Origin: Paramoeba atlantica
Lineage: Eukaryota; Protista; Discosea
Length of the DNA stretch: 64,000 nt
Assembly: GCA_977017575.1 (NCBI GenBank)
Contig: CDRNVI010000029.1
Location: 1-64,000 of the forward strand
Direction of reading: 5' to 3'
The position numbers were made by a program, and so were the translations under genes. Shown one piece after another: positions 1 to 64,000 of this stretch. Below the pieces are notes generated by a model. That model was given only the letters and a program-made list of their open reading frames with translations. It made no database searches and had not been told where the DNA came from. Each line of letters begins with the position of its first letter. The stretch's first letter is position 1.

Positions 1-190
1 TCTTTCTTCCTCTTTCTTCCTCTTTCTTCCTCTTTCTTCCTCTTTCTTCCTCTTTCTTCCTCTTTCTTCCTCTTTCTTCCTCTTTCTTCCTCTTTCTTCC
101 TCTTTCTTCCTCTTTCTTCCTCTTTCTTCCTCTTTCTTCCTCTTTCTTCCTCTTTCTTCCTCTTTCTTCCTCTTTCTTCCTCTTTCTTCC
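1..190. repeat. Perfect tandem repeat (TCTTTCTTCC) x19, cut off by the window start
   Basis: Read directly from the sequence; abuts a family G 3' fragment at 191. Confidence 0.97.
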
Positions 191-815
191 ACCCATGTAC
201 AGCAACAAAAATATACGGACTCAGTCCGTGACGCTAACGGGGTGACGGCCGGGTCATTTGCGGAGCGCTATGCTACCGAAAACAAGAGAAGACAACGGGA
301 AGAGGCTAACACGGCTGGGTACAAGTTCGCGGCAATGGTAGTAGAGTCCTATGGCGCCTGGAGTCCCAGCGCCATGGCGGTTCTTAGGGAAATTTCAACT
401 AGAAAGTCGGCGAACTCAGGGGATACCCTCCCTAAAAGCGATGCCTTGCATCACCTCCTTTCATCTCTCAACATTACCCTCATGAGGTCGCAAGCTCGCA
501 TGCTTGTATTACGATCCCCAGCGGCGGGCCCTGACACAGTGCTCTTAGGTTACGGAAAAGAGGAGTAGGAGCTCAGTAGGAAAGTGAAGGAGTCGGTGTC
601 AAGGGAGGAGGCCTCGTTTCTATTTGCTGGTTTTTCTCGGGTGGTTTCTTTTTGGGGCTTTGGGTATTCGTTTTTTTGGGGAAGGTTTTTTTTTTTTGGG
701 GGGTGGGAACGGGTTCTTATTTGCTGTTTTTTGGGCCGTTTGCTCGGTTGAACATTCTTTTACTTTTCGTACAGTTGCTTGTTTCTATTCTGAGCCTAAC
801 TTTAAAAAGTATCTA
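191..815 (+). mobile_element. 5'-truncated family G 3' end: RLE C-terminus (ORF 242-568) plus T-rich 3' UTR
   Basis: Near-identical to about 58877-59490; encodes MVVESYGAWS...LNITLMRSQARM. Confidence 0.92.
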
Positions 816-1092
816 AAAAAAAAAAAAAGTAGTAAGTGTCTAGCAAAAAAAAGGACTCCACTCTTTCGGCCGAAGAAAAATTTCAGAAACTACGAGAATT
901 GCATCCTGATGGGCCCCAAAAAAAAAAAAAAAAAAAAAAAAAGGCTAATATCGGGTCAAATGCCCCGGAAGGGGGTTATAATTTTCAAAAAAAAAAAAAA
1001 AAAAATTCTAACACACACTTTCATTCAAATATTTTCATCGCATTCAAACGAACACAGAATTTAGGCAAAAAAAAAAAAAAAAAAACTTAGAT
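816..1092 (+). other. Mosaic of short fragments separated by oligo(A) runs; one fragment encodes a family-E-like peptide
   Basis: About 853-917 reads DSTLSAEEKFQKLRELHPDGP versus family E DSALPLWEKVDKLRDLHPKGP; several A runs of 8-25 nt. Confidence 0.7.
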
Positions 1093-1128
1093 ACTTAACG
1101 ATAAAGATACAGTTTCTGTACCTTGTTG
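1093..1128 (+). other. Spliced-leader-like sequence heading family A copy 1
   Basis: ACTTAACGATAAAGATACAGTTTCTGTACCTTGTTG; CAGTTTCTGTAC core and TTG end as in kinetoplastid/diplonemid SL exons. Confidence 0.85.
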
Positions 1129-1174
1129 AATTATTTTCTTTATTTCATCTTTTCCAGGTACGCGGTTCTTTCTC

Positions 1175-4100
1175 ATGTCTGAAGACGATCTTCTCAAAGC
1201 CTCACCTCCGCCGATGGACGACGATTCATTTTTACAAGAGGAAGCAGTACACAATAGAGGATCCTGGGACCAGTTTGCTGGAAACGCACATCTCATTAAG
1301 CAACGGAGTACGTATAACGAATTGCTCTACACGACCCCTATTCCTGCGAACATTCCGGAAGAATGGAACATGAACGCCGCCTTGATCTCAACTGAGAACC
1401 AGACACGTGATACGGGACAGGTAGATAGTAGCGATGAGGAAACAAACCACTCACGAGTCATCAGATTACATCATGGACACCAAAAAATGCAATCTGATAG
1501 TAACACTATCACTAAAAAGTTTACTCGATGCCAACCATCTTCCACACCCCCAAGCGTCAAAGGGAATCGGGGAATCGTAAAGTCTCATCGAAAAGCGCGC
1601 GAACCAGCTACACCTCGAAAAGGGGAAGCGACGGAACATAACCCCGAAAACAACTCTCCACGCCAAATAATACAAGGAACTTCCCTTGAAATCCCACCTT
1701 CGACGAGCGAACCAGTTCTCACGTTTCCATCTTCCCAAAACCGTCCGACACAAAGGGAGTGCCCCGCAGAAAACTGTATTTGGAAAACTCGTGCCCATGG
1801 AGGTCAATGGCAGTCGTACTACAACCACGTTGCTTACCGACACGGAAATAACATACCCAATGACTGGTGGACAAAGGAAGGACGATTTCTCTGCGACGCA
1901 TGCGGTCGTCATTACGATATTAGCAAGAAAACTTCTCATTTGAATCATTGTAAAATGCAATCTACACCGCCCTCCTCGCAGCCGCCCTCACAACCACAGC
2001 AGCCTTCACAGCTGTCAGAGTCCGGAGAAGCCATGTACGATATGCAAGGTACGCATAGTCTACCGTCCCTAGAGGAAGTTTGCACGACCCAAATAAGCAC
2101 GTGCAAGGATGTCCCACACCGATGTCGATATCTGTGGACCAGAATTTTTACCGCAGCCCTCTCCACCGCGGTAAACGAAAACTCACTGAGAGCCTGGACC
2201 CTTCTTGCCTTGCTTCCGAAATGCGTCCTACCAGCCCCGTACCGAGGAGGCCGTAAAGCTCACAAGTCCTATACCTCCTACATCTCAAAGCGAATGGAAC
2301 TTTGGATACAAGGCCAATATACCACCCTATGGGCCCAAGCAAATTCGGAGCATGACAGGAAGCGCTCAAAAGTGCCGAATAATGAGATTGAGGGTGAAGA
2401 AGACAAGGCTGCAATACGGGCTGAAATTCTGGTTCGCCAAGGAGAATTTTCCCGAGGCATGGCTGCCCTTACTGCAGCTCCACTTGCACCATACAGCGAG
2501 GAAACCCTGCTAAAGCTGCAGGAAAAACACCCTAGCCCCCATGGTAATCCCATCTCGTGCCCCCTACCTCCCCTGGAAGAAGAAGCTTTAAAACTGGACG
2601 AATCCGAGGTAAGAAAAGCAGTAGATACCTTCCGTCGCGGATCCTCTGCTGGGACTATGGGGCTCCGGCCTGAACACCTCCAAACAGCGCTTCAAGAGCA
2701 CGTCGACCAGAATATGAATCCTCTTACGACGCTCACTTCCTTCGTAAACCATCTTCTAGCTGGCAAAGCCCCAGACGAAGTGCAACCTTTTTTTGCAGGG
2801 GCACGGCTATGCGCACTCGAAAAAGGGGAAGATGACGTGCGGCCTATCGCTGCGGGGGAAACCCTTAGACGCCTGGTGAGCAAGGCAGTATGCCTTTCGA
2901 TAAAAGAAAAAGCAGGATCCTTCTTTGGACGTCGTCAATACGGAGTCGCAGCGTCTGCTGGGGCGGAAAGAGTGATACACCTTTGTCGCCGTCTAATGAG
3001 AAATAATGAAGAAAATGAGAACATAACGTTCTGTAAGGTGGATCTTCGGAACGCCTTTAATAACGTGAGCCGACCCGTCTTCATCTTCCTCACACGAAAG
3101 CATTTCCCTGAACTATCCCCATGGGTAGAATGGTGTTATGCCAATCATAGCTGTCTTACATTCGGCGATGATTTTATCCCCTCGGCAGAAGGAGTGCAAC
3201 AAGGAGACCCTCTGGGCCCACTCCTCTTCTCTTTGGTGTTAGCAGAGGTAACAGAAGAAATTGCATCAAATTCTAACCTACGAACACAATTATGGTATTT
3301 AGATGACGGTGTGCTTGTAGGTGATCCCAAAGAAGTCCGTAAAGCCCTAGACGTCCTCGACGAGATAGGACCGAAGTGGGGACTCTTCCTGAATCTCTCC
3401 AAGTGCGAGATCATTACCCCCCCAGCATCAGCTCATACCTCCGTTTTCTTTCCTGACATCCCCAGTGATAAAATACGGTACGACGGGAACTTCGACATTC
3501 TTGGAAGCCCAATAGGCTCTGCGGAACACTGTGCGGAGTTTCTCATGACACACGCGATTGAACCAGCCCGCGAAACATTAGAAGCTACTGCTGTGTTAGA
3601 AGATCCCCAAATAGCTCTCGCACTAATACGGCAATGTTCGGGGTTTTGTCAGATGGTGTACGCACTGCGCACCACTCCTCCCCAAGCCCTTGGAGAATTA
3701 TGCCAAAAACTTGACTCTCATCTAGTCCAGGCCGTGGAGCACGCAATTTCTCCCTTAGGCGTCGCCGCTCGCGACCAAATACAACGACCAAAACGCCACG
3801 GCGGGTTCGGACTTCGCTCATCAATTCTCCACCAGTCAGCAGCCTACGTTTCTTCCGTCGCGCACGCCGCTAGCTTGGACAACTGGGACCCCACAGAAGC
3901 TGAGGGATTTTCCAGCTCAGCACATGACATAAATGACAAAGTTGGGACTGATCTGGTTGATCCATACACTGGACGCATTACCAAACCTAGTGTGCCTGGT
4001 GAATATCATGCAAATCGGAGCATCCTTTCCCGCCCAGCGAAAAGAAAACTCGCACTATCCCTCAATCACTCCCTTCTCCCGGTCTCGACGGATCAGGAAA

Positions 4101-4975
4101 AGATCATCCCGAGGCAAAAACATCTCAGCCAAGCTATCTCGGATAGGGAATTTCAAACGGCATATTCAAAGGCAGACGCAAGAACGCGGGCGCGATGGAT
4201 CTCGCAGTCCGGAAAAGGGGCCGGAAACTGGGCTTTCGCAACTCCCTCCAAGACCAGAGGCTACGCTTTCACTCACACGGAGTTTCGTACCCTAACACGC
4301 TGGTGGCTAGGCATGGGCGTCTTCCCCGAAGATCGGCCTTGCCCAGCTGACGGGTGCACCCTTCCCTTGCTCAAGAATGGAGAGCACGCTTTGCTCTGCA
4401 AGAACGGCCATGGTATCATCTCACGGCACAACGCTCTGGCCCAACAATTTACATCGTTCTGCAGCAGGGCCTTCCTGGCGCCACAGAGAGAGAAGAGTTT
4501 GGGAAATCGGGGTCCTGGGGGGGCTCTCACGAGACCAGCGGACGTATTTCTGCCAACGGCCTCCATCGCCAAAGGATCTTTAGCGCAAGGCATGGTCCTA
4601 GATTTTGCGGTCACTCACGCACAGCAAACAAAGTATTCGGACTCAGTCCACAATGCTAGCTGGGTGACCCCGGGGTCTTTTGCTGAGCACTTCGCGGAGA
4701 CCAAGGCGCGACAGCGACAAGAAGCAGAAAAAGCAGGACATCTCTTCACAGCGATGGTAGTGGAATCCTTTGGTTCCTGGAGCGAGAGTGCGCTAGCGTT
4801 ACTCCGGGACATCGGAACCCAACGGGCGAATGCGTCCAAAGGGCTCCTTTCACGAGACCAAGCGCGAAACGATCTCCTAACGGATCTGAACGTGACGCTA
4901 ATGCGTTCTCAAGCCAGGATGATGGTTTCGCGCATCCGCGTAGAGGACCCAGCGGATCCTTTGGTAGAGGCTTAA
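1175..4975 (+). CDS. Family A polyprotein, 1266 aa: LsmAD-like, C2H2 and CCHC Zn fingers, reverse transcriptase, Zn knuckle, RLE
   Basis: WDQF...STYNELLYTT; CPAENC...HVAYRH; RPIAAGE, DLRNAFN, QQGDPLGP, WYLDDG; HALLC...RHN, RPADV, LDFAV. Confidence 0.95.
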   Translation: MSEDDLLKASPPPMDDDSFLQEEAVHNRGSWDQFAGNAHLIKQRSTYNELLYTTPIPANIPEEWNMNAALISTENQTRDTGQVDSSDEETNHSRVIRLHHGHQKMQSDSNTITKKFTRCQPSSTPPSVKGNRGIVKSHRKAREPATPRKGEATEHNPENNSPRQIIQGTSLEIPPSTSEPVLTFPSSQNRPTQRECPAENCIWKTRAHGGQWQSYYNHVAYRHGNNIPNDWWTKEGRFLCDACGRHYDISKKTSHLNHCKMQSTPPSSQPPSQPQQPSQLSESGEAMYDMQGTHSLPSLEEVCTTQISTCKDVPHRCRYLWTRIFTAALSTAVNENSLRAWTLLALLPKCVLPAPYRGGRKAHKSYTSYISKRMELWIQGQYTTLWAQANSEHDRKRSKVPNNEIEGEEDKAAIRAEILVRQGEFSRGMAALTAAPLAPYSEETLLKLQEKHPSPHGNPISCPLPPLEEEALKLDESEVRKAVDTFRRGSSAGTMGLRPEHLQTALQEHVDQNMNPLTTLTSFVNHLLAGKAPDEVQPFFAGARLCALEKGEDDVRPIAAGETLRRLVSKAVCLSIKEKAGSFFGRRQYGVAASAGAERVIHLCRRLMRNNEENENITFCKVDLRNAFNNVSRPVFIFLTRKHFPELSPWVEWCYANHSCLTFGDDFIPSAEGVQQGDPLGPLLFSLVLAEVTEEIASNSNLRTQLWYLDDGVLVGDPKEVRKALDVLDEIGPKWGLFLNLSKCEIITPPASAHTSVFFPDIPSDKIRYDGNFDILGSPIGSAEHCAEFLMTHAIEPARETLEATAVLEDPQIALALIRQCSGFCQMVYALRTTPPQALGELCQKLDSHLVQAVEHAISPLGVAARDQIQRPKRHGGFGLRSSILHQSAAYVSSVAHAASLDNWDPTEAEGFSSSAHDINDKVGTDLVDPYTGRITKPSVPGEYHANRSILSRPAKRKLALSLNHSLLPVSTDQEKIIPRQKHLSQAISDREFQTAYSKADARTRARWISQSGKGAGNWAFATPSKTRGYAFTHTEFRTLTRWWLGMGVFPEDRPCPADGCTLPLLKNGEHALLCKNGHGIISRHNALAQQFTSFCSRAFLAPQREKSLGNRGPGGALTRPADVFLPTASIAKGSLAQGMVLDFAVTHAQQTKYSDSVHNASWVTPGSFAEHFAETKARQRQEAEKAGHLFTAMVVESFGSWSESALALLRDIGTQRANASKGLLSRDQARNDLLTDLNVTLMRSQARMMVSRIRVEDPADPLVEA

Positions 4976-5020
4976 GCCTCTACTGACAGTCCAGTTTCAG
5001 CACGAAGACGCCATAATATC

Positions 5021-5259
5021 CAGGACGGGTGCTGGCCGGGTCGACAGAGTCTATACTCACGCCTAGCCCGCGAGGGCTAGGTACCCCAAGTGAGGTAGTA
5101 CACGGGTAGTGAATCTCCTCCCCGTCGGTCAGCATCCTGTTTCGCGACCGTGTCGCTGTCGACACAGGCCCGCGCCTGCGCCCTCCCATATAGCAAGGGA
5201 AGGGTTCACAAGTCAGGCCGTGGAGTGGTCGAAAGACCCGGTCCGGAACGCGCGAATGG
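5021..5259 (+). ncRNA. Conserved structured 3' UTR RNA element (family A)
   Basis: Several helices with compensatory changes versus families B and C; GCGA and GAAA tetraloops. Confidence 0.8.
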
Positions 5260-5588
5260 ATTGGGCGTGGATTGCTTCCTTTTTTATTATTATTGTTATC
5301 AGAATCATAAATAACTTAAGGCAGGTTGAATTACTAGTTTTGGGCTACAACATGTGAAATTGCTAATTTGATTGCTTGTTTACAAATCATATACCCCCCC
5401 CAATGGACCTTCATGGTTCATGTATTGGGTAATATAGAGGCAATGCCGCTTTTCATACTTCTCCCCCCTTAAAAAAAAAAAAAAAAACGATAAAGATACG
5501 TTAAAGATACTTTAACGATAAAGATACAGTTTCTGTACCTTGTTGAATTTTTTTTTTACGTAGTATTCTCTCGGGGCCCAGCTCTTTT

Positions 5589-8500
5589 ATGACGCAAACC
5601 AATACTCCTCAGAGCCCCGCACGCTCGAACGAGGACCACCCCTCATTCCATATGAGTGCAAAGGAAGGAGCTCTCAGCGTAGGCGCTCTCGCCGACGAAG
5701 AACGTGCGCACTCTCTCGGCAGTTGGGACCAATTCCAAGGAAACAAGCATTTGATTCGCGCTGTCAGCACATACGACGAACAACTCTACACTACACCAAT
5801 CCCGGCGAATATTCCTAAGGAATGGTTGGAACGCGCACGTCACATCTCCCAGGAAAAGGAAACCCCAGACACGGGCCACGTAGAGGCCGAAGACGAGGAG
5901 ATGCAGCACTGTGGGGTGAGAAGGCAGAAAATTACTCACGAGGCTACACCCACATCAAAGATCCCCGATGAAGCTCGGACGCTCAAATCCGCAGTGAAGG
6001 ATGCTCTTTCCCACCAAGGTCGAAACACTTCCCCATCGAAAGGAGTTACCAAAGCGGACTCGCGCTCGTCAAGGCGAACACCGGAGCCCCGGACATATTT
6101 CTCTTCACCGCGACACGCCGCAAACCAAAATAACTTCGCTGAAAAGACACAAACAAGAGAAGAGACTCGGGAATGTCCGGCCATGGGATGCACTTGGAGA
6201 AGTCTGCCGCACGGAGGGTCTTGGCAAGCGTTTTATAACCACGTCGCGTGTCGCCACGGAAACGGAGTTCCCGCTACCTGGTGGGATGCAGAAGGCCGAT
6301 TTCTTTGCAACTTATGCGGGCGCCATTATGACATCAACAAAAGGGAAGCTCATCCACAAGCCTGCAAAGGGAACGTTGCGAACCCCCAAATCCCATCGCG
6401 CGCAGCACACTCGAGCGACCCAAGCCACCTTCCGGGGACTCAAACTCATCACTCTGAACTTCCCTCGCTATCCTCTATCTGCACGCTGCGCCTGAACACT
6501 TGCAAGGACGTGCCTCCACGTTGCCGTCAACTGTGGGGAGAAATTATCACCAAAGCAGCCCAAAACGCAGTCACCGAAAACTCTACAGCCGCGTGGACCC
6601 TATTCGCCATGCTCCCCAAGTGCTTACTACCCGCCCCACACCGAGGAGGACGTAAGAACCACACAACTTACGCATCATACGTCCAGAAGTGCATGAACCG
6701 ATGGCTCGCGCAAGATTATGTCTCCCTATGGAATGAAGCAGTAGACAACGCACTCAAGAAACAATCTGTAGCCCCTACAACCGTTCACGACGAAGAGGAA
6801 AAGGCAGCTATCCGAGCAGAGCTTCTAGCTCGACAAGGCGAGTACTCTAGGGGTATGGCTGCACTCACGGCGGATGCTATGGCGCCTGACGACGAAGACA
6901 CACTCCTCAAACTTCAGAGCAAGCACCCGCCCCGACATCCAGACAGTGACATCATCGACTATACGCCTCCGCCCACAGCGCCCCTAATAATGGATGAACC
7001 CGTGGTAGCGAAAACTATCAAGAGCTTTCACCGGGGTTCCTCGTCCGGAACCATGGGTTTACGACCCGAGCACTTGCAAGCTGTACTCCTGGCGCACGTA
7101 GATAACACCGTGAAACCCCTTACTGCCCTTAAAAACCTCGTGAATCATCTACTAGCCGGGAAAGAACCCCTAGAGGTACAACCATATTTTGCGGGAGCCA
7201 GACTTTGCGCGCTTGAAAAGGGCGAAAATGACGTCCGCCCCATAGCAGCGGGAGAAACGATACGTCGATTGGTAAGCAAAGCGGCTTGCAATGCAGTGAG
7301 GAGCAAAGCCAGGGAATTTTTTAAGGGACTACAGTTCGGCGTCGCGACACCGGCCGGTTCGGAACGAATAATTCACACTTGCCGGCACGCAATGACAATT
7401 CATACGGACAACCCCGACATGGTATTATGTAAAGTCGACCTAAGCAACGCATTCAACAACGTTAGCAGAGCAACTTTCTTGAAACTTGTAGGCGAACATT
7501 TTCCGGAATTGTTCCCCTGGGCTAGCTGGTGCTATACGACAACTAGTGCTTTGACCTATCGTGACCACACACTCCTTTCGGATGAAGGCGTCCAACAGGG
7601 CGATCCCCTGGGACCACTTTTCTTTTCACTGGTCTCCTTGGAACTTGCAAAAGAAATCTATCACCAGGCCGACCTGGACTTGCAGCTATGGTACCTAGAC
7701 GACGGGATTCTCATTGGCAGGGCAGAAGACGTCAGGAATTCGTTGGATACAATCGCCAGAGTAGGTCCGCGATGGGGCCTATATCTGAACATGTCCAAGT
7801 GCGAAATAATCACCCCCCCTGCCTCGGCTAACGTTGTAACCATATTTCCGGACATACCCGACGCCAAAATAAACGTGTGCGGTAACTTTAGTGTCCTAGG
7901 AAGCCCAATTGGGTCCCCTGAGTACTGTACTGAATATCTGCTGACACACGCGGTTGAGCCCGCTGAAATGGCCCTTGATGCCATAACCAGAATCCGGGAC
8001 CCCCAGGTAGCCATGGCGCTAATTCGACAATGTGCTGGATTCTGCAAATTGGTACATGCTCTACGAACGACGCCCCCGCAATCAGTTATGAACCTCTGCA
8101 AGCGGCTCGACGACTTCCTAATGCACGCGGTCGAATCCACTCTATGTCCTTTGCCTCCCTCCGCACGCGCCCAAATTCAGCGCTTGAAAAGACACGGAGG
8201 TTTCGGTTTAAAATCGGCGACCGTGCACGCATCCTCCGCTTACGCCTCCTCTGTAGTTTTCGCGGCGGCCACGGACTCATGGGATGCTTCAGAAGTGGAG
8301 GGCTTTCTACAATCGATTGAAGACGTGAATTCGAAAGTTGGTATCAGTCTACTCGACTCAAACGGACTCGTGCGTTCCATCCCGCGCCATAAATGTGAAG
8401 AACTCTCCCCCAAAGCTCGCTTCACCAAGAGATCTCGCGAGGGAGAAACCAGACATCCCTTTGAACCCGCAAATCCGCCTTCCCTTCCTCGTGACCGCGC

Positions 8501-9455
8501 ATTGCCTCATTCCGAAGACTTTCCACACGATACAAACCCCCTTTACGCATCCGAAGATTGCGTTGACGCGCAGCCACCCGACTGGGCAAGTAATAGCGTC
8601 CCCCGCCAAAAAGACATAAGTTACGCGATCTCTGCCACAGAGTTCTCGCACGCATATGAAAACGCCGACGCCCGGACTCGCGCACGCTGGGCTTCTCAGT
8701 GTGGTAAAGGAGCAAGCAGTTGGGCGTTCGTAACTCCTTCCAGAGACACGGGCCACGCCTTTAACCCCACAGAATTCCGCATCCTATCCCGCTGGTGGTT
8801 AGGTGTGCCCGTGTACGGGGAAGAAGGTACATGTCCCAAGGGGAACTGCACACCCCCATTGGACATACACGGCGATCACGCTCTCACATGCAAGCACGGG
8901 GACGGTATCATCGGCCGTCACAACGCCTTGGCCGATCACTTTGCCGATACTTGCAGTAACGCACGCCTAGCTCCCCAACGGGAAAAAAGCCTCGGGAACC
9001 GGGGCCCCGGAGGCGCTCTGACTAGGCCCGGGGACGTCTTCCTTCCGAGTCTCTTCCTCGGGAAACCTATCGTGCTTGACTTCGCGGTCACTCACGCCCA
9101 GCAATCTAAATACACGGACACAGTCCGAAATGCTAGCTGGGTGGCCGCGGGGTCCTTCGCAGAGCATTATGCCTCAGAGCAGAAAGTCCGACAACGCCGT
9201 GAATCTGAAGATGCCGGAAGCGATTTCACAGCTATGGTGGTCGAGAGCTATGGCTCTTGGAGTGCCAGTGCTTTAGCCGTTCTCCGGAAGGTTGGAGAAC
9301 GAAGGGCAAAAGCGTCCAACGGTATCTTGACAGACGAGGCCTCTACGCTCCGTCTCGTGACCGACATGAACGTAACATTGATGCGTTGCCAGGCACGCAT
9401 GATGATTACGCGCCTGCCGGCTGTGGACCCCTTGCCCCCTTTAATCGAGCAATAG
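5589..9455 (+). CDS. Family B polyprotein, 1288 aa: LsmAD-like, Zn fingers, RT, RLE
   Basis: WDQF...STYDEQLYTT; CPAMGC...HVACRH; QQGDPLGP; WYLDDG; HALTC...RHN; RPGDV; LDFAV. Confidence 0.95.
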   Translation: MTQTNTPQSPARSNEDHPSFHMSAKEGALSVGALADEERAHSLGSWDQFQGNKHLIRAVSTYDEQLYTTPIPANIPKEWLERARHISQEKETPDTGHVEAEDEEMQHCGVRRQKITHEATPTSKIPDEARTLKSAVKDALSHQGRNTSPSKGVTKADSRSSRRTPEPRTYFSSPRHAANQNNFAEKTQTREETRECPAMGCTWRSLPHGGSWQAFYNHVACRHGNGVPATWWDAEGRFLCNLCGRHYDINKREAHPQACKGNVANPQIPSRAAHSSDPSHLPGTQTHHSELPSLSSICTLRLNTCKDVPPRCRQLWGEIITKAAQNAVTENSTAAWTLFAMLPKCLLPAPHRGGRKNHTTYASYVQKCMNRWLAQDYVSLWNEAVDNALKKQSVAPTTVHDEEEKAAIRAELLARQGEYSRGMAALTADAMAPDDEDTLLKLQSKHPPRHPDSDIIDYTPPPTAPLIMDEPVVAKTIKSFHRGSSSGTMGLRPEHLQAVLLAHVDNTVKPLTALKNLVNHLLAGKEPLEVQPYFAGARLCALEKGENDVRPIAAGETIRRLVSKAACNAVRSKAREFFKGLQFGVATPAGSERIIHTCRHAMTIHTDNPDMVLCKVDLSNAFNNVSRATFLKLVGEHFPELFPWASWCYTTTSALTYRDHTLLSDEGVQQGDPLGPLFFSLVSLELAKEIYHQADLDLQLWYLDDGILIGRAEDVRNSLDTIARVGPRWGLYLNMSKCEIITPPASANVVTIFPDIPDAKINVCGNFSVLGSPIGSPEYCTEYLLTHAVEPAEMALDAITRIRDPQVAMALIRQCAGFCKLVHALRTTPPQSVMNLCKRLDDFLMHAVESTLCPLPPSARAQIQRLKRHGGFGLKSATVHASSAYASSVVFAAATDSWDASEVEGFLQSIEDVNSKVGISLLDSNGLVRSIPRHKCEELSPKARFTKRSREGETRHPFEPANPPSLPRDRALPHSEDFPHDTNPLYASEDCVDAQPPDWASNSVPRQKDISYAISATEFSHAYENADARTRARWASQCGKGASSWAFVTPSRDTGHAFNPTEFRILSRWWLGVPVYGEEGTCPKGNCTPPLDIHGDHALTCKHGDGIIGRHNALADHFADTCSNARLAPQREKSLGNRGPGGALTRPGDVFLPSLFLGKPIVLDFAVTHAQQSKYTDTVRNASWVAAGSFAEHYASEQKVRQRRESEDAGSDFTAMVVESYGSWSASALAVLRKVGERRAKASNGILTDEASTLRLVTDMNVTLMRCQARMMITRLPAVDPLPPLIEQ

Positions 9456-9510
9456 CACGATGACGGATGTGCAAGATGGGCCGCTCAGCCGGAACTCGAA
9501 CAGCTGGTCC

Positions 9511-9748
9511 GGATGCTGGTCGATGCCGGCAGGGTCTATGCTCACGCCTAGTCCGCCAGGGCTAGGTACTCCAAGTGAGGTAGGACATGGGTAGGGAACT
9601 TTGTTCCTCCCCGTCGGCCAGCATCATGCTCCGCGACCGTGCCGCTGTCGGCACAGGCCCATTGCTTGCGCCCTCTCGTACAACAAGAGAAGGGTTACCA
9701 AGGCAAGCTGGGAGAGGTCGAAAGACCCGGTCCGGAACGCGCGAATGG
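9511..9748 (+). ncRNA. Conserved structured 3' UTR RNA element (family B)
   Basis: Homologous to 5021-5259 with covariation. Confidence 0.8.
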
Positions 9749-9990
9749 TTCGGGGAAAGTCTGCCCCTCCTAGCCGAGGGAGACCTTACCCTCCCTGGAA
9801 AGCTGGTAAGATTGGTAAGGGGAAGTGGGTAAGATGGGAAATCATGTATTTGCTAGTTATATATTTTGCTCGTTTTTAAAATGGGGGGAAGTGAGGGAAA
9901 GAAGTTGAGCAAGTAGGAAAGTAAGTGAGAAAGTCATACCGTACATACATATATAAAGTTAGAACTCGTACTCTTCCCCCCCTATTATCT

Positions 9991-10025
<35 letters not shown>

Positions 10026-10033
10026 TAGAAGAT

Positions 10034-10879
10034 CTTTAACGATAAAGATACAGTTTCTGTACCTTGTTGAATTATTTTCTTTTCTTTATCTCACTCTTAC
10101 GCGCCATGGTTGTTTTAACTCGATCTAAGGCGAAGCAGGTCTCGAACTTCGAGCGCGAGGTGAAAGCACACACACTCGGCTGCTGGGACCAATTCGACGC
10201 AAACAAGGACCTTGTTAAAGGCAAGAGTACGTACCATGTAGACTTATACACTACACCCCTCCCACCTAATCCTTCAGCTGAATCTTTACGGCGAGCGGAC
10301 GAGATTGCACTCAGCATTACGAACTCTGTGGAAGGTGAGACCCCAGATACAGGGCAACAGCAGACAAGTACGGAAGAGGAACTTTTCTCCAGTGTCCGTC
10401 CAACTGAGGACTTCGAATTCCAGTTTGCGGGAGCAGAATCTTCTTCACTCAGCCTATCAAAAACCACAAATAAGGCTGTGAAGGAGAGGTGCGAACGACA
10501 TATCCGGAGGTCATACGACAACGAATATAATTACGAAAAAGATAAATTGCTCTTCCCCGATCTCACTCCTGAAGACCTTACTGTGTCTGTGAATGGATGC
10601 GGAAAAGGACGGAAAAAGAAGAAGCGACCCAAGAGCATCTCCCTTTCCCAATTGTGTGCTGAGTCCGGGGCCGACAGCGACGACCGTGACACCGCACAAT
10701 CAAGTTCCAACTCCCCTAGGCCATACACTCCTGAGGCTGAAAGTGACAGCAATCTGTCTGCGGCATCATCTCCGAAAAAACCGGACACAAAGCCCCATGC
10801 GGACACTTCAGTAAGTCTCAAGCGACACCGTACATACATATATAAAGTTAGAACTCGTACTCTTCCCCCCCTATTATCT

Positions 10880-10916
<37 letters not shown>
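10034..10916 (+). mobile_element. Internally deleted non-autonomous element F: SL, LsmAD-like ORF start, then family-B 3' terminus and poly(A)
   Basis: SL at 10034-10069; ATG at 10106; WDQFDANK...STYHVDLYTT; from about 10828 it matches the family B terminus (accgtacatacatatataaagttagaactcg...tgc-An). Confidence 0.85.
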
Positions 10917-10918
<2 letters not shown>

Positions 10919-11187
10919 GCTTGCCACTGATTGCCTTGTGACCCTGTTTCCCATGGGCAAGATTCCACAGGACATTTCCTGGTGCCATATTGGGCTTTAG
11001 TCGGCGTGCTTGCAAATGACTCGTCTTTTCCTGAGGCTGGGGGAACTCGATGGCGTTTGAGGTTTACCTCACTGGAATCGCAGCTCTCTTGGGTTGATGT
11101 ATGGTCTGTGGTCGTTTCATCGCTACTCTCGGAGCCCAAGTCCTTCCCTGGGGGGCTGGAGGTGACGTTCCGCTTGGGTCGTTTCTT
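10917..11187 (-). pseudogene. Inverted internal fragment F' (linker plus start of the C2H2 Zn finger)
   Basis: Minus strand reads ...NLKRHRVPP...CPVESCPWETGSQGNQWQA, homologous to the A/B/G Zn finger. Confidence 0.8.
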
Positions 11188-12184
11188 TTTCTGTACCTTG
11201 TTGTGTTTTTATTTTTATTTTTACTCGTATGAACACGCAAAACGCCGAACAAATTATGAAGAGGGGATCAACGCTCAAGCCGACAGCACACGAACGAATT
11301 CACAAGCTGCACGCACCCAGCTAAGAAAGAGCATGAAGAATGAACACGAGAAGACAGCAGCAGAATTGAATGCAATACCGAGATTCCAAAATATCATAAA
11401 GCGAACGAAGGAGGCGAACAATCACTTAGATTCAACGTGCAACTACGTAAATCCATATCTTTTTCGTTACACTCTAATGATGCGCCTAGGAATTGCTCTA
11501 AGTAATGTGTCAGGCGAGATTACATGCCCTGGATGTGGAACAATCGAAACATCAAGCAAAATCATTCCTCACGTAGCGGGATGTTCACGATGTGCTGGCA
11601 TGAATTGCACGAGAAAACATTCTCATTTGGTACGCTATATTGCCGAAATGTGTTCCAAAGCTGGTCTTCCATGTGCGATCGAACCTCGTATTCATGCGTC
11701 CTTTTTTTGCACCAAATGCAAGTGCTCAATTTCCCCAGAAGCGGCGGAATACCATCCTTGCCGAGCGCGTCGAATTAGATCTGGCCCAGACCTAGCGATT
11801 ATGTGGCCAGATGTTGGAGAAATTTTATACGACGTTACCGTGGTACATACGTGCTGCAGCAGCTATGCAAAGCAGAGCAGCAATGCCCTGCTGCAGAGTG
11901 CGGAAGAGCGGAAGATAGCAAAATATGTCAAAGAAAAAGGTCTTGATCCAGAATGCTTTCGCTGCATAGCTGTGACAGATTGTGGAGTACTACATGAAGA
12001 GACAAAGGTTTTGCTGAAAACATTGGCGAAAAGAAATGATGTTGATTACAAGATTGTACGAGAAGCTTTTCAACTTGAACTGGAAAAATATTCAGCCTAT
12101 GCAGTCGTCTCTCAATTGCGCCAATATATAGAAACCGAGAAATGGGTAGGAGGACTCCGTCTTTAAACACTCCTCTGAATATTA

Positions 12185-12460
12185 CATTTTCGCTGCTTTT
12201 AACATTTCGTTAATAATGTTTCGTTGCTTTCAGCCTTTGGTGATTAATAATGTTTCGTTGCTTTCAGCCTTTGGTGATTACTGTTTCGCTGCTTGGTTAG
12301 GTTTCAGCCTTTGGTTATTTTTGTTTTGCTGCTTGGTGATTATTGTTCCGCAGCTTTCAGCTCTTGGTTGTTACTGTTTCGCTGCTTTGGGTTATCACCG
12401 TTTCGCTGCTTTGAGTCGTCACTTTTTCGCTGCTTTCAGCATTCGGCTATTACTGTTTTG
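12185..12460 (+). repeat. Degenerate T-rich tandem repeat in the family E 3' UTR (also at about 16541-16815)
   Basis: Recurring TTTCGCTGCTT, TTTCAGC and TTGGTGATT units. Confidence 0.75.
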
Positions 12461-12756
12461 CTTTTTTGAGTAACATGTGAATAAATAAAGGAACGGAAAA
12501 CACGTGAAACTATTATTTTGAGTATACAGCAACATTGTATACTGCCATTGTATACTACAACAAGACGTTAAAGTCGTAAAAAAAAAGGGATGCTTGTCGG
12601 GCGTGGTACTGTCGTCTGGCGGCTCTACATTTTCGGGAGACTTCTTTCGTACAAAATTGCAAGTCAGTAAAAATAAAAACAAAAATTTCACTTCAAACTC
12701 GGAAACAATACAAAAGCAAGTCAAAGACGAACACCATAGCGAAAAATGCCGGAAAC

Positions 12757-13277
12757 TTACAGTTTACATACGCTTACTATATCTGATTGACTATATGTTT
12801 TTCTTCCGGAAGTGCAATTCTAAAAGTTTACGAAAAGAACTGTACAATGGAAATTTTGATTTCTGAGAATTATATTTACGTTAGTTGGCCGACGGGCATT
12901 GTACGTTTGTTATTCATAAGCTAGTATAGTGACACAAAGCATTATACAGTGAACTGGTAATAGAGCGCGTTTTTATCCTTTGAAACTTTTTGCCCCACCC
13001 ACCAACCCCCAAACCACTCCCCGCGTGGACACCCGTTCGAGAAAGGGAGGGAAGGGAGTTCTCTCCAGGAAAAAGTTCATGAGGTATATAAAATAGATTT
13101 GATACTTACTTCGCGAAGTTGATATTACAGTACTGGTGAAGATAATGTCTTTTACTCTGTTGTCCATGATGGATGTTATATTTCGGTAGCTCTGTAGTTC
13201 TACAGATTAAACATTACAGTTTACATACGCTTACTATATCTGATTGACTATATGTTTTTCTTCCGGAAGTGCAATTC
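12757..13277 (+). repeat. 64-bp direct repeat pair (12757-12820 and 13214-13277)
   Basis: ttacagtttacatacgcttactatatctgattgactatatgtttttcttccggaagtgcaattc occurs twice. Confidence 0.9.
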
Positions 13278-13390
13278 GTGTTTAATACAGTTGAAGTCAT
13301 GTTGCGCGGTGAATTCCTAGATCTTTTGACTGTATTTTGATCACTAGTTTCCTGATTATCGTTTTTGTACCTGTTAAAAAAAAAAAAAAA

Positions 13391-16300
13391 CATCCTGAAG
13401 ATTGCGAAGGCGCCTCCGATGATACCACAGGCGAAGAATCTGATGTGATGTCGGTGGATGAGGAAGTGACGTCGATGGATGGGGAAGTGGGGCAACGCAA
13501 AAACGAAGAATTTCCGAAGGCTCCAGATCACATCAACACCATTATCCATGAATGGGGCAAAGGAACGACGTGCGAACTGAGATGGGGATTCAAAAAAGAG
13601 CAGAAATATGCCTCAAAAGGAGTAGTGGTGAAGAGGACTGTCCGAAAAGGTATTGTAAAGCTGAAGGTGGAATACAAGCCAAGCGACGGAGACAATGGAC
13701 CCTCTGGTTTTATCTACCTTCCTCCATCTGCAAAAGTGAAAATTTGGTCCATTAAGGCACTGTGTCTAAATAAAGTAAAAAGCGTCGATGTGTCAATGGA
13801 AAACACTGGAAATTCAGAGAACAAGGAGGAGCGAGGCATTGAGGGAACATCTGATTTGGAACCGCTGCCAAAGATGGCACAAATTGATCCAACGTTTGCC
13901 GTCCATGTAATCGCGATTTTTCGTTCCATTATTAAAGCGTACCCGAAGGCTCAGACAGAAGCAGAAAGAACTGTTATCTGGCACAAACTCCTCGATACAC
14001 CACGGGACTCTTTGGCCACAATCCGTCTAAACTACCTACGGCGCCAGAGCTCCGTACAGCGTCGAGGGAGACGTGAGTGGGAAACTATCGATACGAACAT
14101 TACCGAGGAAGAACGACTTGTACAAGAAGTAGACAAACGATCAATTCGAAATGCATTGCAAGCAGCAAAGGCAGGAAATCTTGGAAAAGCTACCCGCATA
14201 CTCGACAATGTTTACAAGGACTCTGCTCTTCCACTCTGGGAAAAGGTTGACAAACTTCGAGATCTACACCCCAAAGGCCCTACACCTCAAACTTCTGATC
14301 GAGACTTCCCGCGAATTGCGATATTGGAACCTTCTGAACTTCGTCTAGCGACTGAAAAATTGTCAAAAGGTGCAGCTCCTGGCCCGACAGGTCTGAGTGA
14401 AAGCATGATGCGAATTTTAGTGGAGGACGAAGAATCCTGCCTTTCACTCTGCCACATGCTGAGAGACGTCATAAATGGGGAAGTTGCGAAAAGTGTCCGA
14501 GTAAGATTAACACGATGCAGAATGATAGCCCTTGCAAAACCGAACAATGGAATACGACCGGTTGCAATGGGGGAAACGCTGCTAAAAATTTGCGGTTGTA
14601 TCCTCCTTGAGCGCCATGCGAACTCCTTGTCAGACATATTCCAACCGATCCAAAGAGGCATATTACAAAAGAATGCATGTGAGTCCATTGTACATGAACT
14701 TTTGGAAGAGCATGAAGCTGGAGCCACAATTTTGACGATTGACTTCAAGAATGCATACAATACGCCACAACGTACGGCAATAGAAGAAGCGCTCCTTCAA
14801 TACCCGGTATTCAAACACTTTATGCGAATGTTCTATTTTGAATATGGTCAACCATCGGAACTTTTATTTTTCGCCAACGACTCATTACATTCCGTGATCG
14901 AAAGCTCGTCTGGGGTCCGTCAAGGATCAGCACTCTCTTCGGTTTATTTTTGCGCACTGCTACAAGGTCCTTTGAAAGAAATTGCGAAGCTCTATCCAGA
15001 GGTTACTATCAGAGCCTACCAGGACGATGTGACGATGAGCTCCAAAAATGAGTCGTCTTTGGAAGTTGCGTTCCTTCACCTCAAAGAACTAGCAAGTGGT
15101 CTGAATCTTGAAATTAATTCCCGTAAATGCGAAGTATTCCAAGGCAACAGTTCAACGAATAATCGAGGGATGGATCTCAAGGAACTTGGGGTGGAAGACT
15201 GTGTGGATTCCATCAAGGTCCTAGGAGCATACATCGGGCATAATAAAGCCGTTGAACGAAAGCTCTTGGAGAAGTTAGGGAAACATAAATGTTTATTTCG
15301 AAGACTTCGCGCTATGGGTCCCAGCAACTTGTCACTAGCGATTCTCAAGCGATGTACCATACCCCGTCATGATTACCACCTTCGAGTCCACAAACCTGGA
15401 GCTTCGTTTCTTCTTGCCCAGGTGTTCGACGAGGAAATCCATGAGATCTTAAAGAAATGGTGTGGTGCAGATAGTGAAGCACTTAAACTCTCTGCCCTCC
15501 CATGTAAAATGGGAGGTCTAGGAATCACCTCAACCGTTCTAAAGCAACGCTACTTTTTCGAAGCGTCCCTAAAATCTATTGATGAGCGATCGAAACCCAT
15601 TAATGCTCCGGTAGATAAGGGAGGCAAGAAACAAGCCGACAGCACACGAACGAATTCACAAGCTGCACGCACCCAGCTAAGAAAGAGCATGAAGAATGAA
15701 CACGAGAAGACAGCAGCAGAATTGAATGCAATACCGAGATTCCAAAATATCATAAAGCGAACGAAGGAGGCGAACAATCACTTAGATTCAACGTGCAACT
15801 ACGTAAATCCATATCTTTTTCGTTACACTCTAATGATGCGCCTAGGAATTGCTCTAAGTAATGTGTCAGGCGAGATTACATGCCCTGGATGTGGAACAAT
15901 CGAAACATCAAGCAAAATCATTCCTCACGTAGCGGGATGTTCACGATGTGCTGGCATGAATTGCACGAGAAAACATTCTCATTTGGTACGCTATATTGCC
16001 GAAATGTGTTCCAAAGCTGGTCTTCCATGTGCGATCGAACCTCGTATTCATGCGTCCTTTTTTTGCACCAAATGCAAGTGCTCAATTTCCCCAGAAGCGG
16101 CGGAATACCATCCTTGCCGAGCGCGTCGAATTAGATCTGGCCCAGACCTAGCGATTATGTGGCCAGATGTTGGAGAAATTTTATACGACGTTACCGTGGT
16201 ACATACGTGCTGCAGCAGCTATGCAAAGCAGAGCAGCAATGCCCTGCTGCAGAGTGCGGAAGAGCGGAAGATAGCAAAATATGTCAAAGAAAAAGGTCTT

Positions 16301-16522
16301 GGTCCAGAATGCTTTCGCTGCATAGCTGTGACAGATTGTGGAGTACTACATGAAGAGACAAAGGTTTTGCTGAAAACATTGGCGAAAAGAAATGATGTTG
16401 ATTACAAGATTGTACGAGAAGCTTTTCAACTTGAACTGGAAAAATATTCAGCCTATGCAGTCGTCTCTCAATTGCGCCAATATATAGAAACCGAGAAATG
16501 GGTAGGAGGACTCCGTCTTTAA
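13391..16522 (+). CDS. Family E RT-RLE ORF, 5'-truncated (divergent CRE/SLACS-like)
   Basis: RPVAMGE, DFKNAYN, GVRQGS, YQDD, CPGC...HVAGC, GPDL...YDVTV...KIAKY; the track start at 13337 runs through an upstream A run and is artefactual. Confidence 0.9.
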   Translation, partial: HPEDCEGASDDTTGEESDVMSVDEEVTSMDGEVGQRKNEEFPKAPDHINTIIHEWGKGTTCELRWGFKKEQKYASKGVVVKRTVRKGIVKLKVEYKPSDGDNGPSGFIYLPPSAKVKIWSIKALCLNKVKSVDVSMENTGNSENKEERGIEGTSDLEPLPKMAQIDPTFAVHVIAIFRSIIKAYPKAQTEAERTVIWHKLLDTPRDSLATIRLNYLRRQSSVQRRGRREWETIDTNITEEERLVQEVDKRSIRNALQAAKAGNLGKATRILDNVYKDSALPLWEKVDKLRDLHPKGPTPQTSDRDFPRIAILEPSELRLATEKLSKGAAPGPTGLSESMMRILVEDEESCLSLCHMLRDVINGEVAKSVRVRLTRCRMIALAKPNNGIRPVAMGETLLKICGCILLERHANSLSDIFQPIQRGILQKNACESIVHELLEEHEAGATILTIDFKNAYNTPQRTAIEEALLQYPVFKHFMRMFYFEYGQPSELLFFANDSLHSVIESSSGVRQGSALSSVYFCALLQGPLKEIAKLYPEVTIRAYQDDVTMSSKNESSLEVAFLHLKELASGLNLEINSRKCEVFQGNSSTNNRGMDLKELGVEDCVDSIKVLGAYIGHNKAVERKLLEKLGKHKCLFRRLRAMGPSNLSLAILKRCTIPRHDYHLRVHKPGASFLLAQVFDEEIHEILKKWCGADSEALKLSALPCKMGGLGITSTVLKQRYFFEASLKSIDERSKPINAPVDKGGKKQADSTRTNSQAARTQLRKSMKNEHEKTAAELNAIPRFQNIIKRTKEANNHLDSTCNYVNPYLFRYTLMMRLGIALSNVSGEITCPGCGTIETSSKIIPHVAGCSRCAGMNCTRKHSHLVRYIAEMCSKAGLPCAIEPRIHASFFCTKCKCSISPEAAEYHPCRARRIRSGPDLAIMWPDVGEILYDVTVVHTCCSSYAKQSSNALLQSAEERKIAKYVKEKGLGPECFRCIAVTDCGVLHEETKVLLKTLAKRNDVDYKIVREAFQLELEKYSAYAVVSQLRQYIETEKWVGGLRL

Positions 16523-16995
16523 ACACTCCTCTGAATATTACATTTTCGCTGCTTTTAACATTTCGTTAATAATGTTTCGTTGCTTTCAGCCTTTGGTGAT
16601 TAATAATGTTTCGTTGCTTTCAGCCTTTGGTGATTACTGTTTCGCTGCTTGGTTAGGTTTCAGCCTTTGGTTATTTTTGTTTTGCTGCTTGGTGATTATT
16701 GTTCCGCAGCTTTCAGCTCTTGGTTGTTACTGTTTCGCTGCTTTGGGTTATCACCGTTTCGCTGCTTTGAGTCGTCACTTTTTCGCTGCTTTCAGCATTC
16801 GGCTATTACTGTTTTGCTTTTTTGAGTAACATGTGAATAAATAAAGGAACGGAAAACACGTGAAACTATTATTTTGAGTATACAGCAACATTGTATACTG
16901 CCATTGTATACTACAACAAGACGTTAAAGTCGTAAAAAAAAAGGGATGCTTGTCGGGCGTGGTACTGTCGTCTGGCGGCTCTACATTTTCGGGAG
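13391..16995 (+). mobile_element. Family E copy truncated at both ends
   Basis: Starts after oligo(A); 3' UTR departs from the 12640 copy at about 16995. Confidence 0.85.
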
Positions 16996-17112
16996 ACTTC
17001 TTTCTTTTGGCTCTCAGCCAGCATACTATTTATTCACCCTTTCTGTTCTTCCCCGACTTGGTCTCCCACACCCCGACGTTCATTCATTAACAAAATCATT
17101 GTTCATTAACAT

Positions 17113-17588
17113 TCATTTTTTCTTGTGTTTCTGCGGATCGTTCGATACAGAAAAGTCCAGATTCGGAGGTGTGAGATCGGGAAACGCTAGGATACTGGAA
17201 CCATATGTGTGGTGGTGACCTTCCGATTTCCGAAAATAACGCATGCGCTGCTCCTTCACAGCCTTGTTGGATGACTTTAACTGGCTGGGTGAAGGATCAT
17301 CTGCTCCCACGAATCGAAAACCTGAGGGGCAAGAAGACGAAGTAGAAGAGTCCGCTTCTTCAGACTGGACGTCGGATTGCTCGGTCGGACGGACTCTGGA
17401 GAAAAGTTCCTCCTCCGAGTTCGGTTGCGCGTGTCCAGTATCAGGAGTTGCACCTTCCCTAGAGTTTGTAATGCTGATCGCAATCTCGTCGGCGCGCTGC
17501 GTTGATTCGGGCGAAGGGTACGGTGGAAGAGGCGTCGTATACAGTTCTTCGGCGTACGTGCTCGCACCTTTTACGAGGTCTTTGTTTC
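17113..17588 (-). pseudogene. Fragment H: LsmAD-like domain plus conserved linker, ending ...DPQKHKKK-stop
   Basis: Open minus frame NKDLVKGASTYAEELYTTPLPP...RADEIAISI...EEELFSRVR...FPDLTP. Confidence 0.85.
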
Positions 17589-18172
17589 TGTACCTTGTTG
17601 ATTCATTTTAATTTTCTATTTTTCTACGCTTATGACACGCCTTTCTCGTACGTCTTCTCGTTTAGATTCCGAAAACACGCGGAAAAAGGGCAGCAGAACA
17701 ACAGTGAACAACGGGAAGTCTCACGGGAGAGTTGAAAAACAACGTACTCAACGAGATCAAAGCAAGACGAACGGAATAAAGGTAGCAGAAGAATCAGGAT
17801 CGCACACGGAGACACCAGTGAAGGTGAAGAAGACTCCAAAGATCAAGATAATAGGTTCCAAAACACTAGCCCCGAATTGGGCGGACCATGAGCCTCCGTG
17901 TGAAATCACATCGCGGAATCTAATCAAAATCAAAGCCAAGAACTTCCGCATCGGATCTACGAGTCAATCACACGAGAACATAGCCCATGACGAAAACCAT
18001 ATCCAAGAGGACCCAGCCAAAGAAATGTCCGAAACAGAAAGCGAGACCAGTGATACAATGTGTCTGGACGACGATGGATCGACGCAAGATCGAGTACAGG
18101 AGCTAATGACACAGGTCGGCAACAAATCGCCCGACCAAGTGTACAACATCGTTTCCAAGTGGGGCAAGGGTA
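17584..18172 (+). pseudogene. Fragment E2: SL remnant, 5' UTR and N-terminus of a family-E-like ORF (from 17632)
   Basis: GTTTCTGTACCTTGTTG at 17584-17600; KSPDQVYNIVSKWGKGT resembles family E KAPDHINTIIHEWGKGT. Confidence 0.78.
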
Positions 18173-18246
18173 CTTTTTTTTTTTGTCTTAACAAAAGAAG
18201 GGGTCTTAACAAAAGAAAGTTTTTTTTTTTTTTTTTTTTTTTTTTT

Positions 18247-18353
18247 GCAAATAATTGGGGGGAATAGTATTGGGTCTAACTTTTTATGTATGGAGTCCAA
18301 CTTTTCCACAATTTCCACACTTACGGCCCTTCACTATGTTGGTACGACGGGCG

Positions 18354-18388
<35 letters not shown>

Positions 18389-18638
18389 ACTTTCCTACTT
18401 ACTTTACTTCGCCCTTATCAACTTCGCCCGCTTCTCTCCCTTATCTCCACCCCTCAAAGAAACCATCCGCGACTTTCCGACTTCACCCGCTTCTTTCCCT
18501 CACTTCCCCCCCCCCGAGCATCCATCCGCGCCTTCCAAACTTTGCCCTCCTCTTTCCCTCACTTCCCCCCAGAAATCAATCCGCGCGTGCTCCACCCCTT
18601 CTTCCAGCAGTGCGCGCTTCGGACCGGGTCTCTCGACC
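18247..18638 (-). mobile_element. 3'-end-only fragment I (variant of the structured RNA end, purine-rich UTR, C6 terminal motif)
   Basis: Minus strand GGTCGAGAGACCCGGTCCGAAGCGCGC ... CCCCCCAATTATTTGC-An. Confidence 0.75.
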
Positions 18639-18654
18639 TCTCTTTTTTTTTTTT

Positions 18655-20744
18655 GCAGTTAATAAGGGGGGAGAAGTATGAATCGCGGCATTGCCTCTAT
18701 ATTTTGACCCAGTATACGAACCAAGTACATAGTAGGTCCATTGGGGGGGTATACGAATTTAAAACAAGCAATCAAATTAGCAAATCTTTTTATTTCCACA
18801 GAAGTATATTTTCTTTTTCTTTTTTCTCAGCCCAAAACTAGCAATTCAATCTCCCCTAGGTATATACGACAAACAAGACACAGTAAAAATAAAAACAAGC
18901 AATGCAGGCCCAATCCATTCGCGCGTTCCGGACCGGGTCTTTCGACCACTCCACGGCCTGACTTGTGAACCCGTCCCTTGCTATATGGGAGGGCGCAGGC
19001 GCGGGCCTGTGTCGACAGCGACACGGTCGCGAAACAGGATGCTGGCCGACGGGGAGGAGATTCACTGCCCGTGTACTACCTCACTTGGGGTACCTAGCCC
19101 TCGCGGGCTAGGCGTGAGCATAGACTCTGTCGACCCGACCAGCACCCGTCCTGGATACCATGGCGTCTTCGTGCTGAAATAGGACTGTCAGTAGAGGCTT
19201 AAGCCTCTACCAAAGGATCCGCTGGGTCCTCTACGCGGATGCGCGAAACCATCATCCTGGCTTGAGAACGCATTAGCGTCACGTTCAGATCTGTTAGGAG
19301 ATCGTTTCGCGCTTGGTCTCGTGAAAGGAGCCCTTTGGATGCATTCGCCCGTTGGGTTCCGATGTCCCGGAGTAACGCTAGCGCACTCTCGCTCCAGGAA
19401 CCAAAGGATTCCACCACCATCGCTGTGAAGAGGTGTCCTGCTTTTTCTGCTTCTTGTCGCTGTCGCGCCTTGGTCTCCGCGAAGTGCTCGGCAAAAGACC
19501 CCGGGGTCACCCAGCTAGCATTGTGGACTGAGTCCAAATACTTTGTTTGCTGTGCGTGAGTGACCGCAAAATCTAGGACCATGCCTTGCGCTAAAGATCC
19601 TTTGGCGATGGAGGCAGTTGGCAGAAATACGTCTGCTGGTCTCGTGAGAGCCCCCCCAGGACCCCGATTTCCCAAACTCTTCTCTCTCTGTGGCGCCAGG
19701 AAGGCTCTGCTGCAGAACGATGTAAATTGTTGGGCCAGAGCGTTGTGCCGTGAGATGATACCATGGCCGTTCTTGCAGAGCAAAGCGTGCTCTCCATTCT
19801 TGAGCAAGGGAAGGGTGCACCCGTCAGCTGGGCAAGGCCGATCTTCGGGGAAGACGTCCATGCCTAGCCACCAGCGTGTTAGGGTACGAAACTCCGTGTG
19901 GGTGAAAGCGTAGCCTCTGGTCTTGGAGGGAGTTGCGAAAGCCCAGTTTCCGGCCCCTTTTCCGGACTGCGAGATCCATCGCGCCCGCGTTCTTGCGTCT
20001 GCCTTTGAATATGCCGTTTGAAATTCCCTATCCGAGATAGCTTGGCTGAGATGTTTTTGCCTCGGGATGATCTTTTCCTGATCCGTCGAGACCGGGAGAA
20101 GGGCGTGATTGAGGGATTGTGCGAGTTTTCTTTTCGCTGGGCGGGAAAGGATGCTCCGATTTGCATGATATTCACCAGGCACACTAGGTTTGGTAATGCG
20201 TCCAGTGTATGGATCAACCAGATCAGTCCCAACTTTGTCATTTATGTCATGTGCTGAGCTGGAAAATCCCTCAGCTTCTGTGGGGTCCCAGTTGTCCAAG
20301 CTAGCGGCGTGCGCGACGGAAGAAACGTAGGCTGCTGACTGGTGGAGAATTGATGAGCGAAGTCCGAACCCGCCGTGGCGTTTTGGTCGTTGTATTTGGT
20401 CGCGAGCGGCGACGCCTAAGGGAGAAATTGCGTGCTCCACGGCCTGGACTAGATGAGAGTCAAGTTTTTGGCATAATTCTCCAAGGGCTTGGGGAGGAGT
20501 GGTACGCAGTGCGTACACCATCTGACAAAACCCCGAACATTGCCGTATTAGTGCGAGAGCTATTTGGGGATCTTCTAACACAGCAGTAGCTTCTAATGTT
20601 TCGCGGGCTGGTTCAATCGCGTGTGTCATGAGAAACTCCGCACAGTGTTCCGCAGAGCCTATTGGGCTTCCAAGAATGTCGAAGTTCCCGTCGTACCGTA
20701 TTTTATCACTGGGGATGTCAGGAAAGAAAACGGAGGTATGAGCT

Positions 20745-20747
<3 letters not shown>
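18655..20747 (-). mobile_element. 5'-truncated family A copy 2 (ORF part 19199-20744; structured RNA 18915-19153)
   Basis: Near-identical to the A1 C-terminal half; capped by a T run at 20748-20775, no SL. Confidence 0.92.
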
Positions 20748-20775
<28 letters not shown>

Positions 20776-23700
20776 GCAATTAATAGGGGGGAAGAGTATG
20801 AGTTCTAACTTTCTATGAATGTACGGTATCAGTTTTTTTTTTTTTTTTTTCAAATTTATCTCTATAAATCAATCTACAACAAATCACTCTATTTGACGAA
20901 ACCAAACTAAAGAAAAGAAAAAGAAAAGAAAAATGCATCACCCTCTAATTCAGGAGCAGAGGTGGATCCGGGTCATCTTCTGCCATCCGCGCCACCATCA
21001 TACGAGCCTGAGCTCGCATTAAAGTGACATTCAAGTCACGGATGAGATTTGCCGTCGCCGTTCCCCTGTCCATCGTCCCTTGGGACGTAGCAGAGCGCCA
21101 CGCTCCAACCTTCTTAAGCACAGCGAGGGCGCTGTCGGACCACGAGCCATAGGAGCCTACGACCATGGCCGCGAAGTCGTGCCCAGCAGTCTCGGCGTCC
21201 CGTCGCTGCACCTGCTTATGGCTTGTGGCATAGCTCTCGGCGAATGATCCCGCCGTCACCCCGTTAGCGTTACGGACGAGGTCCGCGTATTTGGGTTGCT
21301 GAACGTGGGTAACGGCGAAATCAAGCACCAGAGACTTGCCTAAGCCAATGCTGGGCAAAACGACATCACCAGGCCTCGTGGGCGCTCCAGCGGGACCGCG
21401 ATTGCCAAGACTTACCTCCCGTTGGGGGGCGAGGTGCGCCTTACTGCAGAAATCGACAAATTGACACGCCAACGCGTTGTGGCGCGTCATGATGCCATGT
21501 CCACACTTACAGGACACGGCATGGTCGCCTTTTGGTCCCAACGGTTGCTGACACCTCCCCATAGGACAGGGCCGCGTTCCGGGGTAAATGTCTGCTCCCA
21601 ACCACCAGCGGGACAAGGCGCGAAACTCAGTAGGAGTGTAAGAGTATCCTCTCTCCTTGGAGGGAATAACGAATGCCCAACTCGCGGCCCCTCTCCCAGT
21701 TTGCGAAATCAAACGTGCGCGTGTGTTGAAGTCTGCTGCCTCATATGCTGAAGAAAATTCCCGGTCGCCTATCTCGCGACAAAGGTGTTTCTGTCGCGGG
21801 ATAATCAGCTTTTCATTCATCCCGGCATCTAGGCTGTGATCATGGTGTGCATTGAGAGGGTTGGTTGATGCGTTATAATCTTTGTGGATTAGTGCCTCCT
21901 GTATTTTGCCGGTTGTCGAATCCACCAAAGTCTTTCCCGCCTGGCGGTTAACACGCTCCACTGCCTCGGAAAACCATTTCGCCTCGGACGGTGCCCAGTC
22001 ATCTTGAGAACCCGCAAAGGCTGCTGAAGAGACATAAGCTGCAGATGAATGTATAACGGAGGATCTTAGGCCAAAACCACCGTGTCTCTTGTCGCGTTGG
22101 ATTTGTGCTCGTGCCGGGGCGTCTAGAGGACAGAGTATAAGCTCCGTAGCGCGGAGCACGGCGTTATCAAGCCTCTGACAGAGGTCTACCATGTATTTTG
22201 GTGGCGTTGTGCGGAGGGAGTAGACTAATTGGCAAAAGCCAGCGCAGTGGCGAATTAGCGTGAGGGCTACCTGTGGGTCTTCTAGTATGCCTATCGCCTT
22301 TAGAGTTGCTTCCGCAGGTTCGATCGCAAACTCACGTAGGTATTCAATACAGAACTCTTCTGACCCTACTGGGCTACCCAAAATGCTAAAGTTTCCTTCG
22401 TGATTTTTCATTCTGGCTGGGATGGTAGTGAATGAGTCCGTGCAACGCGAGGATACCGGATGAGATATTATCTCGCATTTACTCGCATTAAGATGGAGCC
22501 CCCACTGAGGTCCCGCACATGCTATAGCATCCAACGCCCTCCGTACGCTGTCGGATTTTCCGGCTAAAACACCGTCATCGAGATACCAAAGGTGCAAGAG
22601 GAGTCCGCTGGGCACTTCATTCTCGATCAGTTCAGTAATCTCTCGCAGAACCATGGAGAAAAGGAGGGGCCCTAAAGGGTCCCCCTGTTGAACTCCTTCG
22701 GTGGAGGCAACTGTTTGAGAACCATATGTGAGTGCGCTATCGGTGGAGTAGCACCAATTTATCCAAGGAGTCAACTCGGGGAAGTGCTTTTCTGATAGAG
22801 ATATGAACGCCGCCCTGGAAACCGTATTGAATGCGTTACGAAGGTCCACCTTGCATAAGACAAACTCTGGGTCATTCTTTGTGGACTCCACCACTTGGCG
22901 GCAGAGGTGGATAACCCTTTCGGAGCCAGATGCCGTTGCCACACCATATTGACGTCCTTGGAAAAGTGTGCTAGCTTTGGACTTTACAACAGAGCAGGCA
23001 GCCTTGCTGACCATGCGGCGCAACGTTTCCCCTGCTGCGATAGGTCTTACATCATTTTGCCCTTTCTGCAATGCACACAATCGAGCCCCTGCGTAATATT
23101 GTTGTGCTTCAACTGGAGCCTTACCGGCGAGTAGGTGATTGGCAAGCTTTGTGAGACTCTCGAGGGGATGAACATCCGTGTCAGTTCCAGCGAATAATGC
23201 CGCTTGTATGTGTTCCGCTCGTAGCGCCATGGTTCCACCTGAGGAGCCCCTGTTAAAGCTTTGGATCGCCTTTCGTACATCATCCTCATTGACAGTCAAG
23301 GAAATGATTTCGTTGGAGGACGGTGCGCTTTGGCGTAGTGGACCGAACAGCCGGCTCGGGTGCTTGGTGACTAGTTTGTTATATGTCTCCTCATTGTCGG
23401 GTGCCATTGGCGCCGAAGTGAGTGCAGCTATTCCTCGAGAAACTTCTCCTTGACGGACCAGTAGTTCGGAGCGAATCGCTTTCTTTTCCTCATCCAGTAG
23501 TGTACCTGCTCCGGATCCTTGCTTCCTCTTCTTCTGGTGTTCAAGTACAGCTTCTTTCCACAGGGCTGAATATTCGTGTGCTTCCCAGCGATCCAGACAT
23601 TTCCGCACGTGGGAGGCGTACGAGCTATTTCCCTTTCGTCCTCTTCTATGCGGGGCTGGAAGGACACATTTCGGAAGCATCGCTAGTCGTGTCCATGCAG

Positions 23701-25084
23701 CGACGGTGTTCTCCCTCTCGGCTGTTGCGACGGTGGCTGTTAGGACCGTAGCCCACTGGCGTCGGCATCGGAAAGGAACGTCTTTGGACGTGGTCATAGG
23801 TGTTGTACAGACCGCTCTTAGGCTAGGGAAACATGGTGGGTCTATAGTGGGCGGTAAGCTAGATTCCTCTGGCGTCTCTGAAGGGTACGCGGGGTCAGGA
23901 AGATCTGTTGTTGGTGATGGCTGTGTGGGAGGTGGGTCCGCCCCGTAGCATTGAATTGAATGGGCTTCCTTCTTGGTCAACACAAAATGTTTGTTGCACA
24001 CCGTGCAAAGAAATCTGCCTTCACGTGCCCACCACTCTAGCGGTATGCCTTCGGCGTGTCGGGAGGCCACATGATTATAAAAAGCTTGCCATTTGCCGCC
24101 GTGGGATTGTGCGGACCACGCACATCCGTCTGCCGGACAGTACCGACGTTCCGGGAGGGGCGGGTCCCCCGCAGAATGAAGAGGTGGCACGACAGCTTCC
24201 GTTGCAGGACCAGCTAGAGTCACAGCGCGGTGAGGGTCGCATAGTACGGTCTCCTGAGTTGAGTCAGTCTCGTCGGTTGGGGATACAGGAATCAATAACT
24301 CAAAGCTAGGAGGATTGCTCAAGGTAACAGAGAACGTGGTGGGGGGGGCAGGTTGCGGTGAGACACAATTTCGTTTACGTGTGCAGAGGTTTAGCGTCAC
24401 AGGGGGGTCATGACCTGGTGCGGCAACGTCCTTGGAACGAAGTGAAAGCAGACCACGCGTTTTCAATATAATGCTCCCGACCAGGCATGCGACTGTCCAA
24501 GTCACCGTGCATCCTAGGGCGAGGACGTTCCCTACAATAACGCTAGTGTACTTAAGTATGAAGAAGACGATCGTCACCAGTACGTATGCAAACTGTATGT
24601 ATGTGATGGGAACTGTCAATAGGCGCCTCCACTGCGCCGTGCGGGCTGGGGCGTGTGCACGCTTACAGCACTGGTGTCTGCACGTCGACTTTACCTTGCA
24701 GCTGTGGTGGCACGGTTTCGTGGACAGATTTTCCTGCGTCGCGTGTGGCCGCGTGAATTCCGTACCAGTGTTGAGATCGCGCTTGCAACAACTGTGTTTG
24801 CATGTCAGTTTGTTTTTACATATGTGTTTGCAAGGATTAGTGGAATCTTCGCGAGGGAGATCAGAAATTTTTACCGGTGAATCCGTCGGAGAAGTTTTTG
24901 CGTCGTGGGGATTTGGAAGCAAGGAATCCTTCAGGGGGCGGTTCTTATGTCCGCGGCACAAAGGTAAGGGTGGTGTTTCAATGTGTTGGCCCGAGCGTAT
25001 GGCTACGGAGCGAGTCAACGCGACCATTTGGAGAGGATTAGTAAATAAATCAACAAGGTACAGAAACTGTATCTTTATCGTTAA

Positions 25085-25087
<3 letters not shown>
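20776..25087 (-). mobile_element. Full-length family D copy 1 (SL at 25051-25087)
   Basis: SL, 23-nt 5' UTR, ORF, ~170-nt 3' UTR, poly(A). Confidence 0.93.
20945..25027 (-). CDS. Family D polyprotein, 1360 aa: 2x CxHxCx5CxHxCC motif, hydrophobic segment, Zn fingers, RT, RLE
   Basis: CPADGC...HVASRH; QQGDPLGP; WYLDDG; HAVSC...RHN; RPGDV; LDFAV. Confidence 0.95.
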   Translation of the reverse strand: MVALTRSVAIRSGQHIETPPLPLCRGHKNRPLKDSLLPNPHDAKTSPTDSPVKISDLPREDSTNPCKHICKNKLTCKHSCCKRDLNTGTEFTRPHATQENLSTKPCHHSCKVKSTCRHQCCKRAHAPARTAQWRRLLTVPITYIQFAYVLVTIVFFILKYTSVIVGNVLALGCTVTWTVACLVGSIILKTRGLLSLRSKDVAAPGHDPPVTLNLCTRKRNCVSPQPAPPTTFSVTLSNPPSFELLIPVSPTDETDSTQETVLCDPHRAVTLAGPATEAVVPPLHSAGDPPLPERRYCPADGCAWSAQSHGGKWQAFYNHVASRHAEGIPLEWWAREGRFLCTVCNKHFVLTKKEAHSIQCYGADPPPTQPSPTTDLPDPAYPSETPEESSLPPTIDPPCFPSLRAVCTTPMTTSKDVPFRCRRQWATVLTATVATAERENTVAAWTRLAMLPKCVLPAPHRRGRKGNSSYASHVRKCLDRWEAHEYSALWKEAVLEHQKKRKQGSGAGTLLDEEKKAIRSELLVRQGEVSRGIAALTSAPMAPDNEETYNKLVTKHPSRLFGPLRQSAPSSNEIISLTVNEDDVRKAIQSFNRGSSGGTMALRAEHIQAALFAGTDTDVHPLESLTKLANHLLAGKAPVEAQQYYAGARLCALQKGQNDVRPIAAGETLRRMVSKAACSVVKSKASTLFQGRQYGVATASGSERVIHLCRQVVESTKNDPEFVLCKVDLRNAFNTVSRAAFISLSEKHFPELTPWINWCYSTDSALTYGSQTVASTEGVQQGDPLGPLLFSMVLREITELIENEVPSGLLLHLWYLDDGVLAGKSDSVRRALDAIACAGPQWGLHLNASKCEIISHPVSSRCTDSFTTIPARMKNHEGNFSILGSPVGSEEFCIEYLREFAIEPAEATLKAIGILEDPQVALTLIRHCAGFCQLVYSLRTTPPKYMVDLCQRLDNAVLRATELILCPLDAPARAQIQRDKRHGGFGLRSSVIHSSAAYVSSAAFAGSQDDWAPSEAKWFSEAVERVNRQAGKTLVDSTTGKIQEALIHKDYNASTNPLNAHHDHSLDAGMNEKLIIPRQKHLCREIGDREFSSAYEAADFNTRARLISQTGRGAASWAFVIPSKERGYSYTPTEFRALSRWWLGADIYPGTRPCPMGRCQQPLGPKGDHAVSCKCGHGIMTRHNALACQFVDFCSKAHLAPQREVSLGNRGPAGAPTRPGDVVLPSIGLGKSLVLDFAVTHVQQPKYADLVRNANGVTAGSFAESYATSHKQVQRRDAETAGHDFAAMVVGSYGSWSDSALAVLKKVGAWRSATSQGTMDRGTATANLIRDLNVTLMRAQARMMVARMAEDDPDPPLLLN

Positions 25088-25120
<33 letters not shown>

Positions 25121-25123
<3 letters not shown>

Positions 25124-28100
25124 AGTTCTAACTTTCTATGAATGTACGGTATCAGTTTTTTTTTTTTTTTTTTTCAAATTTATCTCTATAAATCAATCTA
25201 CAACAAATCACTCTATTTGACGAAACCAAACTAAAGAAAAGAAAAAGAAAAGAAAAATGCATCACCCTCTAATTCAGGAGCAGAGGTGGATCCGGGTCAT
25301 CTTCTGCCATCCGCGCCACCATCATACGAGCCTGAGCTCGCATTAAAGTGACATTCAAGTCACGGATGAGATTTGCCGTCGCCGTTCCCCTGTCCATCGT
25401 CCCTTGGGACGTAGCAGAGCGCCACGCTCCAACCTTCTTAAGCACAGCGAGGGCGCTGTCGGACCACGAGCCATAGGAGCCTACGACCATGGCCGCGAAG
25501 TCGTGCCCAGCAGTCTCGGCGTCCCGTCGCTGCACCTGCTTATGGCTTGTGGCATAGCTCTCGGCGAATGATCCCGCCGTCACCCCGTTAGCGTTACGGA
25601 CGAGGTCCGCGTATTTGGGTTGCTGAACGTGGGTAACGGCGAAATCAAGCACCAGAGACTTGCCTAAGCCAATGCTGGGCAAAACGACATCACCAGGCCT
25701 CGTGGGCGCTCCAGCGGGACCGCGATTGCCAAGACTTACCTCCCGTTGGGGGGCGAGGTGCGCCTTACTGCAGAAATCGACAAATTGACACGCCAGCGCG
25801 TTGTGGCGCGTCATGATGCCATGTCCACACTTACAGGACACGGCATGGTCGCCTTTTGGTCCCAACGGTTGCTGACACCTCCCCATAGGACAGGGCCGCG
25901 TTCCGGGGTAAATGTCTGCTCCCAACCACCAGCGGGACAAGGCGCGAAACTCAGTAGGAGTGTAAGAGTATCCTCTCTCCTTGGAGGGAATAACGAATGC
26001 CCAACTCGCGGCCCCTCTCCCAGTTTGCGAAATCAAACGTGCGCGTGTGTTGAAGTCTGCTGCCTCATATGCTGAAGAAAATTCCCGGTCGCCTATCTCG
26101 CGACAAAGGTGTTTCTGTCGCGGGATAATCAGCTTTTCATTCATCCCGGCATCTAGGCTGTGATCATGGTGTGCATTGAGAGGGTTGGTTGATGCGTTAT
26201 AATCTTTGTGGATTAGTGCCTCCTGTATTTTGCCGGTTGTCGAATCCACCAAAGTCTTTCCCGCCTGGCGGTTAACACGCTCCACTGCCTCGGAAAACCA
26301 TTTCGCCTCGGACGGTGCCCAGTCATCTTGAGAACCCGCAAAGGCTGCTGAAGAGACATAAGCTGCAGATGAATGTATAACGGAGGATCTTAGGCCAAAA
26401 CCACCGTGTCTCTTGTCGCGTTGGATTTGTGCTCGTGCCGGGGCGTCTAGAGGACAGAGTATAAGCTCCGTAGCGCGGAGCACGGCGTTATCAAGCCTCT
26501 GACAGAGGTCTACCATGTATTTTGGTGGCGTTGTGCGGAGGGAGTAGACTAATTGGCAAAAGCCAGCGCAGTGGCGAATTAGCGTGAGGGCTACCTGTGG
26601 GTCTTCTAGTATGCCTATCGCCTTTAGAGTTGCTTCCGCAGGTTCGATCGCAAACTCACGTAGGTATTCAATACAGAACTCTTCTGACCCTACTGGGCTA
26701 CCCAAAATGCTAAAGTTTCCTTCGTGATTTTTCATTCTGGCTGGGATGGTAGTGAATGAGTCCGTGCAACGCGAGGATACCGGATGAGATATTATCTCGC
26801 ATTTACTCGCATTAAGATGGAGCCCCCACTGAGGTCCCGCACATGCTATAGCATCCAACGCCCTCCGTACGCTGTCGGATTTTCCGGCTAAAACACCGTC
26901 ATCGAGATACCAAAGGTGCAAGAGGAGTCCGCTGGGCACTTCATTCTCGATCAGTTCAGTAATCTCTCGCAGAACCATGGAGAAAAGGAGGGGCCCTAAA
27001 GGGTCCCCCTGTTGAACTCCTTCGGTGGAGGCAACTGTTTGAGAACCATATGTGAGTGCGCTATCGGTGGAGTAGCACCAATTTATCCAAGGAGTCAACT
27101 CGGGGAAGTGCTTTTCTGATAGAGATATGAACGCCGCCCTGGAAACCGTATTGAATGCGTTACGAAGGTCCACCTTGCATAAGACAAACTCTGGGTCATT
27201 CTTTGTGGACTCCACCACTTGGCGGCAGAGGTGGATAACCCTTTCGGAGCCAGATGCCGTTGCCACACCATATTGACGTCCTTGGAAAAGTGTGCTAGCT
27301 TTGGACTTTACAACAGAGCAGGCAGCCTTGCTGACCATGCGGCGCAACGTTTCCCCTGCTGCGATAGGTCTTACATCATTTTGCCCTTTCTGCAATGCAC
27401 ACAATCGAGCCCCTGCGTAATATTGTTGTGCTTCAACTGGAGCCTTACCGGCGAGTAGGTGATTGGCAAGCTTTGTGAGACTCTCGAGGGGATGAACATC
27501 CGTGTCAGTTCCAGCGAATAATGCCGCTTGTATGTGTTCCGCTCGTAGCGCCATGGTTCCACCTGAGGAGCCCCTGTTAAAGCTTTGGATCGCCTTTCGT
27601 ACATCATCCTCATTGACAGTCAAGGAAATGATTTCGTTGGAGGACGGTGCGCTTTGGCGTAGTGGACCGAACAGCCGGCTCGGGTGCTTGGTGACTAGTT
27701 TGTTATATGTCTCCTCATTGTCGGGTGCCATTGGCGCCGAAGTGAGTGCAGCTATTCCTCGAGAAACTTCTCCTTGACGGACCAGTAGTTCGGAGCGAAT
27801 CGCTTTCTTTTCCTCATCCAGTAGTGTACCTGCTCCGGATCCTTGCTTCCTCTTCTTCTGGTGTTCAAGTACAGCTTCTTTCCACAGGGCTGAATATTCG
27901 TGTGCTTCCCAGCGATCCAGACATTTCCGCACGTGGGAGGCGTACGAGCTATTTCCCTTTCGTCCTCTTCTATGCGGGGCTGGAAGGACACATTTCGGAA
28001 GCATCGCTAGTCGTGTCCATGCAGCGACGGTGTTCTCCCTCTCGGCTGTTGCGACGGTGGCTGTTAGGACCGTAGCCCACTGGCGTCGGCATCGGAAAGG

Positions 28101-29416
28101 AACGTCTTTGGACGTGGTCATAGGTGTTGTACAGACCGCTCTTAGGCTAGGGAAACATGGTGGGTCTATAGTGGGCGGTAAGCTAGATTCCTCTGGCGTC
28201 TCTGAAGGGTAGGCGGGGTCAGGAAGATCTGTTGTTGGTGATGGCTGTGTGGGAGGTGGGTCCGCCCCGTAGCATTGAATTGAATGGGCTTCCTTCTTGG
28301 TCAACACAAAATGTTTGTTGCACACCGTGCAAAGAAATCTGCCTTCACGTGCCCACCACTCTAGCGGTATGCCTTCGGCGTGTCGGGAGGCCACATGATT
28401 ATAAAAAGCTTGCCATTTGCCGCCGTGGGATTGTGCGGACCACGCACATCCGTCTGCCGGACAGTACCGACGTTCCGGGAGGGGCGGGTCCCCCGCAGAA
28501 TGAAGAGGTGGCACGACAGCTTCCGTTGCAGGACCAGCTAGAGTCACAGCGCGGTGAGGGTCGCATAGTACGGTCTCCTGAGTTGAGTCAGTCTCGTCGG
28601 TTGGGGATACAGGAATCAATAACTCAAAGCTAGGAGGATTGCTCAAGGTAACAGAGAACGTGGTGGGGGGGGCAGGTTGCGGTGAGACACAATTTCGTTT
28701 ACGTGTGCAGAGGTTTAGCGTCACAGGGGGGTCATGACCTGGTGCGGCAACGTCCTTGGAACGAAGTGAAAGCAGACCACGCGTTTTCAATATAATGCTC
28801 CCGACCAGGCATGCGACTGTCCAAGTCACCGTGCATCCTAGGGCGAGGACGTTCCCTACAATAACGCTAGTGTACTTAAGTATGAAGAAGACGATCGTCA
28901 CCAGTACGTATGCAAACTGTATGTATGTGATGGGAACTGTCAATAGGCGCCTCCACTGCGCCGTGCGGGCTGGGGCGTGTGCACGCTTACAGCACTGGTG
29001 TCTGCACGTCGACTTTACCTTGCAGCTGTGGTGGCACGGTTTCGTGGACAGATTTTCCTGCGTCGCGTGTGGCCGCGTGAATTCCGTACCAGTGTTGAGA
29101 TCGCGCTTGCAACAACTGTGTTTGCATGTCAGTTTGTTTTTACATATGTGTTTGCAAGGATTAGTGGAATCTTCGCGAGGGAGATCAGAAATTTTTACCG
29201 GTGAATCCGTCGGAGAAGTTTTTGCGTCGTGGGGATTTGGAAGCAAGGAATCCTTCAGGGGGCGGTTCTTATGTCCGCGGCACAAAGGTAAGGGTGGTGT
29301 TTCAATGTGTTGGCCCGAGCGTATGGCTACGGAGCGAGTCAACGCGACCATTTGGAGAGGATTAGTAAATAAATCAACAAGGCAACAAGGTACAGAAACT
29401 GTATCTTTATCGTTAA

Positions 29417-29419
<3 letters not shown>
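25121..29419 (-). mobile_element. Full-length family D copy 2 (SL at 29383-29419 with an 8-nt duplication of its 3' end)
   Basis: Near-identical to D1. Confidence 0.93.
25269..29351 (-). CDS. Family D polyprotein, 1360 aa
   Basis: Same translation as D1 in the ORF track. Confidence 0.95.
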   Translation of the reverse strand: MVALTRSVAIRSGQHIETPPLPLCRGHKNRPLKDSLLPNPHDAKTSPTDSPVKISDLPREDSTNPCKHICKNKLTCKHSCCKRDLNTGTEFTRPHATQENLSTKPCHHSCKVKSTCRHQCCKRAHAPARTAQWRRLLTVPITYIQFAYVLVTIVFFILKYTSVIVGNVLALGCTVTWTVACLVGSIILKTRGLLSLRSKDVAAPGHDPPVTLNLCTRKRNCVSPQPAPPTTFSVTLSNPPSFELLIPVSPTDETDSTQETVLCDPHRAVTLAGPATEAVVPPLHSAGDPPLPERRYCPADGCAWSAQSHGGKWQAFYNHVASRHAEGIPLEWWAREGRFLCTVCNKHFVLTKKEAHSIQCYGADPPPTQPSPTTDLPDPAYPSETPEESSLPPTIDPPCFPSLRAVCTTPMTTSKDVPFRCRRQWATVLTATVATAERENTVAAWTRLAMLPKCVLPAPHRRGRKGNSSYASHVRKCLDRWEAHEYSALWKEAVLEHQKKRKQGSGAGTLLDEEKKAIRSELLVRQGEVSRGIAALTSAPMAPDNEETYNKLVTKHPSRLFGPLRQSAPSSNEIISLTVNEDDVRKAIQSFNRGSSGGTMALRAEHIQAALFAGTDTDVHPLESLTKLANHLLAGKAPVEAQQYYAGARLCALQKGQNDVRPIAAGETLRRMVSKAACSVVKSKASTLFQGRQYGVATASGSERVIHLCRQVVESTKNDPEFVLCKVDLRNAFNTVSRAAFISLSEKHFPELTPWINWCYSTDSALTYGSQTVASTEGVQQGDPLGPLLFSMVLREITELIENEVPSGLLLHLWYLDDGVLAGKSDSVRRALDAIACAGPQWGLHLNASKCEIISHPVSSRCTDSFTTIPARMKNHEGNFSILGSPVGSEEFCIEYLREFAIEPAEATLKAIGILEDPQVALTLIRHCAGFCQLVYSLRTTPPKYMVDLCQRLDNAVLRATELILCPLDAPARAQIQRDKRHGGFGLRSSVIHSSAAYVSSAAFAGSQDDWAPSEAKWFSEAVERVNRQAGKTLVDSTTGKIQEALIHKDYNASTNPLNAHHDHSLDAGMNEKLIIPRQKHLCREIGDREFSSAYEAADFNTRARLISQTGRGAASWAFVIPSKERGYSYTPTEFRALSRWWLGADIYPGTRPCPMGRCQQPLGPKGDHAVSCKCGHGIMTRHNALACQFVDFCSKAHLAPQREVSLGNRGPAGAPTRPGDVVLPSIGLGKSLVLDFAVTHVQQPKYADLVRNANGVTAGSFAESYATSHKQVQRRDAETAGHDFAAMVVGSYGSWSDSALAVLKKVGAWRSATSQGTMDRGTATANLIRDLNVTLMRAQARMMVARMAEDDPDPPLLLN

Positions 29420-29454
<35 letters not shown>

Positions 29455-29456
<2 letters not shown>

Positions 29457-32400
29457 AATTAATAGGGGGGAAGAGTATGAGTTCTAACTTTCTATGAATG
29501 TACGGTATCAGTTTTTTTTTTTTTTTTTTCAAATTTATCTCTATAAATCAATCTACAACAAATCACTCTATTTGACGAAACCAAACTAAAGAAAAGAAAA
29601 AGAAAAGAAAAATGCATCACCCTCTAATTCAGGAGCAGAGGTGGATCCGGGTCATCTTCTGCCATCCGCGCCACCATCATACGAGCCTGAGCTCGCATTA
29701 AAGTGACATTCAAGTCACGGATGAGATTTGCCGTCGCCGTTCCCCTGTCCATCGTCCCTTGGGACGTAGCAGAGCGCCACGCTCCAACCTTCTTAAGCAC
29801 AGCGAGGGCGCTGTCGGACCACGAGCCATAGGAGCCTACGACCATGGCCGCGAAGTCGTGCCCAGCAGTCTCGGCGTCCCGTCGCTGCACCTGCTTATGG
29901 CTTGTGGCATAGCTCTCGGCGAATGATCCCGCCGTCACCCCGTTAGCGTTACGGACGAGGTCCGCGTATTTGGGTTGCTGAACGTGGGTAACGGCGAAAT
30001 CAAGCACCAGAGACTTGCCTAAGCCAATGCTGGGCAAAACGACATCACCAGGCCTCGTGGGCGCTCCAGCGGGACCGCGATTGCCAAGACTTACCTCCCG
30101 TTGGGGGGCGAGGTGCGCCTTACTGCAGAAATCGACAAATTGACACGCCAGCGCGTTGTGGCGCGTCATGATGCCATGTCCACACTTACAGGACACGGCA
30201 TGGTCGCCTTTTGGTCCCAACGGTTGCTGACACCTCCCCATAGGACAGGGCCGCGTTCCGGGGTAAATGTCTGCTCCCAACCACCAGCGGGACAAGGCGC
30301 GAAACTCAGTAGGAGTGTAAGAGTATCCTCTCTCCTTGGAGGGAATAACGAATGCCCAACTCGCGGCCCCTCTCCCAGTTTGCGAAATCAAACGTGCGCG
30401 TGTGTTGAAGTCTGCTGCCTCATATGCTGAAGAAAATTCCCGGTCGCCTATCTCGCGACAAAGGTGTTTCTGTCGCGGGATAATCAGCTTTTCATTCATC
30501 CCGGCATCTAGGCTGTGATCATGGTGTGCATTGAGAGGGTTGGTTGATGCGTTATAATCTTTGTGGATTAGTGCCTCCTGTATTTTGCCGGTTGTCGAAT
30601 CCACCAAAGTCTTTCCCGCCTGGCGGTTAACACGCTCCACTGCCTCGGAAAACCATTTCGCCTCGGACGGTGCCCAGTCATCTTGAGAACCCGCAAAGGC
30701 TGCTGAAGAGACATAAGCTGCAGATGAATGTATAACGGAGGATCTTAGGCCAAAACCACCGTGTCTCTTGTCGCGTTGGATTTGTGCTCGTGCCGGGGCG
30801 TCTAGAGGACAGAGTATAAGCTCCGTAGCGCGGAGCACGGCGTTATCAAGCCTCTGACAGAGGTCTACCATGTATTTTGGTGGCGTTGTGCGGAGGGAGT
30901 AGACTAATTGGCAAAAGCCAGCGCAGTGGCGAATTAGCGTGAGGGCTACCTGTGGGTCTTCTAGTATGCCTATCGCCTTTAGAGTTGCTTCCGCAGGTTC
31001 GATCGCAAACTCACGTAGGTATTCAATACAGAACTCTTCTGACCCTACTGGGCTACCCAAAATGCTAAAGTTTCCTTCGTGATTTTTCATTCTGGCTGGG
31101 ATGGTAGTGAATGAGTCCGTGCAACGCGAGGATACCGGATGAGATATTATCTCGCATTTACTCGCATTAAGATGGAGCCCCCACTGAGGTCCCGCACATG
31201 CTATAGCATCCAACGCCCTCCGTACGCTGTCGGATTTTCCGGCTAAAACACCGTCATCGAGATACCAAAGGTGCAAGAGGAGTCCGCTGGGCACTTCATT
31301 CTCGATCAGTTCAGTAATCTCTCGCAGAACCATGGAGAAAAGGAGGGGCCCTAAAGGGTCCCCCTGTTGAACTCCTTCGGTGGAGGCAACTGTTTGAGAA
31401 CCATATGTGAGTGCGCTATCGGTGGAGTAGCACCAATTTATCCAAGGAGTCAACTCGGGGAAGTGCTTTTCTGATAGAGATATGAACGCCGCCCTGGAAA
31501 CCGTATTGAATGCGTTACGAAGGTCCACCTTGCATAAGACAAACTCTGGGTCATTCTTTGTGGACTCCACCACTTGGCGGCAGAGGTGGATAACCCTTTC
31601 GGAGCCAGATGCCGTTGCCACACCATATTGACGTCCTTGGAAAAGTGTGCTAGCTTTGGACTTTACAACAGAGCAGGCAGCCTTGCTGACCATGCGGCGC
31701 AACGTTTCCCCTGCTGCGATAGGTCTTACATCATTTTGCCCTTTCTGCAATGCACACAATCGAGCCCCTGCGTAATATTGTTGTGCTTCAACTGGAGCCT
31801 TACCGGCGAGTAGGTGATTGGCAAGCTTTGTGAGACTCTCGAGGGGATGAACATCCGTGTCAGTTCCAGCGAATAATGCCGCTTGTATGTGTTCCGCTCG
31901 TAGCGCCATGGTTCCACCTGAGGAGCCCCTGTTAAAGCTTTGGATCGCCTTTCGTACATCATCCTCATTGACAGTCAAGGAAATGATTTCGTTGGAGGAC
32001 GGTGCGCTTTGGCGTAGTGGACCGAACAGCCGGCTCGGGTGCTTGGTGACTAGTTTGTTATATGTCTCCTCATTGTCGGGTGCCATTGGCGCCGAAGTGA
32101 GTGCAGCTATTCCTCGAGAAACTTCTCCTTGACGGACCAGTAGTTCGGAGCGAATCGCTTTCTTTTCCTCATCCAGTAGTGTACCTGCTCCGGATCCTTG
32201 CTTCCTCTTCTTCTGGTGTTCAAGTACAGCTTCTTTCCACAGGGCTGAATATTCGTGTGCTTCCCAGCGATCCAGACATTTCCGCACGTGGGAGGCGTAC
32301 GAGCTATTTCCCTTTCGTCCTCTTCTATGCGGGGCTGGAAGGACACATTTCGGAAGCATCGCTAGTCGTGTCCATGCAGCGACGGTGTTCTCCCTCTCGG

Positions 32401-33355
32401 CTGTTGCGACGGTGGCTGTTAGGACCGTAGCCCACTGGCGTCGGCATCGGAAAGGAACGTCTTTGGACGTGGTCATAGGTGTTGTACAGACCGCTCTTAG
32501 GCTAGGGAAACATGGTGGGTCTATAGTGGGCGGTAAGCTAGATTCCTCTGGCGTCTCTGAAGGGTACGCGGGGTCAGGAAGATCTGTTGTTGGTGATGGC
32601 TGTGTGGGAGGTGGGTCCGCCCCGTAGCATTGAATTGAATGGGCTTCCTTCTTGGTCAACACAAAATGTTTGTTGCACACCGTGCAAAGAAATCTGCCTT
32701 CACGTGCCCACCACTCTAGCGGTATGCCTTCGGCGTGTCGGGAGGCCACATGATTATAAAAAGCTTGCCATTTGCCGCCGTGGGATTGTGCGGACCACGC
32801 ACATCCGTCTGCCGGACAGTACCGACGTTCCGGGAGGGGCGGGTCCCCCGCAGAATGAAGAGGTGGCACGACAGCTTCCGTTGCAGGACCAGCTAGAGTC
32901 ACAGCGCGGTGAGGGTCGCATAGTACGGTCTCCTGAGTTGAGTCAGTCTCGTCGGTTGGGGATACAGGAATCAATAACTCAAAGCTAGGAGGATTGCTCA
33001 AGGTAACAGAGAACGTGGTGGGGGGGGCAGGTTGCGGTGAGACACAATTTCGTTTACGTGTGCAGAGGTTTAGCGTCACAGGGGGGTCATGACCTGGTGC
33101 GGCAACGTCCTTGGAACGAAGTGAAAGCAGACCACGCGTTTTCAATATAATGCTCCCGACCAGGCATGCGACTGTCCAAGTCACCGTGCATCCTAGGGCG
33201 AGGACGTTCCCTACAATAACGCTAGTGTACTTAAGTATGAAGAAGACGATCGTCACCAGTACGTATGCAAACTGTATGTATGTGATGGGAACTGTCAATA
33301 GGCGCCTCCACTGCGCCGTGCGGGCTGGGGCGTGTGCACGCTTACAGCACTGGTG
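29455..33355 (-). mobile_element. 5'-truncated family D copy 3 (ORF part 29624-33355)
   Basis: Starts at ...HQCCKR directly after poly(A), no SL. Confidence 0.92.
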
Positions 33356-33374
33356 TTTTTTTTTTTTTTTTTTT

Positions 33375-36131
33375 ATGAAACGCGGCATTGCCTCTATATT
33401 ACCCAATACATGAACCATGAAGGTCCATTGGGGGGGGTATATGATTTGTAAACAAGCAATCAAATTTGCAATTTCACATGTTGTAGCCCAAAACTAGTAA
33501 TTCAACCTGCCTTAAGTTATTTATGATTCTGATAACAATAATAATAAAAAAGGAAGCAATCCACGCCCAATCCATCCGCGCGTTCTGGACCGGGTCTTTC
33601 GACCTCTCCACGGCCTGACTTGTGGACCCTTCCCTTGTTATACGGGAGGGCGCAGGCGCGGGCCTGTGTCGACAGCGACACGGTCGCGAAACAGGATGCT
33701 GGCCGACGGGGAGGAGATTCACTACCCGTGTACTACCTCACTTGGGGTACCTAGCCCTGACGGACTAGGCGTGAGCATAGACTCTGTCGACTCGACCAGC
33801 ATCCGGGCCAGAGGTATGTGGCCCTGCGCATGGCGTCTTCACCATGCCCCTAAGCGCCTTCAAGGGGGGCGTTAGGGTCACTGACAACTATCCTGGAGAC
33901 CATCATCCGAGCCTGGGAACGCATCAACGTGACATTAAGCTCTTTCAAAAGGATGTTTCGTGCCTGAGTGTCTGTTAAAAGACCGTTCGACGCGTTGGCA
34001 CGTAACGCTCCCACCTTCCACAGGACCGTCAAGGCACTTCTGCTCCATGAGCCGAAGGACTCAACAATCATCGCTGTGAACAGTAACTGAGCTGCTTCCG
34101 CTTCTTGGCGCTGCTTCCCTTTCGTTTCAGAGAAGTGTTCAGCAAAAGACCCCGCAGCCACCCAGCTAGCATTACGGACTGAGTCCAAATACTTCAATTG
34201 CTGTGCGTGGGTGACTGCGAAGTCTAGAACCATGCCACCTCCCAGTTCATAGTTGGGAAGAAAAACATCGCCTGGTCTGGTGAGTCCTCCTCCAGGTCCC
34301 CGATTTCCGAGACTTTTTTCCCTTTGCGGAGCCATATTGGCCTTGCTGCAGAAGGAGGTGAACTGTTGGCAGACCGCATTGTGGCGGGTGATGAGGCCGT
34401 GCCCGTTCTTACACATCAGAGCGTGTTCCCCATTTTTTAGGAGTGGTAAGTCACATCCTTTTGCTGGACAAGGTCGATCCTCTGGATAGACATCCATGCC
34501 CAACCACCAGCGGGATAAGGTACGGAACTCTGTGGGAGTGAAAGCGTATCCCTTGGTCCGCGAAGGAGTCACGAAAGCCCAGCTCCCGGCACCTTTTCCG
34601 GACTCTGATATCCATCTTGCACGTGTGCGGGGGTCAGCCTTCTCGTATGCAGTGTTAAATTCTTGCTGGGAAATGACTTGGCTGAGCTGTTGCTGTCTAG
34701 GGATAATCATCTCCGGTTCGGCCGTCTTCTCTGATCCCTTTTTATTCTGCGTCCGCCGAGGGCGTTTTGTTTGCGAGGACAAGCTATGACGTAGATCAGA
34801 ATCTGTGCGAGGATTGTTTTGTTTGGGAGTGCGTCCTGTGCATGGGTCCACAAGCGCTGCGCCTGCTTTATCGTTTACGTCTTGCACGGAGGTAGTAAAT
34901 CCTTGAGCTTCCAAGGGGTCCCAGTCGTCCATGTCGGCGGCATGAGCGACAGATGAAACGTATGCCGCCGTTGCGTGCAGTGTCGACGATCTGAGACCGA
35001 AGCCTCCGTGGCGCTTCCTGCGTAGTATTTGATCACGTGCGGGGGGGTCCAGGGGAAAAAGTGCCCGCTCTACAGCCGTCATGACAGAGTCGTCTAGTAA
35101 AAAGCAAAGATGGGTAAGGGCCTGTGGGGGTGTAGTTCGGAGGGCGTATACCATCTGACAGAACCCCGTGCATTGACGGATTAGAGCACTGGCCACTTGG
35201 GGGTCTCCTATTAAACCTATGGCGGCTAGGGTCTCACGTGCTGGGTCGATGGCGTGCTGCATCAGGAACTCCGCGCAGTGCTCGTCCGACCCGATCGGGC
35301 TCCCAAGGATATCGAAGTTCCCGTCGTGCCGGATTTTCGCCTTTGGGATCTCGGGAAAAAGCGTTGTGAGATGAGCCGAGGCAGGTGGCGTTATGATTTC
35401 ACTTTTCGCAGGATTCAAGAAAAGTCCGCACCGGGGGCCAACTTCCGAAAAAACGTCCACCGCCTTTCTGACCTCCACAGCCTCTCCCATAAGAACCCCA
35501 TCGTCGAGGTACCACAGTTGCGAGTCAAGGTTTGATCGGGATGCTATCTCTTCCGTCACCTCAGAAAGCACTAGAGAGAATAAAAGTGGGCCTAAAGGAT
35601 CACCTTGTTGCACGCCTTCGGCTGAAGAGATGAAATTGTTTCCATACGTGAGGCAACTCGGACTTGAGTAGCACCATTCTACCCAGGGCGAAAGTTCCGG
35701 AAAATGTAGGCGCGTGAGAAGAGCGAAGACGGGTCTGCTGACGTTGTTAAAAGCGTTTCGCAGATCAACCTTGCAGAAAACCAGCTTGTCGCTCCCCATG
35801 TTGTTGAGCATAGTTTTCCGACAGAGATGAATCACTCGTTCGGACCCCGCAGATGCGGCAACACCGTATTGGCGTCCACGGAATAACGTTCCCGCCTTCT
35901 CCTTTACGGCGAGGCATGCTGCCTTGCTTACTAGGCGCCTTAGGGTTTCGCCCGCCGCAATGGGACGTACGTCGTCTTCGCCTTTCTCCAGAGCACAAAG
36001 TCTAGCTCCTGCATAGGACTGCTGAACTTCAGGCGGCGCCTTTCCCTCGAGTAAGTGGTTCACGAGGCGTTTGAGAGCTGAGAGAGGACTTACGTTTTTG
36101 TCCTCGTGTTCCAAAATAGCCGACTGGAGAC
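33375..36131 (-). mobile_element. 5'-truncated family C copy (ORF part 33850-36131; structured RNA 33572-33804)
   Basis: RT (QQGDPLGP, WYLDDG) and RLE (RHN, RPGDV, LDFAV) related to family A; tail nearly identical to that of A1. Confidence 0.92.
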
Positions 36132-36155
36132 TTTTTTTTTTTTTTTTTTTTTTTT

Positions 36156-39100
36156 AGGGGGGAAGAGTATGAGTTCTAACTTTCTATGAATGTACGGTAT
36201 CAGTTTTTTTTTTTTTTTTTTTCAAATTTATCTCTATAAATCAATCTACAACAAATCACTCTATTTGACGAAACCAAACTAAAGAAAAGAAAAAGAAAAG
36301 AAAAATGCATCACCCTCTAATTCAGGAGCAGAGGTGGATCCGGGTCATCTTCTGCCATCCGCGCCACCATCATACGAGCCTGAGCTCGCATTAAAGTGAC
36401 ATTCAAGTCACGGATGAGATTTGCCGTCGCCGTTCCCCTGTCCATCGTCCCTTGGGACGTAGCAGAGCGCCACGCTCCAACCTTCTTAAGCACAGCGAGG
36501 GCGCTGTCGGACCACGAGCCATAGGAGCCTACGACCATGGCCGCGAAGTCGTGCCCAGCAGTCTCGGCGTCCCGTCGCTGCACCTGCTTATGGCTTGTGG
36601 CATAGCTCTCGGCGAATGATCCCGCCGTCACCCCGTTAGCGTTACGGACGAGGTCCGCGTATTTGGGTTGCTGAACGTGGGTAACGGCGAAATCAAGCAC
36701 CAGAGACTTGCCTAAGCCAATGCTGGGCAAAACGACATCACCAGGCCTCGTGGGCGCTCCAGCGGGACCGCGATTGCCAAGACTTACCTCCCGTTGGGGG
36801 GCGAGGTGCGCCTTACTGCAGAAATCGACAAATTGACACGCCAGCGCGTTGTGGCGCGTCATGATGCCATGTCCACACTTACAGGACACGGCATGGTCGC
36901 CTTTTGGTCCCAACGGTTGCTGACACCTCCCCATAGGACAGGGCCGCGTTCCGGGGTAAATGTCTGCTCCCAACCACCAGCGGGACAAGGCGCGAAACTC
37001 AGTAGGAGTGTAAGAGTATCCTCTCTCCTTGGAGGGAATAACGAATGCCCAACTCGCGGCCCCTCTCCCAGTTTGCGAAATCAAACGTGCGCGTGTGTTG
37101 AAGTCTGCTGCCTCATATGCTGAAGAAAATTCCCGGTCGCCTATCTCGCGACAAAGGTGTTTCTGTCGCGGGATAATCAGCTTTTCATTCATCCCGGCAT
37201 CTAGGCTGTGATCATGGTGTGCATTGAGAGGGTTGGTTGATGCGTTATAATCTTTGTGGATTAGTGCCTCCTGTATTTTGCCGGTTGTCGAATCCACCAA
37301 AGTCTTTCCCGCCTGGCGGTTAACACGCTCCACTGCCTCGGAAAACCATTTCGCCTCGGACGGTGCCCAGTCATCTTGAGAACCCGCAAAGGCTGCTGAA
37401 GAGACATAAGCTGCAGATGAATGTATAACGGAGGATCTTAGGCCAAAACCACCGTGTCTCTTGTCGCGTTGGATTTGTGCTCGTGCCGGGGCGTCTAGAG
37501 GACAGAGTATAAGCTCCGTAGCGCGGAGCACGGCGTTATCAAGCCTCTGACAGAGGTCTACCATGTATTTTGGTGGCGTTGTGCGGAGGGAGTAGACTAA
37601 TTGGCAAAAGCCAGCGCAGTGGCGAATTAGCGTGAGGGCTACCTGTGGGTCTTCTAGTATGCCTATCGCCTTTAGAGTTGCTTCCGCAGGTTCGATCGCA
37701 AACTCACGTAGGTATTCAATACAGAACTCTTCTGACCCTACTGGGCTACCCAAAATGCTAAAGTTTCCTTCGTGATTTTTCATTCTGGCTGGGATGGTAG
37801 TGAATGAGTCCGTGCAACGCGAGGATACCGGATGAGATATTATCTCGCATTTACTCGCATTAAGATGGAGCCCCCACTGAGGTCCCGCACATGCTATAGC
37901 ATCCAACGCCCTCCGTACGCTGTCGGATTTTCCGGCTAAAACACCGTCATCGAGATACCAAAGGTGCAAGAGGAGTCCGCTGGGCACTTCATTCTCGATC
38001 AGTTCAGTAATCTCTCGCAGAACCATGGAGAAAAGGAGGGGCCCTAAAGGGTCCCCCTGTTGAACTCCTTCGGTGGAGGCAACTGTTTGAGAACCATATG
38101 TGAGTGCGCTATCGGTGGAGTAGCACCAATTTATCCAAGGAGTCAACTCGGGGAAGTGCTTTTCTGATAGAGATATGAACGCCGCCCTGGAAACCGTATT
38201 GAATGCGTTACGAAGGTCCACCTTGCATAAGACAAACTCTGGGTCATTCTTTGTGGACTCCACCACTTGGCGGCAGAGGTGGATAACCCTTTCGGAGCCA
38301 GATGCCGTTGCCACACCATATTGACGTCCTTGGAAAAGTGTGCTAGCTTTGGACTTTACAACAGAGCAGGCAGCCTTGCTGACCATGCGGCGCAACGTTT
38401 CCCCTGCTGCGATAGGTCTTACATCATTTTGCCCTTTCTGCAATGCACACAATCGAGCCCCTGCGTAATATTGTTGTGCTTCAACTGGAGCCTTACCGGC
38501 GAGTAGGTGATTGGCAAGCTTTGTGAGACTCTCGAGGGGATGAACATCCGTGTCAGTTCCAGCGAATAATGCCGCTTGTATGTGTTCCGCTCGTAGCGCC
38601 ATGGTTCCACCTGAGGAGCCCCTGTTAAAGCTTTGGATCGCCTTTCGTACATCATCCTCATTGACAGTCAAGGAAATGATTTCGTTGGAGGACGGTGCGC
38701 TTTGGCGTAGTGGACCGAACAGCCGGCTCGGGTGCTTGGTGACTAGTTTGTTATATGTCTCCTCATTGTCGGGTGCCATTGGCGCCGAAGTGAGTGCAGC
38801 TATTCCTCGAGAAACTTCTCCTTGACGGACCAGTAGTTCGGAGCGAATCGCTTTCTTTTCCTCATCCAGTAGTGTACCTGCTCCGGATCCTTGCTTCCTC
38901 TTCTTCTGGTGTTCAAGTACAGCTTCTTTCCACAGGGCTGAATATTCGTGTGCTTCCCAGCGATCCAGACATTTCCGCACGTGGGAGGCGTACGAGCTAT
39001 TTCCCTTTCGTCCTCTTCTATGCGGGGCTGGAAGGACACATTTCGGAAGCATCGCTAGTCGTGTCCATGCAGCGACGGTGTTCTCCCTCTCGGCTGTTGC

Positions 39101-40464
39101 GACGGTGGCTGTTAGGACCGTAGCCCACTGGCGTCGGCATCGGAAAGGAACGTCTTTGGACGTGGTCATAGGTGTTGTACAGACCGCTCTTAGGCTAGGG
39201 AAACATGGTGGGTCTATAGTGGGCGGTAAGCTAGATTCCTCTGGCGTCTCTGAAGGGTACGCGGGGTCAGGAAGATCTGTTGTTGGTGATGGCTGTGTGG
39301 GAGGTGGGTCCGCCCCGTAGCATTGAATTGAATGGGCTTCCTTCTTGGTCAACACAAAATGTTTGTTGCACACCGTGCAAAGAAATCTGCCTTCACGTGC
39401 CCACCACTCTAGCGGTATGCCTTCGGCGTGTCGGGAGGCCACATGATTATAAAAAGCTTGCCATTTGCCGCCGTGGGATTGTGCGGACCACGCACATCCG
39501 TCTGCCGGACAGTACCGACGTTCCGGGAGGGGCGGGTCCCCCGCAGAATGAAGAGGTGGCACGACAGCTTCCGTTGCAGGACCAGCTAGAGTCACAGCGC
39601 GGTGAGGGTCGCATAGTACGGTCTCCTGAGTTGAGTCAGTCTCGTCGGTTGGGGATACAGGAATCAATAACTCAAAGCTAGGAGGATTGCTCAAGGTAAC
39701 AGAGAACGTGGTGGGGGGGGCAGGTTGCGGTGAGACACAATTTCGTTTACGTGTGCAGAGGTTTAGCGTCACAGGGGGGTCATGACCTGGTGCGGCAACG
39801 TCCTTGGAACGAAGTGAAAGCAGACCACGCGTTTTCAATATAATGCTCCCGACCAGGCATGCGACTGTCCAAGTCACCGTGCATCCTAGGGCGAGGACGT
39901 TCCCTACAATAACGCTAGTGTACTTAAGTATGAAGAAGACGATCGTCACCAGTACGTATGCAAACTGTATGTATGTGATGGGAACTGTCAATAGGCGCCT
40001 CCACTGCGCCGTGCGGGCTGGGGCGTGTGCACGCTTACAGCACTGGTGTCTGCACGTCGACTTTACCTTGCAGCTGTGGTGGCACGGTTTCGTGGACAGA
40101 TTTTCCTGCGTCGCGTGTGGCCGCGTGAATTCCGTACCAGTGTTGAGATCGCGCTTGCAACAACTGTGTTTGCATGTCAGTTTGTTTTTACATATGTGTT
40201 TGCAAGGATTAGTGGAATCTTCGCGAGGGAGATCAGAAATTTTTACCGGTGAATCCGTCGGAGAAGTTTTTGCGTCGTGGGGATTTGGAAGCAAGGAATC
40301 CTTCAGGGGGCGGTTCTTATGTCCGCGGCACAAAGGTAAGGGTGGTGTTTCAATGTGTTGGCCCGAGCGTATGGCTACGGAGCGAGTCAACGCGACCATT
40401 TGGAGAGGATTAGTAAATAAATCAACAAGGCAACAAGGTACAGAAACTGTATCTTTATCGTTAA

Positions 40465-40467
<3 letters not shown>
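36156..40467 (-). mobile_element. Full-length family D copy 4 (SL at 40431-40467 with the 8-nt duplication)
   Basis: Same 5' junction as D2. Confidence 0.93.
36317..40399 (-). CDS. Family D polyprotein, 1360 aa
   Basis: Same translation as D1 and D2. Confidence 0.95.
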   Translation of the reverse strand: MVALTRSVAIRSGQHIETPPLPLCRGHKNRPLKDSLLPNPHDAKTSPTDSPVKISDLPREDSTNPCKHICKNKLTCKHSCCKRDLNTGTEFTRPHATQENLSTKPCHHSCKVKSTCRHQCCKRAHAPARTAQWRRLLTVPITYIQFAYVLVTIVFFILKYTSVIVGNVLALGCTVTWTVACLVGSIILKTRGLLSLRSKDVAAPGHDPPVTLNLCTRKRNCVSPQPAPPTTFSVTLSNPPSFELLIPVSPTDETDSTQETVLCDPHRAVTLAGPATEAVVPPLHSAGDPPLPERRYCPADGCAWSAQSHGGKWQAFYNHVASRHAEGIPLEWWAREGRFLCTVCNKHFVLTKKEAHSIQCYGADPPPTQPSPTTDLPDPAYPSETPEESSLPPTIDPPCFPSLRAVCTTPMTTSKDVPFRCRRQWATVLTATVATAERENTVAAWTRLAMLPKCVLPAPHRRGRKGNSSYASHVRKCLDRWEAHEYSALWKEAVLEHQKKRKQGSGAGTLLDEEKKAIRSELLVRQGEVSRGIAALTSAPMAPDNEETYNKLVTKHPSRLFGPLRQSAPSSNEIISLTVNEDDVRKAIQSFNRGSSGGTMALRAEHIQAALFAGTDTDVHPLESLTKLANHLLAGKAPVEAQQYYAGARLCALQKGQNDVRPIAAGETLRRMVSKAACSVVKSKASTLFQGRQYGVATASGSERVIHLCRQVVESTKNDPEFVLCKVDLRNAFNTVSRAAFISLSEKHFPELTPWINWCYSTDSALTYGSQTVASTEGVQQGDPLGPLLFSMVLREITELIENEVPSGLLLHLWYLDDGVLAGKSDSVRRALDAIACAGPQWGLHLNASKCEIISHPVSSRCTDSFTTIPARMKNHEGNFSILGSPVGSEEFCIEYLREFAIEPAEATLKAIGILEDPQVALTLIRHCAGFCQLVYSLRTTPPKYMVDLCQRLDNAVLRATELILCPLDAPARAQIQRDKRHGGFGLRSSVIHSSAAYVSSAAFAGSQDDWAPSEAKWFSEAVERVNRQAGKTLVDSTTGKIQEALIHKDYNASTNPLNAHHDHSLDAGMNEKLIIPRQKHLCREIGDREFSSAYEAADFNTRARLISQTGRGAASWAFVIPSKERGYSYTPTEFRALSRWWLGADIYPGTRPCPMGRCQQPLGPKGDHAVSCKCGHGIMTRHNALACQFVDFCSKAHLAPQREVSLGNRGPAGAPTRPGDVVLPSIGLGKSLVLDFAVTHVQQPKYADLVRNANGVTAGSFAESYATSHKQVQRRDAETAGHDFAAMVVGSYGSWSDSALAVLKKVGAWRSATSQGTMDRGTATANLIRDLNVTLMRAQARMMVARMAEDDPDPPLLLN

Positions 40468-40502
<35 letters not shown>

Positions 40503-40504
<2 letters not shown>

Positions 40505-43500
40505 AATTAATAGGGGGGAAGAGTATGAGTTCTAACTTTCTATGAATGTACGGTATCAGTTTTTTTTTTTTTTTTTTCAAATTTATCTCTATAAATCAAT
40601 CTACAACAAATCACTCTATTTGACGAAACCAAACTAAAGAAAAGAAAAAGAAAAGAAAAATGCATCACCCTCTAATTCAGGAGCAGAGGTGGATCCGGGT
40701 CATCTTCTGCCATCCGCGCCACCATCATACGAGCCTGAGCTCGCATTAAAGTGACATTCAAGTCACGGATGAGATTTGCCGTCGCCGTTCCCCTGTCCAT
40801 CGTCCCTTGGGACGTAGCAGAGCGCCACGCTCCAACCTTCTTAAGCACAGCGAGGGCGCTGTCGGACCACGAGCCATAGGAGCCTACGACCATGGCCGCG
40901 AAGTCGTGCCCAGCAGTCTCGGCGTCCCGTCGCTGCACCTGCTTATGGCTTGTGGCATAGCTCTCGGCGAATGATCCCGCCGTCACCCCGTTAGCGTTAC
41001 GGACGAGGTCCGCGTATTTGGGTTGCTGAACGTGGGTAACGGCGAAATCAAGCACCAGAGACTTGCCTAAGCCAATGCTGGGCAAAACGACATCACCAGG
41101 CCTCGTGGGCGCTCCAGCGGGACCGCGATTGCCAAGACTTACCTCCCGTTGGGGGGCGAGGTGCGCCTTACTGCAGAAATCGACAAATTGACACGCCAGC
41201 GCGTTGTGGCGCGTCATGATGCCATGTCCACACTTACAGGACACGGCATGGTCGCCTTTTGGTCCCAACGGTTGCTGACACCTCCCCATAGGACAGGGCC
41301 GCGTTCCGGGGTAAATGTCTGCTCCCAACCACCAGCGGGACAAGGCGCGAAACTCAGTAGGAGTGTAAGAGTATCCTCTCTCCTTGGAGGGAATAACGAA
41401 TGCCCAACTCGCGGCCCCTCTCCCAGTTTGCGAAATCAAACGTGCGCGTGTGTTGAAGTCTGCTGCCTCATATGCTGAAGAAAATTCCCGGTCGCCTATC
41501 TCGCGACAAAGGTGTTTCTGTCGCGGGATAATCAGCTTTTCATTCATCCCGGCATCTAGGCTGTGATCATGGTGTGCATTGAGAGGGTTGGTTGATGCGT
41601 TATAATCTTTGTGGATTAGTGCCTCCTGTATTTTGCCGGTTGTCGAATCCACCAAAGTCTTTCCCGCCTGGCGGTTAACACGCTCCACTGCCTCGGAAAA
41701 CCATTTCGCCTCGGACGGTGCCCAGTCATCTTGAGAACCCGCAAAGGCTGCTGAAGAGACATAAGCTGCAGATGAATGTATAACGGAGGATCTTAGGCCA
41801 AAACCACCGTGTCTCTTGTCGCGTTGGATTTGTGCTCGTGCCGGGGCGTCTAGAGGACAGAGTATAAGCTCCGTAGCGCGGAGCACGGCGTTATCAAGCC
41901 TCTGACAGAGGTCTACCATGTATTTTGGTGGCGTTGTGCGGAGGGAGTAGACTAATTGGCAAAAGCCAGCGCAGTGGCGAATTAGCGTGAGGGCTACCTG
42001 TGGGTCTTCTAGTATGCCTATCGCCTTTAGAGTTGCTTCCGCAGGTTCGATCGCAAACTCACGTAGGTATTCAATACAGAACTCTTCTGACCCTACTGGG
42101 CTACCCAAAATGCTAAAGTTTCCTTCGTGATTTTTCATTCTGGCTGGGATGGTAGTGAATGAGTCCGTGCAACGCGAGGATACCGGATGAGATATTATCT
42201 CGCATTTACTCGCATTAAGATGGAGCCCCCACTGAGGTCCCGCACATGCTATAGCATCCAACGCCCTCCGTACGCTGTCGGATTTTCCGGCTAAAACACC
42301 GTCATCGAGATACCAAAGGTGCAAGAGGAGTCCGCTGGGCACTTCATTCTCGATCAGTTCAGTAATCTCTCGCAGAACCATGGAGAAAAGGAGGGGCCCT
42401 AAAGGGTCCCCCTGTTGAACTCCTTCGGTGGAGGCAACTGTTTGAGAACCATATGTGAGTGCGCTATCGGTGGAGTAGCACCAATTTATCCAAGGAGTCA
42501 ACTCGGGGAAGTGCTTTTCTGATAGAGATATGAACGCCGCCCTGGAAACCGTATTGAATGCGTTACGAAGGTCCACCTTGCATAAGACAAACTCTGGGTC
42601 ATTCTTTGTGGACTCCACCACTTGGCGGCAGAGGTGGATAACCCTTTCGGAGCCAGATGCCGTTGCCACACCATATTGACGTCCTTGGAAAAGTGTGCTA
42701 GCTTTGGACTTTACAACAGAGCAGGCAGCCTTGCTGACCATGCGGCGCAACGTTTCCCCTGCTGCGATAGGTCTTACATCATTTTGCCCTTTCTGCAATG
42801 CACACAATCGAGCCCCTGCGTAATATTGTTGTGCTTCAACTGGAGCCTTACCGGCGAGTAGGTGATTGGCAAGCTTTGTGAGACTCTCGAGGGGATGAAC
42901 ATCCGTGTCAGTTCCAGCGAATAATGCCGCTTGTATGTGTTCCGCTCGTAGCGCCATGGTTCCACCTGAGGAGCCCCTGTTAAAGCTTTGGATCGCCTTT
43001 CGTACATCATCCTCATTGACAGTCAAGGAAATGATTTCGTTGGAGGACGGTGCGCTTTGGCGTAGTGGACCGAACAGCCGGCTCGGGTGCTTGGTGACTA
43101 GTTTGTTATATGTCTCCTCATTGTCGGGTGCCATTGGCGCCGAAGTGAGTGCAGCTATTCCTCGAGAAACTTCTCCTTGACGGACCAGTAGTTCGGAGCG
43201 AATCGCTTTCTTTTCCTCATCCAGTAGTGTACCTGCTCCGGATCCTTGCTTCCTCTTCTTCTGGTGTTCAAGTACAGCTTCTTTCCACAGGGCTGAATAT
43301 TCGTGTGCTTCCCAGCGATCCAGACATTTCCGCACGTGGGAGGCGTACGAGCTATTTCCCTTTCGTCCTCTTCTATGCGGGGCTGGAAGGACACATTTCG
43401 GAAGCATCGCTAGTCGTGTCCATGCAGCGACGGTGTTCTCCCTCTCGGCTGTTGCGACGGTGGCTGTTAGGACCGTAGCCCACTGGCGTCGGCATCGGAA

Positions 43501-44402
43501 AGGAACGTCTTTGGACGTGGTCATAGGTGTTGTACAGACCGCTCTTAGGCTAGGGAAACATGGTGGGTCTATAGTGGGCGGTAAGCTAGATTCCTCTGGC
43601 GTCTCTGAAGGGTACGCGGGGTCAGGAAGATCTGTTGTTGGTGATGGCTGTGTGGGAGGTGGGTCCGCCCCGTAGCATTGAATTGAATGGGCTTCCTTCT
43701 TGGTCAACACAAAATGTTTGTTGCACACCGTGCAAAGAAATCTGCCTTCACGTGCCCACCACTCTAGCGGTATGCCTTCGGCGTGTCGGGAGGCCACATG
43801 ATTATAAAAAGCTTGCCATTTGCCGCCGTGGGATTGTGCGGACCACGCACATCCGTCTGCCGGACAGTACCGACGTTCCGGGAGGGGCGGGTCCCCCGCA
43901 GAATGAAGAGGTGGCACGACAGCTTCCGTTGCAGGACCAGCTAGAGTCACAGCGCGGTGAGGGTCGCATAGTACGGTCTCCTGAGTTGAGTCAGTCTCGT
44001 CGGTTGGGGATACAGGAATCAATAACTCAAAGCTAGGAGGATTGCTCAAGGTAACAGAGAACGTGGTGGGGGGGGCAGGTTGCGGTGAGACACAATTTCG
44101 TTTACGTGTGCAGAGGTTTAGCGTCACAGGGGGGTCATGACCTGGTGCGGCAACGTCCTTGGAACGAAGTGAAAGCAGACCACGCGTTTTCAATATAATG
44201 CTCCCGACCAGGCATGCGACTGTCCAAGTCACCGTGCATCCTAGGGCGAGGACGTTCCCTACAATAACGCTAGTGTACTTAAGTATGAAGAAGACGATCG
44301 TCACCAGTACGTATGCAAACTGTATGTATGTGATGGGAACTGTCAATAGGCGCCTCCACTGCGCCGTGCGGGCTGGGGCGTGTGCACGCTTACAGCACTG
44401 GT

Positions 44403-44403
<1 letters not shown>
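40503..44403 (-). mobile_element. 5'-truncated family D copy 5 (ORF part 40672-44403)
   Basis: Same truncation point as D3. Confidence 0.92.
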
Positions 44404-44437
<34 letters not shown>

Positions 44438-44439
<2 letters not shown>

Positions 44440-47400
44440 GGGGGAAGAGTATGAGTTCTAACTTTCTATGAATGTACGGTATCAGTTTTTTTTTTTTTTT
44501 TTCAAATTTATCTCTATAAATCAATCTACAACAAATCACTCTATTTGACGAAACCAAACTAAAGAAAAGAAAAAGAAAAGAAAAATGCATCACCCTCTAA
44601 TTCAGGAGCAGAGGTGGATCCGGGTCATCTTCTGCCATCCGCGCCACCATCATACGAGCCTGAGCTCGCATTAAAGTGACATTCAAGTCACGGATGAGAT
44701 TTGCCGTCGCCGTTCCCCTGTCCATCGTCCCTTGGGACGTAGCAGAGCGCCACGCTCCAACCTTCTTAAGCACAGCGAGGGCGCTGTCGGACCACGAGCC
44801 ATAGGAGCCTACGACCATGGCCGCGAAGTCGTGCCCAGCAGTCTCGGCGTCCCGTCGCTGCACCTGCTTATGGCTTGTGGCATAGCTCTCGGCGAATGAT
44901 CCCGCCGTCACCCCGTTAGCGTTACGGACGAGGTCCGCGTATTTGGGTTGCTGAACGTGGGTAACGGCGAAATCAAGCACCAGAGACTTGCCTAAGCCAA
45001 TGCTGGGCAAAACGACATCACCAGGCCTCGTGGGCGCTCCAGCGGGACCGCGATTGCCAAGACTTACCTCCCGTTGGGGGGCGAGGTGCGCCTTACTGCA
45101 GAAATCGACAAATTGACACGCCAGCGCGTTGTGGCGCGTCATGATGCCATGTCCACACTTACAGGACACGGCATGGTCGCCTTTTGGTCCCAACGGTTGC
45201 TGACACCTCCCCATAGGACAGGGCCGCGTTCCGGGGTAAATGTCTGCTCCCAACCACCAGCGGGACAAGGCGCGAAACTCAGTAGGAGTGTAAGAGTATC
45301 CTCTCTCCTTGGAGGGAATAACGAATGCCCAACTCGCGGCCCCTCTCCCAGTTTGCGAAATCAAACGTGCGCGTGTGTTGAAGTCTGCTGCCTCATATGC
45401 TGAAGAAAATTCCCGGTCGCCTATCTCGCGACAAAGGTGTTTCTGTCGCGGGATAATCAGCTTTTCATTCATCCCGGCATCTAGGCTGTGATCATGGTGT
45501 GCATTGAGAGGGTTGGTTGATGCGTTATAATCTTTGTGGATTAGTGCCTCCTGTATTTTGCCGGTTGTCGAATCCACCAAAGTCTTTCCCGCCTGGCGGT
45601 TAACACGCTCCACTGCCTCGGAAAACCATTTCGCCTCGGACGGTGCCCAGTCATCTTGAGAACCCGCAAAGGCTGCTGAAGAGACATAAGCTGCAGATGA
45701 ATGTATAACGGAGGATCTTAGGCCAAAACCACCGTGTCTCTTGTCGCGTTGGATTTGTGCTCGTGCCGGGGCGTCTAGAGGACAGAGTATAAGCTCCGTA
45801 GCGCGGAGCACGGCGTTATCAAGCCTCTGACAGAGGTCTACCATGTATTTTGGTGGCGTTGTGCGGAGGGAGTAGACTAATTGGCAAAAGCCAGCGCAGT
45901 GGCGAATTAGCGTGAGGGCTACCTGTGGGTCTTCTAGTATGCCTATCGCCTTTAGAGTTGCTTCCGCAGGTTCGATCGCAAACTCACGTAGGTATTCAAT
46001 ACAGAACTCTTCTGACCCTACTGGGCTACCCAAAATGCTAAAGTTTCCTTCGTGATTTTTCATTCTGGCTGGGATGGTAGTGAATGAGTCCGTGCAACGC
46101 GAGGATACCGGATGAGATATTATCTCGCATTTACTCGCATTAAGATGGAGCCCCCACTGAGGTCCCGCACATGCTATAGCATCCAACGCCCTCCGTACGC
46201 TGTCGGATTTTCCGGCTAAAACACCGTCATCGAGATACCAAAGGTGCAAGAGGAGTCCGCTGGGCACTTCATTCTCGATCAGTTCAGTAATCTCTCGCAG
46301 AACCATGGAGAAAAGGAGGGGCCCTAAAGGGTCCCCCTGTTGAACTCCTTCGGTGGAGGCAACTGTTTGAGAACCATATGTGAGTGCGCTATCGGTGGAG
46401 TAGCACCAATTTATCCAAGGAGTCAACTCGGGGAAGTGCTTTTCTGATAGAGATATGAACGCCGCCCTGGAAACCGTATTGAATGCGTTACGAAGGTCCA
46501 CCTTGCATAAGACAAACTCTGGGTCATTCTTTGTGGACTCCACCACTTGGCGGCAGAGGTGGATAACCCTTTCGGAGCCAGATGCCGTTGCCACACCATA
46601 TTGACGTCCTTGGAAAAGTGTGCTAGCTTTGGACTTTACAACAGAGCAGGCAGCCTTGCTGACCATGCGGCGCAACGTTTCCCCTGCTGCGATAGGTCTT
46701 ACATCATTTTGCCCTTTCTGCAATGCACACAATCGAGCCCCTGCGTAATATTGTTGTGCTTCAACTGGAGCCTTACCGGCGAGTAGGTGATTGGCAAGCT
46801 TTGTGAGACTCTCGAGGGGATGAACATCCGTGTCAGTTCCAGCGAATAATGCCGCTTGTATGTGTTCCGCTCGTAGCGCCATGGTTCCACCTGAGGAGCC
46901 CCTGTTAAAGCTTTGGATCGCCTTTCGTACATCATCCTCATTGACAGTCAAGGAAATGATTTCGTTGGAGGACGGTGCGCTTTGGCGTAGTGGACCGAAC
47001 AGCCGGCTCGGGTGCTTGGTGACTAGTTTGTTATATGTCTCCTCATTGTCGGGTGCCATTGGCGCCGAAGTGAGTGCAGCTATTCCTCGAGAAACTTCTC
47101 CTTGACGGACCAGTAGTTCGGAGCGAATCGCTTTCTTTTCCTCATCCAGTAGTGTACCTGCTCCGGATCCTTGCTTCCTCTTCTTCTGGTGTTCAAGTAC
47201 AGCTTCTTTCCACAGGGCTGAATATTCGTGTGCTTCCCAGCGATCCAGACATTTCCGCACGTGGGAGGCGTACGAGCTATTTCCCTTTCGTCCTCTTCTA
47301 TGCGGGGCTGGAAGGACACATTTCGGAAGCATCGCTAGTCGTGTCCATGCAGCGACGGTGTTCTCCCTCTCGGCTGTTGCGACGGTGGCTGTTAGGACCG

Positions 47401-48291
47401 TAGCCCACTGGCGTCGGCATCGGAAAGGAACGTCTTTGGACGTGGTCATAGGTGTTGTACAGACCGCTCTTAGGCTAGGGAAACATGGTGGGTCTATAGT
47501 GGGCGGTAAGCTAGATTCCTCTGGCGTCTCTGAAGGGTACGCGGGGTCAGGAAGATCTGTTGTTGGTGATGGCTGTGTGGGAGGTGGGTCCGCCCCGTAG
47601 CATTGAATTGAATGGGCTTCCTTCTTGGTCAACACAAAATGTTTGTTGCACACCGTGCAAAGAAATCTGCCTTCACGTGCCCACCACTCTAGCGGTATGC
47701 CTTCGGCGTGTCGGGAGGCCACATGATTATAAAAAGCTTGCCATTTGCCGCCGTGGGATTGTGCGGACCACGCACATCCGTCTGCCGGACAGTACCGACG
47801 TTCCGGGAGGGGCGGGTCCCCCGCAGAATGAAGAGGTGGCACGACAGCTTCCGTTGCAGGACCAGCTAGAGTCACAGCGCGGTGAGGGTCGCATAGTACG
47901 GTCTCCTGAGTTGAGTCAGTCTCGTCGGTTGGGGATACAGGAATCAATAACTCAAAGCTAGGAGGATTGCTCAAGGTAACAGAGAACGTGGTGGGGGGGG
48001 CAGGTTGCGGTGAGACACAATTTCGTTTACGTGTGCAGAGGTTTAGCGTCACAGGGGGGTCATGACCTGGTGCGGCAACGTCCTTGGAACGAAGTGAAAG
48101 CAGACCACGCGTTTTCAATATAATGCTCCCGGCCAGGCATGCGACTGTCCAAGTCACCGTGCATCCTAGGGCGAGGACGTTCCCTACAATAACGCTAGTG
48201 TACTTAAGTATGAAGAAGACGATCGTCACCAGTACGTATGCAAACTGTATGTATGTGATGGGAACTGTCAATAGGCGCCTCCACTGCGCCG
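44438..48291 (-). mobile_element. 5'-truncated family D copy 6 (ORF part 44597-48291)
   Basis: Truncated about 40 nt further in than D3/D5; one V>A change. Confidence 0.92.
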
Positions 48292-48312
48292 TTTTTTTTT
48301 TTTTTTTTTTTT

Positions 48313-48876
48313 GCAATTAATAAGGGGGGAGAAGTATGAATCGCGGCATTGCCTCTATATTTTGACCCAGTAGACGAACCAAGTAGGTCCATTGGGGGGG
48401 GTATACGAGTTAAAAACAAGCAATCAAATTAGCAATTCTTTTTGTTTCCACAGATGTACCTTTTGTTTTTTCTCAGCCCAAAACTAGCAATTTAATCTCC
48501 CCTAAGTATATACTACAAACAAGAAACAGTAAAAACTAAAACAAGCAATACAGACCCAATCCATTCGCGCGTTCCGGACCGGGTCTTTCGACCACTCCAC
48601 GGCCTGACTTGTGAACCCTTCCCTTGCTATATGGGAGGGCGCAGGCGCGGGCCTGTGTCGACAGCGACACGGTCGCGAAACAGGATGCTGGCCGACGGGG
48701 AGGAGATTCACTACCCGTGTACTACCTCACTTGGGGTACCTAGCCCTCGCGGGCTAGGCGTGAGTATAGACTCTGTCGACCCGGCCAGCACCCGTCCTGG
48801 ATATTATGGCGTCTTCGTGCTGAAACTGGACTGTCAGTAGAGGCTTAAGCCTCTACCAAAGGATCCGCTGGGTCCT
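48313..48876 (-). mobile_element. Family A 3'-end-only copy 3 (last codons, structured RNA 48561-48799, tail)
   Basis: Matches the A1/A2 3' region. Confidence 0.9.
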
Positions 48877-48970
48877 TTGACGCTAGGCGTGAGCATAGAC
48901 TCTGTCGACCCGACCAGCACCCGTGGCCTTTTTTTTTTTTTGCAGCCCCTTTTTTTTTTTTTTTTTTTTT

Positions 48971-51900
48971 GCAGATAATAGGGGGGGAAGAGTACGAGTG
49001 CTAACTTTATATATGTATGTACGGTATGACTTTCTCACTTACTTTCCTACTTGCTCAACTTCTTTCCCTCACTTCCCCCCATTTTAAAAACGAGCAAAAT
49101 ATATAACTAGCAAATATATGCTTTCCCATCTTACCCACTTCCCCTTACCAATCTTACCAGCTTTCCAGGGAGGGTAAGGTCTCCCTCGGCTAGGAGGGGC
49201 AGACTTTCCCCGAACCATTCGCGCGTTCCGGACCGGGTCTTTCGACCTCTCCCAGCTTGCCTTGGTAACCCTTCTCTTGTTGTACGAGAGGGCGCAAGCA
49301 ATGGGCCTGTGCCGACAGCGGCACGGTCGCGGAGCATGATGCTGGCCGACGGGGAGGAACAAAGTTCCCTACCCATGTCCTACCTCACTTGGAGTACCTA
49401 GCCCTGGCGGACTAGGCGTGAGCATAGACCCTGCCGGCATCGACCAGCATCCGGACCAGCTGTTCGAGTTCCGGCTGAGCGGCCCATCTTGCACATCCGT
49501 CATCGTGCTATTGCTCGATTAAAGGGGGCAAGGGGTCCACAGCCGGCAGGCGCGTAATCATCATGCGTGCCTGGCAACGCATCAATGTTACGTTCATGTC
49601 GGTCACGAGACGGAGCGTAGAGGCCTCGTCTGTCAAGATACCGTTGGACGCTTTTGCCCTTCGTTCTCCAACCTTCCGGAGAACGGCTAAAGCACTGGCA
49701 CTCCAAGAGCCATAGCTCTCGACCACCATAGCTGTGAAATCGCTTCCGGCATCTTCAGATTCACGGCGTTGTCGGACTTTCTGCTCTGAGGCATAATGCT
49801 CTGCGAAGGACCCCGCGGCCACCCAGCTAGCATTTCGGACTGTGTCCGTGTATTTAGATTGCTGGGCGTGAGTGACCGCGAAGTCAAGCACGATAGGTTT
49901 CCCGAGGAAGAGACTCGGAAGGAAGACGTCCCCGGGCCTAGTCAGAGCGCCTCCGGGGCCCCGGTTCCCGAGGCTTTTTTCCCGTTGGGGAGCTAGGCGT
50001 GCGTTACTGCAAGTATCGGCAAAGTGATCGGCCAAGGCGTTGTGACGGCCGATGATACCGTCCCCGTGCTTGCATGTGAGAGCGTGATCGCCGTGTATGT
50101 CCAATGGGAGTGTGCAGTTCCCCTTGGGACATGTACCTTCTTCCCCGTACACGGGCACACCTAACCACCAGCGGGATAGGATGCGGAATTCTGTGGGGTT
50201 AAAGGCGTGGCCCGTGTCTCTGGAAGGAGTTACGAACGCCAAACTGCTTGCTCCTTTACCACACTGAGAAGCCCAGCGTGCGCGAGTCCGGGCGTCGGCG
50301 TTTTCATATGCGTGCGAGAACTCTGTGGCAGAGATCGCGTAACTTATGTCTTTTTGGCGGGGGACGCTATTACTTGCCCAGTCGGGTGGCTGCGCGTCAA
50401 CGCAATCTTCGGATGCGTAAAGGGGGTTTGTATCGTGTGGAAAGTCTTCGGAATGAGGCAATGCGCGGTCACGAGGAAGGGAAGGCGGATTTGCGGGTTC
50501 AAAGGGATGTCTGGTTTCTCCCTCGCGAGATCTCTTGGTGAAGCGAGCTTTGGGGGAGAGTTCTTCACATTTATGGCGCGGGATGGAACGCACGAGTCCG
50601 TTTGAGTCGAGTAGACTGATACCAACTTTCGAATTCACGTCTTCAATCGATTGTAGAAAGCCCCCCACTTCTGAAGCATCCCATGAGTCCGTGGCCGCCG
50701 CGAAAACTACAGAGGAGGCGTAAGCGGAGGATGCGTGCACGGTCGCCGATTTTAAACCGAAACCTCCGTGTCTTTTCAAGCGCTGAATTTGGGCGCGTGC
50801 GGAGGGAGGCAAAGGACATAGAGTGGATTCGACCGCGTGCATTAGGAAGTCGTCGAGCCGCTTGCAGAGGTTCATAACTGATTGCGGGGGCGTCGTTCGT
50901 AGAGCATGTACCAATTTGCAGAATCCAGCACATTGTCGAATTAGCGCCATGGCTACCTGGGGGTCCCGGATTCTGGTTATGGCATCAAGGGCCATTTCAG
51001 CGGGCTCAACCGCGTGTGTCAGCAGATATTCAGTACAGTACTCAGGGGACCCAATTGGGCTTCCTAGGACACTAAAGTTACCGCACACGTTTATTTTGGC
51101 GTCGGGTATGTCCGGAAATATGGTTACAACGTTAGCCGAGGCAGGGGGGGTGATTATTTCGCACTTGGACATGTTCAGATATAGGCCCCATCGCGGACCT
51201 ACTCTGGCGATTGTATCCAACGAATTCCTGACGTCTTCTGCCCTGCCAATGAGAATCCCGTCGTCTAGGTACCATAGCTGCAAGTCCAGGTCGGCCTGGT
51301 GATAGATTTCTTTTGCAAGTTCCAAGGAGACCAGTGAAAAGAAAAGTGGTCCCAGGGGATCGCCCTGTTGGACGCCTTCATCCGAAAGGAGTGTGTGGTC
51401 ACGATAGGTCAAAGCACTAGTTGTCGTATAGCACCAGCTAGCCCAGGGGAACAATTCCGGAAAATGTTCGCCTACAAGTTTCAAGAAAGTTGCTCTGCTA
51501 ACGTTGTTGAATGCGTTGCTTAGGTCGACTTTACATAATACCATGTCGGGGTTGTCCGTATGAATTGTCATTGCGTGCCGGCAAGTGTGAATTATTCGTT
51601 CCGAACCGGCCGGTGTCGCGACGCCGAACTGTAGTCCCTTAAAAAATTCCCTGGCTTTGCTCCTCACTGCATTGCAAGCCGCTTTGCTTACCAATCGACG
51701 TATCGTTTCTCCCGCTGCTATGGGGCGGACGTCATTTTCGCCCTTTTCAAGCGCGCAAAGTCTTGCTCCCGCAAAATATGGTTGTACCTCTAGGGGTGCT
51801 TTCCCGGCTAGTAGATGATTCACGAGGTTTTTAAGGGCAGTAAGGGGTTTCACGGTGTTATCTACGTGCGCCAGGAGTACAGCTTGCAAGTGCTCGGGTC

Positions 51901-53452
51901 GTAAACCCATGGTTCCGGACGAGGAACCCCGGTGAAAGCTCTTGATAGTTTTCGCTACCACGGGTTCATCCATTATTAGGGGCGCTGTGGGCGGAGGCGA
52001 TAGTCGATGATGTCACTGTCTGGATGTCGGGGCGGGTGCTTGCTCTGAAGTTTGAGGAGTGTGTCTTCGTCGTCAGGCGCCATAGCATCCGCCGTGAGTG
52101 CAGCCATACCCCTAGAGTACTCGCCTTGTCGAGCTAGAAGCTCTGCTCGGATAGCTGCCTTTTCCTCTTCGTCGTGAACGGTTGTAGGGGCTACAGATTG
52201 TTTCTTGAGTGCGTTGTCTACTGCTTCATTCCATAGGGAGACATAATCTTGCGCGAGCCATCGGTTCATGCACTTCTGGACGTATGATGCGTAAGTTGTG
52301 TGGTTCTTACGTCCTCCTCGGTGTGGGGCGGGTAGTAAGCACTTGGGGAGCATGGCGAATAGGGTCCACGCGGCTGTAGAGTTTTCGGTGACTGCGTTTT
52401 GGGCTGCTTTGGTGATAATTTCTCCCCACAGTTGACGGCAACGTGGAGGCACGTCCTTGCAAGTGTTCAGGCGCAGCGTGCAGATAGAGGATAGCGAGGG
52501 AAGTTCAGAGTGATGAGTTTGAGTCCCCGGAAGGTGGCTTGGGTCGCTCGAGTGTGCTGCGCGCGATGGGATTTGGGGGTTCGCAACGTTCCCTTTGCAG
52601 GCTTGTGGATGAGCTTCCCTTTTGTTGATGTCATAATGGCGCCCGCATAAGTTGCAAAGAAATCGGCCTTCTGCATCCCACCAGGTAGCGGGAACTCCGT
52701 TTCCGTGGCGACACGCGACGTGGTTATAAAACGCTTGCCAAGACCCTCCGTGCGGCAGACTTCTCCAAGTGCATCCCATGGCCGGACATTCCCGAGTCTC
52801 TTCTCTTGTTTGTGTCTTTTCAGCGAAGTTATTTTGGTTTGCGGCGTGTCGCGGTGAAGAGAAATATGTCCGGGGCTCCGGTGTTCGCCTTGACGAGCGC
52901 GAGTCCGCTTTGGTCACTCCTTTCGATGGGGAAGTGTTTCGACCTTGGTGGGAAAGAGCATCCTTCACTGCGGATTTGAGCGTCCGAGCTTCATCGGGGA
53001 TCTTTGATGTGGGTGTAGCCTCGTGAGTAATTTTCTGCCTTCTCACCCCACAGTGCTGCATCTCCTCGTCTTCGGCCTCTACGTGGCCCGTGTCTGGGGT
53101 TTCCTTTTCCTGGGAGATGTGACGTGCGCGTTCCAACCATTCCTTAGGAATATTCGCCGGGATTGGTGTAGTGTAGAGTTGTTCGTCGTATGTGCTGACA
53201 GCGCGAATCAAATGCTTGTTTCCTTGGAATTGGTCCCAACTGCCGAGAGAGTGCGCACGTTCTTCGTCGGCGAGAGCGCCTACGCTGAGAGCTCCTTCCT
53301 TTGCACTCATATGGAATGAGGGGTGGTCCTCGTTCGAGCGTGCGGGGCTCTGAGGAGTATTGGTTTGCGTCATAAAAGAGCTGGGCCCCGAGAGAATACT
53401 ACGTAAAAAAAAATTCAACAAGGTACAGAAACTGTATCTTTATCGTTAAAGT
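48971..53452 (-). mobile_element. Full-length family B copy 2 (SL at 53416-53452; structured RNA 49215-49452)
   Basis: Reverse complement near-identical to B1. Confidence 0.92.
49508..53373 (-). pseudogene. Family B ORF split by a 1-nt deletion near 51990
   Basis: Track gives 481-aa and 821-aa pieces; ggcgatagtc here versus ggcgtatagtc expected from B1; could be a sequencing error. Confidence 0.75.
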
Positions 53453-53581
53453 TCTAAGTTATCGTTAAAGTTCTAAAGTTTTTTTTTTTTTTTTTTTTTT
53501 TTTGTTGCGAGTTTTTTTTTTTTTTTTCCTTGTTGCTTGTTGCTTGTTGTTTTTTTTTCCCTTACTCAGTTAACTTTTCAG

Positions 53582-54166
53582 ATGTCCTGGGGCAAAGGCC
53601 CCGACGGTGGTAAGGAGAAAGCGGCCGCGGACAGCAGCATTCGTACAATTCAAATCCTGCCTTGTGACTCTTCGCGATCTGAAGTGCAAGACTACCTCCA
53701 TTTGCATTTAGCATTCATGAAAACAAAGTGTATGACCTCTTTTTCGCCTGACCTTGAGCCTGTAAAACCCTCTTCTGCTCGGTCCGGTCCTGAGGATTTC
53801 ATTCGCCATATTTGCGCTACGCGAGTCAGTGTAAAAGGTCGAACGCTTTTATTTCGGATAGCGAGTTTTCGCTGGTATGATGCGACGCTGATTTTGGCAA
53901 CGGAAATCAAGGTCGGTAGATCAGAAGATTGGTTCATTGAGCGCCGAAATCCCTTTTCTGCTCTGTTCCAATCTTCAAAACTGCTGTCCAAGATTTACGT
54001 GGAGCCGAGGAATCCGTCAGAAATCACTTTGAGCGCAACAAAATTATGGCCCATTGAGCATCTAAATCCCTTTTCTGCTCTGTGCCTTTTTTTCCAGCAC
54101 TCGTACGATTTCGCATGGGTACGTACGATTTCGCATGGGACTACATTCCGGATGCGAATTGGGTAG
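53582..54166 (+). CDS. Orphan ~194-aa ORF with AT-rich 3' UTR and poly(A) at 54441-54465; probable retroposed passenger mRNA
   Basis: ATG after CCTTGTTG(CTTGTTG)2 and a pyrimidine tract; no RT or RLE motifs. Confidence 0.5.
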   Translation: MSWGKGPDGGKEKAAADSSIRTIQILPCDSSRSEVQDYLHLHLAFMKTKCMTSFSPDLEPVKPSSARSGPEDFIRHICATRVSVKGRTLLFRIASFRWYDATLILATEIKVGRSEDWFIERRNPFSALFQSSKLLSKIYVEPRNPSEITLSATKLWPIEHLNPFSALCLFFQHSYDFAWVRTISHGTTFRMRIG

Positions 54167-54434
54167 GTGGTATGAAGCAGTAAAAGAACTCCAAAAATAA
54201 ATTTCTCAATCATTCTTGGTATGATGTTGATGTTTCACGGGAGGCTGTTGCTGTTGAGCATCGCTATATCTTAGAAGTTTATGCTGCTTACCCTAGAAAA
54301 ATATGCTGGTCTATTCGAAACCTGAAAACATCAATGATTCATCTTACTTTGCTTACTTGTTTGCTCGTTTTTCCTAGAAGGATTGTTATTCTAGGTTGAA
54401 AAGTGATATTCAAAATGTGCTATTCAATAAAACG

Positions 54435-54465
<31 letters not shown>

Positions 54466-54727
54466 GTATAACAAGGGAAAGGTCCACAAGTCAGGCCGTG
54501 GAGAGGTCGAAAGACCCGGTCCGGAACGCGCGAATGGTTGAGGAGCCGCCTGCAGGCCGGGTGAGGCGAAGCTGAGGGAGACCTTACCCCCCCTGAAAAG
54601 TTGAAAAGTTGGGTAGGGGAAAGCAGGAAAGTAGGGAGAAAGGTGGGAAAAGTATGTCAAGAGGTGAGAAAGAGGAGAAAGAGAGAGAAAAATTTTCTTT
54701 ATTTGCATAAAAACAAAAAAAAAAAAA
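54466..54727 (+). mobile_element. 3'-end-only fragment J (3' half of the structured RNA plus purine-rich UTR)
   Basis: CAGGCCGTGGAGAGGTCGAAAGACCCGGTCCGGAACGCGCGAATGG. Confidence 0.8.
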
Positions 54728-54844
54728 GAGGAAAAATCTTTTAAATCTCTTAAAAAATCTTTAACGATAAAGATACAGTTTCTGTACCTTGTTGAATTAT
54801 TTTTCTTCATTTCAATTACTTTTCAGGCACGAGCCTCCCCCCCT

Positions 54845-57800
54845 ATGCCCGACGCCGACAAAACGACGACCCATTCCACGACACACCCCGAAGCAAAGCG
54901 AGAATCAAACTTTGGTGACGAGGCCGCCTCACACGAATTGGGTTCTTGGGATCAATTTGAAGCGAACAAACACCTCACGATCGGGGAAAGCACATATGAT
55001 GAGGCGCTGTATACTACTAAACTTCCTGACGATCTTCCGCCGGAATTGACACAGCGATCCGAAGAAATCGCTCGAAGTATCATCAAATCGCGCGCAGGCC
55101 CTACACCAGATACGGGGAACGTTGAAGGAATGTCGGAAGCGGATGTTCACTCCAATGTTCGTCATGATGAGGAATTAAACTCTGTTCTCAAGTTCTCCGG
55201 ACTAGGAACCTCTTCACCCAGCCAACTCACGATTTCAAATCAGGCTGTGAAAGGGAAATATCTCCGAAAAACTAATCAGAATGGTTACAACTATGACGAG
55301 CAAAGAGTCATTTTCCCTGACCTCACGCCACAGGACCTGGATTTTACTGTCAGCAGAAGCCCTGGAGGCCGAAAAAAGAAAAAGCACCCCAAGAGCGACC
55401 GTCACTCCCGAGTAGACCTAGAGTCCGAAACCGACAGTGGAGATGGTGCAGTCCCAGAATGCCCTCCCAACGACAGCGCTTCTGAATCCCCAGATGGAAA
55501 ACGCAAGCGTCGCGAGCTTACCACCGAAACGGCCAATGGCTTATCGACCGCAAATGTGACGACGGACACCCAACAGACCAAAGAGCGAAACTGTCCAGTG
55601 GAGACGTGTACATGGAAGACGGGGCCACACGGTGGCCAATGGCGAGCTTTTTATAACCATGTTGCCCACAAGCACTGGGAGGAAGTCTCAGACTCTTGGT
55701 GGACAGGGGAAGGGAGATTTCTGTGTGTAAAATGCTGCAGGCACTATGACTTAGGAAAGCAAGAATCCCATGAGAAACATTGCGAGTTTCAACTCTCACC
55801 CTCTCAACTCTCACGCTCTCGAGAACAGAAAGCACCCGTTGCCCCTACCAATTCTGCAACCACTACTCCCTCAGAGCGCGCCGCCCAAACCGAAGTCGCC
55901 ACCTTACCTGCACAGACAGCCGCTGACCTAGAGGCCAAGAATGGAAAGATGAGTATCGACGAACCTCTGCCGCCCCTAGCCTCCATATGCTCCGCGCCTA
56001 TCAACACCTGCAAGGATATTCCAAACAGTTGCCGACAAGCATGGGCCAAAATATTCTGCGAATATCTATCCTCAGCTGTCCGGGAAAACACGACTAAGGC
56101 TTGGACGCTCCTTGCAATGTTGCCAAAGTGTGTGTTGCCGGCCCCAAGGCGCGGAGGTCATAGGGCGAAAACTTCTTACGCTTCACACGTCCGGAAATGT
56201 CTAGCCAAATGGTCGTCAAAACAATATCTATCACTTTGGAACGAAACATGTAAGACTTTGAATCGTAAGAAACGTGCTGCGCAAGCAACAAGCCTAGAAG
56301 ACGAGGGGAAGAAAGCGTGTCTTCGCGCGGAGCGACTGGCCCGCGACGGAGAACTTTCTCGCGCCATGACCGCACTGACTTCTTCGCCGCTAGCACCAGA
56401 CGACGACAACACGTACGCCAAACTTCAGGCCAAACACCCCCCACGAATCTCCGCATCCACAACATCCCCCAGCTTAACTCCGGAAACAGAACCACTCAAA
56501 GTCACCGAGGAAGAAGTCGCAGCTGCGCTCTCAACCTTCCACAGAGGATCATCAGGTGGCGCACTTTGCCTCCGCCCAGAACACGTGCAAGCGGCAATGC
56601 AATATCACAATGACGGGCACACAAATCCACTGGGCAAGCTCACAAATTTCACCAACCATATGCTCGCTGGGAAGTTACCACTCGACGTTCAAGACCACTT
56701 TGCCGGAGGAAGGCTATGTGCTTTGGAAAAGGGAGAACACGACGTGCGCCCAATAGCCGCTGGAGAAACGCTCCGCCGTCTGGTGAGTAAAGTGGCCTGC
56801 CTATCAGTAAAAGCGCGAGCCCGCAAAATTTTCAAAGGCCACCAGTACGGGGTAGCCACGCCCGCCGGGGCCGAGCGAGTTATACATCTGTGTCGCCAGG
56901 CCTTTGCTGCTCGCACGGAAGATGACGACTTTGTTCTCTGTAAAATCGACCTACGTAATGCCTTCAACCAAGTTTCAAGGGACTGGTTCATAGCACTAAC
57001 ACGCGAGCATTTCCCCACGCTTACTCCTTACGTCGAATGGTGCTACACTTCGGAAAGTAAGCTTACCTTTGGAACACGCGTTATTAAATCTCGTGAGGGT
57101 GTCCAGCAAGGGGACCCTTTGGGCCCTCTTCTTTTCTCGTTAGTCATGAGGGAAGTCGCCTCAGAAATTCACGCAGCAGCCCCCAAATTAGACCTAAACC
57201 TCTGGTACCTGGATGATGGAGTTTTGGCTGGCACTTCCTGTGATGTGCGACACGCGTTCGACGTTATCGAAATGAAGGGTCCACAATGGGGCCTACACCT
57301 CAACGCTGCAAAATGTGAGATTATTACCCACCCAGCATCTTCTCATCGTTCTTCTGTTTTTCCCGATCTCCCTGGCCCTAACAAAAACCTCGAAGGCAAT
57401 TTTTACATTCTGGGAAGCCCCGTTGGATCGCCAGAGTTTTGTCGTGAATATCTCGTCAACAATGCAGTCGAAATGGCAGAAGATTCTCTGGACGCTATAA
57501 CGCACCTCGAAGACCCCCAGGTTGCCTTATCCCTCATTCGTCACTGCACTGGCTTCTGCCAGATGGTTTACTCCCTACGAACAACCCCAACATCTGAACT
57601 TCGGGATCTCTGTCGGCGCTTGGACGACGCCGTGCAACGCGCGGTAGAGAATTTTTTCCGTCCTCTGACCCCCGAGGCCCGCCGTCAAACACAACGAAAC
57701 AAGCGATTTGGCGGGTTAGGACTCCGTTCCGCGGAAGAGCACTCTACTTCAGCCTATATCGCCTCTGTCGCATTTGCATCGGAGCTAGATCGCTGGGACC

Positions 57801-59253
57801 CCACGGAGGCAGAAGGTTTCGAAGAAGCCGTAAGCGATGTCAATAAAAGGGTGGGGAAAGACATCGTAGACATTCAATCAGGGAGAATACCGAAAGGTTT
57901 CGCCTTGTCATCCACTCCGCCTTTCAGTAAACGTGGCATTACAGAATCCAGCACCGAATCAGTAATCCCTCGGCAACGAGATCTAAGCGATGCAATCTCA
58001 TCTCACGAGTTTCATCAAGCACTCTCCCTCGCTGACCCACGTACGAGGGCTCGATGGATTTCGGAAACGGGGCACGGAGCAGCAGAATGGGCTTTTGTAT
58101 TGCCGTCGAAAAAGAACGGCCACGCTTATACCCCAACCGAGTTTCGGACTCTGGTACGTTGGTGGCTAGGGGAGCAAATATATCCGGGTCCCCGATCTTG
58201 TCCCATGGAGAAGTGCACCCAACCGTTGGGTCCTGAGGGCGATCACGCATTGGCTTGCAAAAGTGGACATGGTATCACCTCGCGGCATAATGCCCTGGCC
58301 GCAGAATTTTCTTCTGAATGTTCTAAGGCTGGGTTCACTACCCAGAGGGAAATGAGCTTGGGAAACAAGGGGCCGGGGGGCGCCCTCACCAGGCCTGGTG
58401 ATGTCTAATAGTTCACGTTTTGAAATTTAGCCGAGGGGCGGCTATATATTTGCCTGCTGTCCCTTCGGGGCACATAATTTTCTCAAATTATGATGTAGTA
58501 TTCTCTAATTGCATGGAGGGGGGTGTTTACTCGTTTGTTATATTCTTGTTAGGTTGTTATTTTGTTACGTTTAAAGTTTTGTGCCCACCCACCGAGCCCC
58601 CAGCCATTTGGCCGAGGGTTCCGGTGGGGGGGAACCCCGTTAACAGAGTGACATTGATTGTGTTGTTTTATGCAGGCTTGTTTCTTTTCCATCTTTGTGC
58701 GTGTGAAATGAATGAATGATATGTTGTGTCATTTTGAATTACGATTGAGCTATTCATAGTTGTTCATTTATTCATATATGTTATCAGTGTATATGTTTCC
58801 AGGGAGCCCCTCGGCGTGGATTTCTTCATCAAAAATTTCGGGCTTGGCGAGGGTCTTGTGCTTGACTTTGCCGTCACCCATGTACAGCAACAAAAATATA
58901 CGGACTCAGTCCGTGACGCTAACGGGGTGACGGCCGGGTCATTTGCGGAGCGCTATGCTACCGAGAACAAGAGAAGACAACGGGAAGAGGCTAACACGGC
59001 TGGGTACAAGTTCGCGGCAATGGTAGTAGAGTCCTATGGCGCCTGGAGTCCCAGCGCCATGGCGGTTCTTAGGGAAATTTCAACTAGAAAGATGGCGAAC
59101 TCAGGGGATACCCTCCCTAAAAGCGATGCCTTGCATCACCTCCTTTCATCTCTCAACATTACCCTCATGAGGTCGCAAGCTCGCATGCTTGTATTACGAT
59201 CCCCAGCGGCGGTCCCTGACACAGTGCTCTTAGGTTACGGAAAAGAGGAGTAG
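54845..59253 (+). CDS. Family G polyprotein (LsmAD-like, Zn fingers, RT, RLE), interrupted within the RLE
   Basis: WDQFEANK...STYDEALYTTKL...EEIARSI; QQGDPLGP; WYLDDG; RPGDV joins FIKNFGLGEGLVLDFAV when 58406-58824 is removed. Confidence 0.85.
58406..58824. other. 419-nt insertion in the family G ORF
   Basis: Removal restores the frame; TCT at both junctions; 9-bp inverted repeat at 58430-58438 and 58807-58815. Confidence 0.8.
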
Positions 59254-59500
59254 GAGCTCAGTAGGAAAGTGAAGGAGTCGGTGTCAAGGGAGGAGGCCTC
59301 GTTTCTATTTGCTGGTTTTCTCGGGTGGTTTCTTTTTGGGGCTTCGTTTCTTTTTGGGTATTCGTTTTTTGGGGAAGGTTTTTTTTGGGGGTGGGAACGG
59401 GTTCTTATTTGCTGTTTTTTGGGCCGTTTGCTCGGTTGAACATTCTTTTACTTTTCGTACAGTTGCTTGTTTCTATTCTGAGCCTAACTTTAAAAAAAAA

Positions 59501-59629
59501 AATGTGAAATTGCTAATTTGATTGCTTGTTTACAAATCATATACCCCCCCCAATGGACCTACTTGGTTCGTCTACTGAGTAAAAATATAGAGGCAATGCC
59601 GCGTTTTATACTTCTCCCCCCTATTTATT

Positions 59630-59663
<34 letters not shown>
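59501..59663 (+). mobile_element. Solo A/C-type 3' terminal fragment with poly(A)
   Basis: tgtgaaattgctaatttgattgc...CTCCCCCCTATTTATTGC-An, as at about 5353-5470. Confidence 0.8.
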
Positions 59664-59664
<1 letters not shown>

Positions 59665-59685
59665 GATAAAGATAAAAAGCTAAAT

Positions 59686-62600
59686 ACTTTAACGATAAAG
59701 ATACAGTTTCTGTACCTTGTTGAAATTTTTTTTTACGTAGTATTCTCTCGGGGCCCAGCTCTTTTATGACGCAAACCAATACTCCTCAGAGCCCCGCACG
59801 CTCGAACGAGGACCACCCCTCATTCCATATGAGTGCAAAGGAAGGAGCTCTCAGCGTAGGCGCTCTCGCCGACGAAGAACGTGCGCACTCTCTCGGCAGT
59901 TGGGACCAATTCCAAGGAAACAAGCATTTGATTCGCGCTGTCAGCACATACGACGAACAACTCTACACTACACCAATCCCGGCGAATATTCCTAAGGAAT
60001 GGTTGGAACGCGCACGTCACATCTCCCAGGAAAAGGAAACCCCAGACACGGGCCACGTAGAGGCCGAAGACGAGGAGATGCAGCACTGTGGGGTGAGAAG
60101 GCAGAAAATTACTCACGAGGCTACACCCACATCAAAGATCCCCGATGAAGCTCGGACGCTCAAATCCGCAGTGAAGGATGCTCTTTCCCACCAAGGTCGA
60201 AACACTTCCCCATCGAAAGGAGTGACCAAAGCGGACTCGCGCTCGTCAAGGCGAACACCGGAGCCCCGGACATATTTCTCTTCACCGCGACACGCCGCAA
60301 ACCAAAATAACTTCGCTGAAAAGACACAAACAAGAGAAGAGACTCGGGAATGTCCGGCCATGGGATGCACTTGGAGAAGTCTGCCGCACGGAGGGTCTTG
60401 GCAAGCGTTTTATAACCACGTCGCGTGTCGCCACGGAAACGGAGTTCCCGCTACCTGGTGGGATGCAGAAGGCCGATTTCTTTGCAACTTATGCGGGCGC
60501 CATTATGACATCAACAAAAGGGAAGCTCATCCACAAGCCTGCAAAGGGAACGTTGCGAACCCCCAAATCCCATCGCGCGCAGCACACTCGAGCGACCCAA
60601 GCCACCTTCCGGGGACTCAAACTCATCACTCTGAACTTCCCTCGCTATCCTCTATCTGCACGCTGCGCCTGAACACTTGCAAGGACGTGCCTCCACGTTG
60701 CCGTCAACTGTGGGGAGAAATTATCACCAAAGCAGCCCAAAACGCAGTCACCGAAAACTCTACAGCCGCGTGGACCCTATTCGCCATGCTCCCCAAGTGC
60801 TTACTACCCGCCCCACACCGAGGAGGACGTAAGAACCACACAACTTACGCATCATACGTCCAGAAGTGCATGAACCGATGGCTCGCGCAAGATTATGTCT
60901 CCCTATGGAATGAAGCAGTAGACAACGCACTCAAGAAACAATCTGTAGCCCCTACAACCGTTCACGACGAAGAGGAAAAGGCAGCTATCCGAGCAGAGCT
61001 TCTAGCTCGACAAGGCGAGTACTCTAGGGGTATGGCTGCACTCACGGCGGATGCTATGGCGCCTGACGACGAAGACACACTCCTCAAACTTCAGAGCAAG
61101 CACCCGCCCCGACATCCAGACAGTGACATCATCGACTATACGCCTCCGCCCACAGCGCCCCTAATAATGGATGAACCCGTGGTAGCGAAAACTATCAAGA
61201 GCTTTCACCGGGGTTCCTCGTCCGGAACCATGGGTTTACGACCCGAGCACTTGCAAGCTGTACTCCTGGCGCACGTAGATAACACCGTGAAACCCCTTAC
61301 TTCCCTTAAAAACCTCGTGAATCATCTACTAGCCGGGAAAGCACCCCTAGAGGTACAACCATATTTTGCGGGAGCCAGACTTTGCGCGCTTGAAAAGGGC
61401 GAAAATGACGTCCGCCCCATAGCAGCGGGAGAAACGATACGTCGATTGGTAAGCAAAGCGGCTTGCAATGCAGTGAGGAGCAAAGCCAGGGAATTTTTTA
61501 AGGGACTACAGTTCGGCGTCGCGACACCGGCCGGTTCGGAACGAATAATTCACACTTGCCGGCACGCAATGACAATTCATACGGACAACCCCGACATGGT
61601 ATTATGTAAAGTCGACCTAAGCAACGCATTCAACAACGTTAGCAGAGCAACTTTCTTGAAACTTGTAGGCGAACATTTTCCGGAATTGTTCCCCTGGGCT
61701 AGCTGGTGCTATACGACAACTAGTGCTTTGACCTATCGTGACCACACACTCCTTTCGGATGAAGGCGTCCAACAGGGCGATCCCCTGGGACCACTTTTCT
61801 TTTCACTGGTCTCCTTGGAACTTGCAAAAGAAATCTATCACCAGGCCGACCTGGACTTGCAGCTATGGTACCTAGACGACGGGATTCTCATTGGCAGGGC
61901 AGAAGACGTCAGGAATTCGTTGGATACAATCGCCAGAGTAGGTCCGCGATGGGGCCTATATCTGAACATGTCCAAGTGCGAAATAATCACCCCCCCTGCC
62001 TCGGCTAACGTTGTAACCATATTTCCGGACATACCCGACGCCAAAATAAACGTGTGCGGTAACTTTAGTGTCCTAGGAAGCCCAATTGGGTCCCCTGAGT
62101 ACTGTACTGAATATCTGCTGACACACGCGGTTGAGCCCGCTGAAATGGCCCTTGATGCCATAACCAGAATCCGGGACCCCCAGGTAGCCATGGCGCTAAT
62201 TCGACAATGTGCTGGATTCTGCAAATTGGTACATGCTCTACGAACGACGCCCCCGCAATCAGTTATGAACCTCTGCAAGCGGCTCGACGACTTCCTAATG
62301 CACGCGGTCGAATCCACTCTATGTCCTTTGCCTCCCTCCGCACGCGCCCAAATTCAGCGCTTGAAAAGACACGGAGGTTTCGGTTTAAAATCGGCGACCG
62401 TGCACGCATCCTCCGCTTACGCCTCCTCTGTAGTTTTCGCGGCGGCCACGGACTCATGGGATGCTTCAGAAGTGGAGGGCTTTCTACAATCGATTGAAGA
62501 CGTGAATTCGAAAGTTGGTATCAGTCTACTCGACTCAAACGGACTCGTGCGTTCCATCCCGCGCCATAAATGTGAAGAACTCTCCCCCAAAGCTCGCTTC

Positions 62601-64000
62601 ACCAAGAGATCTCGCGAGGGAGAAACCAGACATCCCTTTGAACCCGCAAATCCGCCTTCCCTTCCTCGTGACCGCGCATTGCCTCATTCCGAAGACTTTC
62701 CACACGATACAAACCCCCTTTACGCATCCGAAGATTGCGTTGACGCGCAGCCACCCGACTGGGCAAGTAATAGCGTCCCCCGCCAAAAAGACATAAGTTA
62801 CGCGATCTCTGCCACAGAGTTCTCGCACGCATATGAAAACGCCGACGCCCGGACTCGCGCACGCTGGGCTTCTCAGTGTGGTAAAGGAGCAAGCAGTTGG
62901 GCGTTCGTAACTCCTTCCAGAGACACGGGCCACGCCTTTAACCCCACAGAATTCCGCATCCTATCCCGCTGGTGGTTAGGTGTGCCCGTGTACGGGGAAG
63001 AAGGTACATGTCCCAAGGGGAACTGCACACTCCCATTGGACATACACGGCGATCACGCTCTCACATGCAAGCACGGGGACGGTATCATCGGCCGTCACAA
63101 CGCCTTGGCCGATCACTTTGCCGATACTTGCAGTAACGCACGCCTAGCTCCCCAACGGGAAAAAAGCCTCGGGAACCGGGGCCCCGGAGGCGCTCTGACT
63201 AGGCCCGGGGACGTCTTCCTTCCGAGTCTCTTCCTCGGGAAACCTATCGTGCTTGACTTCGCGGTCACTCACGCCCAGCAATCTAAATACACGGACACAG
63301 TCCGAAATGCTAGCTGGGTGGCCGCGGGGTCCTTCGCAGAGCATTATGCCTCAGAGCAGAAAGTCCGACAACGCCGTGAATCTGAAGATGCCGGAAGCGA
63401 TTTCACAGCTATGGTGGTCGAGAGCTATGGCTCTTGGAGTGCCAGTGCTTTAGCCGTTCTCCGGAAGGTTGGAGAACGAAGGGCAAAAGCGTCCAACGGT
63501 ATCTTGACAGACGAGGCCTCTACGCTCCGTCTCGTGACCGACATGAACGTAACATTGATGCGTTGCCAGGCACGCATGATGATTACGCGCCTGCCGGCTG
63601 TGGACCCCTTGCCCCCTTTAATCGAGCAATAGCACGATGACGGATGTGCAAGATGGGCCGCTCAGCCGGAACTCGAACAGCTGGTCCGGATGCTGGTCGA
63701 TGCCGGCAGGGTCTATGCTCACGCCTAGTCCGCCAGGGCTAGGTACTCCAAGTGAGGTAGGACATGGGTAGGGAACTTTGTTCCTCCCCGTCGGCCAGCA
63801 TCATGCTCCGCGACCGTGCCGCTGTCGGCACAGGCCCATTGCTTGCGCCCTCTCGTACAACAAGAGAAGGGTTACCAAGGCAAGCTGGGAGAGGTCGAAA
63901 GACCCGGTCCGGAACGCGCGAATGGTTCGGGGAAAGTCTGCCCCTCCTAGCCGAGGGAGACCTTACCCTCCCTGGAAAGCTGGTAAGATTGGTAAGGGGA
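59686..64000 (+). mobile_element. Family B copy 3 (SL at 59686-59722; structured RNA 63688-63925), runs off the window
   Basis: Near-identical to B1. Confidence 0.93.
59766..63632 (+). CDS. Family B polyprotein, 1288 aa
   Basis: Intact ORF; only a few amino-acid differences from B1. Confidence 0.95.
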   Translation: MTQTNTPQSPARSNEDHPSFHMSAKEGALSVGALADEERAHSLGSWDQFQGNKHLIRAVSTYDEQLYTTPIPANIPKEWLERARHISQEKETPDTGHVEAEDEEMQHCGVRRQKITHEATPTSKIPDEARTLKSAVKDALSHQGRNTSPSKGVTKADSRSSRRTPEPRTYFSSPRHAANQNNFAEKTQTREETRECPAMGCTWRSLPHGGSWQAFYNHVACRHGNGVPATWWDAEGRFLCNLCGRHYDINKREAHPQACKGNVANPQIPSRAAHSSDPSHLPGTQTHHSELPSLSSICTLRLNTCKDVPPRCRQLWGEIITKAAQNAVTENSTAAWTLFAMLPKCLLPAPHRGGRKNHTTYASYVQKCMNRWLAQDYVSLWNEAVDNALKKQSVAPTTVHDEEEKAAIRAELLARQGEYSRGMAALTADAMAPDDEDTLLKLQSKHPPRHPDSDIIDYTPPPTAPLIMDEPVVAKTIKSFHRGSSSGTMGLRPEHLQAVLLAHVDNTVKPLTSLKNLVNHLLAGKAPLEVQPYFAGARLCALEKGENDVRPIAAGETIRRLVSKAACNAVRSKAREFFKGLQFGVATPAGSERIIHTCRHAMTIHTDNPDMVLCKVDLSNAFNNVSRATFLKLVGEHFPELFPWASWCYTTTSALTYRDHTLLSDEGVQQGDPLGPLFFSLVSLELAKEIYHQADLDLQLWYLDDGILIGRAEDVRNSLDTIARVGPRWGLYLNMSKCEIITPPASANVVTIFPDIPDAKINVCGNFSVLGSPIGSPEYCTEYLLTHAVEPAEMALDAITRIRDPQVAMALIRQCAGFCKLVHALRTTPPQSVMNLCKRLDDFLMHAVESTLCPLPPSARAQIQRLKRHGGFGLKSATVHASSAYASSVVFAAATDSWDASEVEGFLQSIEDVNSKVGISLLDSNGLVRSIPRHKCEELSPKARFTKRSREGETRHPFEPANPPSLPRDRALPHSEDFPHDTNPLYASEDCVDAQPPDWASNSVPRQKDISYAISATEFSHAYENADARTRARWASQCGKGASSWAFVTPSRDTGHAFNPTEFRILSRWWLGVPVYGEEGTCPKGNCTLPLDIHGDHALTCKHGDGIIGRHNALADHFADTCSNARLAPQREKSLGNRGPGGALTRPGDVFLPSLFLGKPIVLDFAVTHAQQSKYTDTVRNASWVAAGSFAEHYASEQKVRQRRESEDAGSDFTAMVVESYGSWSASALAVLRKVGERRAKASNGILTDEASTLRLVTDMNVTLMRCQARMMITRLPAVDPLPPLIEQ

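What the first reader, a model, noticed from the sequence alone, without database searches (positions are those of the whole stretch)
1..64000. Multi-family array built from SL-capped, poly(A)-tailed retrotransposon cDNAs joined tail to head
Seen: nine full-length copies (1093, 5509, 10034, 25087, 29419, 40467, 53452, 54759, 59686) from five element types (A, B, D, F, G) begin with the same ~37-nt leader directly after the previous unit's A-rich tail. 5'-truncated copies (13391, 20747, 33355, 36131, 44403, 48291) follow poly(A) with no leader. I find no TSDs, no host spacer and no SL RNA intron (GT-start) after any leader. Known: SLACS, CZAR and CRE1 insert INTO SL RNA genes, and R2-type RTs can jump between templates. 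Inference: here the SL is part of the copied RNA (trans-spliced), not the target, because truncated copies lack it. The array may grow by priming on existing ends or A tails, or by serial template jumping, which would be a different lifestyle from SL-gene targeting.
Basis: partly seen in the sequence, partly recalled or inferred. Interest (0 to 1): 0.9.

Follow-up and report, generated by a model that had tools for sequence, protein, structure and literature searches.

The report
Leader-headed retrotransposon copies chained tail to head
This 64-kb stretch of a free-living trypanosome relative consists only of jumping-gene copies made from finished messenger RNAs, each full copy starting with the cell's own 38-letter leader tag and ending in a poly(A) tail, strung tail to head; this way of building arrays does not seem to be described.

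Summary
The window contains only retrotransposon sequence: about 34 poly(A)-ended units in three orientation blocks. Nine units start with the same leader directly after an A tract.

The leader is the organism's real spliced-leader (SL) exon. Thirty SL RNA genes elsewhere carry it followed by the intron start GTATGAG. An RNA-type run shows it on a host mRNA whose gene has AG at that spot.

The SL is not the landing site. Truncated units abut poly(A) with no SL remnant, and 30 of 31 promoter-bearing SL exons are intact. At least 517 intronless SL heads lie outside SL genes.

The elements are single-ORF reverse transcriptases with zinc fingers and an R2/CRE-like C-terminal nuclease motif.

Array growth is only partly resolved. 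Junctions form anew at A tracts, with A microhomology and extra letters. Template-switch chimeras exist, and multi-unit pieces appear to be re-copied from read-through RNAs.

Whether the SL is re-added by trans-splicing each round is doubtful. No AG-preceded copy of family A or B exists. One family A copy sits directly behind a native SL gene promoter and exon (contig C41).

The scan had already noted the same kind of train on other DNA of this genome (s1-389382, s1-377443).

The parts
1..189 (.). (TCTTTCTTCC)n simple repeat at the contig start
   Evidence: read directly; window = G000:C29:1-64000
190..828 (+). 5'-truncated G-family unit, tail A14
   Evidence: 96.7% to 58875-59496
829..1085 (+). 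three tiny poly(A)-ended tail modules (89, 44 and 61 nt); the last two recur together at 5 or more other loci
1086..5487 (+). family A full-length unit: stutter + SL + 5'UTR + 1266-aa ORF + tail A17
   Evidence: 13 near-full genomic copies at 96-99%
5488..10021 (+). family B full-length unit, 1288-aa ORF, tail A29; head has partial SL pieces before the full SL
10022..10917 (+). chimera: SL + D-family 5' part (LsmAD-like ORF) fused at about 10826 to the last 55 nt of a B tail, A36
10918..13390 (+). 5'-truncated E-like unit, tail A15
   Evidence: 11276-12648 = 15632-17004 at 99.9%
13391..17584 (+). 5'-truncated E-family unit (1061-aa RT ORF), no tail
17585..18173 (+). H element 5' part, starts at SL nt 23, cut at 18173 (other copies run on)
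18174..18642 (-). end of the minus block: two copies of an 18-mer satellite + A11, then tail modules of 138 and 285 nt
18643..20747 (-). family A unit truncated at A position about 2342, tail A12
20748..25086 (-). family F full-length unit (1360-aa ORF): SL head, body + A18 + 57-nt B-like tail module + A28
25087..33374 (-). two-unit piece, copy 1: F truncated at 411 + F full length; poly(A) added after ACTCAT
   Evidence: 99.988% to 36168-44422
33356..36131 (-). A-like (79%) truncated unit, tail A19
36132..44422 (-). two-unit piece, copy 2: same 5' edge inside an A tract; poly(A) added 13 nt further on (after CCCCCCT)
44404..48291 (-). F unit truncated at 448
48292..48949 (-). A-like 637-nt unit and an 8-nt + A13 scrap
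48950..53478 (-). family B full-length unit with broken ORF (821 + 481 aa); head has three partial SL pieces
53479..54727 (.). orientation switch: small tailed units on both strands, all repeated elsewhere in the genome
54728..59502 (+). family G full-length unit (1187-aa ORF lacking the end of the nuclease region), tail A11
59503..59663 (+). 161-nt A-like tail fragment, A32
59664..64000 (+). family B full-length unit running off the window; its head stutter differs from the other B copies

Best explanation
The window is a retrotransposon-only tract built from cDNA copies of mRNA-like element RNAs. The elements are single-ORF non-LTR retrotransposons. Each ORF has N-terminal zinc fingers, often an LsmAD-like module, a central reverse transcriptase and a C-terminal CCHC plus nuclease-like motif, as in the R2/CRE/NeSL group.

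Their RNAs begin with the host's 38-nt spliced leader and end in a poly(A) tail added at variable sites. A cDNA that reaches the RNA 5' end therefore writes the leader into DNA.

New cDNAs are joined preferentially to A tracts, that is, to the tails of units already in place. I think the most likely route is reverse transcription primed on the T strand opposite an older tail. The 5' end is then sealed to the remaining A tract through 1-2 A of microhomology. This gives same-orientation, spacer-free, multi-family chains (inferred).

Two further processes act on top. The first is RT template switching, which makes chimeras and stuttered leader pieces (shown as products). The second is re-copying of read-through RNAs that span two or more units, plus some DNA duplication (inferred from shared compound pieces).

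The leader is not the landing site. How an SL-started RNA is remade from SL-headed DNA that lacks an AG acceptor is open. One family A copy fused to a native SL gene promoter shows one possible route.
For: SL identity:
- The exon is identical to that of SL RNA genes, which sit in tandem arrays linked to 5S genes and carry the intron start GTATGAG.
- A contig of the RNA-type run X5 joins the SL to a host 5'UTR. The genome shows AG at that point in 25 tandem gene copies.

The SL comes from RNA, not from a target:
- The SL is followed by family-specific 5'UTRs in 9 of 9 window heads and at 517 or more genomic places.
- Truncated units have no SL remnant.
- 30 of 31 promoter-bearing exons keep their intron.

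Poly(A) as the partner:
- 9 of 9 window heads and 9 of 21 heads in 200 kb of other contigs lie within 80 nt of an A run of 8 or more. The chance level is 2.5%.
- Junction offsets cluster after the AA dinucleotides of the SL. In my tally of 49 loci, 18 start at nt 1-3, 10 have one extra T, and 5 start cleanly at C9.
- 3 of 4 mapped truncation points follow an A.

Junctions are made anew:
- Copies of B that are 99.5-99.9% alike each have a different head stutter.

mRNA-like 3' ends:
- Poly(A) starts at three different points of the same F tail.
- A-family copies end at about 4215 or about 4339.

Switching and re-copying:
- The D/B chimera.
- The F compound tail, present in all 6 F copies.
- Compound tail pieces recur at other loci with other neighbours.
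- The two-unit F piece occurs twice with the same 5' edge but different poly(A) sites.

Poly(A)-linked protein modules:
- LsmAD-like module here and an MLLE domain in relatives at 50% identity.
Against: - No sequence feature separates priming on old tails from end-to-end jumping between RNAs in a single run.
- The array edges, and so any target-site duplication, lie outside the window.
- The nuclease fold was not confirmed, and no DNA-cleavage preference is known.
- Three orientation blocks and a cut H element at 18173 show rearrangement that neither simple model predicts.
- Long-read support for individual junctions was not obtained.
- SL-headed DNA has TG, not AG, before the 5'UTR, so the usual trans-splicing cannot remake the same junction.
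Confidence: 0.5

Rival explanations
1. One-run concatemers. A single target-primed event in which the RT, on reaching the 5' end (or stalling inside) one RNA, jumps to the poly(A) end of the next RNA, so a whole multi-unit chain is laid down at once.
For: - Extra letters and stutters at the SL 5' end, tiny abortive tail modules and a D/B chimera are the products expected of a jump-prone RT.
- From my own knowledge, R2 RT jumps end to end in vitro.
Against: - All inserted pieces are element tails. No host mRNA 3' end was found among the tiny units, although a jump should accept any poly(A) RNA.
- Neighbouring units differ widely in likeness to their nearest kin, from 79% to 99.98%.
- The window has three orientation blocks.
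- Compound pieces recur with different neighbours.
Confidence: 0.22
2. Mostly DNA-level growth. A few insertions were followed by unequal crossing-over or segmental duplication between near-identical units and A tracts.
For: - An 8.25-kb piece is duplicated at 99.988%, and six F copies are 99.5-99.98% alike.
- 598-bp and 5-kb tandem periods occur in other contigs.
Against: - It cannot make the many different families, the different 5' truncation points, the different head stutters of near-identical B copies, or the different poly(A) start points.
- The duplicated piece ends exactly at unit edges, with a new poly(A) site.
Confidence: 0.12
3. SL-sequence targeting, as in CRE/SLACS. The nuclease cuts inside the leader (for instance between A8 and C9) of SL copies carried by earlier units, so each insertion creates the next target.
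For: - A recurrent poly(A)|CGATAAAG junction: 5 clean and 4 stuttered cases.
- One A copy abuts a real SL gene promoter and exon.
- Orphan SL introns exist, and SL repeat spacing is irregular on C74.
Against: - About 25 truncated or tiny units in the window follow poly(A) with no SL letters.
- What follows each tail has nothing in common but the A run.
- 30 of 31 SL genes are intact.
- The C9 class is explained by AA microhomology.
- No A run is followed by the SL intron.
Confidence: 0.06
4. Assembly, cDNA or amplification artefact.
For: - The window is at a contig start.
- Junctions were not checked with long reads.
Against: - The same architecture occurs on many contigs.
- Copies differ by 0.01-3%, not 0.
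- Four separate runs hold the elements and show poly(A)-to-fragment joints.
Confidence: 0.03

Closest known systems
SLACS, CZAR, CRE1/CRE2 (trypanosomatids) and NeSL-1 (C. elegans): nuclease-bearing non-LTR elements tied to spliced-leader genes
   Same: Same host lineage and the same broad protein plan: a single large RT protein, zinc fingers, and a C-terminal CCHC plus nuclease-like motif. There is also a link with the spliced leader. One A copy even sits at an SL gene.
   Different: Those elements insert into the SL exon of SL RNA genes at a fixed position and are flanked by SL gene sequence (my own knowledge). Here the whole exon is fused to the element 5'UTR, with no intron. The copies lie outside SL genes, 30 of 31 SL genes are intact, and truncated copies have no SL. 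Sequence likeness to named members was not found.
DinoSL-tagged retrogenes of dinoflagellates
   Same: A DNA-encoded spliced leader at the 5' end marks copies made from mature trans-spliced mRNA (PMC5585692, PMC6050394, found).
   Different: Those are host genes, often with nested relic leaders from re-splicing at an AG inside the leader. Here the tagged RNAs are the retrotransposons themselves. The partial repeats (7-10 nt of the SL 3' end) do not start after an AG, and the copies form tail-to-head chains.
Tail-to-head non-LTR arrays: Drosophila HeT-A/TART/TAHRE, Chlorella Zepp, Giardia GilM/GilT
   Same: Spacer-free chains of poly(A)-ended, variably 5'-truncated units from more than one family. 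Zepp is reported to nest in earlier tails (my own knowledge).
   Different: No uniform orientation toward a chromosome end and no telomere repeat was seen. The units carry a host leader. The protein is not of the jockey or L1 type.
R2 reverse transcriptase end-to-end template jumping; L1 chimeric retrocopies (U6-L1)
   Same: Extra letters at junctions and chimeras between two RNAs.
   Different: Those are known in vitro or as rare two-part chimeras, not as a routine builder of arrays tens of kb long.

Membership tests
Non-LTR retrotransposons with a restriction-like endonuclease (R2/CRE/NeSL group) | Single ORF with a central reverse transcriptase | tested here: met
   ORFs of 1187-1360 aa; Pfam RVT_1 E 1e-15 to 1e-19 at mid-protein
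Non-LTR retrotransposons with a restriction-like endonuclease (R2/CRE/NeSL group) | No N-terminal AP-type endonuclease; N-terminal zinc fingers | tested here: met
   No Exo_endo_phos hit. Conserved CPxxGC...H and CxxC...H...C blocks lie before the RT.
Non-LTR retrotransposons with a restriction-like endonuclease (R2/CRE/NeSL group) | C-terminal CCHC knuckle followed by a PD-(D/E)xK-type nuclease | tested here: inconclusive
   The motif string CP..C..H...C, RHN, E, RPGD, D.AVTH is conserved in the alignment. A profile finds no solved structure, the AF2 model has pLDDT 44, and the atlas search gives only zf-RVT leads at 0.87-0.88.
SL-gene-specific elements (SLACS/CZAR/CRE) | Inserted at a fixed position inside the SL exon of SL RNA genes, with SL gene sequence on both sides | tested here: not met
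   0 of 9 window heads have SL gene flanks. 30 of 31 promoter-bearing exons keep the intron. No A run is followed by the intron.
SL-tagged retrocopies (DinoSL retrogene type) | Complete leader without intron at the 5' end and poly(A) at the 3' end of a DNA copy | tested here: met
SL-tagged retrocopies (DinoSL retrogene type) | Nested relic leaders that begin after an AG inside the leader (re-splicing of retrocopies) | tested here: not met
   The partial repeats start after TG, AC or TA. No copies are spliced at the 5'UTR AG.
Telomeric retrotransposon arrays (HeT-A/TART type) | All units point the same way relative to a chromosome end and are added to that end | tested here: not met
   Three blocks of opposite orientation. 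The contig start has a 10-mer repeat, not a telomere repeat. Whether it is a chromosome end is unknown.
Template-jump concatemers | Whole chain inside one target-site duplication | not testable with these tools

The most novel reading that the evidence does not exclude
A clade of nuclease-bearing retrotransposons has taken the host spliced leader as a heritable 5' end. The SL-started RNA would be remade without an AG acceptor, in one of two ways: from a copy fused to an SL gene promoter (as at C41), or by the RT finishing its cDNA on SL RNA or on a free SL exon. The elements would then spread by joining each other's poly(A) tails. Arrays would be both product and source, because they are transcribed through and re-copied as multi-unit RNAs.
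Probability: 0.3. Interest if true: 0.8.

Novelty: new variant of a known kind. Interest (0 to 1): 0.66.

Why it matters
- **A different use of the leader.** Retrotransposons in a trans-splicing organism can use the leader as part of their own RNA instead of as a target. This makes them look like ordinary mRNAs (leader plus poly(A)).
- **A natural record of RT behaviour.** Hundreds of natural junctions record what an R2-like RT does at RNA 5' ends and at poly(A). These bear on template jumping and on 5' junction formation, both hard to study in vivo.
- **A concrete puzzle.** How is an exact leader-5'UTR junction inherited without a splice acceptor? A testable candidate locus exists (the SL promoter::element fusion on C41).
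- **Use in annotation.** Intronless leaders mark retrocopies across this genome.

Tried and rejected
- **Leader as insertion target.** Rejected: truncated units have no leader remnant and the SL genes are intact.
- **Minus block as an insertion inside element H.** The remainder of H is not in the window.
- **Tiny tailed units as host mRNA ends.** They are repeated element tail modules.
- **AG-preceded master copies of A and B.** None found.
- **Retrocopies spliced at the AG inside the 5'UTR.** None found.
- **Nuclease fold.** The PDB profile search was blank and the AF2 model was too poor to search.
- **Atlas search.** Weak zf-RVT leads only.
- **Metagenome relatives at 50% identity.** They have poly(A) but no kinetoplastid leader.
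- **Target-site duplications of solitary heads in 200 kb of other contigs.** Nothing clear. Several of those heads belong to other element classes.
- **Literature.** No paper holds the leader string or describes leader-headed non-LTR arrays.
- **Limits reached.** Reads came only as contigs, so long-range junction order was not validated.
Full report
**What is there**

A 26-nt core of the leader occurs nine times in the window, where none is expected by chance. In sense orientation every occurrence is a near-complete 37-38-nt leader that follows an A run of 13-36. It is followed by a 5'UTR that differs between element families.

Splitting the window at A and T runs gives about 34 poly(A)-ended units. 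They lie in three orientation blocks: plus 1-18173, minus 18174 to about 53560, and plus from there to 64000.

- Nine units are leader-headed. They belong to families A, B (three copies), F (three copies) and G, plus a short D chimera.
- The other units are 5'-truncated copies or tail modules of 8-285 nt.
- No unit junction holds unique DNA. The pieces I tested against the genome are all repeated elsewhere.
- The window is the start of contig C29 of a 45.7-Mb assembly. It begins with a 10-mer simple repeat, not a telomere repeat.

**The leader is the organism's spliced leader**

Elsewhere in the genome the same 38 nt are followed by GTATGAG and an intron-like sequence. These copies sit in tandem repeats, one of which (1454 bp) also carries 5S rRNA.

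- Thirty-one places have the native upstream sequence plus the whole exon, and thirty of them continue with the intron.
- A run that behaves as RNA (X5) holds a contig in which the leader is joined to a 5'UTR ending in ATGGCG.
- In the genome that 5'UTR is preceded by CTTTAG, a normal acceptor, in 25 tandem gene copies.

This is direct evidence that the leader is trans-spliced onto a host mRNA.

**The leader is not the target**

- What follows the tails has nothing in common except the A run.
- Genome-wide there are at least 517 leaders followed by something other than G, with dozens of different continuations. Only one of these has SL gene sequence upstream.
- No A run is followed by the SL intron.

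The condition 'most copies sit in SL RNA genes' is therefore not met.

**The elements**

Each family has one long ORF with RVT_1 in the middle and no AP endonuclease. The alignment shows the following:

- two Cys/His blocks before the RT;
- a conserved CCHC block after the RT;
- then RHN, E, RPGD and D.AVTH, the pattern I know from R2/CRE/NeSL-type nucleases.

I could not confirm the fold. The profile search of solved structures was blank and the model was poor, with pLDDT 44.

Families A, B, D and G carry a weak LsmAD-like segment near the N-terminus. Relatives at 50% RT identity from a metagenome carry an MLLE domain. Both modules belong to proteins that work with the poly(A)-binding protein. 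This fits a poly(A)-centred way of life, but it is only a hint.

The nearest named proteins are Diplonema hypothetical proteins at 23-27% identity.

**The templates look like processed mRNAs at the 3' end too**

- In the six F copies the final A run starts at three different points of the same 57-nt terminal module.
- Family A copies across the genome end near position 4215 or near 4339, about nine each, with others in between.

**Poly(A) is the joining partner**

- All nine window heads lie within 80 nt downstream of an A run of 8 or more. The same holds for 9 of 21 intronless leaders in 200 kb from two other contigs. The chance level is 2.5%.
- Those heads in the other contigs that are followed by this type of ORF are the ones behind tails.
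- I tallied 49 distinct poly(A)-to-leader junctions from the first rows:
  - 18 start at leader nt 1-3;
  - 10 have one extra T before C3;
  - 5 start cleanly at C9;
  - the rest carry a few odd letters.
- The favoured points follow the AA dinucleotides of the leader. Three of four mapped truncation points also follow an A. This is what joining through A microhomology would give.
- The errors in the first few leader positions might also reflect the modified cap nucleotides known from trypanosomatids. That is inference only.

**Junctions are made anew at each event**

B copies that are 99.5-99.9% alike have four different head structures. Family A heads also differ from copy to copy. RNAs whose 5' end is the leader are therefore produced again and again.

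**Template switching and re-copying**

- The D unit is the leader plus about 750 nt of a D 5' region, fused to the last 55 nt of a B tail across an ACC overlap.
- Every F copy has body + A18 + a B-like 57-nt module + the final A run. A former junction has become part of the element.
- The pair of tiny units at 943-1066 recurs together at five or more other loci. Another compound tail recurs with different neighbours.
- The piece 'F truncated at 411 + full F' occurs twice at 99.988%. Both copies have the same 5' edge inside an A tract, but poly(A) is added 13 nt apart. I read this as two retrocopies of a two-unit read-through RNA. DNA duplication with a small deletion is the alternative.

**What I could not settle**

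Nothing in the sequence separates priming on older tails from end-to-end jumping between RNAs in one run.

- Against pure jumping, no host mRNA end was found among the inserted scraps, and the window has three orientation blocks.

I put serial tail joining ahead, with switching and re-copying as real contributors.

SL-headed DNA has TG, not AG, before the 5'UTR, so ordinary trans-splicing cannot recreate the same junction. Yet:

- all 14 exact family A heads and all B heads found are SL-preceded;
- no copy shows splicing at the AG that lies inside the 5'UTR.

One family A copy, at C41:280786-280900, has 48 nt of native SL gene upstream sequence, the whole exon and then the A 5'UTR. C41 holds no SL intron. 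That A copy is now split after about 1.3 kb, with a 15-nt overlap at the break.

This locus may be a former source transcribed from the SL promoter, or it may be a by-product of recombination through the 38-nt homology. No such locus exists for B, F or G in this assembly.

**Comparison and novelty**

The protein plan and the host lineage point to the SLACS/CRE group, but the defining insertion into SL genes is not met. The idea of a leader-tagged retrocopy is known from dinoflagellate retrogenes (PMC5585692, PMC6050394). Tail-to-head arrays are known from Drosophila telomeres, Chlorella Zepp and Giardia. I found no paper that combines these for retrotransposons of a kinetoplastid.

The scan had already described the same kind of train on other DNA of this genome (s1-389382, s1-377443). 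This window is therefore a further and larger example, not a first sighting.

Noticed in passing
G000:C41:280786-290959 (outside the window): Native SL gene upstream sequence (48 nt, no mismatch) + full SL exon + family A 5'UTR. The A copy runs to A position 1320, then resumes 5.8 kb later from position 1306 (15-nt overlap, perhaps a target duplication of an insertion). There is no SL intron on this contig.
   Followed up: partly
window 10022-10917: Leader + D-family 5' part fused to the last 55 nt of a B tail: a template-switch chimera or a short non-autonomous element.
   Followed up: partly
window 18174-18219; L012 and L015 (G000:C63): An 18-mer satellite (GGGTCTTAACAAAAGAAA) lies beside element H heads and at the end of the minus block. 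A second 18-mer (CGTTGTCTTAATAAAAAA) follows early-polyadenylated B tails in L038.
   Followed up: no
L023, L024 (G000:C1, 5093-bp tandem units) and L037:1783: Pattern AG | X | leader | X, where X is the first 12-36 nt after a normal acceptor, repeated on both sides of the leader. There is no poly(A) nearby. This is probably another element class (split direct repeats) or a 5' junction made by homology.
   Followed up: no
L001-L004, L007-L010 and about 400 further places: A dispersed element begins with leader nt 12-16 to 38 followed by GTACATTTT.
   Followed up: no
G000:C21:423-460 kb, C32:312-315 kb, C33:155-177 kb: 25 tandem copies (2.77-kb period) of a highly expressed host gene whose acceptor AG matches the leader junction seen in run X5.
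   Followed up: partly
G000:C97, C107, C11, C74, C3, C24; orphan introns on C25, C83, C87, C6, C45: SL RNA gene arrays have periods of 2.56 kb, about 2.7 kb, 1.45 kb (with 5S) and 297 bp. Two 7.3-kb gaps on C74 could hold 4.6-kb insertions. Several SL introns lack an exact exon upstream.
   Followed up: no
window 17585-18173 and 20 or more other copies: Element H starts exactly at leader nt 23, just after the CAG inside the leader, in several different upstream contexts.
   Followed up: partly
P0026, P0027 (L043, L044): Metagenome relatives (50% RT identity) carry an MLLE (poly(A)-binding protein C-terminal) domain and end in a hairpin plus a long A run.
   Followed up: partly
G000:C9:290000-296000 and C1:191500-194500: Trains of about a dozen 3'-terminal A-like fragments of 80-500 nt, at 66-97% likeness to family A, stacked one after another.
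   Followed up: no
window 1-189: The contig starts with (TCTTTCTTCC)n joined to a truncated G unit. Whether this is a chromosome end is unknown.
   Followed up: no

Follow-up and report, generated by a model that had tools for sequence, protein, structure and literature searches.

The locus analysed here raises the question of why the reverse transcriptase (RT) proteins of a retrotransposon array should begin with an LsmAD, a domain conserved in organisms as far apart as algae and humans, and present in the disease gene ATXN2 (SCA2, ALS risk). The best explanation as a whole, to which we assign a probability of about 0.8, is that the domain is a genuine LsmAD, captured once from the host, retained by selection and used for docking; the docking component, taken by itself, is held at rather less than even odds.

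Architecture of the retrotransposon array

The window (the whole stretch of DNA analysed, 64,000 nucleotides of Paramoeba atlantica) contains 16 open reading frames (ORFs) of at least 300 aa, nearly all of which encode one kind of RT protein. Its architecture is that of poly(A)-tailed, single-ORF non-LTR retrotransposons arrayed head-to-tail, with element proteins composed of zinc fingers, an RT, a CCHC motif and a putative restriction-like endonuclease (RLE). The RT is matched by Pfam RVT_1 at 56–68 bits across the element proteins, and the endonuclease is probably of the PD..D restriction-like type, as judged from its motif. In element A the modules follow in the order LsmAD, low-complexity linker, two zinc fingers, RT, CCHC and restriction-like endonuclease motif. 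Apart from the LsmAD, which is listed further below, the features of element A are:

1106-1129, plus strand: copy of the spliced leader with which element A begins, abutting the oligo(A) of the preceding element
1175-4975, plus strand: single ORF, 1266 aa
1760-1843 and 1892-1951, plus strand: zinc-finger motifs
about 2822-3463, plus strand: RT (aa 550-763), RVT_1 68 bits
3296-3307, plus strand: YLDD motif within the RT
4340-4399, plus strand: CCHC motif
4532-4612, plus strand: putative restriction-like endonuclease motif RPAD..D-x-V, motif only
5472-5487, plus strand: poly(A) tail, with the spliced-leader 5' end of element B starting right after it

Each element is terminated by oligo(A), and the next element starts without a gap. 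An identical 24-mer opens every full-length copy, about 20–75 nt 5' of the ATG and directly after the poly(A) of another copy; it occurs 9 times in the window, against 0 expected, and 752 times genome-wide. The stretch at 5510-5557 was found at the ends of unrelated contigs in run X5, a run that is only guessed to be RNA, where it is followed by unlike sequence. Because this shared stretch ends otherwise unrelated contigs, the 24-mer is most likely the spliced leader of the organism, and it resembles that of kinetoplastids and diplonemids. No transcripts of the element bodies were found in run X5 (possible RNA), in which the spliced-leader stretch alone is present.

Identification of the N-terminal domain

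The initial annotation had described a motif common to five divergent element families, and had likened it to Pfam LsmAD (PF06741), which in Ataxin-2/Pbp1 roughly follows a WDQF..NE..FGVKSTYDE.LYTTKLD-type pattern. A six-frame scan of the window for W-DQF..N..STY..LYTT located motif starts at 1265 (A, plus strand), 5724 and 59901 (B, plus strand), 53238 (B, minus strand), 10184 (F, plus strand) and 54947 (G, plus strand). The span 1256-1466 translates exactly into the peptide that had been quoted for family A, and the motif stands in A, B, F and G where it had been placed; family H lacks the W-DQF. Element H retains STY..LYTT and the C-terminal part of the domain, with a stop codon immediately upstream, and since W-DQF is absent as well, it is read as a copy that has lost its 5' part and opens within the domain. 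The aligned sequences of A, B, F, G and H share 18 invariant columns. The domain measures about 77–83 aa in the elements and lies at the N-terminus of the ORF:

1235-1465, plus strand: LsmAD of element A, aa 21-97 of the 1266-aa ORF; Pfam PF06741 20 bits, E = 9e-4 (N-terminal piece)
5694-5924, plus strand: LsmAD of element B, aa 36-112 of the 1288-aa ORF at 5589-9455; Pfam 25.5 bits
59871-60101, plus strand: LsmAD of the other intact copy of B, ORF 59766-63632; motif and six-frame Pfam
53038-53268, minus strand: LsmAD of the third copy of B, with an ORF in two parts (51976-53421 and 49508-51973); motif and six-frame Pfam
10154-10402, plus strand: LsmAD of element F; six-frame Pfam 10223-10399, 27.4 bits
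54917-55165, plus strand: LsmAD of element G, ORF 54845-58408, 1187 aa
17389-17562, minus strand: C-terminal two thirds of the LsmAD of element H; six-frame Pfam 24.5 bits

The copy of element F is broken about 250 codons downstream of the domain, leaving an open frame of 294 aa.

The Pfam model PF06741, with a curated cut-off of 25 bits, begins downstream of W-DQF and leaves it unscored; the W-DQF of the elements aligns to that of the host Ataxin-2 orthologue, PBP1, by BLASTP. Searched with the N-terminal pieces, the model returned E-values of 1.9e-5 to 9e-4. Element B exceeded the cut-off, whereas A (20 bits) and G (19.6 bits for the whole protein) fell below it singly, yet both align throughout with the other families; in six-frame translation G scored 24.5 bits, or 25.5 bits with in-frame neighbours. 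A full-length relative of 1401 aa gave 28.9 bits, with RVT_1 matched in the same ORF. Across the genome (45.7 Mb, 248 contigs), a six-frame search with PF06741 produced 102 matches, mostly above 25 bits and with a maximum of 37.5 bits, most of which sit in open frames of 1300–1450 aa.

In the reverse direction, 1.84 billion representative proteins were screened with a profile (A2) built from the domains of seven elements, and 1186 of them matched at E ≤ 1e-3. The top 35 or so matches are of the element type, with the domain at residues 15-110, and the long ones also match the RT body. These are followed, at about 1e-11, by proteins that carry the domain at residues 150-250, and those that were checked have the arrangement SM-ATX+LsmAD(+PAM2). 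The piece from element B was placed nearest to a language-model cluster (ESM Atlas) named 'LsmAD domain-containing protein', with a score of 0.91. With Pfam recognizing the element pieces and the element profile recovering the Ataxin-2 family, the suspected relationship is confirmed: the N-terminal module of the element proteins is a genuine LsmAD.

The other conserved parts of Ataxin-2 were not detected beside it. Neither Pfam nor phmmer with the host LSm sequence found an SM-ATX/LSm domain in the element proteins. For PAM2 (PF07145), the motif that is bound by PABP, there was no Pfam match, although the motif is short and a divergent copy could escape. The element domains have a signature of their own, an invariant T-x-D-T-G that is usually T-P-D-T-G. 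Among PDB sequences, the element profile matched no solved LsmAD structure. The AF2 model, obtained from a 106-row alignment, has a mean pLDDT of 75 and a pTM of 0.37, and consists of one 16-residue helix, three short helices and an otherwise extended chain; such a mostly extended, low-pTM model agrees with the poor folding reported for the isolated LsmAD, for which the same work also reports no binding of RNA (PMC11898529).

Origin of the element LsmAD

The host encodes an Ataxin-2/PBP1 orthologue at G000:C44, with an SM-ATX domain (31.5 bits) followed by an LsmAD (49 bits), and a second copy of PBP1 on C66. By BLASTP, element B is 45% identical to host PBP1 over 92 aa (E = 3e-17), and an F-type element is 56% identical to it over 50 aa. 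The match between elements and PBP1 extends from about 10 residues before W-DQF to the acidic E-E..S-x-V end; at the level of sequence, the LsmAD is the sole part of PBP1 taken by the elements.

Scored with the element profile, host PBP1 reaches 70.9 bits and other Ataxin-2 proteins at most 63. The only protein above host PBP1 is P0040 (80.8 bits), an LsmAD fusion from a metagenome that has a different N-terminus and is not a PBP1. Since the nearest cellular sequence is thus P0040, the donor could be another LsmAD gene of the host lineage instead of PBP1 itself. Among true Ataxin-2 orthologues, the nearest cellular relative is the host's own PBP1. The PDZ-LsmAD-RRM proteins of diplonemids were considered as donors and rejected: each of their domains scores about 55 bits, below host PBP1, their high total scores being due to two or three copies of the domain in each protein. 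In the tree described next, these domains form a clade of their own (100/97), apart from those of the elements.

A maximum-likelihood tree was constructed for 165 LsmADs from an alignment of only 93 columns. All 44 element LsmADs fall in one clade, which also takes in the long-branched P0043, a host protein of 360 aa. The initial annotation had proposed a tree that included the host Ataxin-2 orthologue; here, the element clade joins host PBP1, with a branch (91/96, support not above 95) that separates the elements, host PBP1 and P0040 from 118 other LsmADs. A second tree was made for the RT bodies and rooted on elements of Diplonema papillatum. The groupings A+P0010, B+P0003+P0008 and G+L016+P0172 are common to the RT-body and LsmAD trees, and the position of P0004 conflicts between the two.

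Selection on the domain and family D

Between families, synonymous sites are saturated (dS > 1.2 or undefined). The nonsynonymous rates of the LsmAD and of the 150–300 codons that follow it were compared, with omega given where it was estimable:

dN, F-type group: LsmAD 0.11-0.25; following 150-300 codons 0.31-0.53
dN, A/B group: LsmAD 0.35-0.53; following 150-300 codons 0.45-0.99
omega where estimable: LsmAD 0.07-0.10; following 150-300 codons 0.18-0.41

The dN of the following stretch is about twice that of the LsmAD. On these substitution rates, the LsmAD is kept in the elements by purifying selection, and the earlier suggestion that it had persisted through family diversification is upheld by the dN/dS comparison, with omega, where estimable, no higher than about 0.1 while dS is saturated.

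The same figures bear on whether the domain might be a neutral passenger or an artefact, either the relic of a chance insertion near PBP1 or an assembly chimera. Truncated or broken copies do exist (H, F and one copy of B), as would be expected of a relic; against this, the domain is in frame in intact ORFs of 1187–1401 aa from many families and on many contigs, has element-specific invariant residues such as T-x-D-T-G, and is preserved in the face of saturated synonymous sites at an omega of at most about 0.1. We regard this explanation as very improbable.

A single clade of element domains beside host PBP1, together with saturated dS and low dN, argues instead for one old capture from the host lineage that has been kept by selection. 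The tree and the scores indicate a single acquisition from a host-lineage PBP1 early in the local radiation of the elements, followed by co-divergence with the RT; the direction of transfer is one that we infer. The idea that a host RNP domain had been captured is in this respect well founded, in view of the two-way profile match, the similarity to PBP1 and the single element clade.

One family in the window carries the same body under a different N-terminus:

20945-25027, minus strand: family D element, 1360 aa; RT-RLE body, Pfam RVT_1 only

Family D is present as identical full-length copies at 20945-25027, 25269-29351 and 36317-40399, and is evidently active. A Cys-rich and hydrophobic N-terminus occupies the place of the LsmAD. 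In the RT tree, family D is nested within a 99/99 clade of LsmAD-bearing families, which indicates that the module has been replaced. The occurrence of three identical full-length copies without the LsmAD implies that the domain is dispensable for retrotransposition as such.

Possible role of the domain

That selection has preserved an LsmAD separated from LSm and PAM2 across dozens of retrotransposon families as they diverged argues that the domain has a function of its own. Published work narrows the possible partners. The surface that engages LSM12 is the LSm domain and not the LsmAD (PMC11166328), while DDX6 is reportedly bound by the combined LSm/LsmAD region, as cited in PMC12898128. In Trypanosoma brucei, PBP1 nucleates a complex of MKT1, LSM12, XAC1 and PABP, and DHH1 is relatively abundant in XAC1 purifications (bioRxiv 10.1101/2020.03.02.973057). 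P-body factors are used by retroelements, with Ty3 requiring Dhh1 and not Pbp1 (PMC4589538).

Given these limits on partners, and the presence of the LsmAD without LSm in other proteins, we prefer the reading that the domain docks the element protein, and through it the RNP, onto the host partner of the LsmAD. This is a tentative proposal, with chances a little short of even. The LsmAD would be a short docking module, extended for most of its length apart from a single main helix, that folds on its partner, and it would tie the element protein to the host factor that normally binds the LsmAD of PBP1. Through cis-preference, the capped and polyadenylated mRNA of the element would be brought in as well, and the outcome would touch the translation, the stability or the granule location of the element RNP. 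A helicase of the DDX6/DHH1 type is a candidate partner; it is the only one proposed in the literature, for the combined LSm/LsmAD region.

Further computational checks gave the following. When the LSm of host PBP1 was co-folded with an LsmAD from an element, the score was 0.00, a value that speaks neither for nor against contact because the partner's own fold was uncertain. The LSM12 profiles PF09793 and PF21166 had no match in the genome, in a search in which the controls matched nowhere either. A second SM-ATX-like gene, on C39/C40, was examined as a candidate LSM12 and rejected, as by eye it seems to be of the SCD6/LSM14 type, with RGG and FDF motifs.

Two other roles were weighed against docking. 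The element LsmAD might act as a decoy, competing with host PBP1 for its partner and thereby, instead of recruiting a factor, disabling a PBP1-dependent pathway that represses or sequesters element RNA. A competitor would need just a stand-alone interaction motif, and it is the LsmAD alone that was taken, without the LSm, the PAM2 or the disordered regions that carry the other functions of PBP1; with hundreds of copies, its dose could also be high. However, a competitor has no need to be fused in cis to an RT, and in T. brucei a reporter mRNA was expressed more strongly when PBP1, or a protein of its complex, was tethered to it (bioRxiv 10.1101/2020.03.02.973057), so that blocking such an activator would bring no obvious gain. 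We consider a decoy unlikely.

Alternatively, the domain could assist in RNA handling in cis, helping the protein to bind or chaperone its own RNA, for instance at an A-rich or U-rich 3' end, in parallel with the assistance that the LsmAD gives to LSm. Cis-capture of poly(A) RNA was among the roles that the initial annotation had suggested, next to the recruitment or antagonism of granule factors. The elements terminate in poly(A), and the LsmAD is known to improve the folding of a neighbouring LSm and its binding of AU-rich RNA (PMC11898529); but the element proteins contain no LSm domain to be assisted, and family D manages without the LsmAD. This role appears quite unlikely.

Returning to docking, we hypothesize, in a more specific and doubtful form, that the LsmAD docks autonomously onto a single conserved partner in the host, by which the elements might plug their RNP into a PBP1-centred hub (MKT1-PBP1-LSM12-XAC1-PABP or DHH1). 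If this is true, the stand-alone LsmADs of the elements would be a natural tool for finding the long-sought LsmAD ligand of Ataxin-2, a tool that would include the T-x-D-T-G signature peculiar to the elements.

Novelty and implications

A full-text literature search for the LsmAD and retrotransposons together returned nothing relevant, and a 2026 survey of Ataxin-2 chimeric proteins mentions neither reverse transcriptase nor transposons (PMC12898128). The initial annotation, which knew of no non-LTR element with this domain, is therefore in keeping with the text searches, in which no paper on such a fusion was found. Within that scope, the LsmAD-RT fusion appears to be new to the literature, and the element type itself is of a known kind. 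The many element variants map the residues of the LsmAD that matter, and mobile-element biology gains a new class of captured host module, drawn from the machinery of mRNA fate. Family D further illustrates the swapping of N-terminal modules.

Comparison with known systems

Host-type domains are found in other non-LTR elements, including the RRM of L1 ORF1p, the esterase and PHD domains of certain ORF1 proteins and the Ulp1-type protease of NeSL. The elements described here resemble these cases in having an accessory N-terminal module of cellular origin that is attached to an RT core and kept by selection; they differ in that the module is that of Ataxin-2 and resides in the same polypeptide as the RT.

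As to the elements themselves, the CRE-type label rests on their architecture and their association with the spliced leader. Like the CRE clade of trypanosomatids (SLACS, CZAR, CRE1/2), they have a single ORF, zinc fingers, an RT, a C-terminal RLE motif, poly(A) and an association with the spliced leader (PMC12278014). For the CRE elements of trypanosomatids, the domains mapped in a 2025 mobilome paper are RT, RLE, zinc fingers and internal repeats, with no LsmAD among them (PMC12278014). CRE elements lie in repeats of the spliced-leader RNA gene, whereas the copies here are arrayed, each new one directly adjoining the spliced leader with which its neighbour begins. Among named proteins, those nearest to the RT proteins are hypothetical proteins of Diplonema papillatum, 23–27% identical and without an LsmAD, and the genome paper for this species notes SLACS-like RTs (PMC10161547).

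The element domains share with the LsmAD of Ataxin-2/Pbp1/PBP1 the W-DQF, the N, the STY, the LYTT, the A-E-x-I-A helix and the acidic E-E..S-x-V end. Unlike in Ataxin-2/PBP1, the domain is N-terminal on an RT-endonuclease protein, neither preceded by SM-ATX/LSm nor followed by PAM2. Between the helix and the acidic end, the elements have about 10 residues fewer than cellular LsmADs, and the site of the T-x-D-T-G is occupied in the latter by N-x-H..E-E-R-G. An LsmAD without LSm is also found in the diplonemid PDZ-LsmAD(x2-3)-RRM proteins (D. papillatum KAJ9472136 and a transcript of Flectonema neradi) and in a fungal LsmADx3-kinase (Tephrocybe rancida KAG6907410), all of which are cellular proteins.

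Spliced leader at element 5' ends

Every full-length element in the window, including those of family D, which lack LsmAD, opens with a copy of the spliced leader, and the poly(A) of the preceding element lies directly upstream.

Spliced-leader copies and family D copies in the window (position, strand, feature)
1106-1129, plus, spliced leader
5523-5546, plus, spliced leader
10047-10070, plus, spliced leader
54772-54795, plus, spliced leader
59700-59723, plus, spliced leader
25050-25073, minus, spliced leader
29382-29405, minus, spliced leader
40430-40453, minus, spliced leader
53415-53438, minus, spliced leader
20945-25027, minus, family D copy
25269-29351, minus, family D copy
36317-40399, minus, family D copy

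Genome-wide, 752 copies of the leader were found, and the same stretch occurs at the ends of unrelated contigs of X5, a sequencing run whose RNA nature is only guessed. Either trans-spliced mRNAs were copied up to their extreme 5' ends, or the leader sequence is itself the insertion target; the latter would explain the element arrays. Between the poly(A) of element A and the spliced leader of element B (5488-5522), there are partial repeats of the 5' part of the leader (CGATAAAGATAC, GTTAAAGATAC), which look like stacked target-site duplications left by repeated insertion at a single leader site. Upstream of element A, a series of short fragments with oligo(A) tails (816-1092) has the appearance of abortive or severely 5'-truncated insertions into the same target.

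The N-terminal slot and other reverse transcriptase elements

At the position that LsmAD occupies in the other families, the three identical family D copies (1360 aa) carry a pair of Cys-rich repeats together with a long segment of hydrophobic residues. D is nested among the LsmAD families in the RT tree, so the slot at the N-terminus is exchangeable. The broken F copy is followed downstream by ORFs of another element type (10931-12166 and 13337-16522). They have the C-terminal motif W-P-D-V..Y-D-V-T-V-V-H and probably belong to a further retrotransposon family that inserted itself into the array. In the ENA assembly ERZ24900291, P0035 and P0036 have an element-type LsmAD at the N-terminus and, after it, the remnant of an RT with Y-V-D-D. 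This remnant gave no match to the RT body of families in the window, and the two sequences may represent a second RT lineage carrying the same module, or a copy with an internal deletion.

LsmAD in host and other cellular proteins

P0043 is a 360-aa host protein (G000:C48:75506-75688 and C90:85141-85323; L025:4001-5083) with a C-terminal LsmAD, an N-terminal part of no known type and no LSm. It forms a long branch within the element clade of the LsmAD tree; its LsmAD may be a domesticated domain derived from an element, or this placement may be a long-branch artefact. Diplonemid proteins combine PDZ, two or three LsmADs and RRM (P0025, D. papillatum KAJ9472136; P0028, Flectonema neradi; P0033; P0039; P0048), and a protein kinase is fused to three LsmADs in the fungus Tephrocybe rancida (P0041, KAG6907410), so the module is more promiscuous than its name implies.

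Each single-copy gene examined was present on two contigs of the host assembly G000 (C44/C66, C39/C40, C48/C90 and C10/C58), the paired copies having open frames of equal length or near-identical sequence. The assembly seems to contain two haplotypes or a duplicated genome. It also holds an AT-rich Ataxin-2-like gene (L015, G000:C163:169015-169329), whose LsmAD is of the canonical fungal/animal type (D-E-E-D-L-Y-S-G-V). Intron-like gaps split this LsmAD, whereas the host PBP1 is intron-free, and contig C163 may therefore derive from another organism within the assembly.

Follow-up and report, generated by a model that had tools for sequence, protein, structure and literature searches.

In the window, by which we mean the whole 64,000-nt stretch of DNA that was analysed, single-ORF retrotransposons follow one another head to tail in a dense array. 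Every element ends in poly(A), and the next one starts at once with a spliced-leader-like sequence containing ACAGTTTCTGTAC, which we take to be a hallmark of the euglenozoan spliced leader; the host of these RT-RLE (R2/CRE-like) non-LTR elements is read as euglenozoan. Translation of the family A ORF displays an N-terminal C2H2 finger, an RT, and a C-terminal region with a CCHC motif and a restriction-like endonuclease (RLE). Pfam RVT_1 is matched with E=1e-18, and among solved structures the R2 proteins are nearest, weakly (E=3e-6, RT core only). The segment of interest, referred to as the module, lies in the 3′ UTR of this ORF, and the features of the locus are as follows.

1175–4975, + strand: family A ORF of 1266 aa (ORF list), with the module in its 3′ UTR
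5021–5262, + strand: focal module copy of family A, 46 nt past the stop codon of ORF 1175–4975, scoring 297.7 bits with the covariance model (CM)
5251–5259, + strand: CGCGAAUGG, the 3′ edge of the shared block, downstream of which the families diverge (alignment of all copies)
5263–5487, + strand: rest of the family A 3′ UTR, a U-rich/AT-rich stretch followed by a terminal block ending in ...CUUCUCCCCCCUUA and by poly(A) at 5471–5487

The same 3′ UTR ends, with terminal block and poly(A), are found in other copies, and the spacing between module and poly(A) is 100–225 nt of AT-rich sequence. A first-pass annotation of this DNA had proposed a covarying RNA of about 240 nt right after the stop codon, present in seven full copies distributed over families A, B and C. 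The CM bears out both the place and the number, finding seven full copies of 242–247 nt in the window, and in most copies the module starts 34–76 nt past the stop codon of an RT-RLE ORF. The window contains eight occurrences of the segment's final 33 nt, where chance would predict none. Besides the focal copy, the following copies and fragments were located in the window and, for three diverged types, on related contigs.

9505–9751, + strand: family B copy after ORF 5589–9455, 82.5% identical to A, 252 bits with the CM
49212–49458, − strand: family B copy identical to that at 9505–9751 (CM)
63682–63928, + strand: family B copy identical to that at 9505–9751 (CM)
18912–19153, − strand: A-type copy after a 5′-truncated A ORF (19199–20779), 294.5 bits with the CM
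33569–33810, − strand: family C copy following ORF 33850–36114, with 94% identity to A
48558–48799, − strand: A-type copy (CM)
54466–54537, + strand: 5′-truncated copy that keeps the module 3′ end and starts in the P10 loop, directly after the poly(A) of another element
18604–18642, − strand: 5′-truncated F-type copy that keeps the module 3′ end and starts just before P11 (GAGA loop), directly after poly(A)
48882–48928, − strand: 5′ piece of the module, its first 47 nt up to the P3 5′ arm, about 80 nt upstream of the copy at 48558–48799
L003:13220: type F module, 77% identical to A
L009:7879: type H1 module, diverged, matched by the CM
L011:2150: type H2 module, diverged, matched by the CM

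The family C ORF encodes a protein 71% identical to that of A. Fifteen further module copies, including the three diverged types F, H1 and H2, were reached on related contigs via protein relatives, all sequences from outside the window belonging to one ENA assembly, ERZ24900291. The H modules have a G+C content of 0.45–0.48 and give no blastn match to A. About 50 nt before the start of the copies at L009:7879 and L011:2150 lies an A-rich tract, and neither copy has an RT-RLE ORF upstream; the boundaries of these elements are unclear. Two distant protein relatives (about 40% identical) were also inspected: the 3′ UTR in L007 has no module, and in L006 the contig ends within the UTR. When JGI metagenome contigs were scanned for the pattern of the conserved block CUCACGCC...GGUNCNCCAA..GUGAG, four loci were returned, which are regarded as chance occurrences because none of them matches the CM.

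A coding reading of the module was rejected, since stops occur in all three frames and the indels that separate A from B (1, 4, 1 and 1 nt) are not multiples of three. The strand is indicated by G-U pairs retained in all 14 sequences of the alignment, which on the opposite strand would give C-A mismatches. The module is a non-coding RNA, located in the 3′ UTR of the RT-RLE ORF and read in the sense direction. In the A/B comparison it is also more conserved than the coding sequence it follows: the modules are 82.5% identical, whereas only 1811 of 3801 nt of the ORFs align by blastn, at 67%. Since the truncated copies have their starts within the module and adjoin the poly(A) tails of other elements, the module belongs to the element and not to its target, and a target-site remnant was rejected on the same grounds. 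A tRNA-like reading was likewise dismissed, ARAGORN finding no genes in the window.

The predicted fold comprises about 11 helices in two domains, with 77 pairs scored. The curated structure combines the helices of the first-pass annotation for domain 2 with the RNAalifold result for domain 1, and its parts in the focal copy are these.

5027–5038, + strand: 5′ strand of P1, pairing with 5126–5137 over 12 bp and closing domain 1
5040–5047, + strand: X (GUCGACAG), the long-range partner of Y, crossing P1 and P5/P6
5049–5101, + strand: P2 (GUCUAU.CUCAC with GUGAG.GUAGuAC), 5049–5060 with 5090–5101, enclosing P3
5061–5082, + strand: P3 hairpin with a GCGA loop, four of nine pairs compensated
5083–5089, + strand: conserved unpaired 3′ strand ACCCCAA of domain 1
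5102–5125, + strand: P4, a variable hairpin with GGGUA as its 5′ arm, differing in sequence in A, B, F, H1 and H2 and a hairpin in each
5138–5150, + strand: 5′ strands of P5 (UGUUUCG) and P6 (GACCG), pairing with 5239–5250 and closing domain 2
5150–5165, + strand: P7 hairpin GUGUCG-CUGU-CGACAC, whose loop and 3′ arm contribute Y (5156–5163)
5169–5223, + strand: stack of P8 (CCCG/CGuGG), P9 (GCCUG/CAGGC) and P10 (CCCUCCC/GGGaAGGG)
5205–5213, + strand: conserved unpaired strand UUCACAAGU of domain 2
5227–5238, + strand: P11 hairpin GGUC-GAAA-GACC, C-G replaced by U-A in H, loop GAGA in F and in the 18604–18642 fragment

All helices listed in the first-pass annotation exist with one exception, a knot in which TACCC:GGGTA was said to cross CTCAC:GTGAG. 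GGGUA is instead the 5′ arm of P4, a covarying hairpin in every family, and the proposed knot breaks in F and H. The compensatory differences reported between A and B are present in P9 (GCCUG/CAGGC to GCUUG/CAAGC), in P10 (CCCUCCC/GGGaAGGG to CCCUCUC/GAGaAGGG) and in P7 (GUGUCG/CGACAC to GUGCCG/CGGCAC), as is the GAGA loop in the truncated copy at 18604–18642 (−).

Helix by helix, the pattern of change is uneven. In P1, where 93% of cells are paired, A and B differ by G-U wobbles only, and it takes the more distant F and H to reveal full compensations, at three positions (GG/CC to AA/UU and others). P2a has one compensated pair and its continuation CUCAC/GUGAG is invariant, P5 has two compensated positions across A, B and F, and P6 does not vary among A, B, C and F; in the H copies no counterpart of P5/P6 was identified. 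Being invariant, CUCAC/GUGAG and P6 are uninformative for or against the structure. P7, with 97% of cells paired, shows two compensations, one replacing U-A by C-G in B and F and the other G-C by A-U in H, and in the P8–P10 stack two of four, four of four and four of seven pairs, respectively, show compensation. The arrangements P2–P3 and P9–P10 look alike, each consisting of a 5-bp helix, a hairpin, and an A/C-rich 3′ strand that is conserved and ends in CAAG. The two unpaired strands, ACCCCAA and UUCACAAGU, are candidate protein contacts.

The strength of this covariation was assessed on 14 distinct sequences aligned with MAFFT without fitting to the structure; in this alignment 24 of the 77 pairs change on both sides compared with 8.7±2.4 in shuffles (0/500), in agreement with the covarying RNA that had been claimed. 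Sliding the pairing partners by 1–3 columns left only three to nine two-sided changes and reduced the proportion of paired cells from 92.9% to 33–44%. In this unfitted alignment, the helix at columns 165–175 alone contributes six pairs changed on both sides. The count is conservative, because a 1-nt insertion shifts the invariant GUGAG of F and H out of register and creates false mismatches. Six family representatives, whose strands were placed by hand, gave 97.9% paired cells and 29 compensated pairs out of 77; this smaller alignment is fitted to the structure, hence the repetition of the count on the unfitted one. The covariation set holds few independent lineages (A/C, B, F and H), and the CM alignment of H1 and H2 is unreliable in domain 2, so that their P8–P11 strands were placed by hand via conserved anchors. 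Folding of single sequences agrees, with an MFE of −111 kcal/mol for the focal copy (z=−3.3 versus shuffles) and z=−3.2 for a second sequence. As far as alignments can tell, the fold of the module is under selection.

An RNAalifold version of domain 2, pairing UCGAC with GGUCG, was rejected because it breaks P7 and P11 and turns the compensated pair of B into a C-A mismatch. The CM built on the curated structure also outscores that built on the RNAalifold structure for nearly every copy, including all diverged ones (51 versus 44 bits for H1, 161 versus 150 for F, and 252 versus 244 for B).

The fold includes a crossing pairing between X, GUCGACAG at 5040–5047, and Y, CUGUCGAC at 5156–5163. The first-pass annotation had suggested that the 3′ part of the P7 hairpin could pair upstream instead, as a crossing or a switch, and this was upheld: the 8 bp of X:Y are paired in 100% of cells over 14 sequences and include three two-sided changes, of which that in H2 (G-C to A-U) uses a loop base outside hairpin P7. 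The X:Y duplex amounts to −11.7 kcal/mol in A and −11.7 to −13.8 kcal/mol across A, B and F, compared with −8 to −10 for the P7 hairpin, whereas in H the hairpin is the more stable. Since X:Y and P7 are both compensated, both are under selection although they are mutually exclusive, and the covariation suggests that the module is either a pseudoknot or a two-state switch. Because X:Y crosses P1 and P5/P6, its formation alongside them would give a pseudoknot bridging both domains. Another pairing of X, Z:X, was rejected on inspection of the strands, since neither F nor H retains it. Y could, thirdly, pair with the 5′ strand and loop of P11 (GUCGA; GUUAA in H1; GUUGA in H2), an option given less weight because P11 has compensation of its own.

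The same complementarity would also allow X of one transcript to pair with Y of another, joining two element RNAs or a LINE and a non-autonomous partner. The complementarity of X and Y is perfect throughout the families, and the core of X is a 6-nt palindrome in A, B and H1 (GUCGAC, GCCGGC and GUUAAC), as such dimerisation might use; F, however, breaks the palindrome (GCCGAC) and keeps X:Y, from which it follows that the complementarity is the conserved feature and is equally workable within one molecule. We know of no RLE-LINE that needs RNA dimers, and a role in RNA–RNA pairing between transcripts is considered highly unlikely.

A pseudoknotted RNA with conserved unpaired nucleotides in a non-LTR element raises the question of a new ribozyme, self-cleaving or self-ligating, that would process the element RNA. 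Ribozymes are common in such elements, for example at the 5′ ends of R2 and L1Tc (PMC3185411, PMC4035085), where they are HDV-like. The strand order P1-X-...-P1′-...-Y of the module indeed mimics the topology of P1 and P2 in HDV-like ribozymes. The resemblance goes no further, however: HDV is a compact nested double pseudoknot (P1, P1.1, P2, P3 and P4) with a catalytic C in J4/2, whereas the module has a P1 of 12 bp, an 85-nt two-hairpin domain in place of the compact P3/P1.1 core, and a Y that lies inside another closed domain, with no HDV-type CM match. Rfam 15 searched at the gathering score returned no family anywhere in the window, and at E<=10 nothing relevant around the A, F and H copies, neither a ribozyme nor an R2 3′ UTR family; the models for hammerhead, twister, twister-sister, pistol, hatchet, hairpin, VS and hovlinc had no matches at either of these thresholds. 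The database check thus identified no known RNA family for the module and spoke against the ribozyme that had been proposed for it.

The genomic copies point in the same direction. If the module cleaved itself, RNAs and the cDNAs copied from them would share an end fixed at the ribozyme. Full-length copies of the module retain sequence on both flanks, with the ORF before it and the tail after it, and the starts of truncated copies are scattered (P10 loop, before P11, P1 3′ strand, J3/2, and 14 nt upstream of the module), so that no trace of self-cleavage is seen; the HDV-like ribozymes of R2 and L1Tc, by comparison, lie at 5′ ends, whereas the module is in a 3′ UTR. DNA word depth, taken from contig-level, DNA-like runs of one study, rises in run X1 from about 10,000 through 31,000 and 40,000 to 50,000 across the module, against 270–2,100 in the ORF, making the module 10–50 times more abundant; the climb is gradual and not a single step, and it fits ordinary 5′ truncation plus sharing among families. 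Finally, a cut between ORF and poly(A) would part the coding region from the priming end. Taking the structural likeness and these observations together, catalysis by the module seems very improbable.

The distribution of the module among ORF families is not that of the proteins. The ORFs of A, B, D and z share 47–57% mutual protein identity, and modules 95–98% identical to that of A follow ORFs only 53–55% identical to A (L005:13913, L009:7416 and L016:7104), whereas the B and F modules are 82.5% and 77% identical to A and their ORFs are no more distant than those three. In the ORF tree, module-bearing elements are scattered over separate, well-supported branches, with L009_5234 sister to the module-less z and L005_10001 placed deep. 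Near-identical modules on distant ORFs, together with this scattered placement, indicate that the module moves between families. One possible intermediate is found at 48870–48928 (−), where, after poly(A), the first 47 nt of the module are joined to the 3′ end of an A-type ORF with a short GCG overlap inside P3; we infer from this junction (48882–48928) an RT template-switch chimera.

A junction of this kind would also be produced by a fold that resists exonucleases or stalls the RT, leaving stable 3′ sub-fragments or provoking frequent template switches, in which case the spread of the module would be a by-product of a recombination hot spot. The chimera joined inside P3, the many truncated copies that begin within the module, and the excess word depth are compatible with this. 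Only one copy (L004:278), however, starts within about 20 nt of the module 5′ edge, the depth excess is accounted for by ordinary 5′ truncation and family sharing, and a hot spot leaves the compensatory upkeep of 11 helices unexplained, which makes this account improbable.

Several families do without the module, D, E and G among them, as had been stated. Family D has three copies in the window with a 3′ UTR of about 95 nt that is AT-rich and contains no module; it was recently active, because the proteins of the three copies are identical. Family z has a G/U-rich UTR, also without the module, and a CM built from all diverged members gave no match when searched in the UTRs of these module-less families (D and z). 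With the active family D and z lacking it, the RT lineage can evidently work without the module.

The module probably serves as a family-specific RT-recognition (template-recognition) RNA of RT-RLE elements, a reading by analogy that we prefer because the module sits where R2 and stringent LINEs carry protein-bound RNA and is kept by compensatory change. Briefly, the element's own protein would bind the fold on the transcript that encoded it, and binding would mark this RNA as the template for target-primed reverse transcription (TPRT), which would then start at the poly(A) end, 100–225 nt downstream of the module. Domain 1 (P1 closing P2–P3 and P4) would be tied to domain 2 (P5/P6 closing P7, P8–P10 and P11) by X:Y, if this pairing is the active state. 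Template switching during reverse transcription would move the module between RT families, and several co-resident families would thereby use nearly one handle. Counting against such a role are the position of the module, away from the 3′ end of the template, the ability of the recently active family D and of z to do without it, and the H copies, which have no RT-RLE ORF upstream and no identified P5/P6.

The closest precedent is R2, whose proteins choose the TPRT template via a structured 3′ UTR bound by the element's own protein (PMC12180492, PMC11194090); the A-clade R2 RNA (avian/turtle) is a pseudoknot-hinge-stem in which compensatory mutants restore activity, and that of Bombyx R2 consists of two stem-loops. 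The module shares with these a structured 3′ UTR of 200–250 nt in a single-ORF RT-RLE element, a fold kept despite sequence drift, and a pseudoknot-type tertiary pairing, represented by the crossing X:Y. It differs from them in several respects. There is no sequence or CM similarity between the module and R2 3′ UTR RNAs, and the ORFs are only distantly related, through the RT core. R2 hosts are animals and the module host is read as euglenozoan; the module elements are poly(A)-tailed, spliced-leader-headed and not rDNA-specific; and the R2 RNA adjoins the priming site, whereas the module lies 100–225 nt upstream of the 3′ end. The module is, moreover, common in almost unchanged form to RT families only 53–55% identical and dispensable in sister families.

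In stringent LINEs the RT recognises a 3′ stem-loop, and for the tails of eel UnaL2/UnaSINE and zebrafish ZfL2 it is this specific RNA structure, and not poly(A), that is recognised (PMC4176376). Those tails are single short stem-loops at the 3′ terminus of APE-type elements, whereas the module is a 240-nt, multi-domain, UTR-internal RNA of RLE-type elements. A recognised LINE tail can reportedly be carried by other elements (Kajikawa and Okada 2002), and the H module copies, which have no upstream RT-RLE ORF, may be a comparable case, the boundaries of their elements being unclear. Another parallel is SART1, a telomeric LINE of Bombyx whose 3′ UTR is said to have an internal structured region needed, together with poly(A), for retrotransposition (Osanai et al. 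2004). Like the module elements, SART1 is a poly(A)-tailed LINE with an internal structured 3′ UTR region; unlike them, it is APE-type and lives in an animal host.

The main rival to RT recognition is a post-transcriptional control element that would act on mRNA stability, translation or localisation via host factors and not via the RT. Kinetoplastid-type cells control genes mainly via 3′ UTRs, and a folded block in the 3′ UTR could raise the level or lifetime of the element mRNA. The module lies in the proximal 3′ UTR, away from the priming end, the closely related active family D manages without it, and its cassette-like movement between families is what would be expected of a generally useful UTR element. 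Against this, all module copies found sit in retroelement tails, no copy in a host gene being seen in the window or the related contigs by CM search, and an RNA of 11 helices with a crossing pairing and conserved unpaired strands is nearer to RT-binding 3′ UTRs than to typical stability elements. Host control of this kind is therefore regarded as unlikely.

Within the RT-recognition reading, a further and more tentative proposal concerns the two mutually exclusive pairings. The module may be a portable bistable handle, in which the choice between P7 and X:Y would gate translation versus hand-over to the RT, and for which, as a shared tag, co-resident families and non-coding riders (the H elements) would compete; we consider this unlikely and put it forward as a suggestion.

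Among LINEs the RT-RLE type is ancestral, and efforts are now under way to engineer R2 for RNA-templated insertion of genes. To our knowledge, the way in which the protein chooses its template has been worked out for animal R2 only. For the module, natural sequence variants already map which helices matter, the sister families without it (D and z) constitute built-in controls, and the covariation for two mutually exclusive pairings provides a concrete, testable structural hypothesis. If the RT-recognition reading is true, the module would represent a second, unrelated solution to template choice from a distant eukaryotic lineage, with a handle set apart by being large, two-domained, internal to the UTR, and swapped between RT families that are about 55% identical.

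Existing poly(A) tails, or sites adjoining them, seem to be the landing places of new insertions among these R2/CRE-like RT-RLE retrotransposons. Poly(A) tails often have, on their 3′ side, very short poly(A)-tailed pieces (60-280 nt) of the 3′ ends of other elements, many of which terminate in ...CTTCCCCCCTATTAAYTGC-poly(A). On a related contig, L004, 5′-truncated elements form a head-to-tail stack carrying five copies of the module, the folded RNA of the 3′ UTR.

20780-20850 (-), 18358-18642 (-) and 5340-5487 (+): short poly(A)-tailed pieces after poly(A)
L004:278-3658: five module copies within 3.4 kb
48870-48928 (-): chimeric module piece, directly 3′ of poly(A)

The last of these combines the initial 47 nt of a module, up to the 5′ arm of the domain 1 hairpin P3, with the 3′-terminal part of an A-type ORF. 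The junction has a GCG overlap, and the piece is probably a template-switch chimera from reverse transcription.

A spliced-leader-like sequence (...AACGATAAAGATACAGTTTCTGTACCTTGTTGAA) forms the start of each element, immediately 3′ of the preceding poly(A).

5488-5560, 10015-10075 and 59664-59735: spliced-leader-like element starts

In contigs of sequencing run X5, which we guess to be an RNA run, positions 5510-5557 were found fused to many different sequences, as would be the pattern for a trans-spliced leader.

The diverged H-type module copies (H1 and H2) begin ~50 nt 3′ of an A-rich tract (AAAGACAAGAAAAAAA...) common to their two contigs.

L009:7826-8126 and L011:2100-2391: diverged H module copies with surroundings
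58405-58830 (+): insert of ~420 nt splitting the ORF of family z, which lacks the module

No RT-RLE ORF was found upstream of these H copies; on the downstream side there are RT ORFs together with one gag-like ORF of the zf-CCHC type. Two further ORFs, at L009:5054 and L009:15604, are immediately preceded by a partial H copy. The family z insert carries GCCGAGGGGC...GCCCCTCGGC close to its ends and a GGCCGAGGGTTCCGGTGGGGGGGAACCCCGTTAAC block inside, and its repeat recurs 3′ of the H copies (twice in L009 8270-8950, and in L011 2530-2700).

The N-terminus of the family B protein gave a weak match to LsmAD (Ataxin-2-like; E=4e-4, below the Pfam cut-off).

5589-9455 (+): family B ORF with the weak LsmAD match at residues 60-104

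Distant relatives carry N-terminal MLLE/PABC or ubiquitin domains, a pattern suggestive of links with poly(A)-binding-protein partners.
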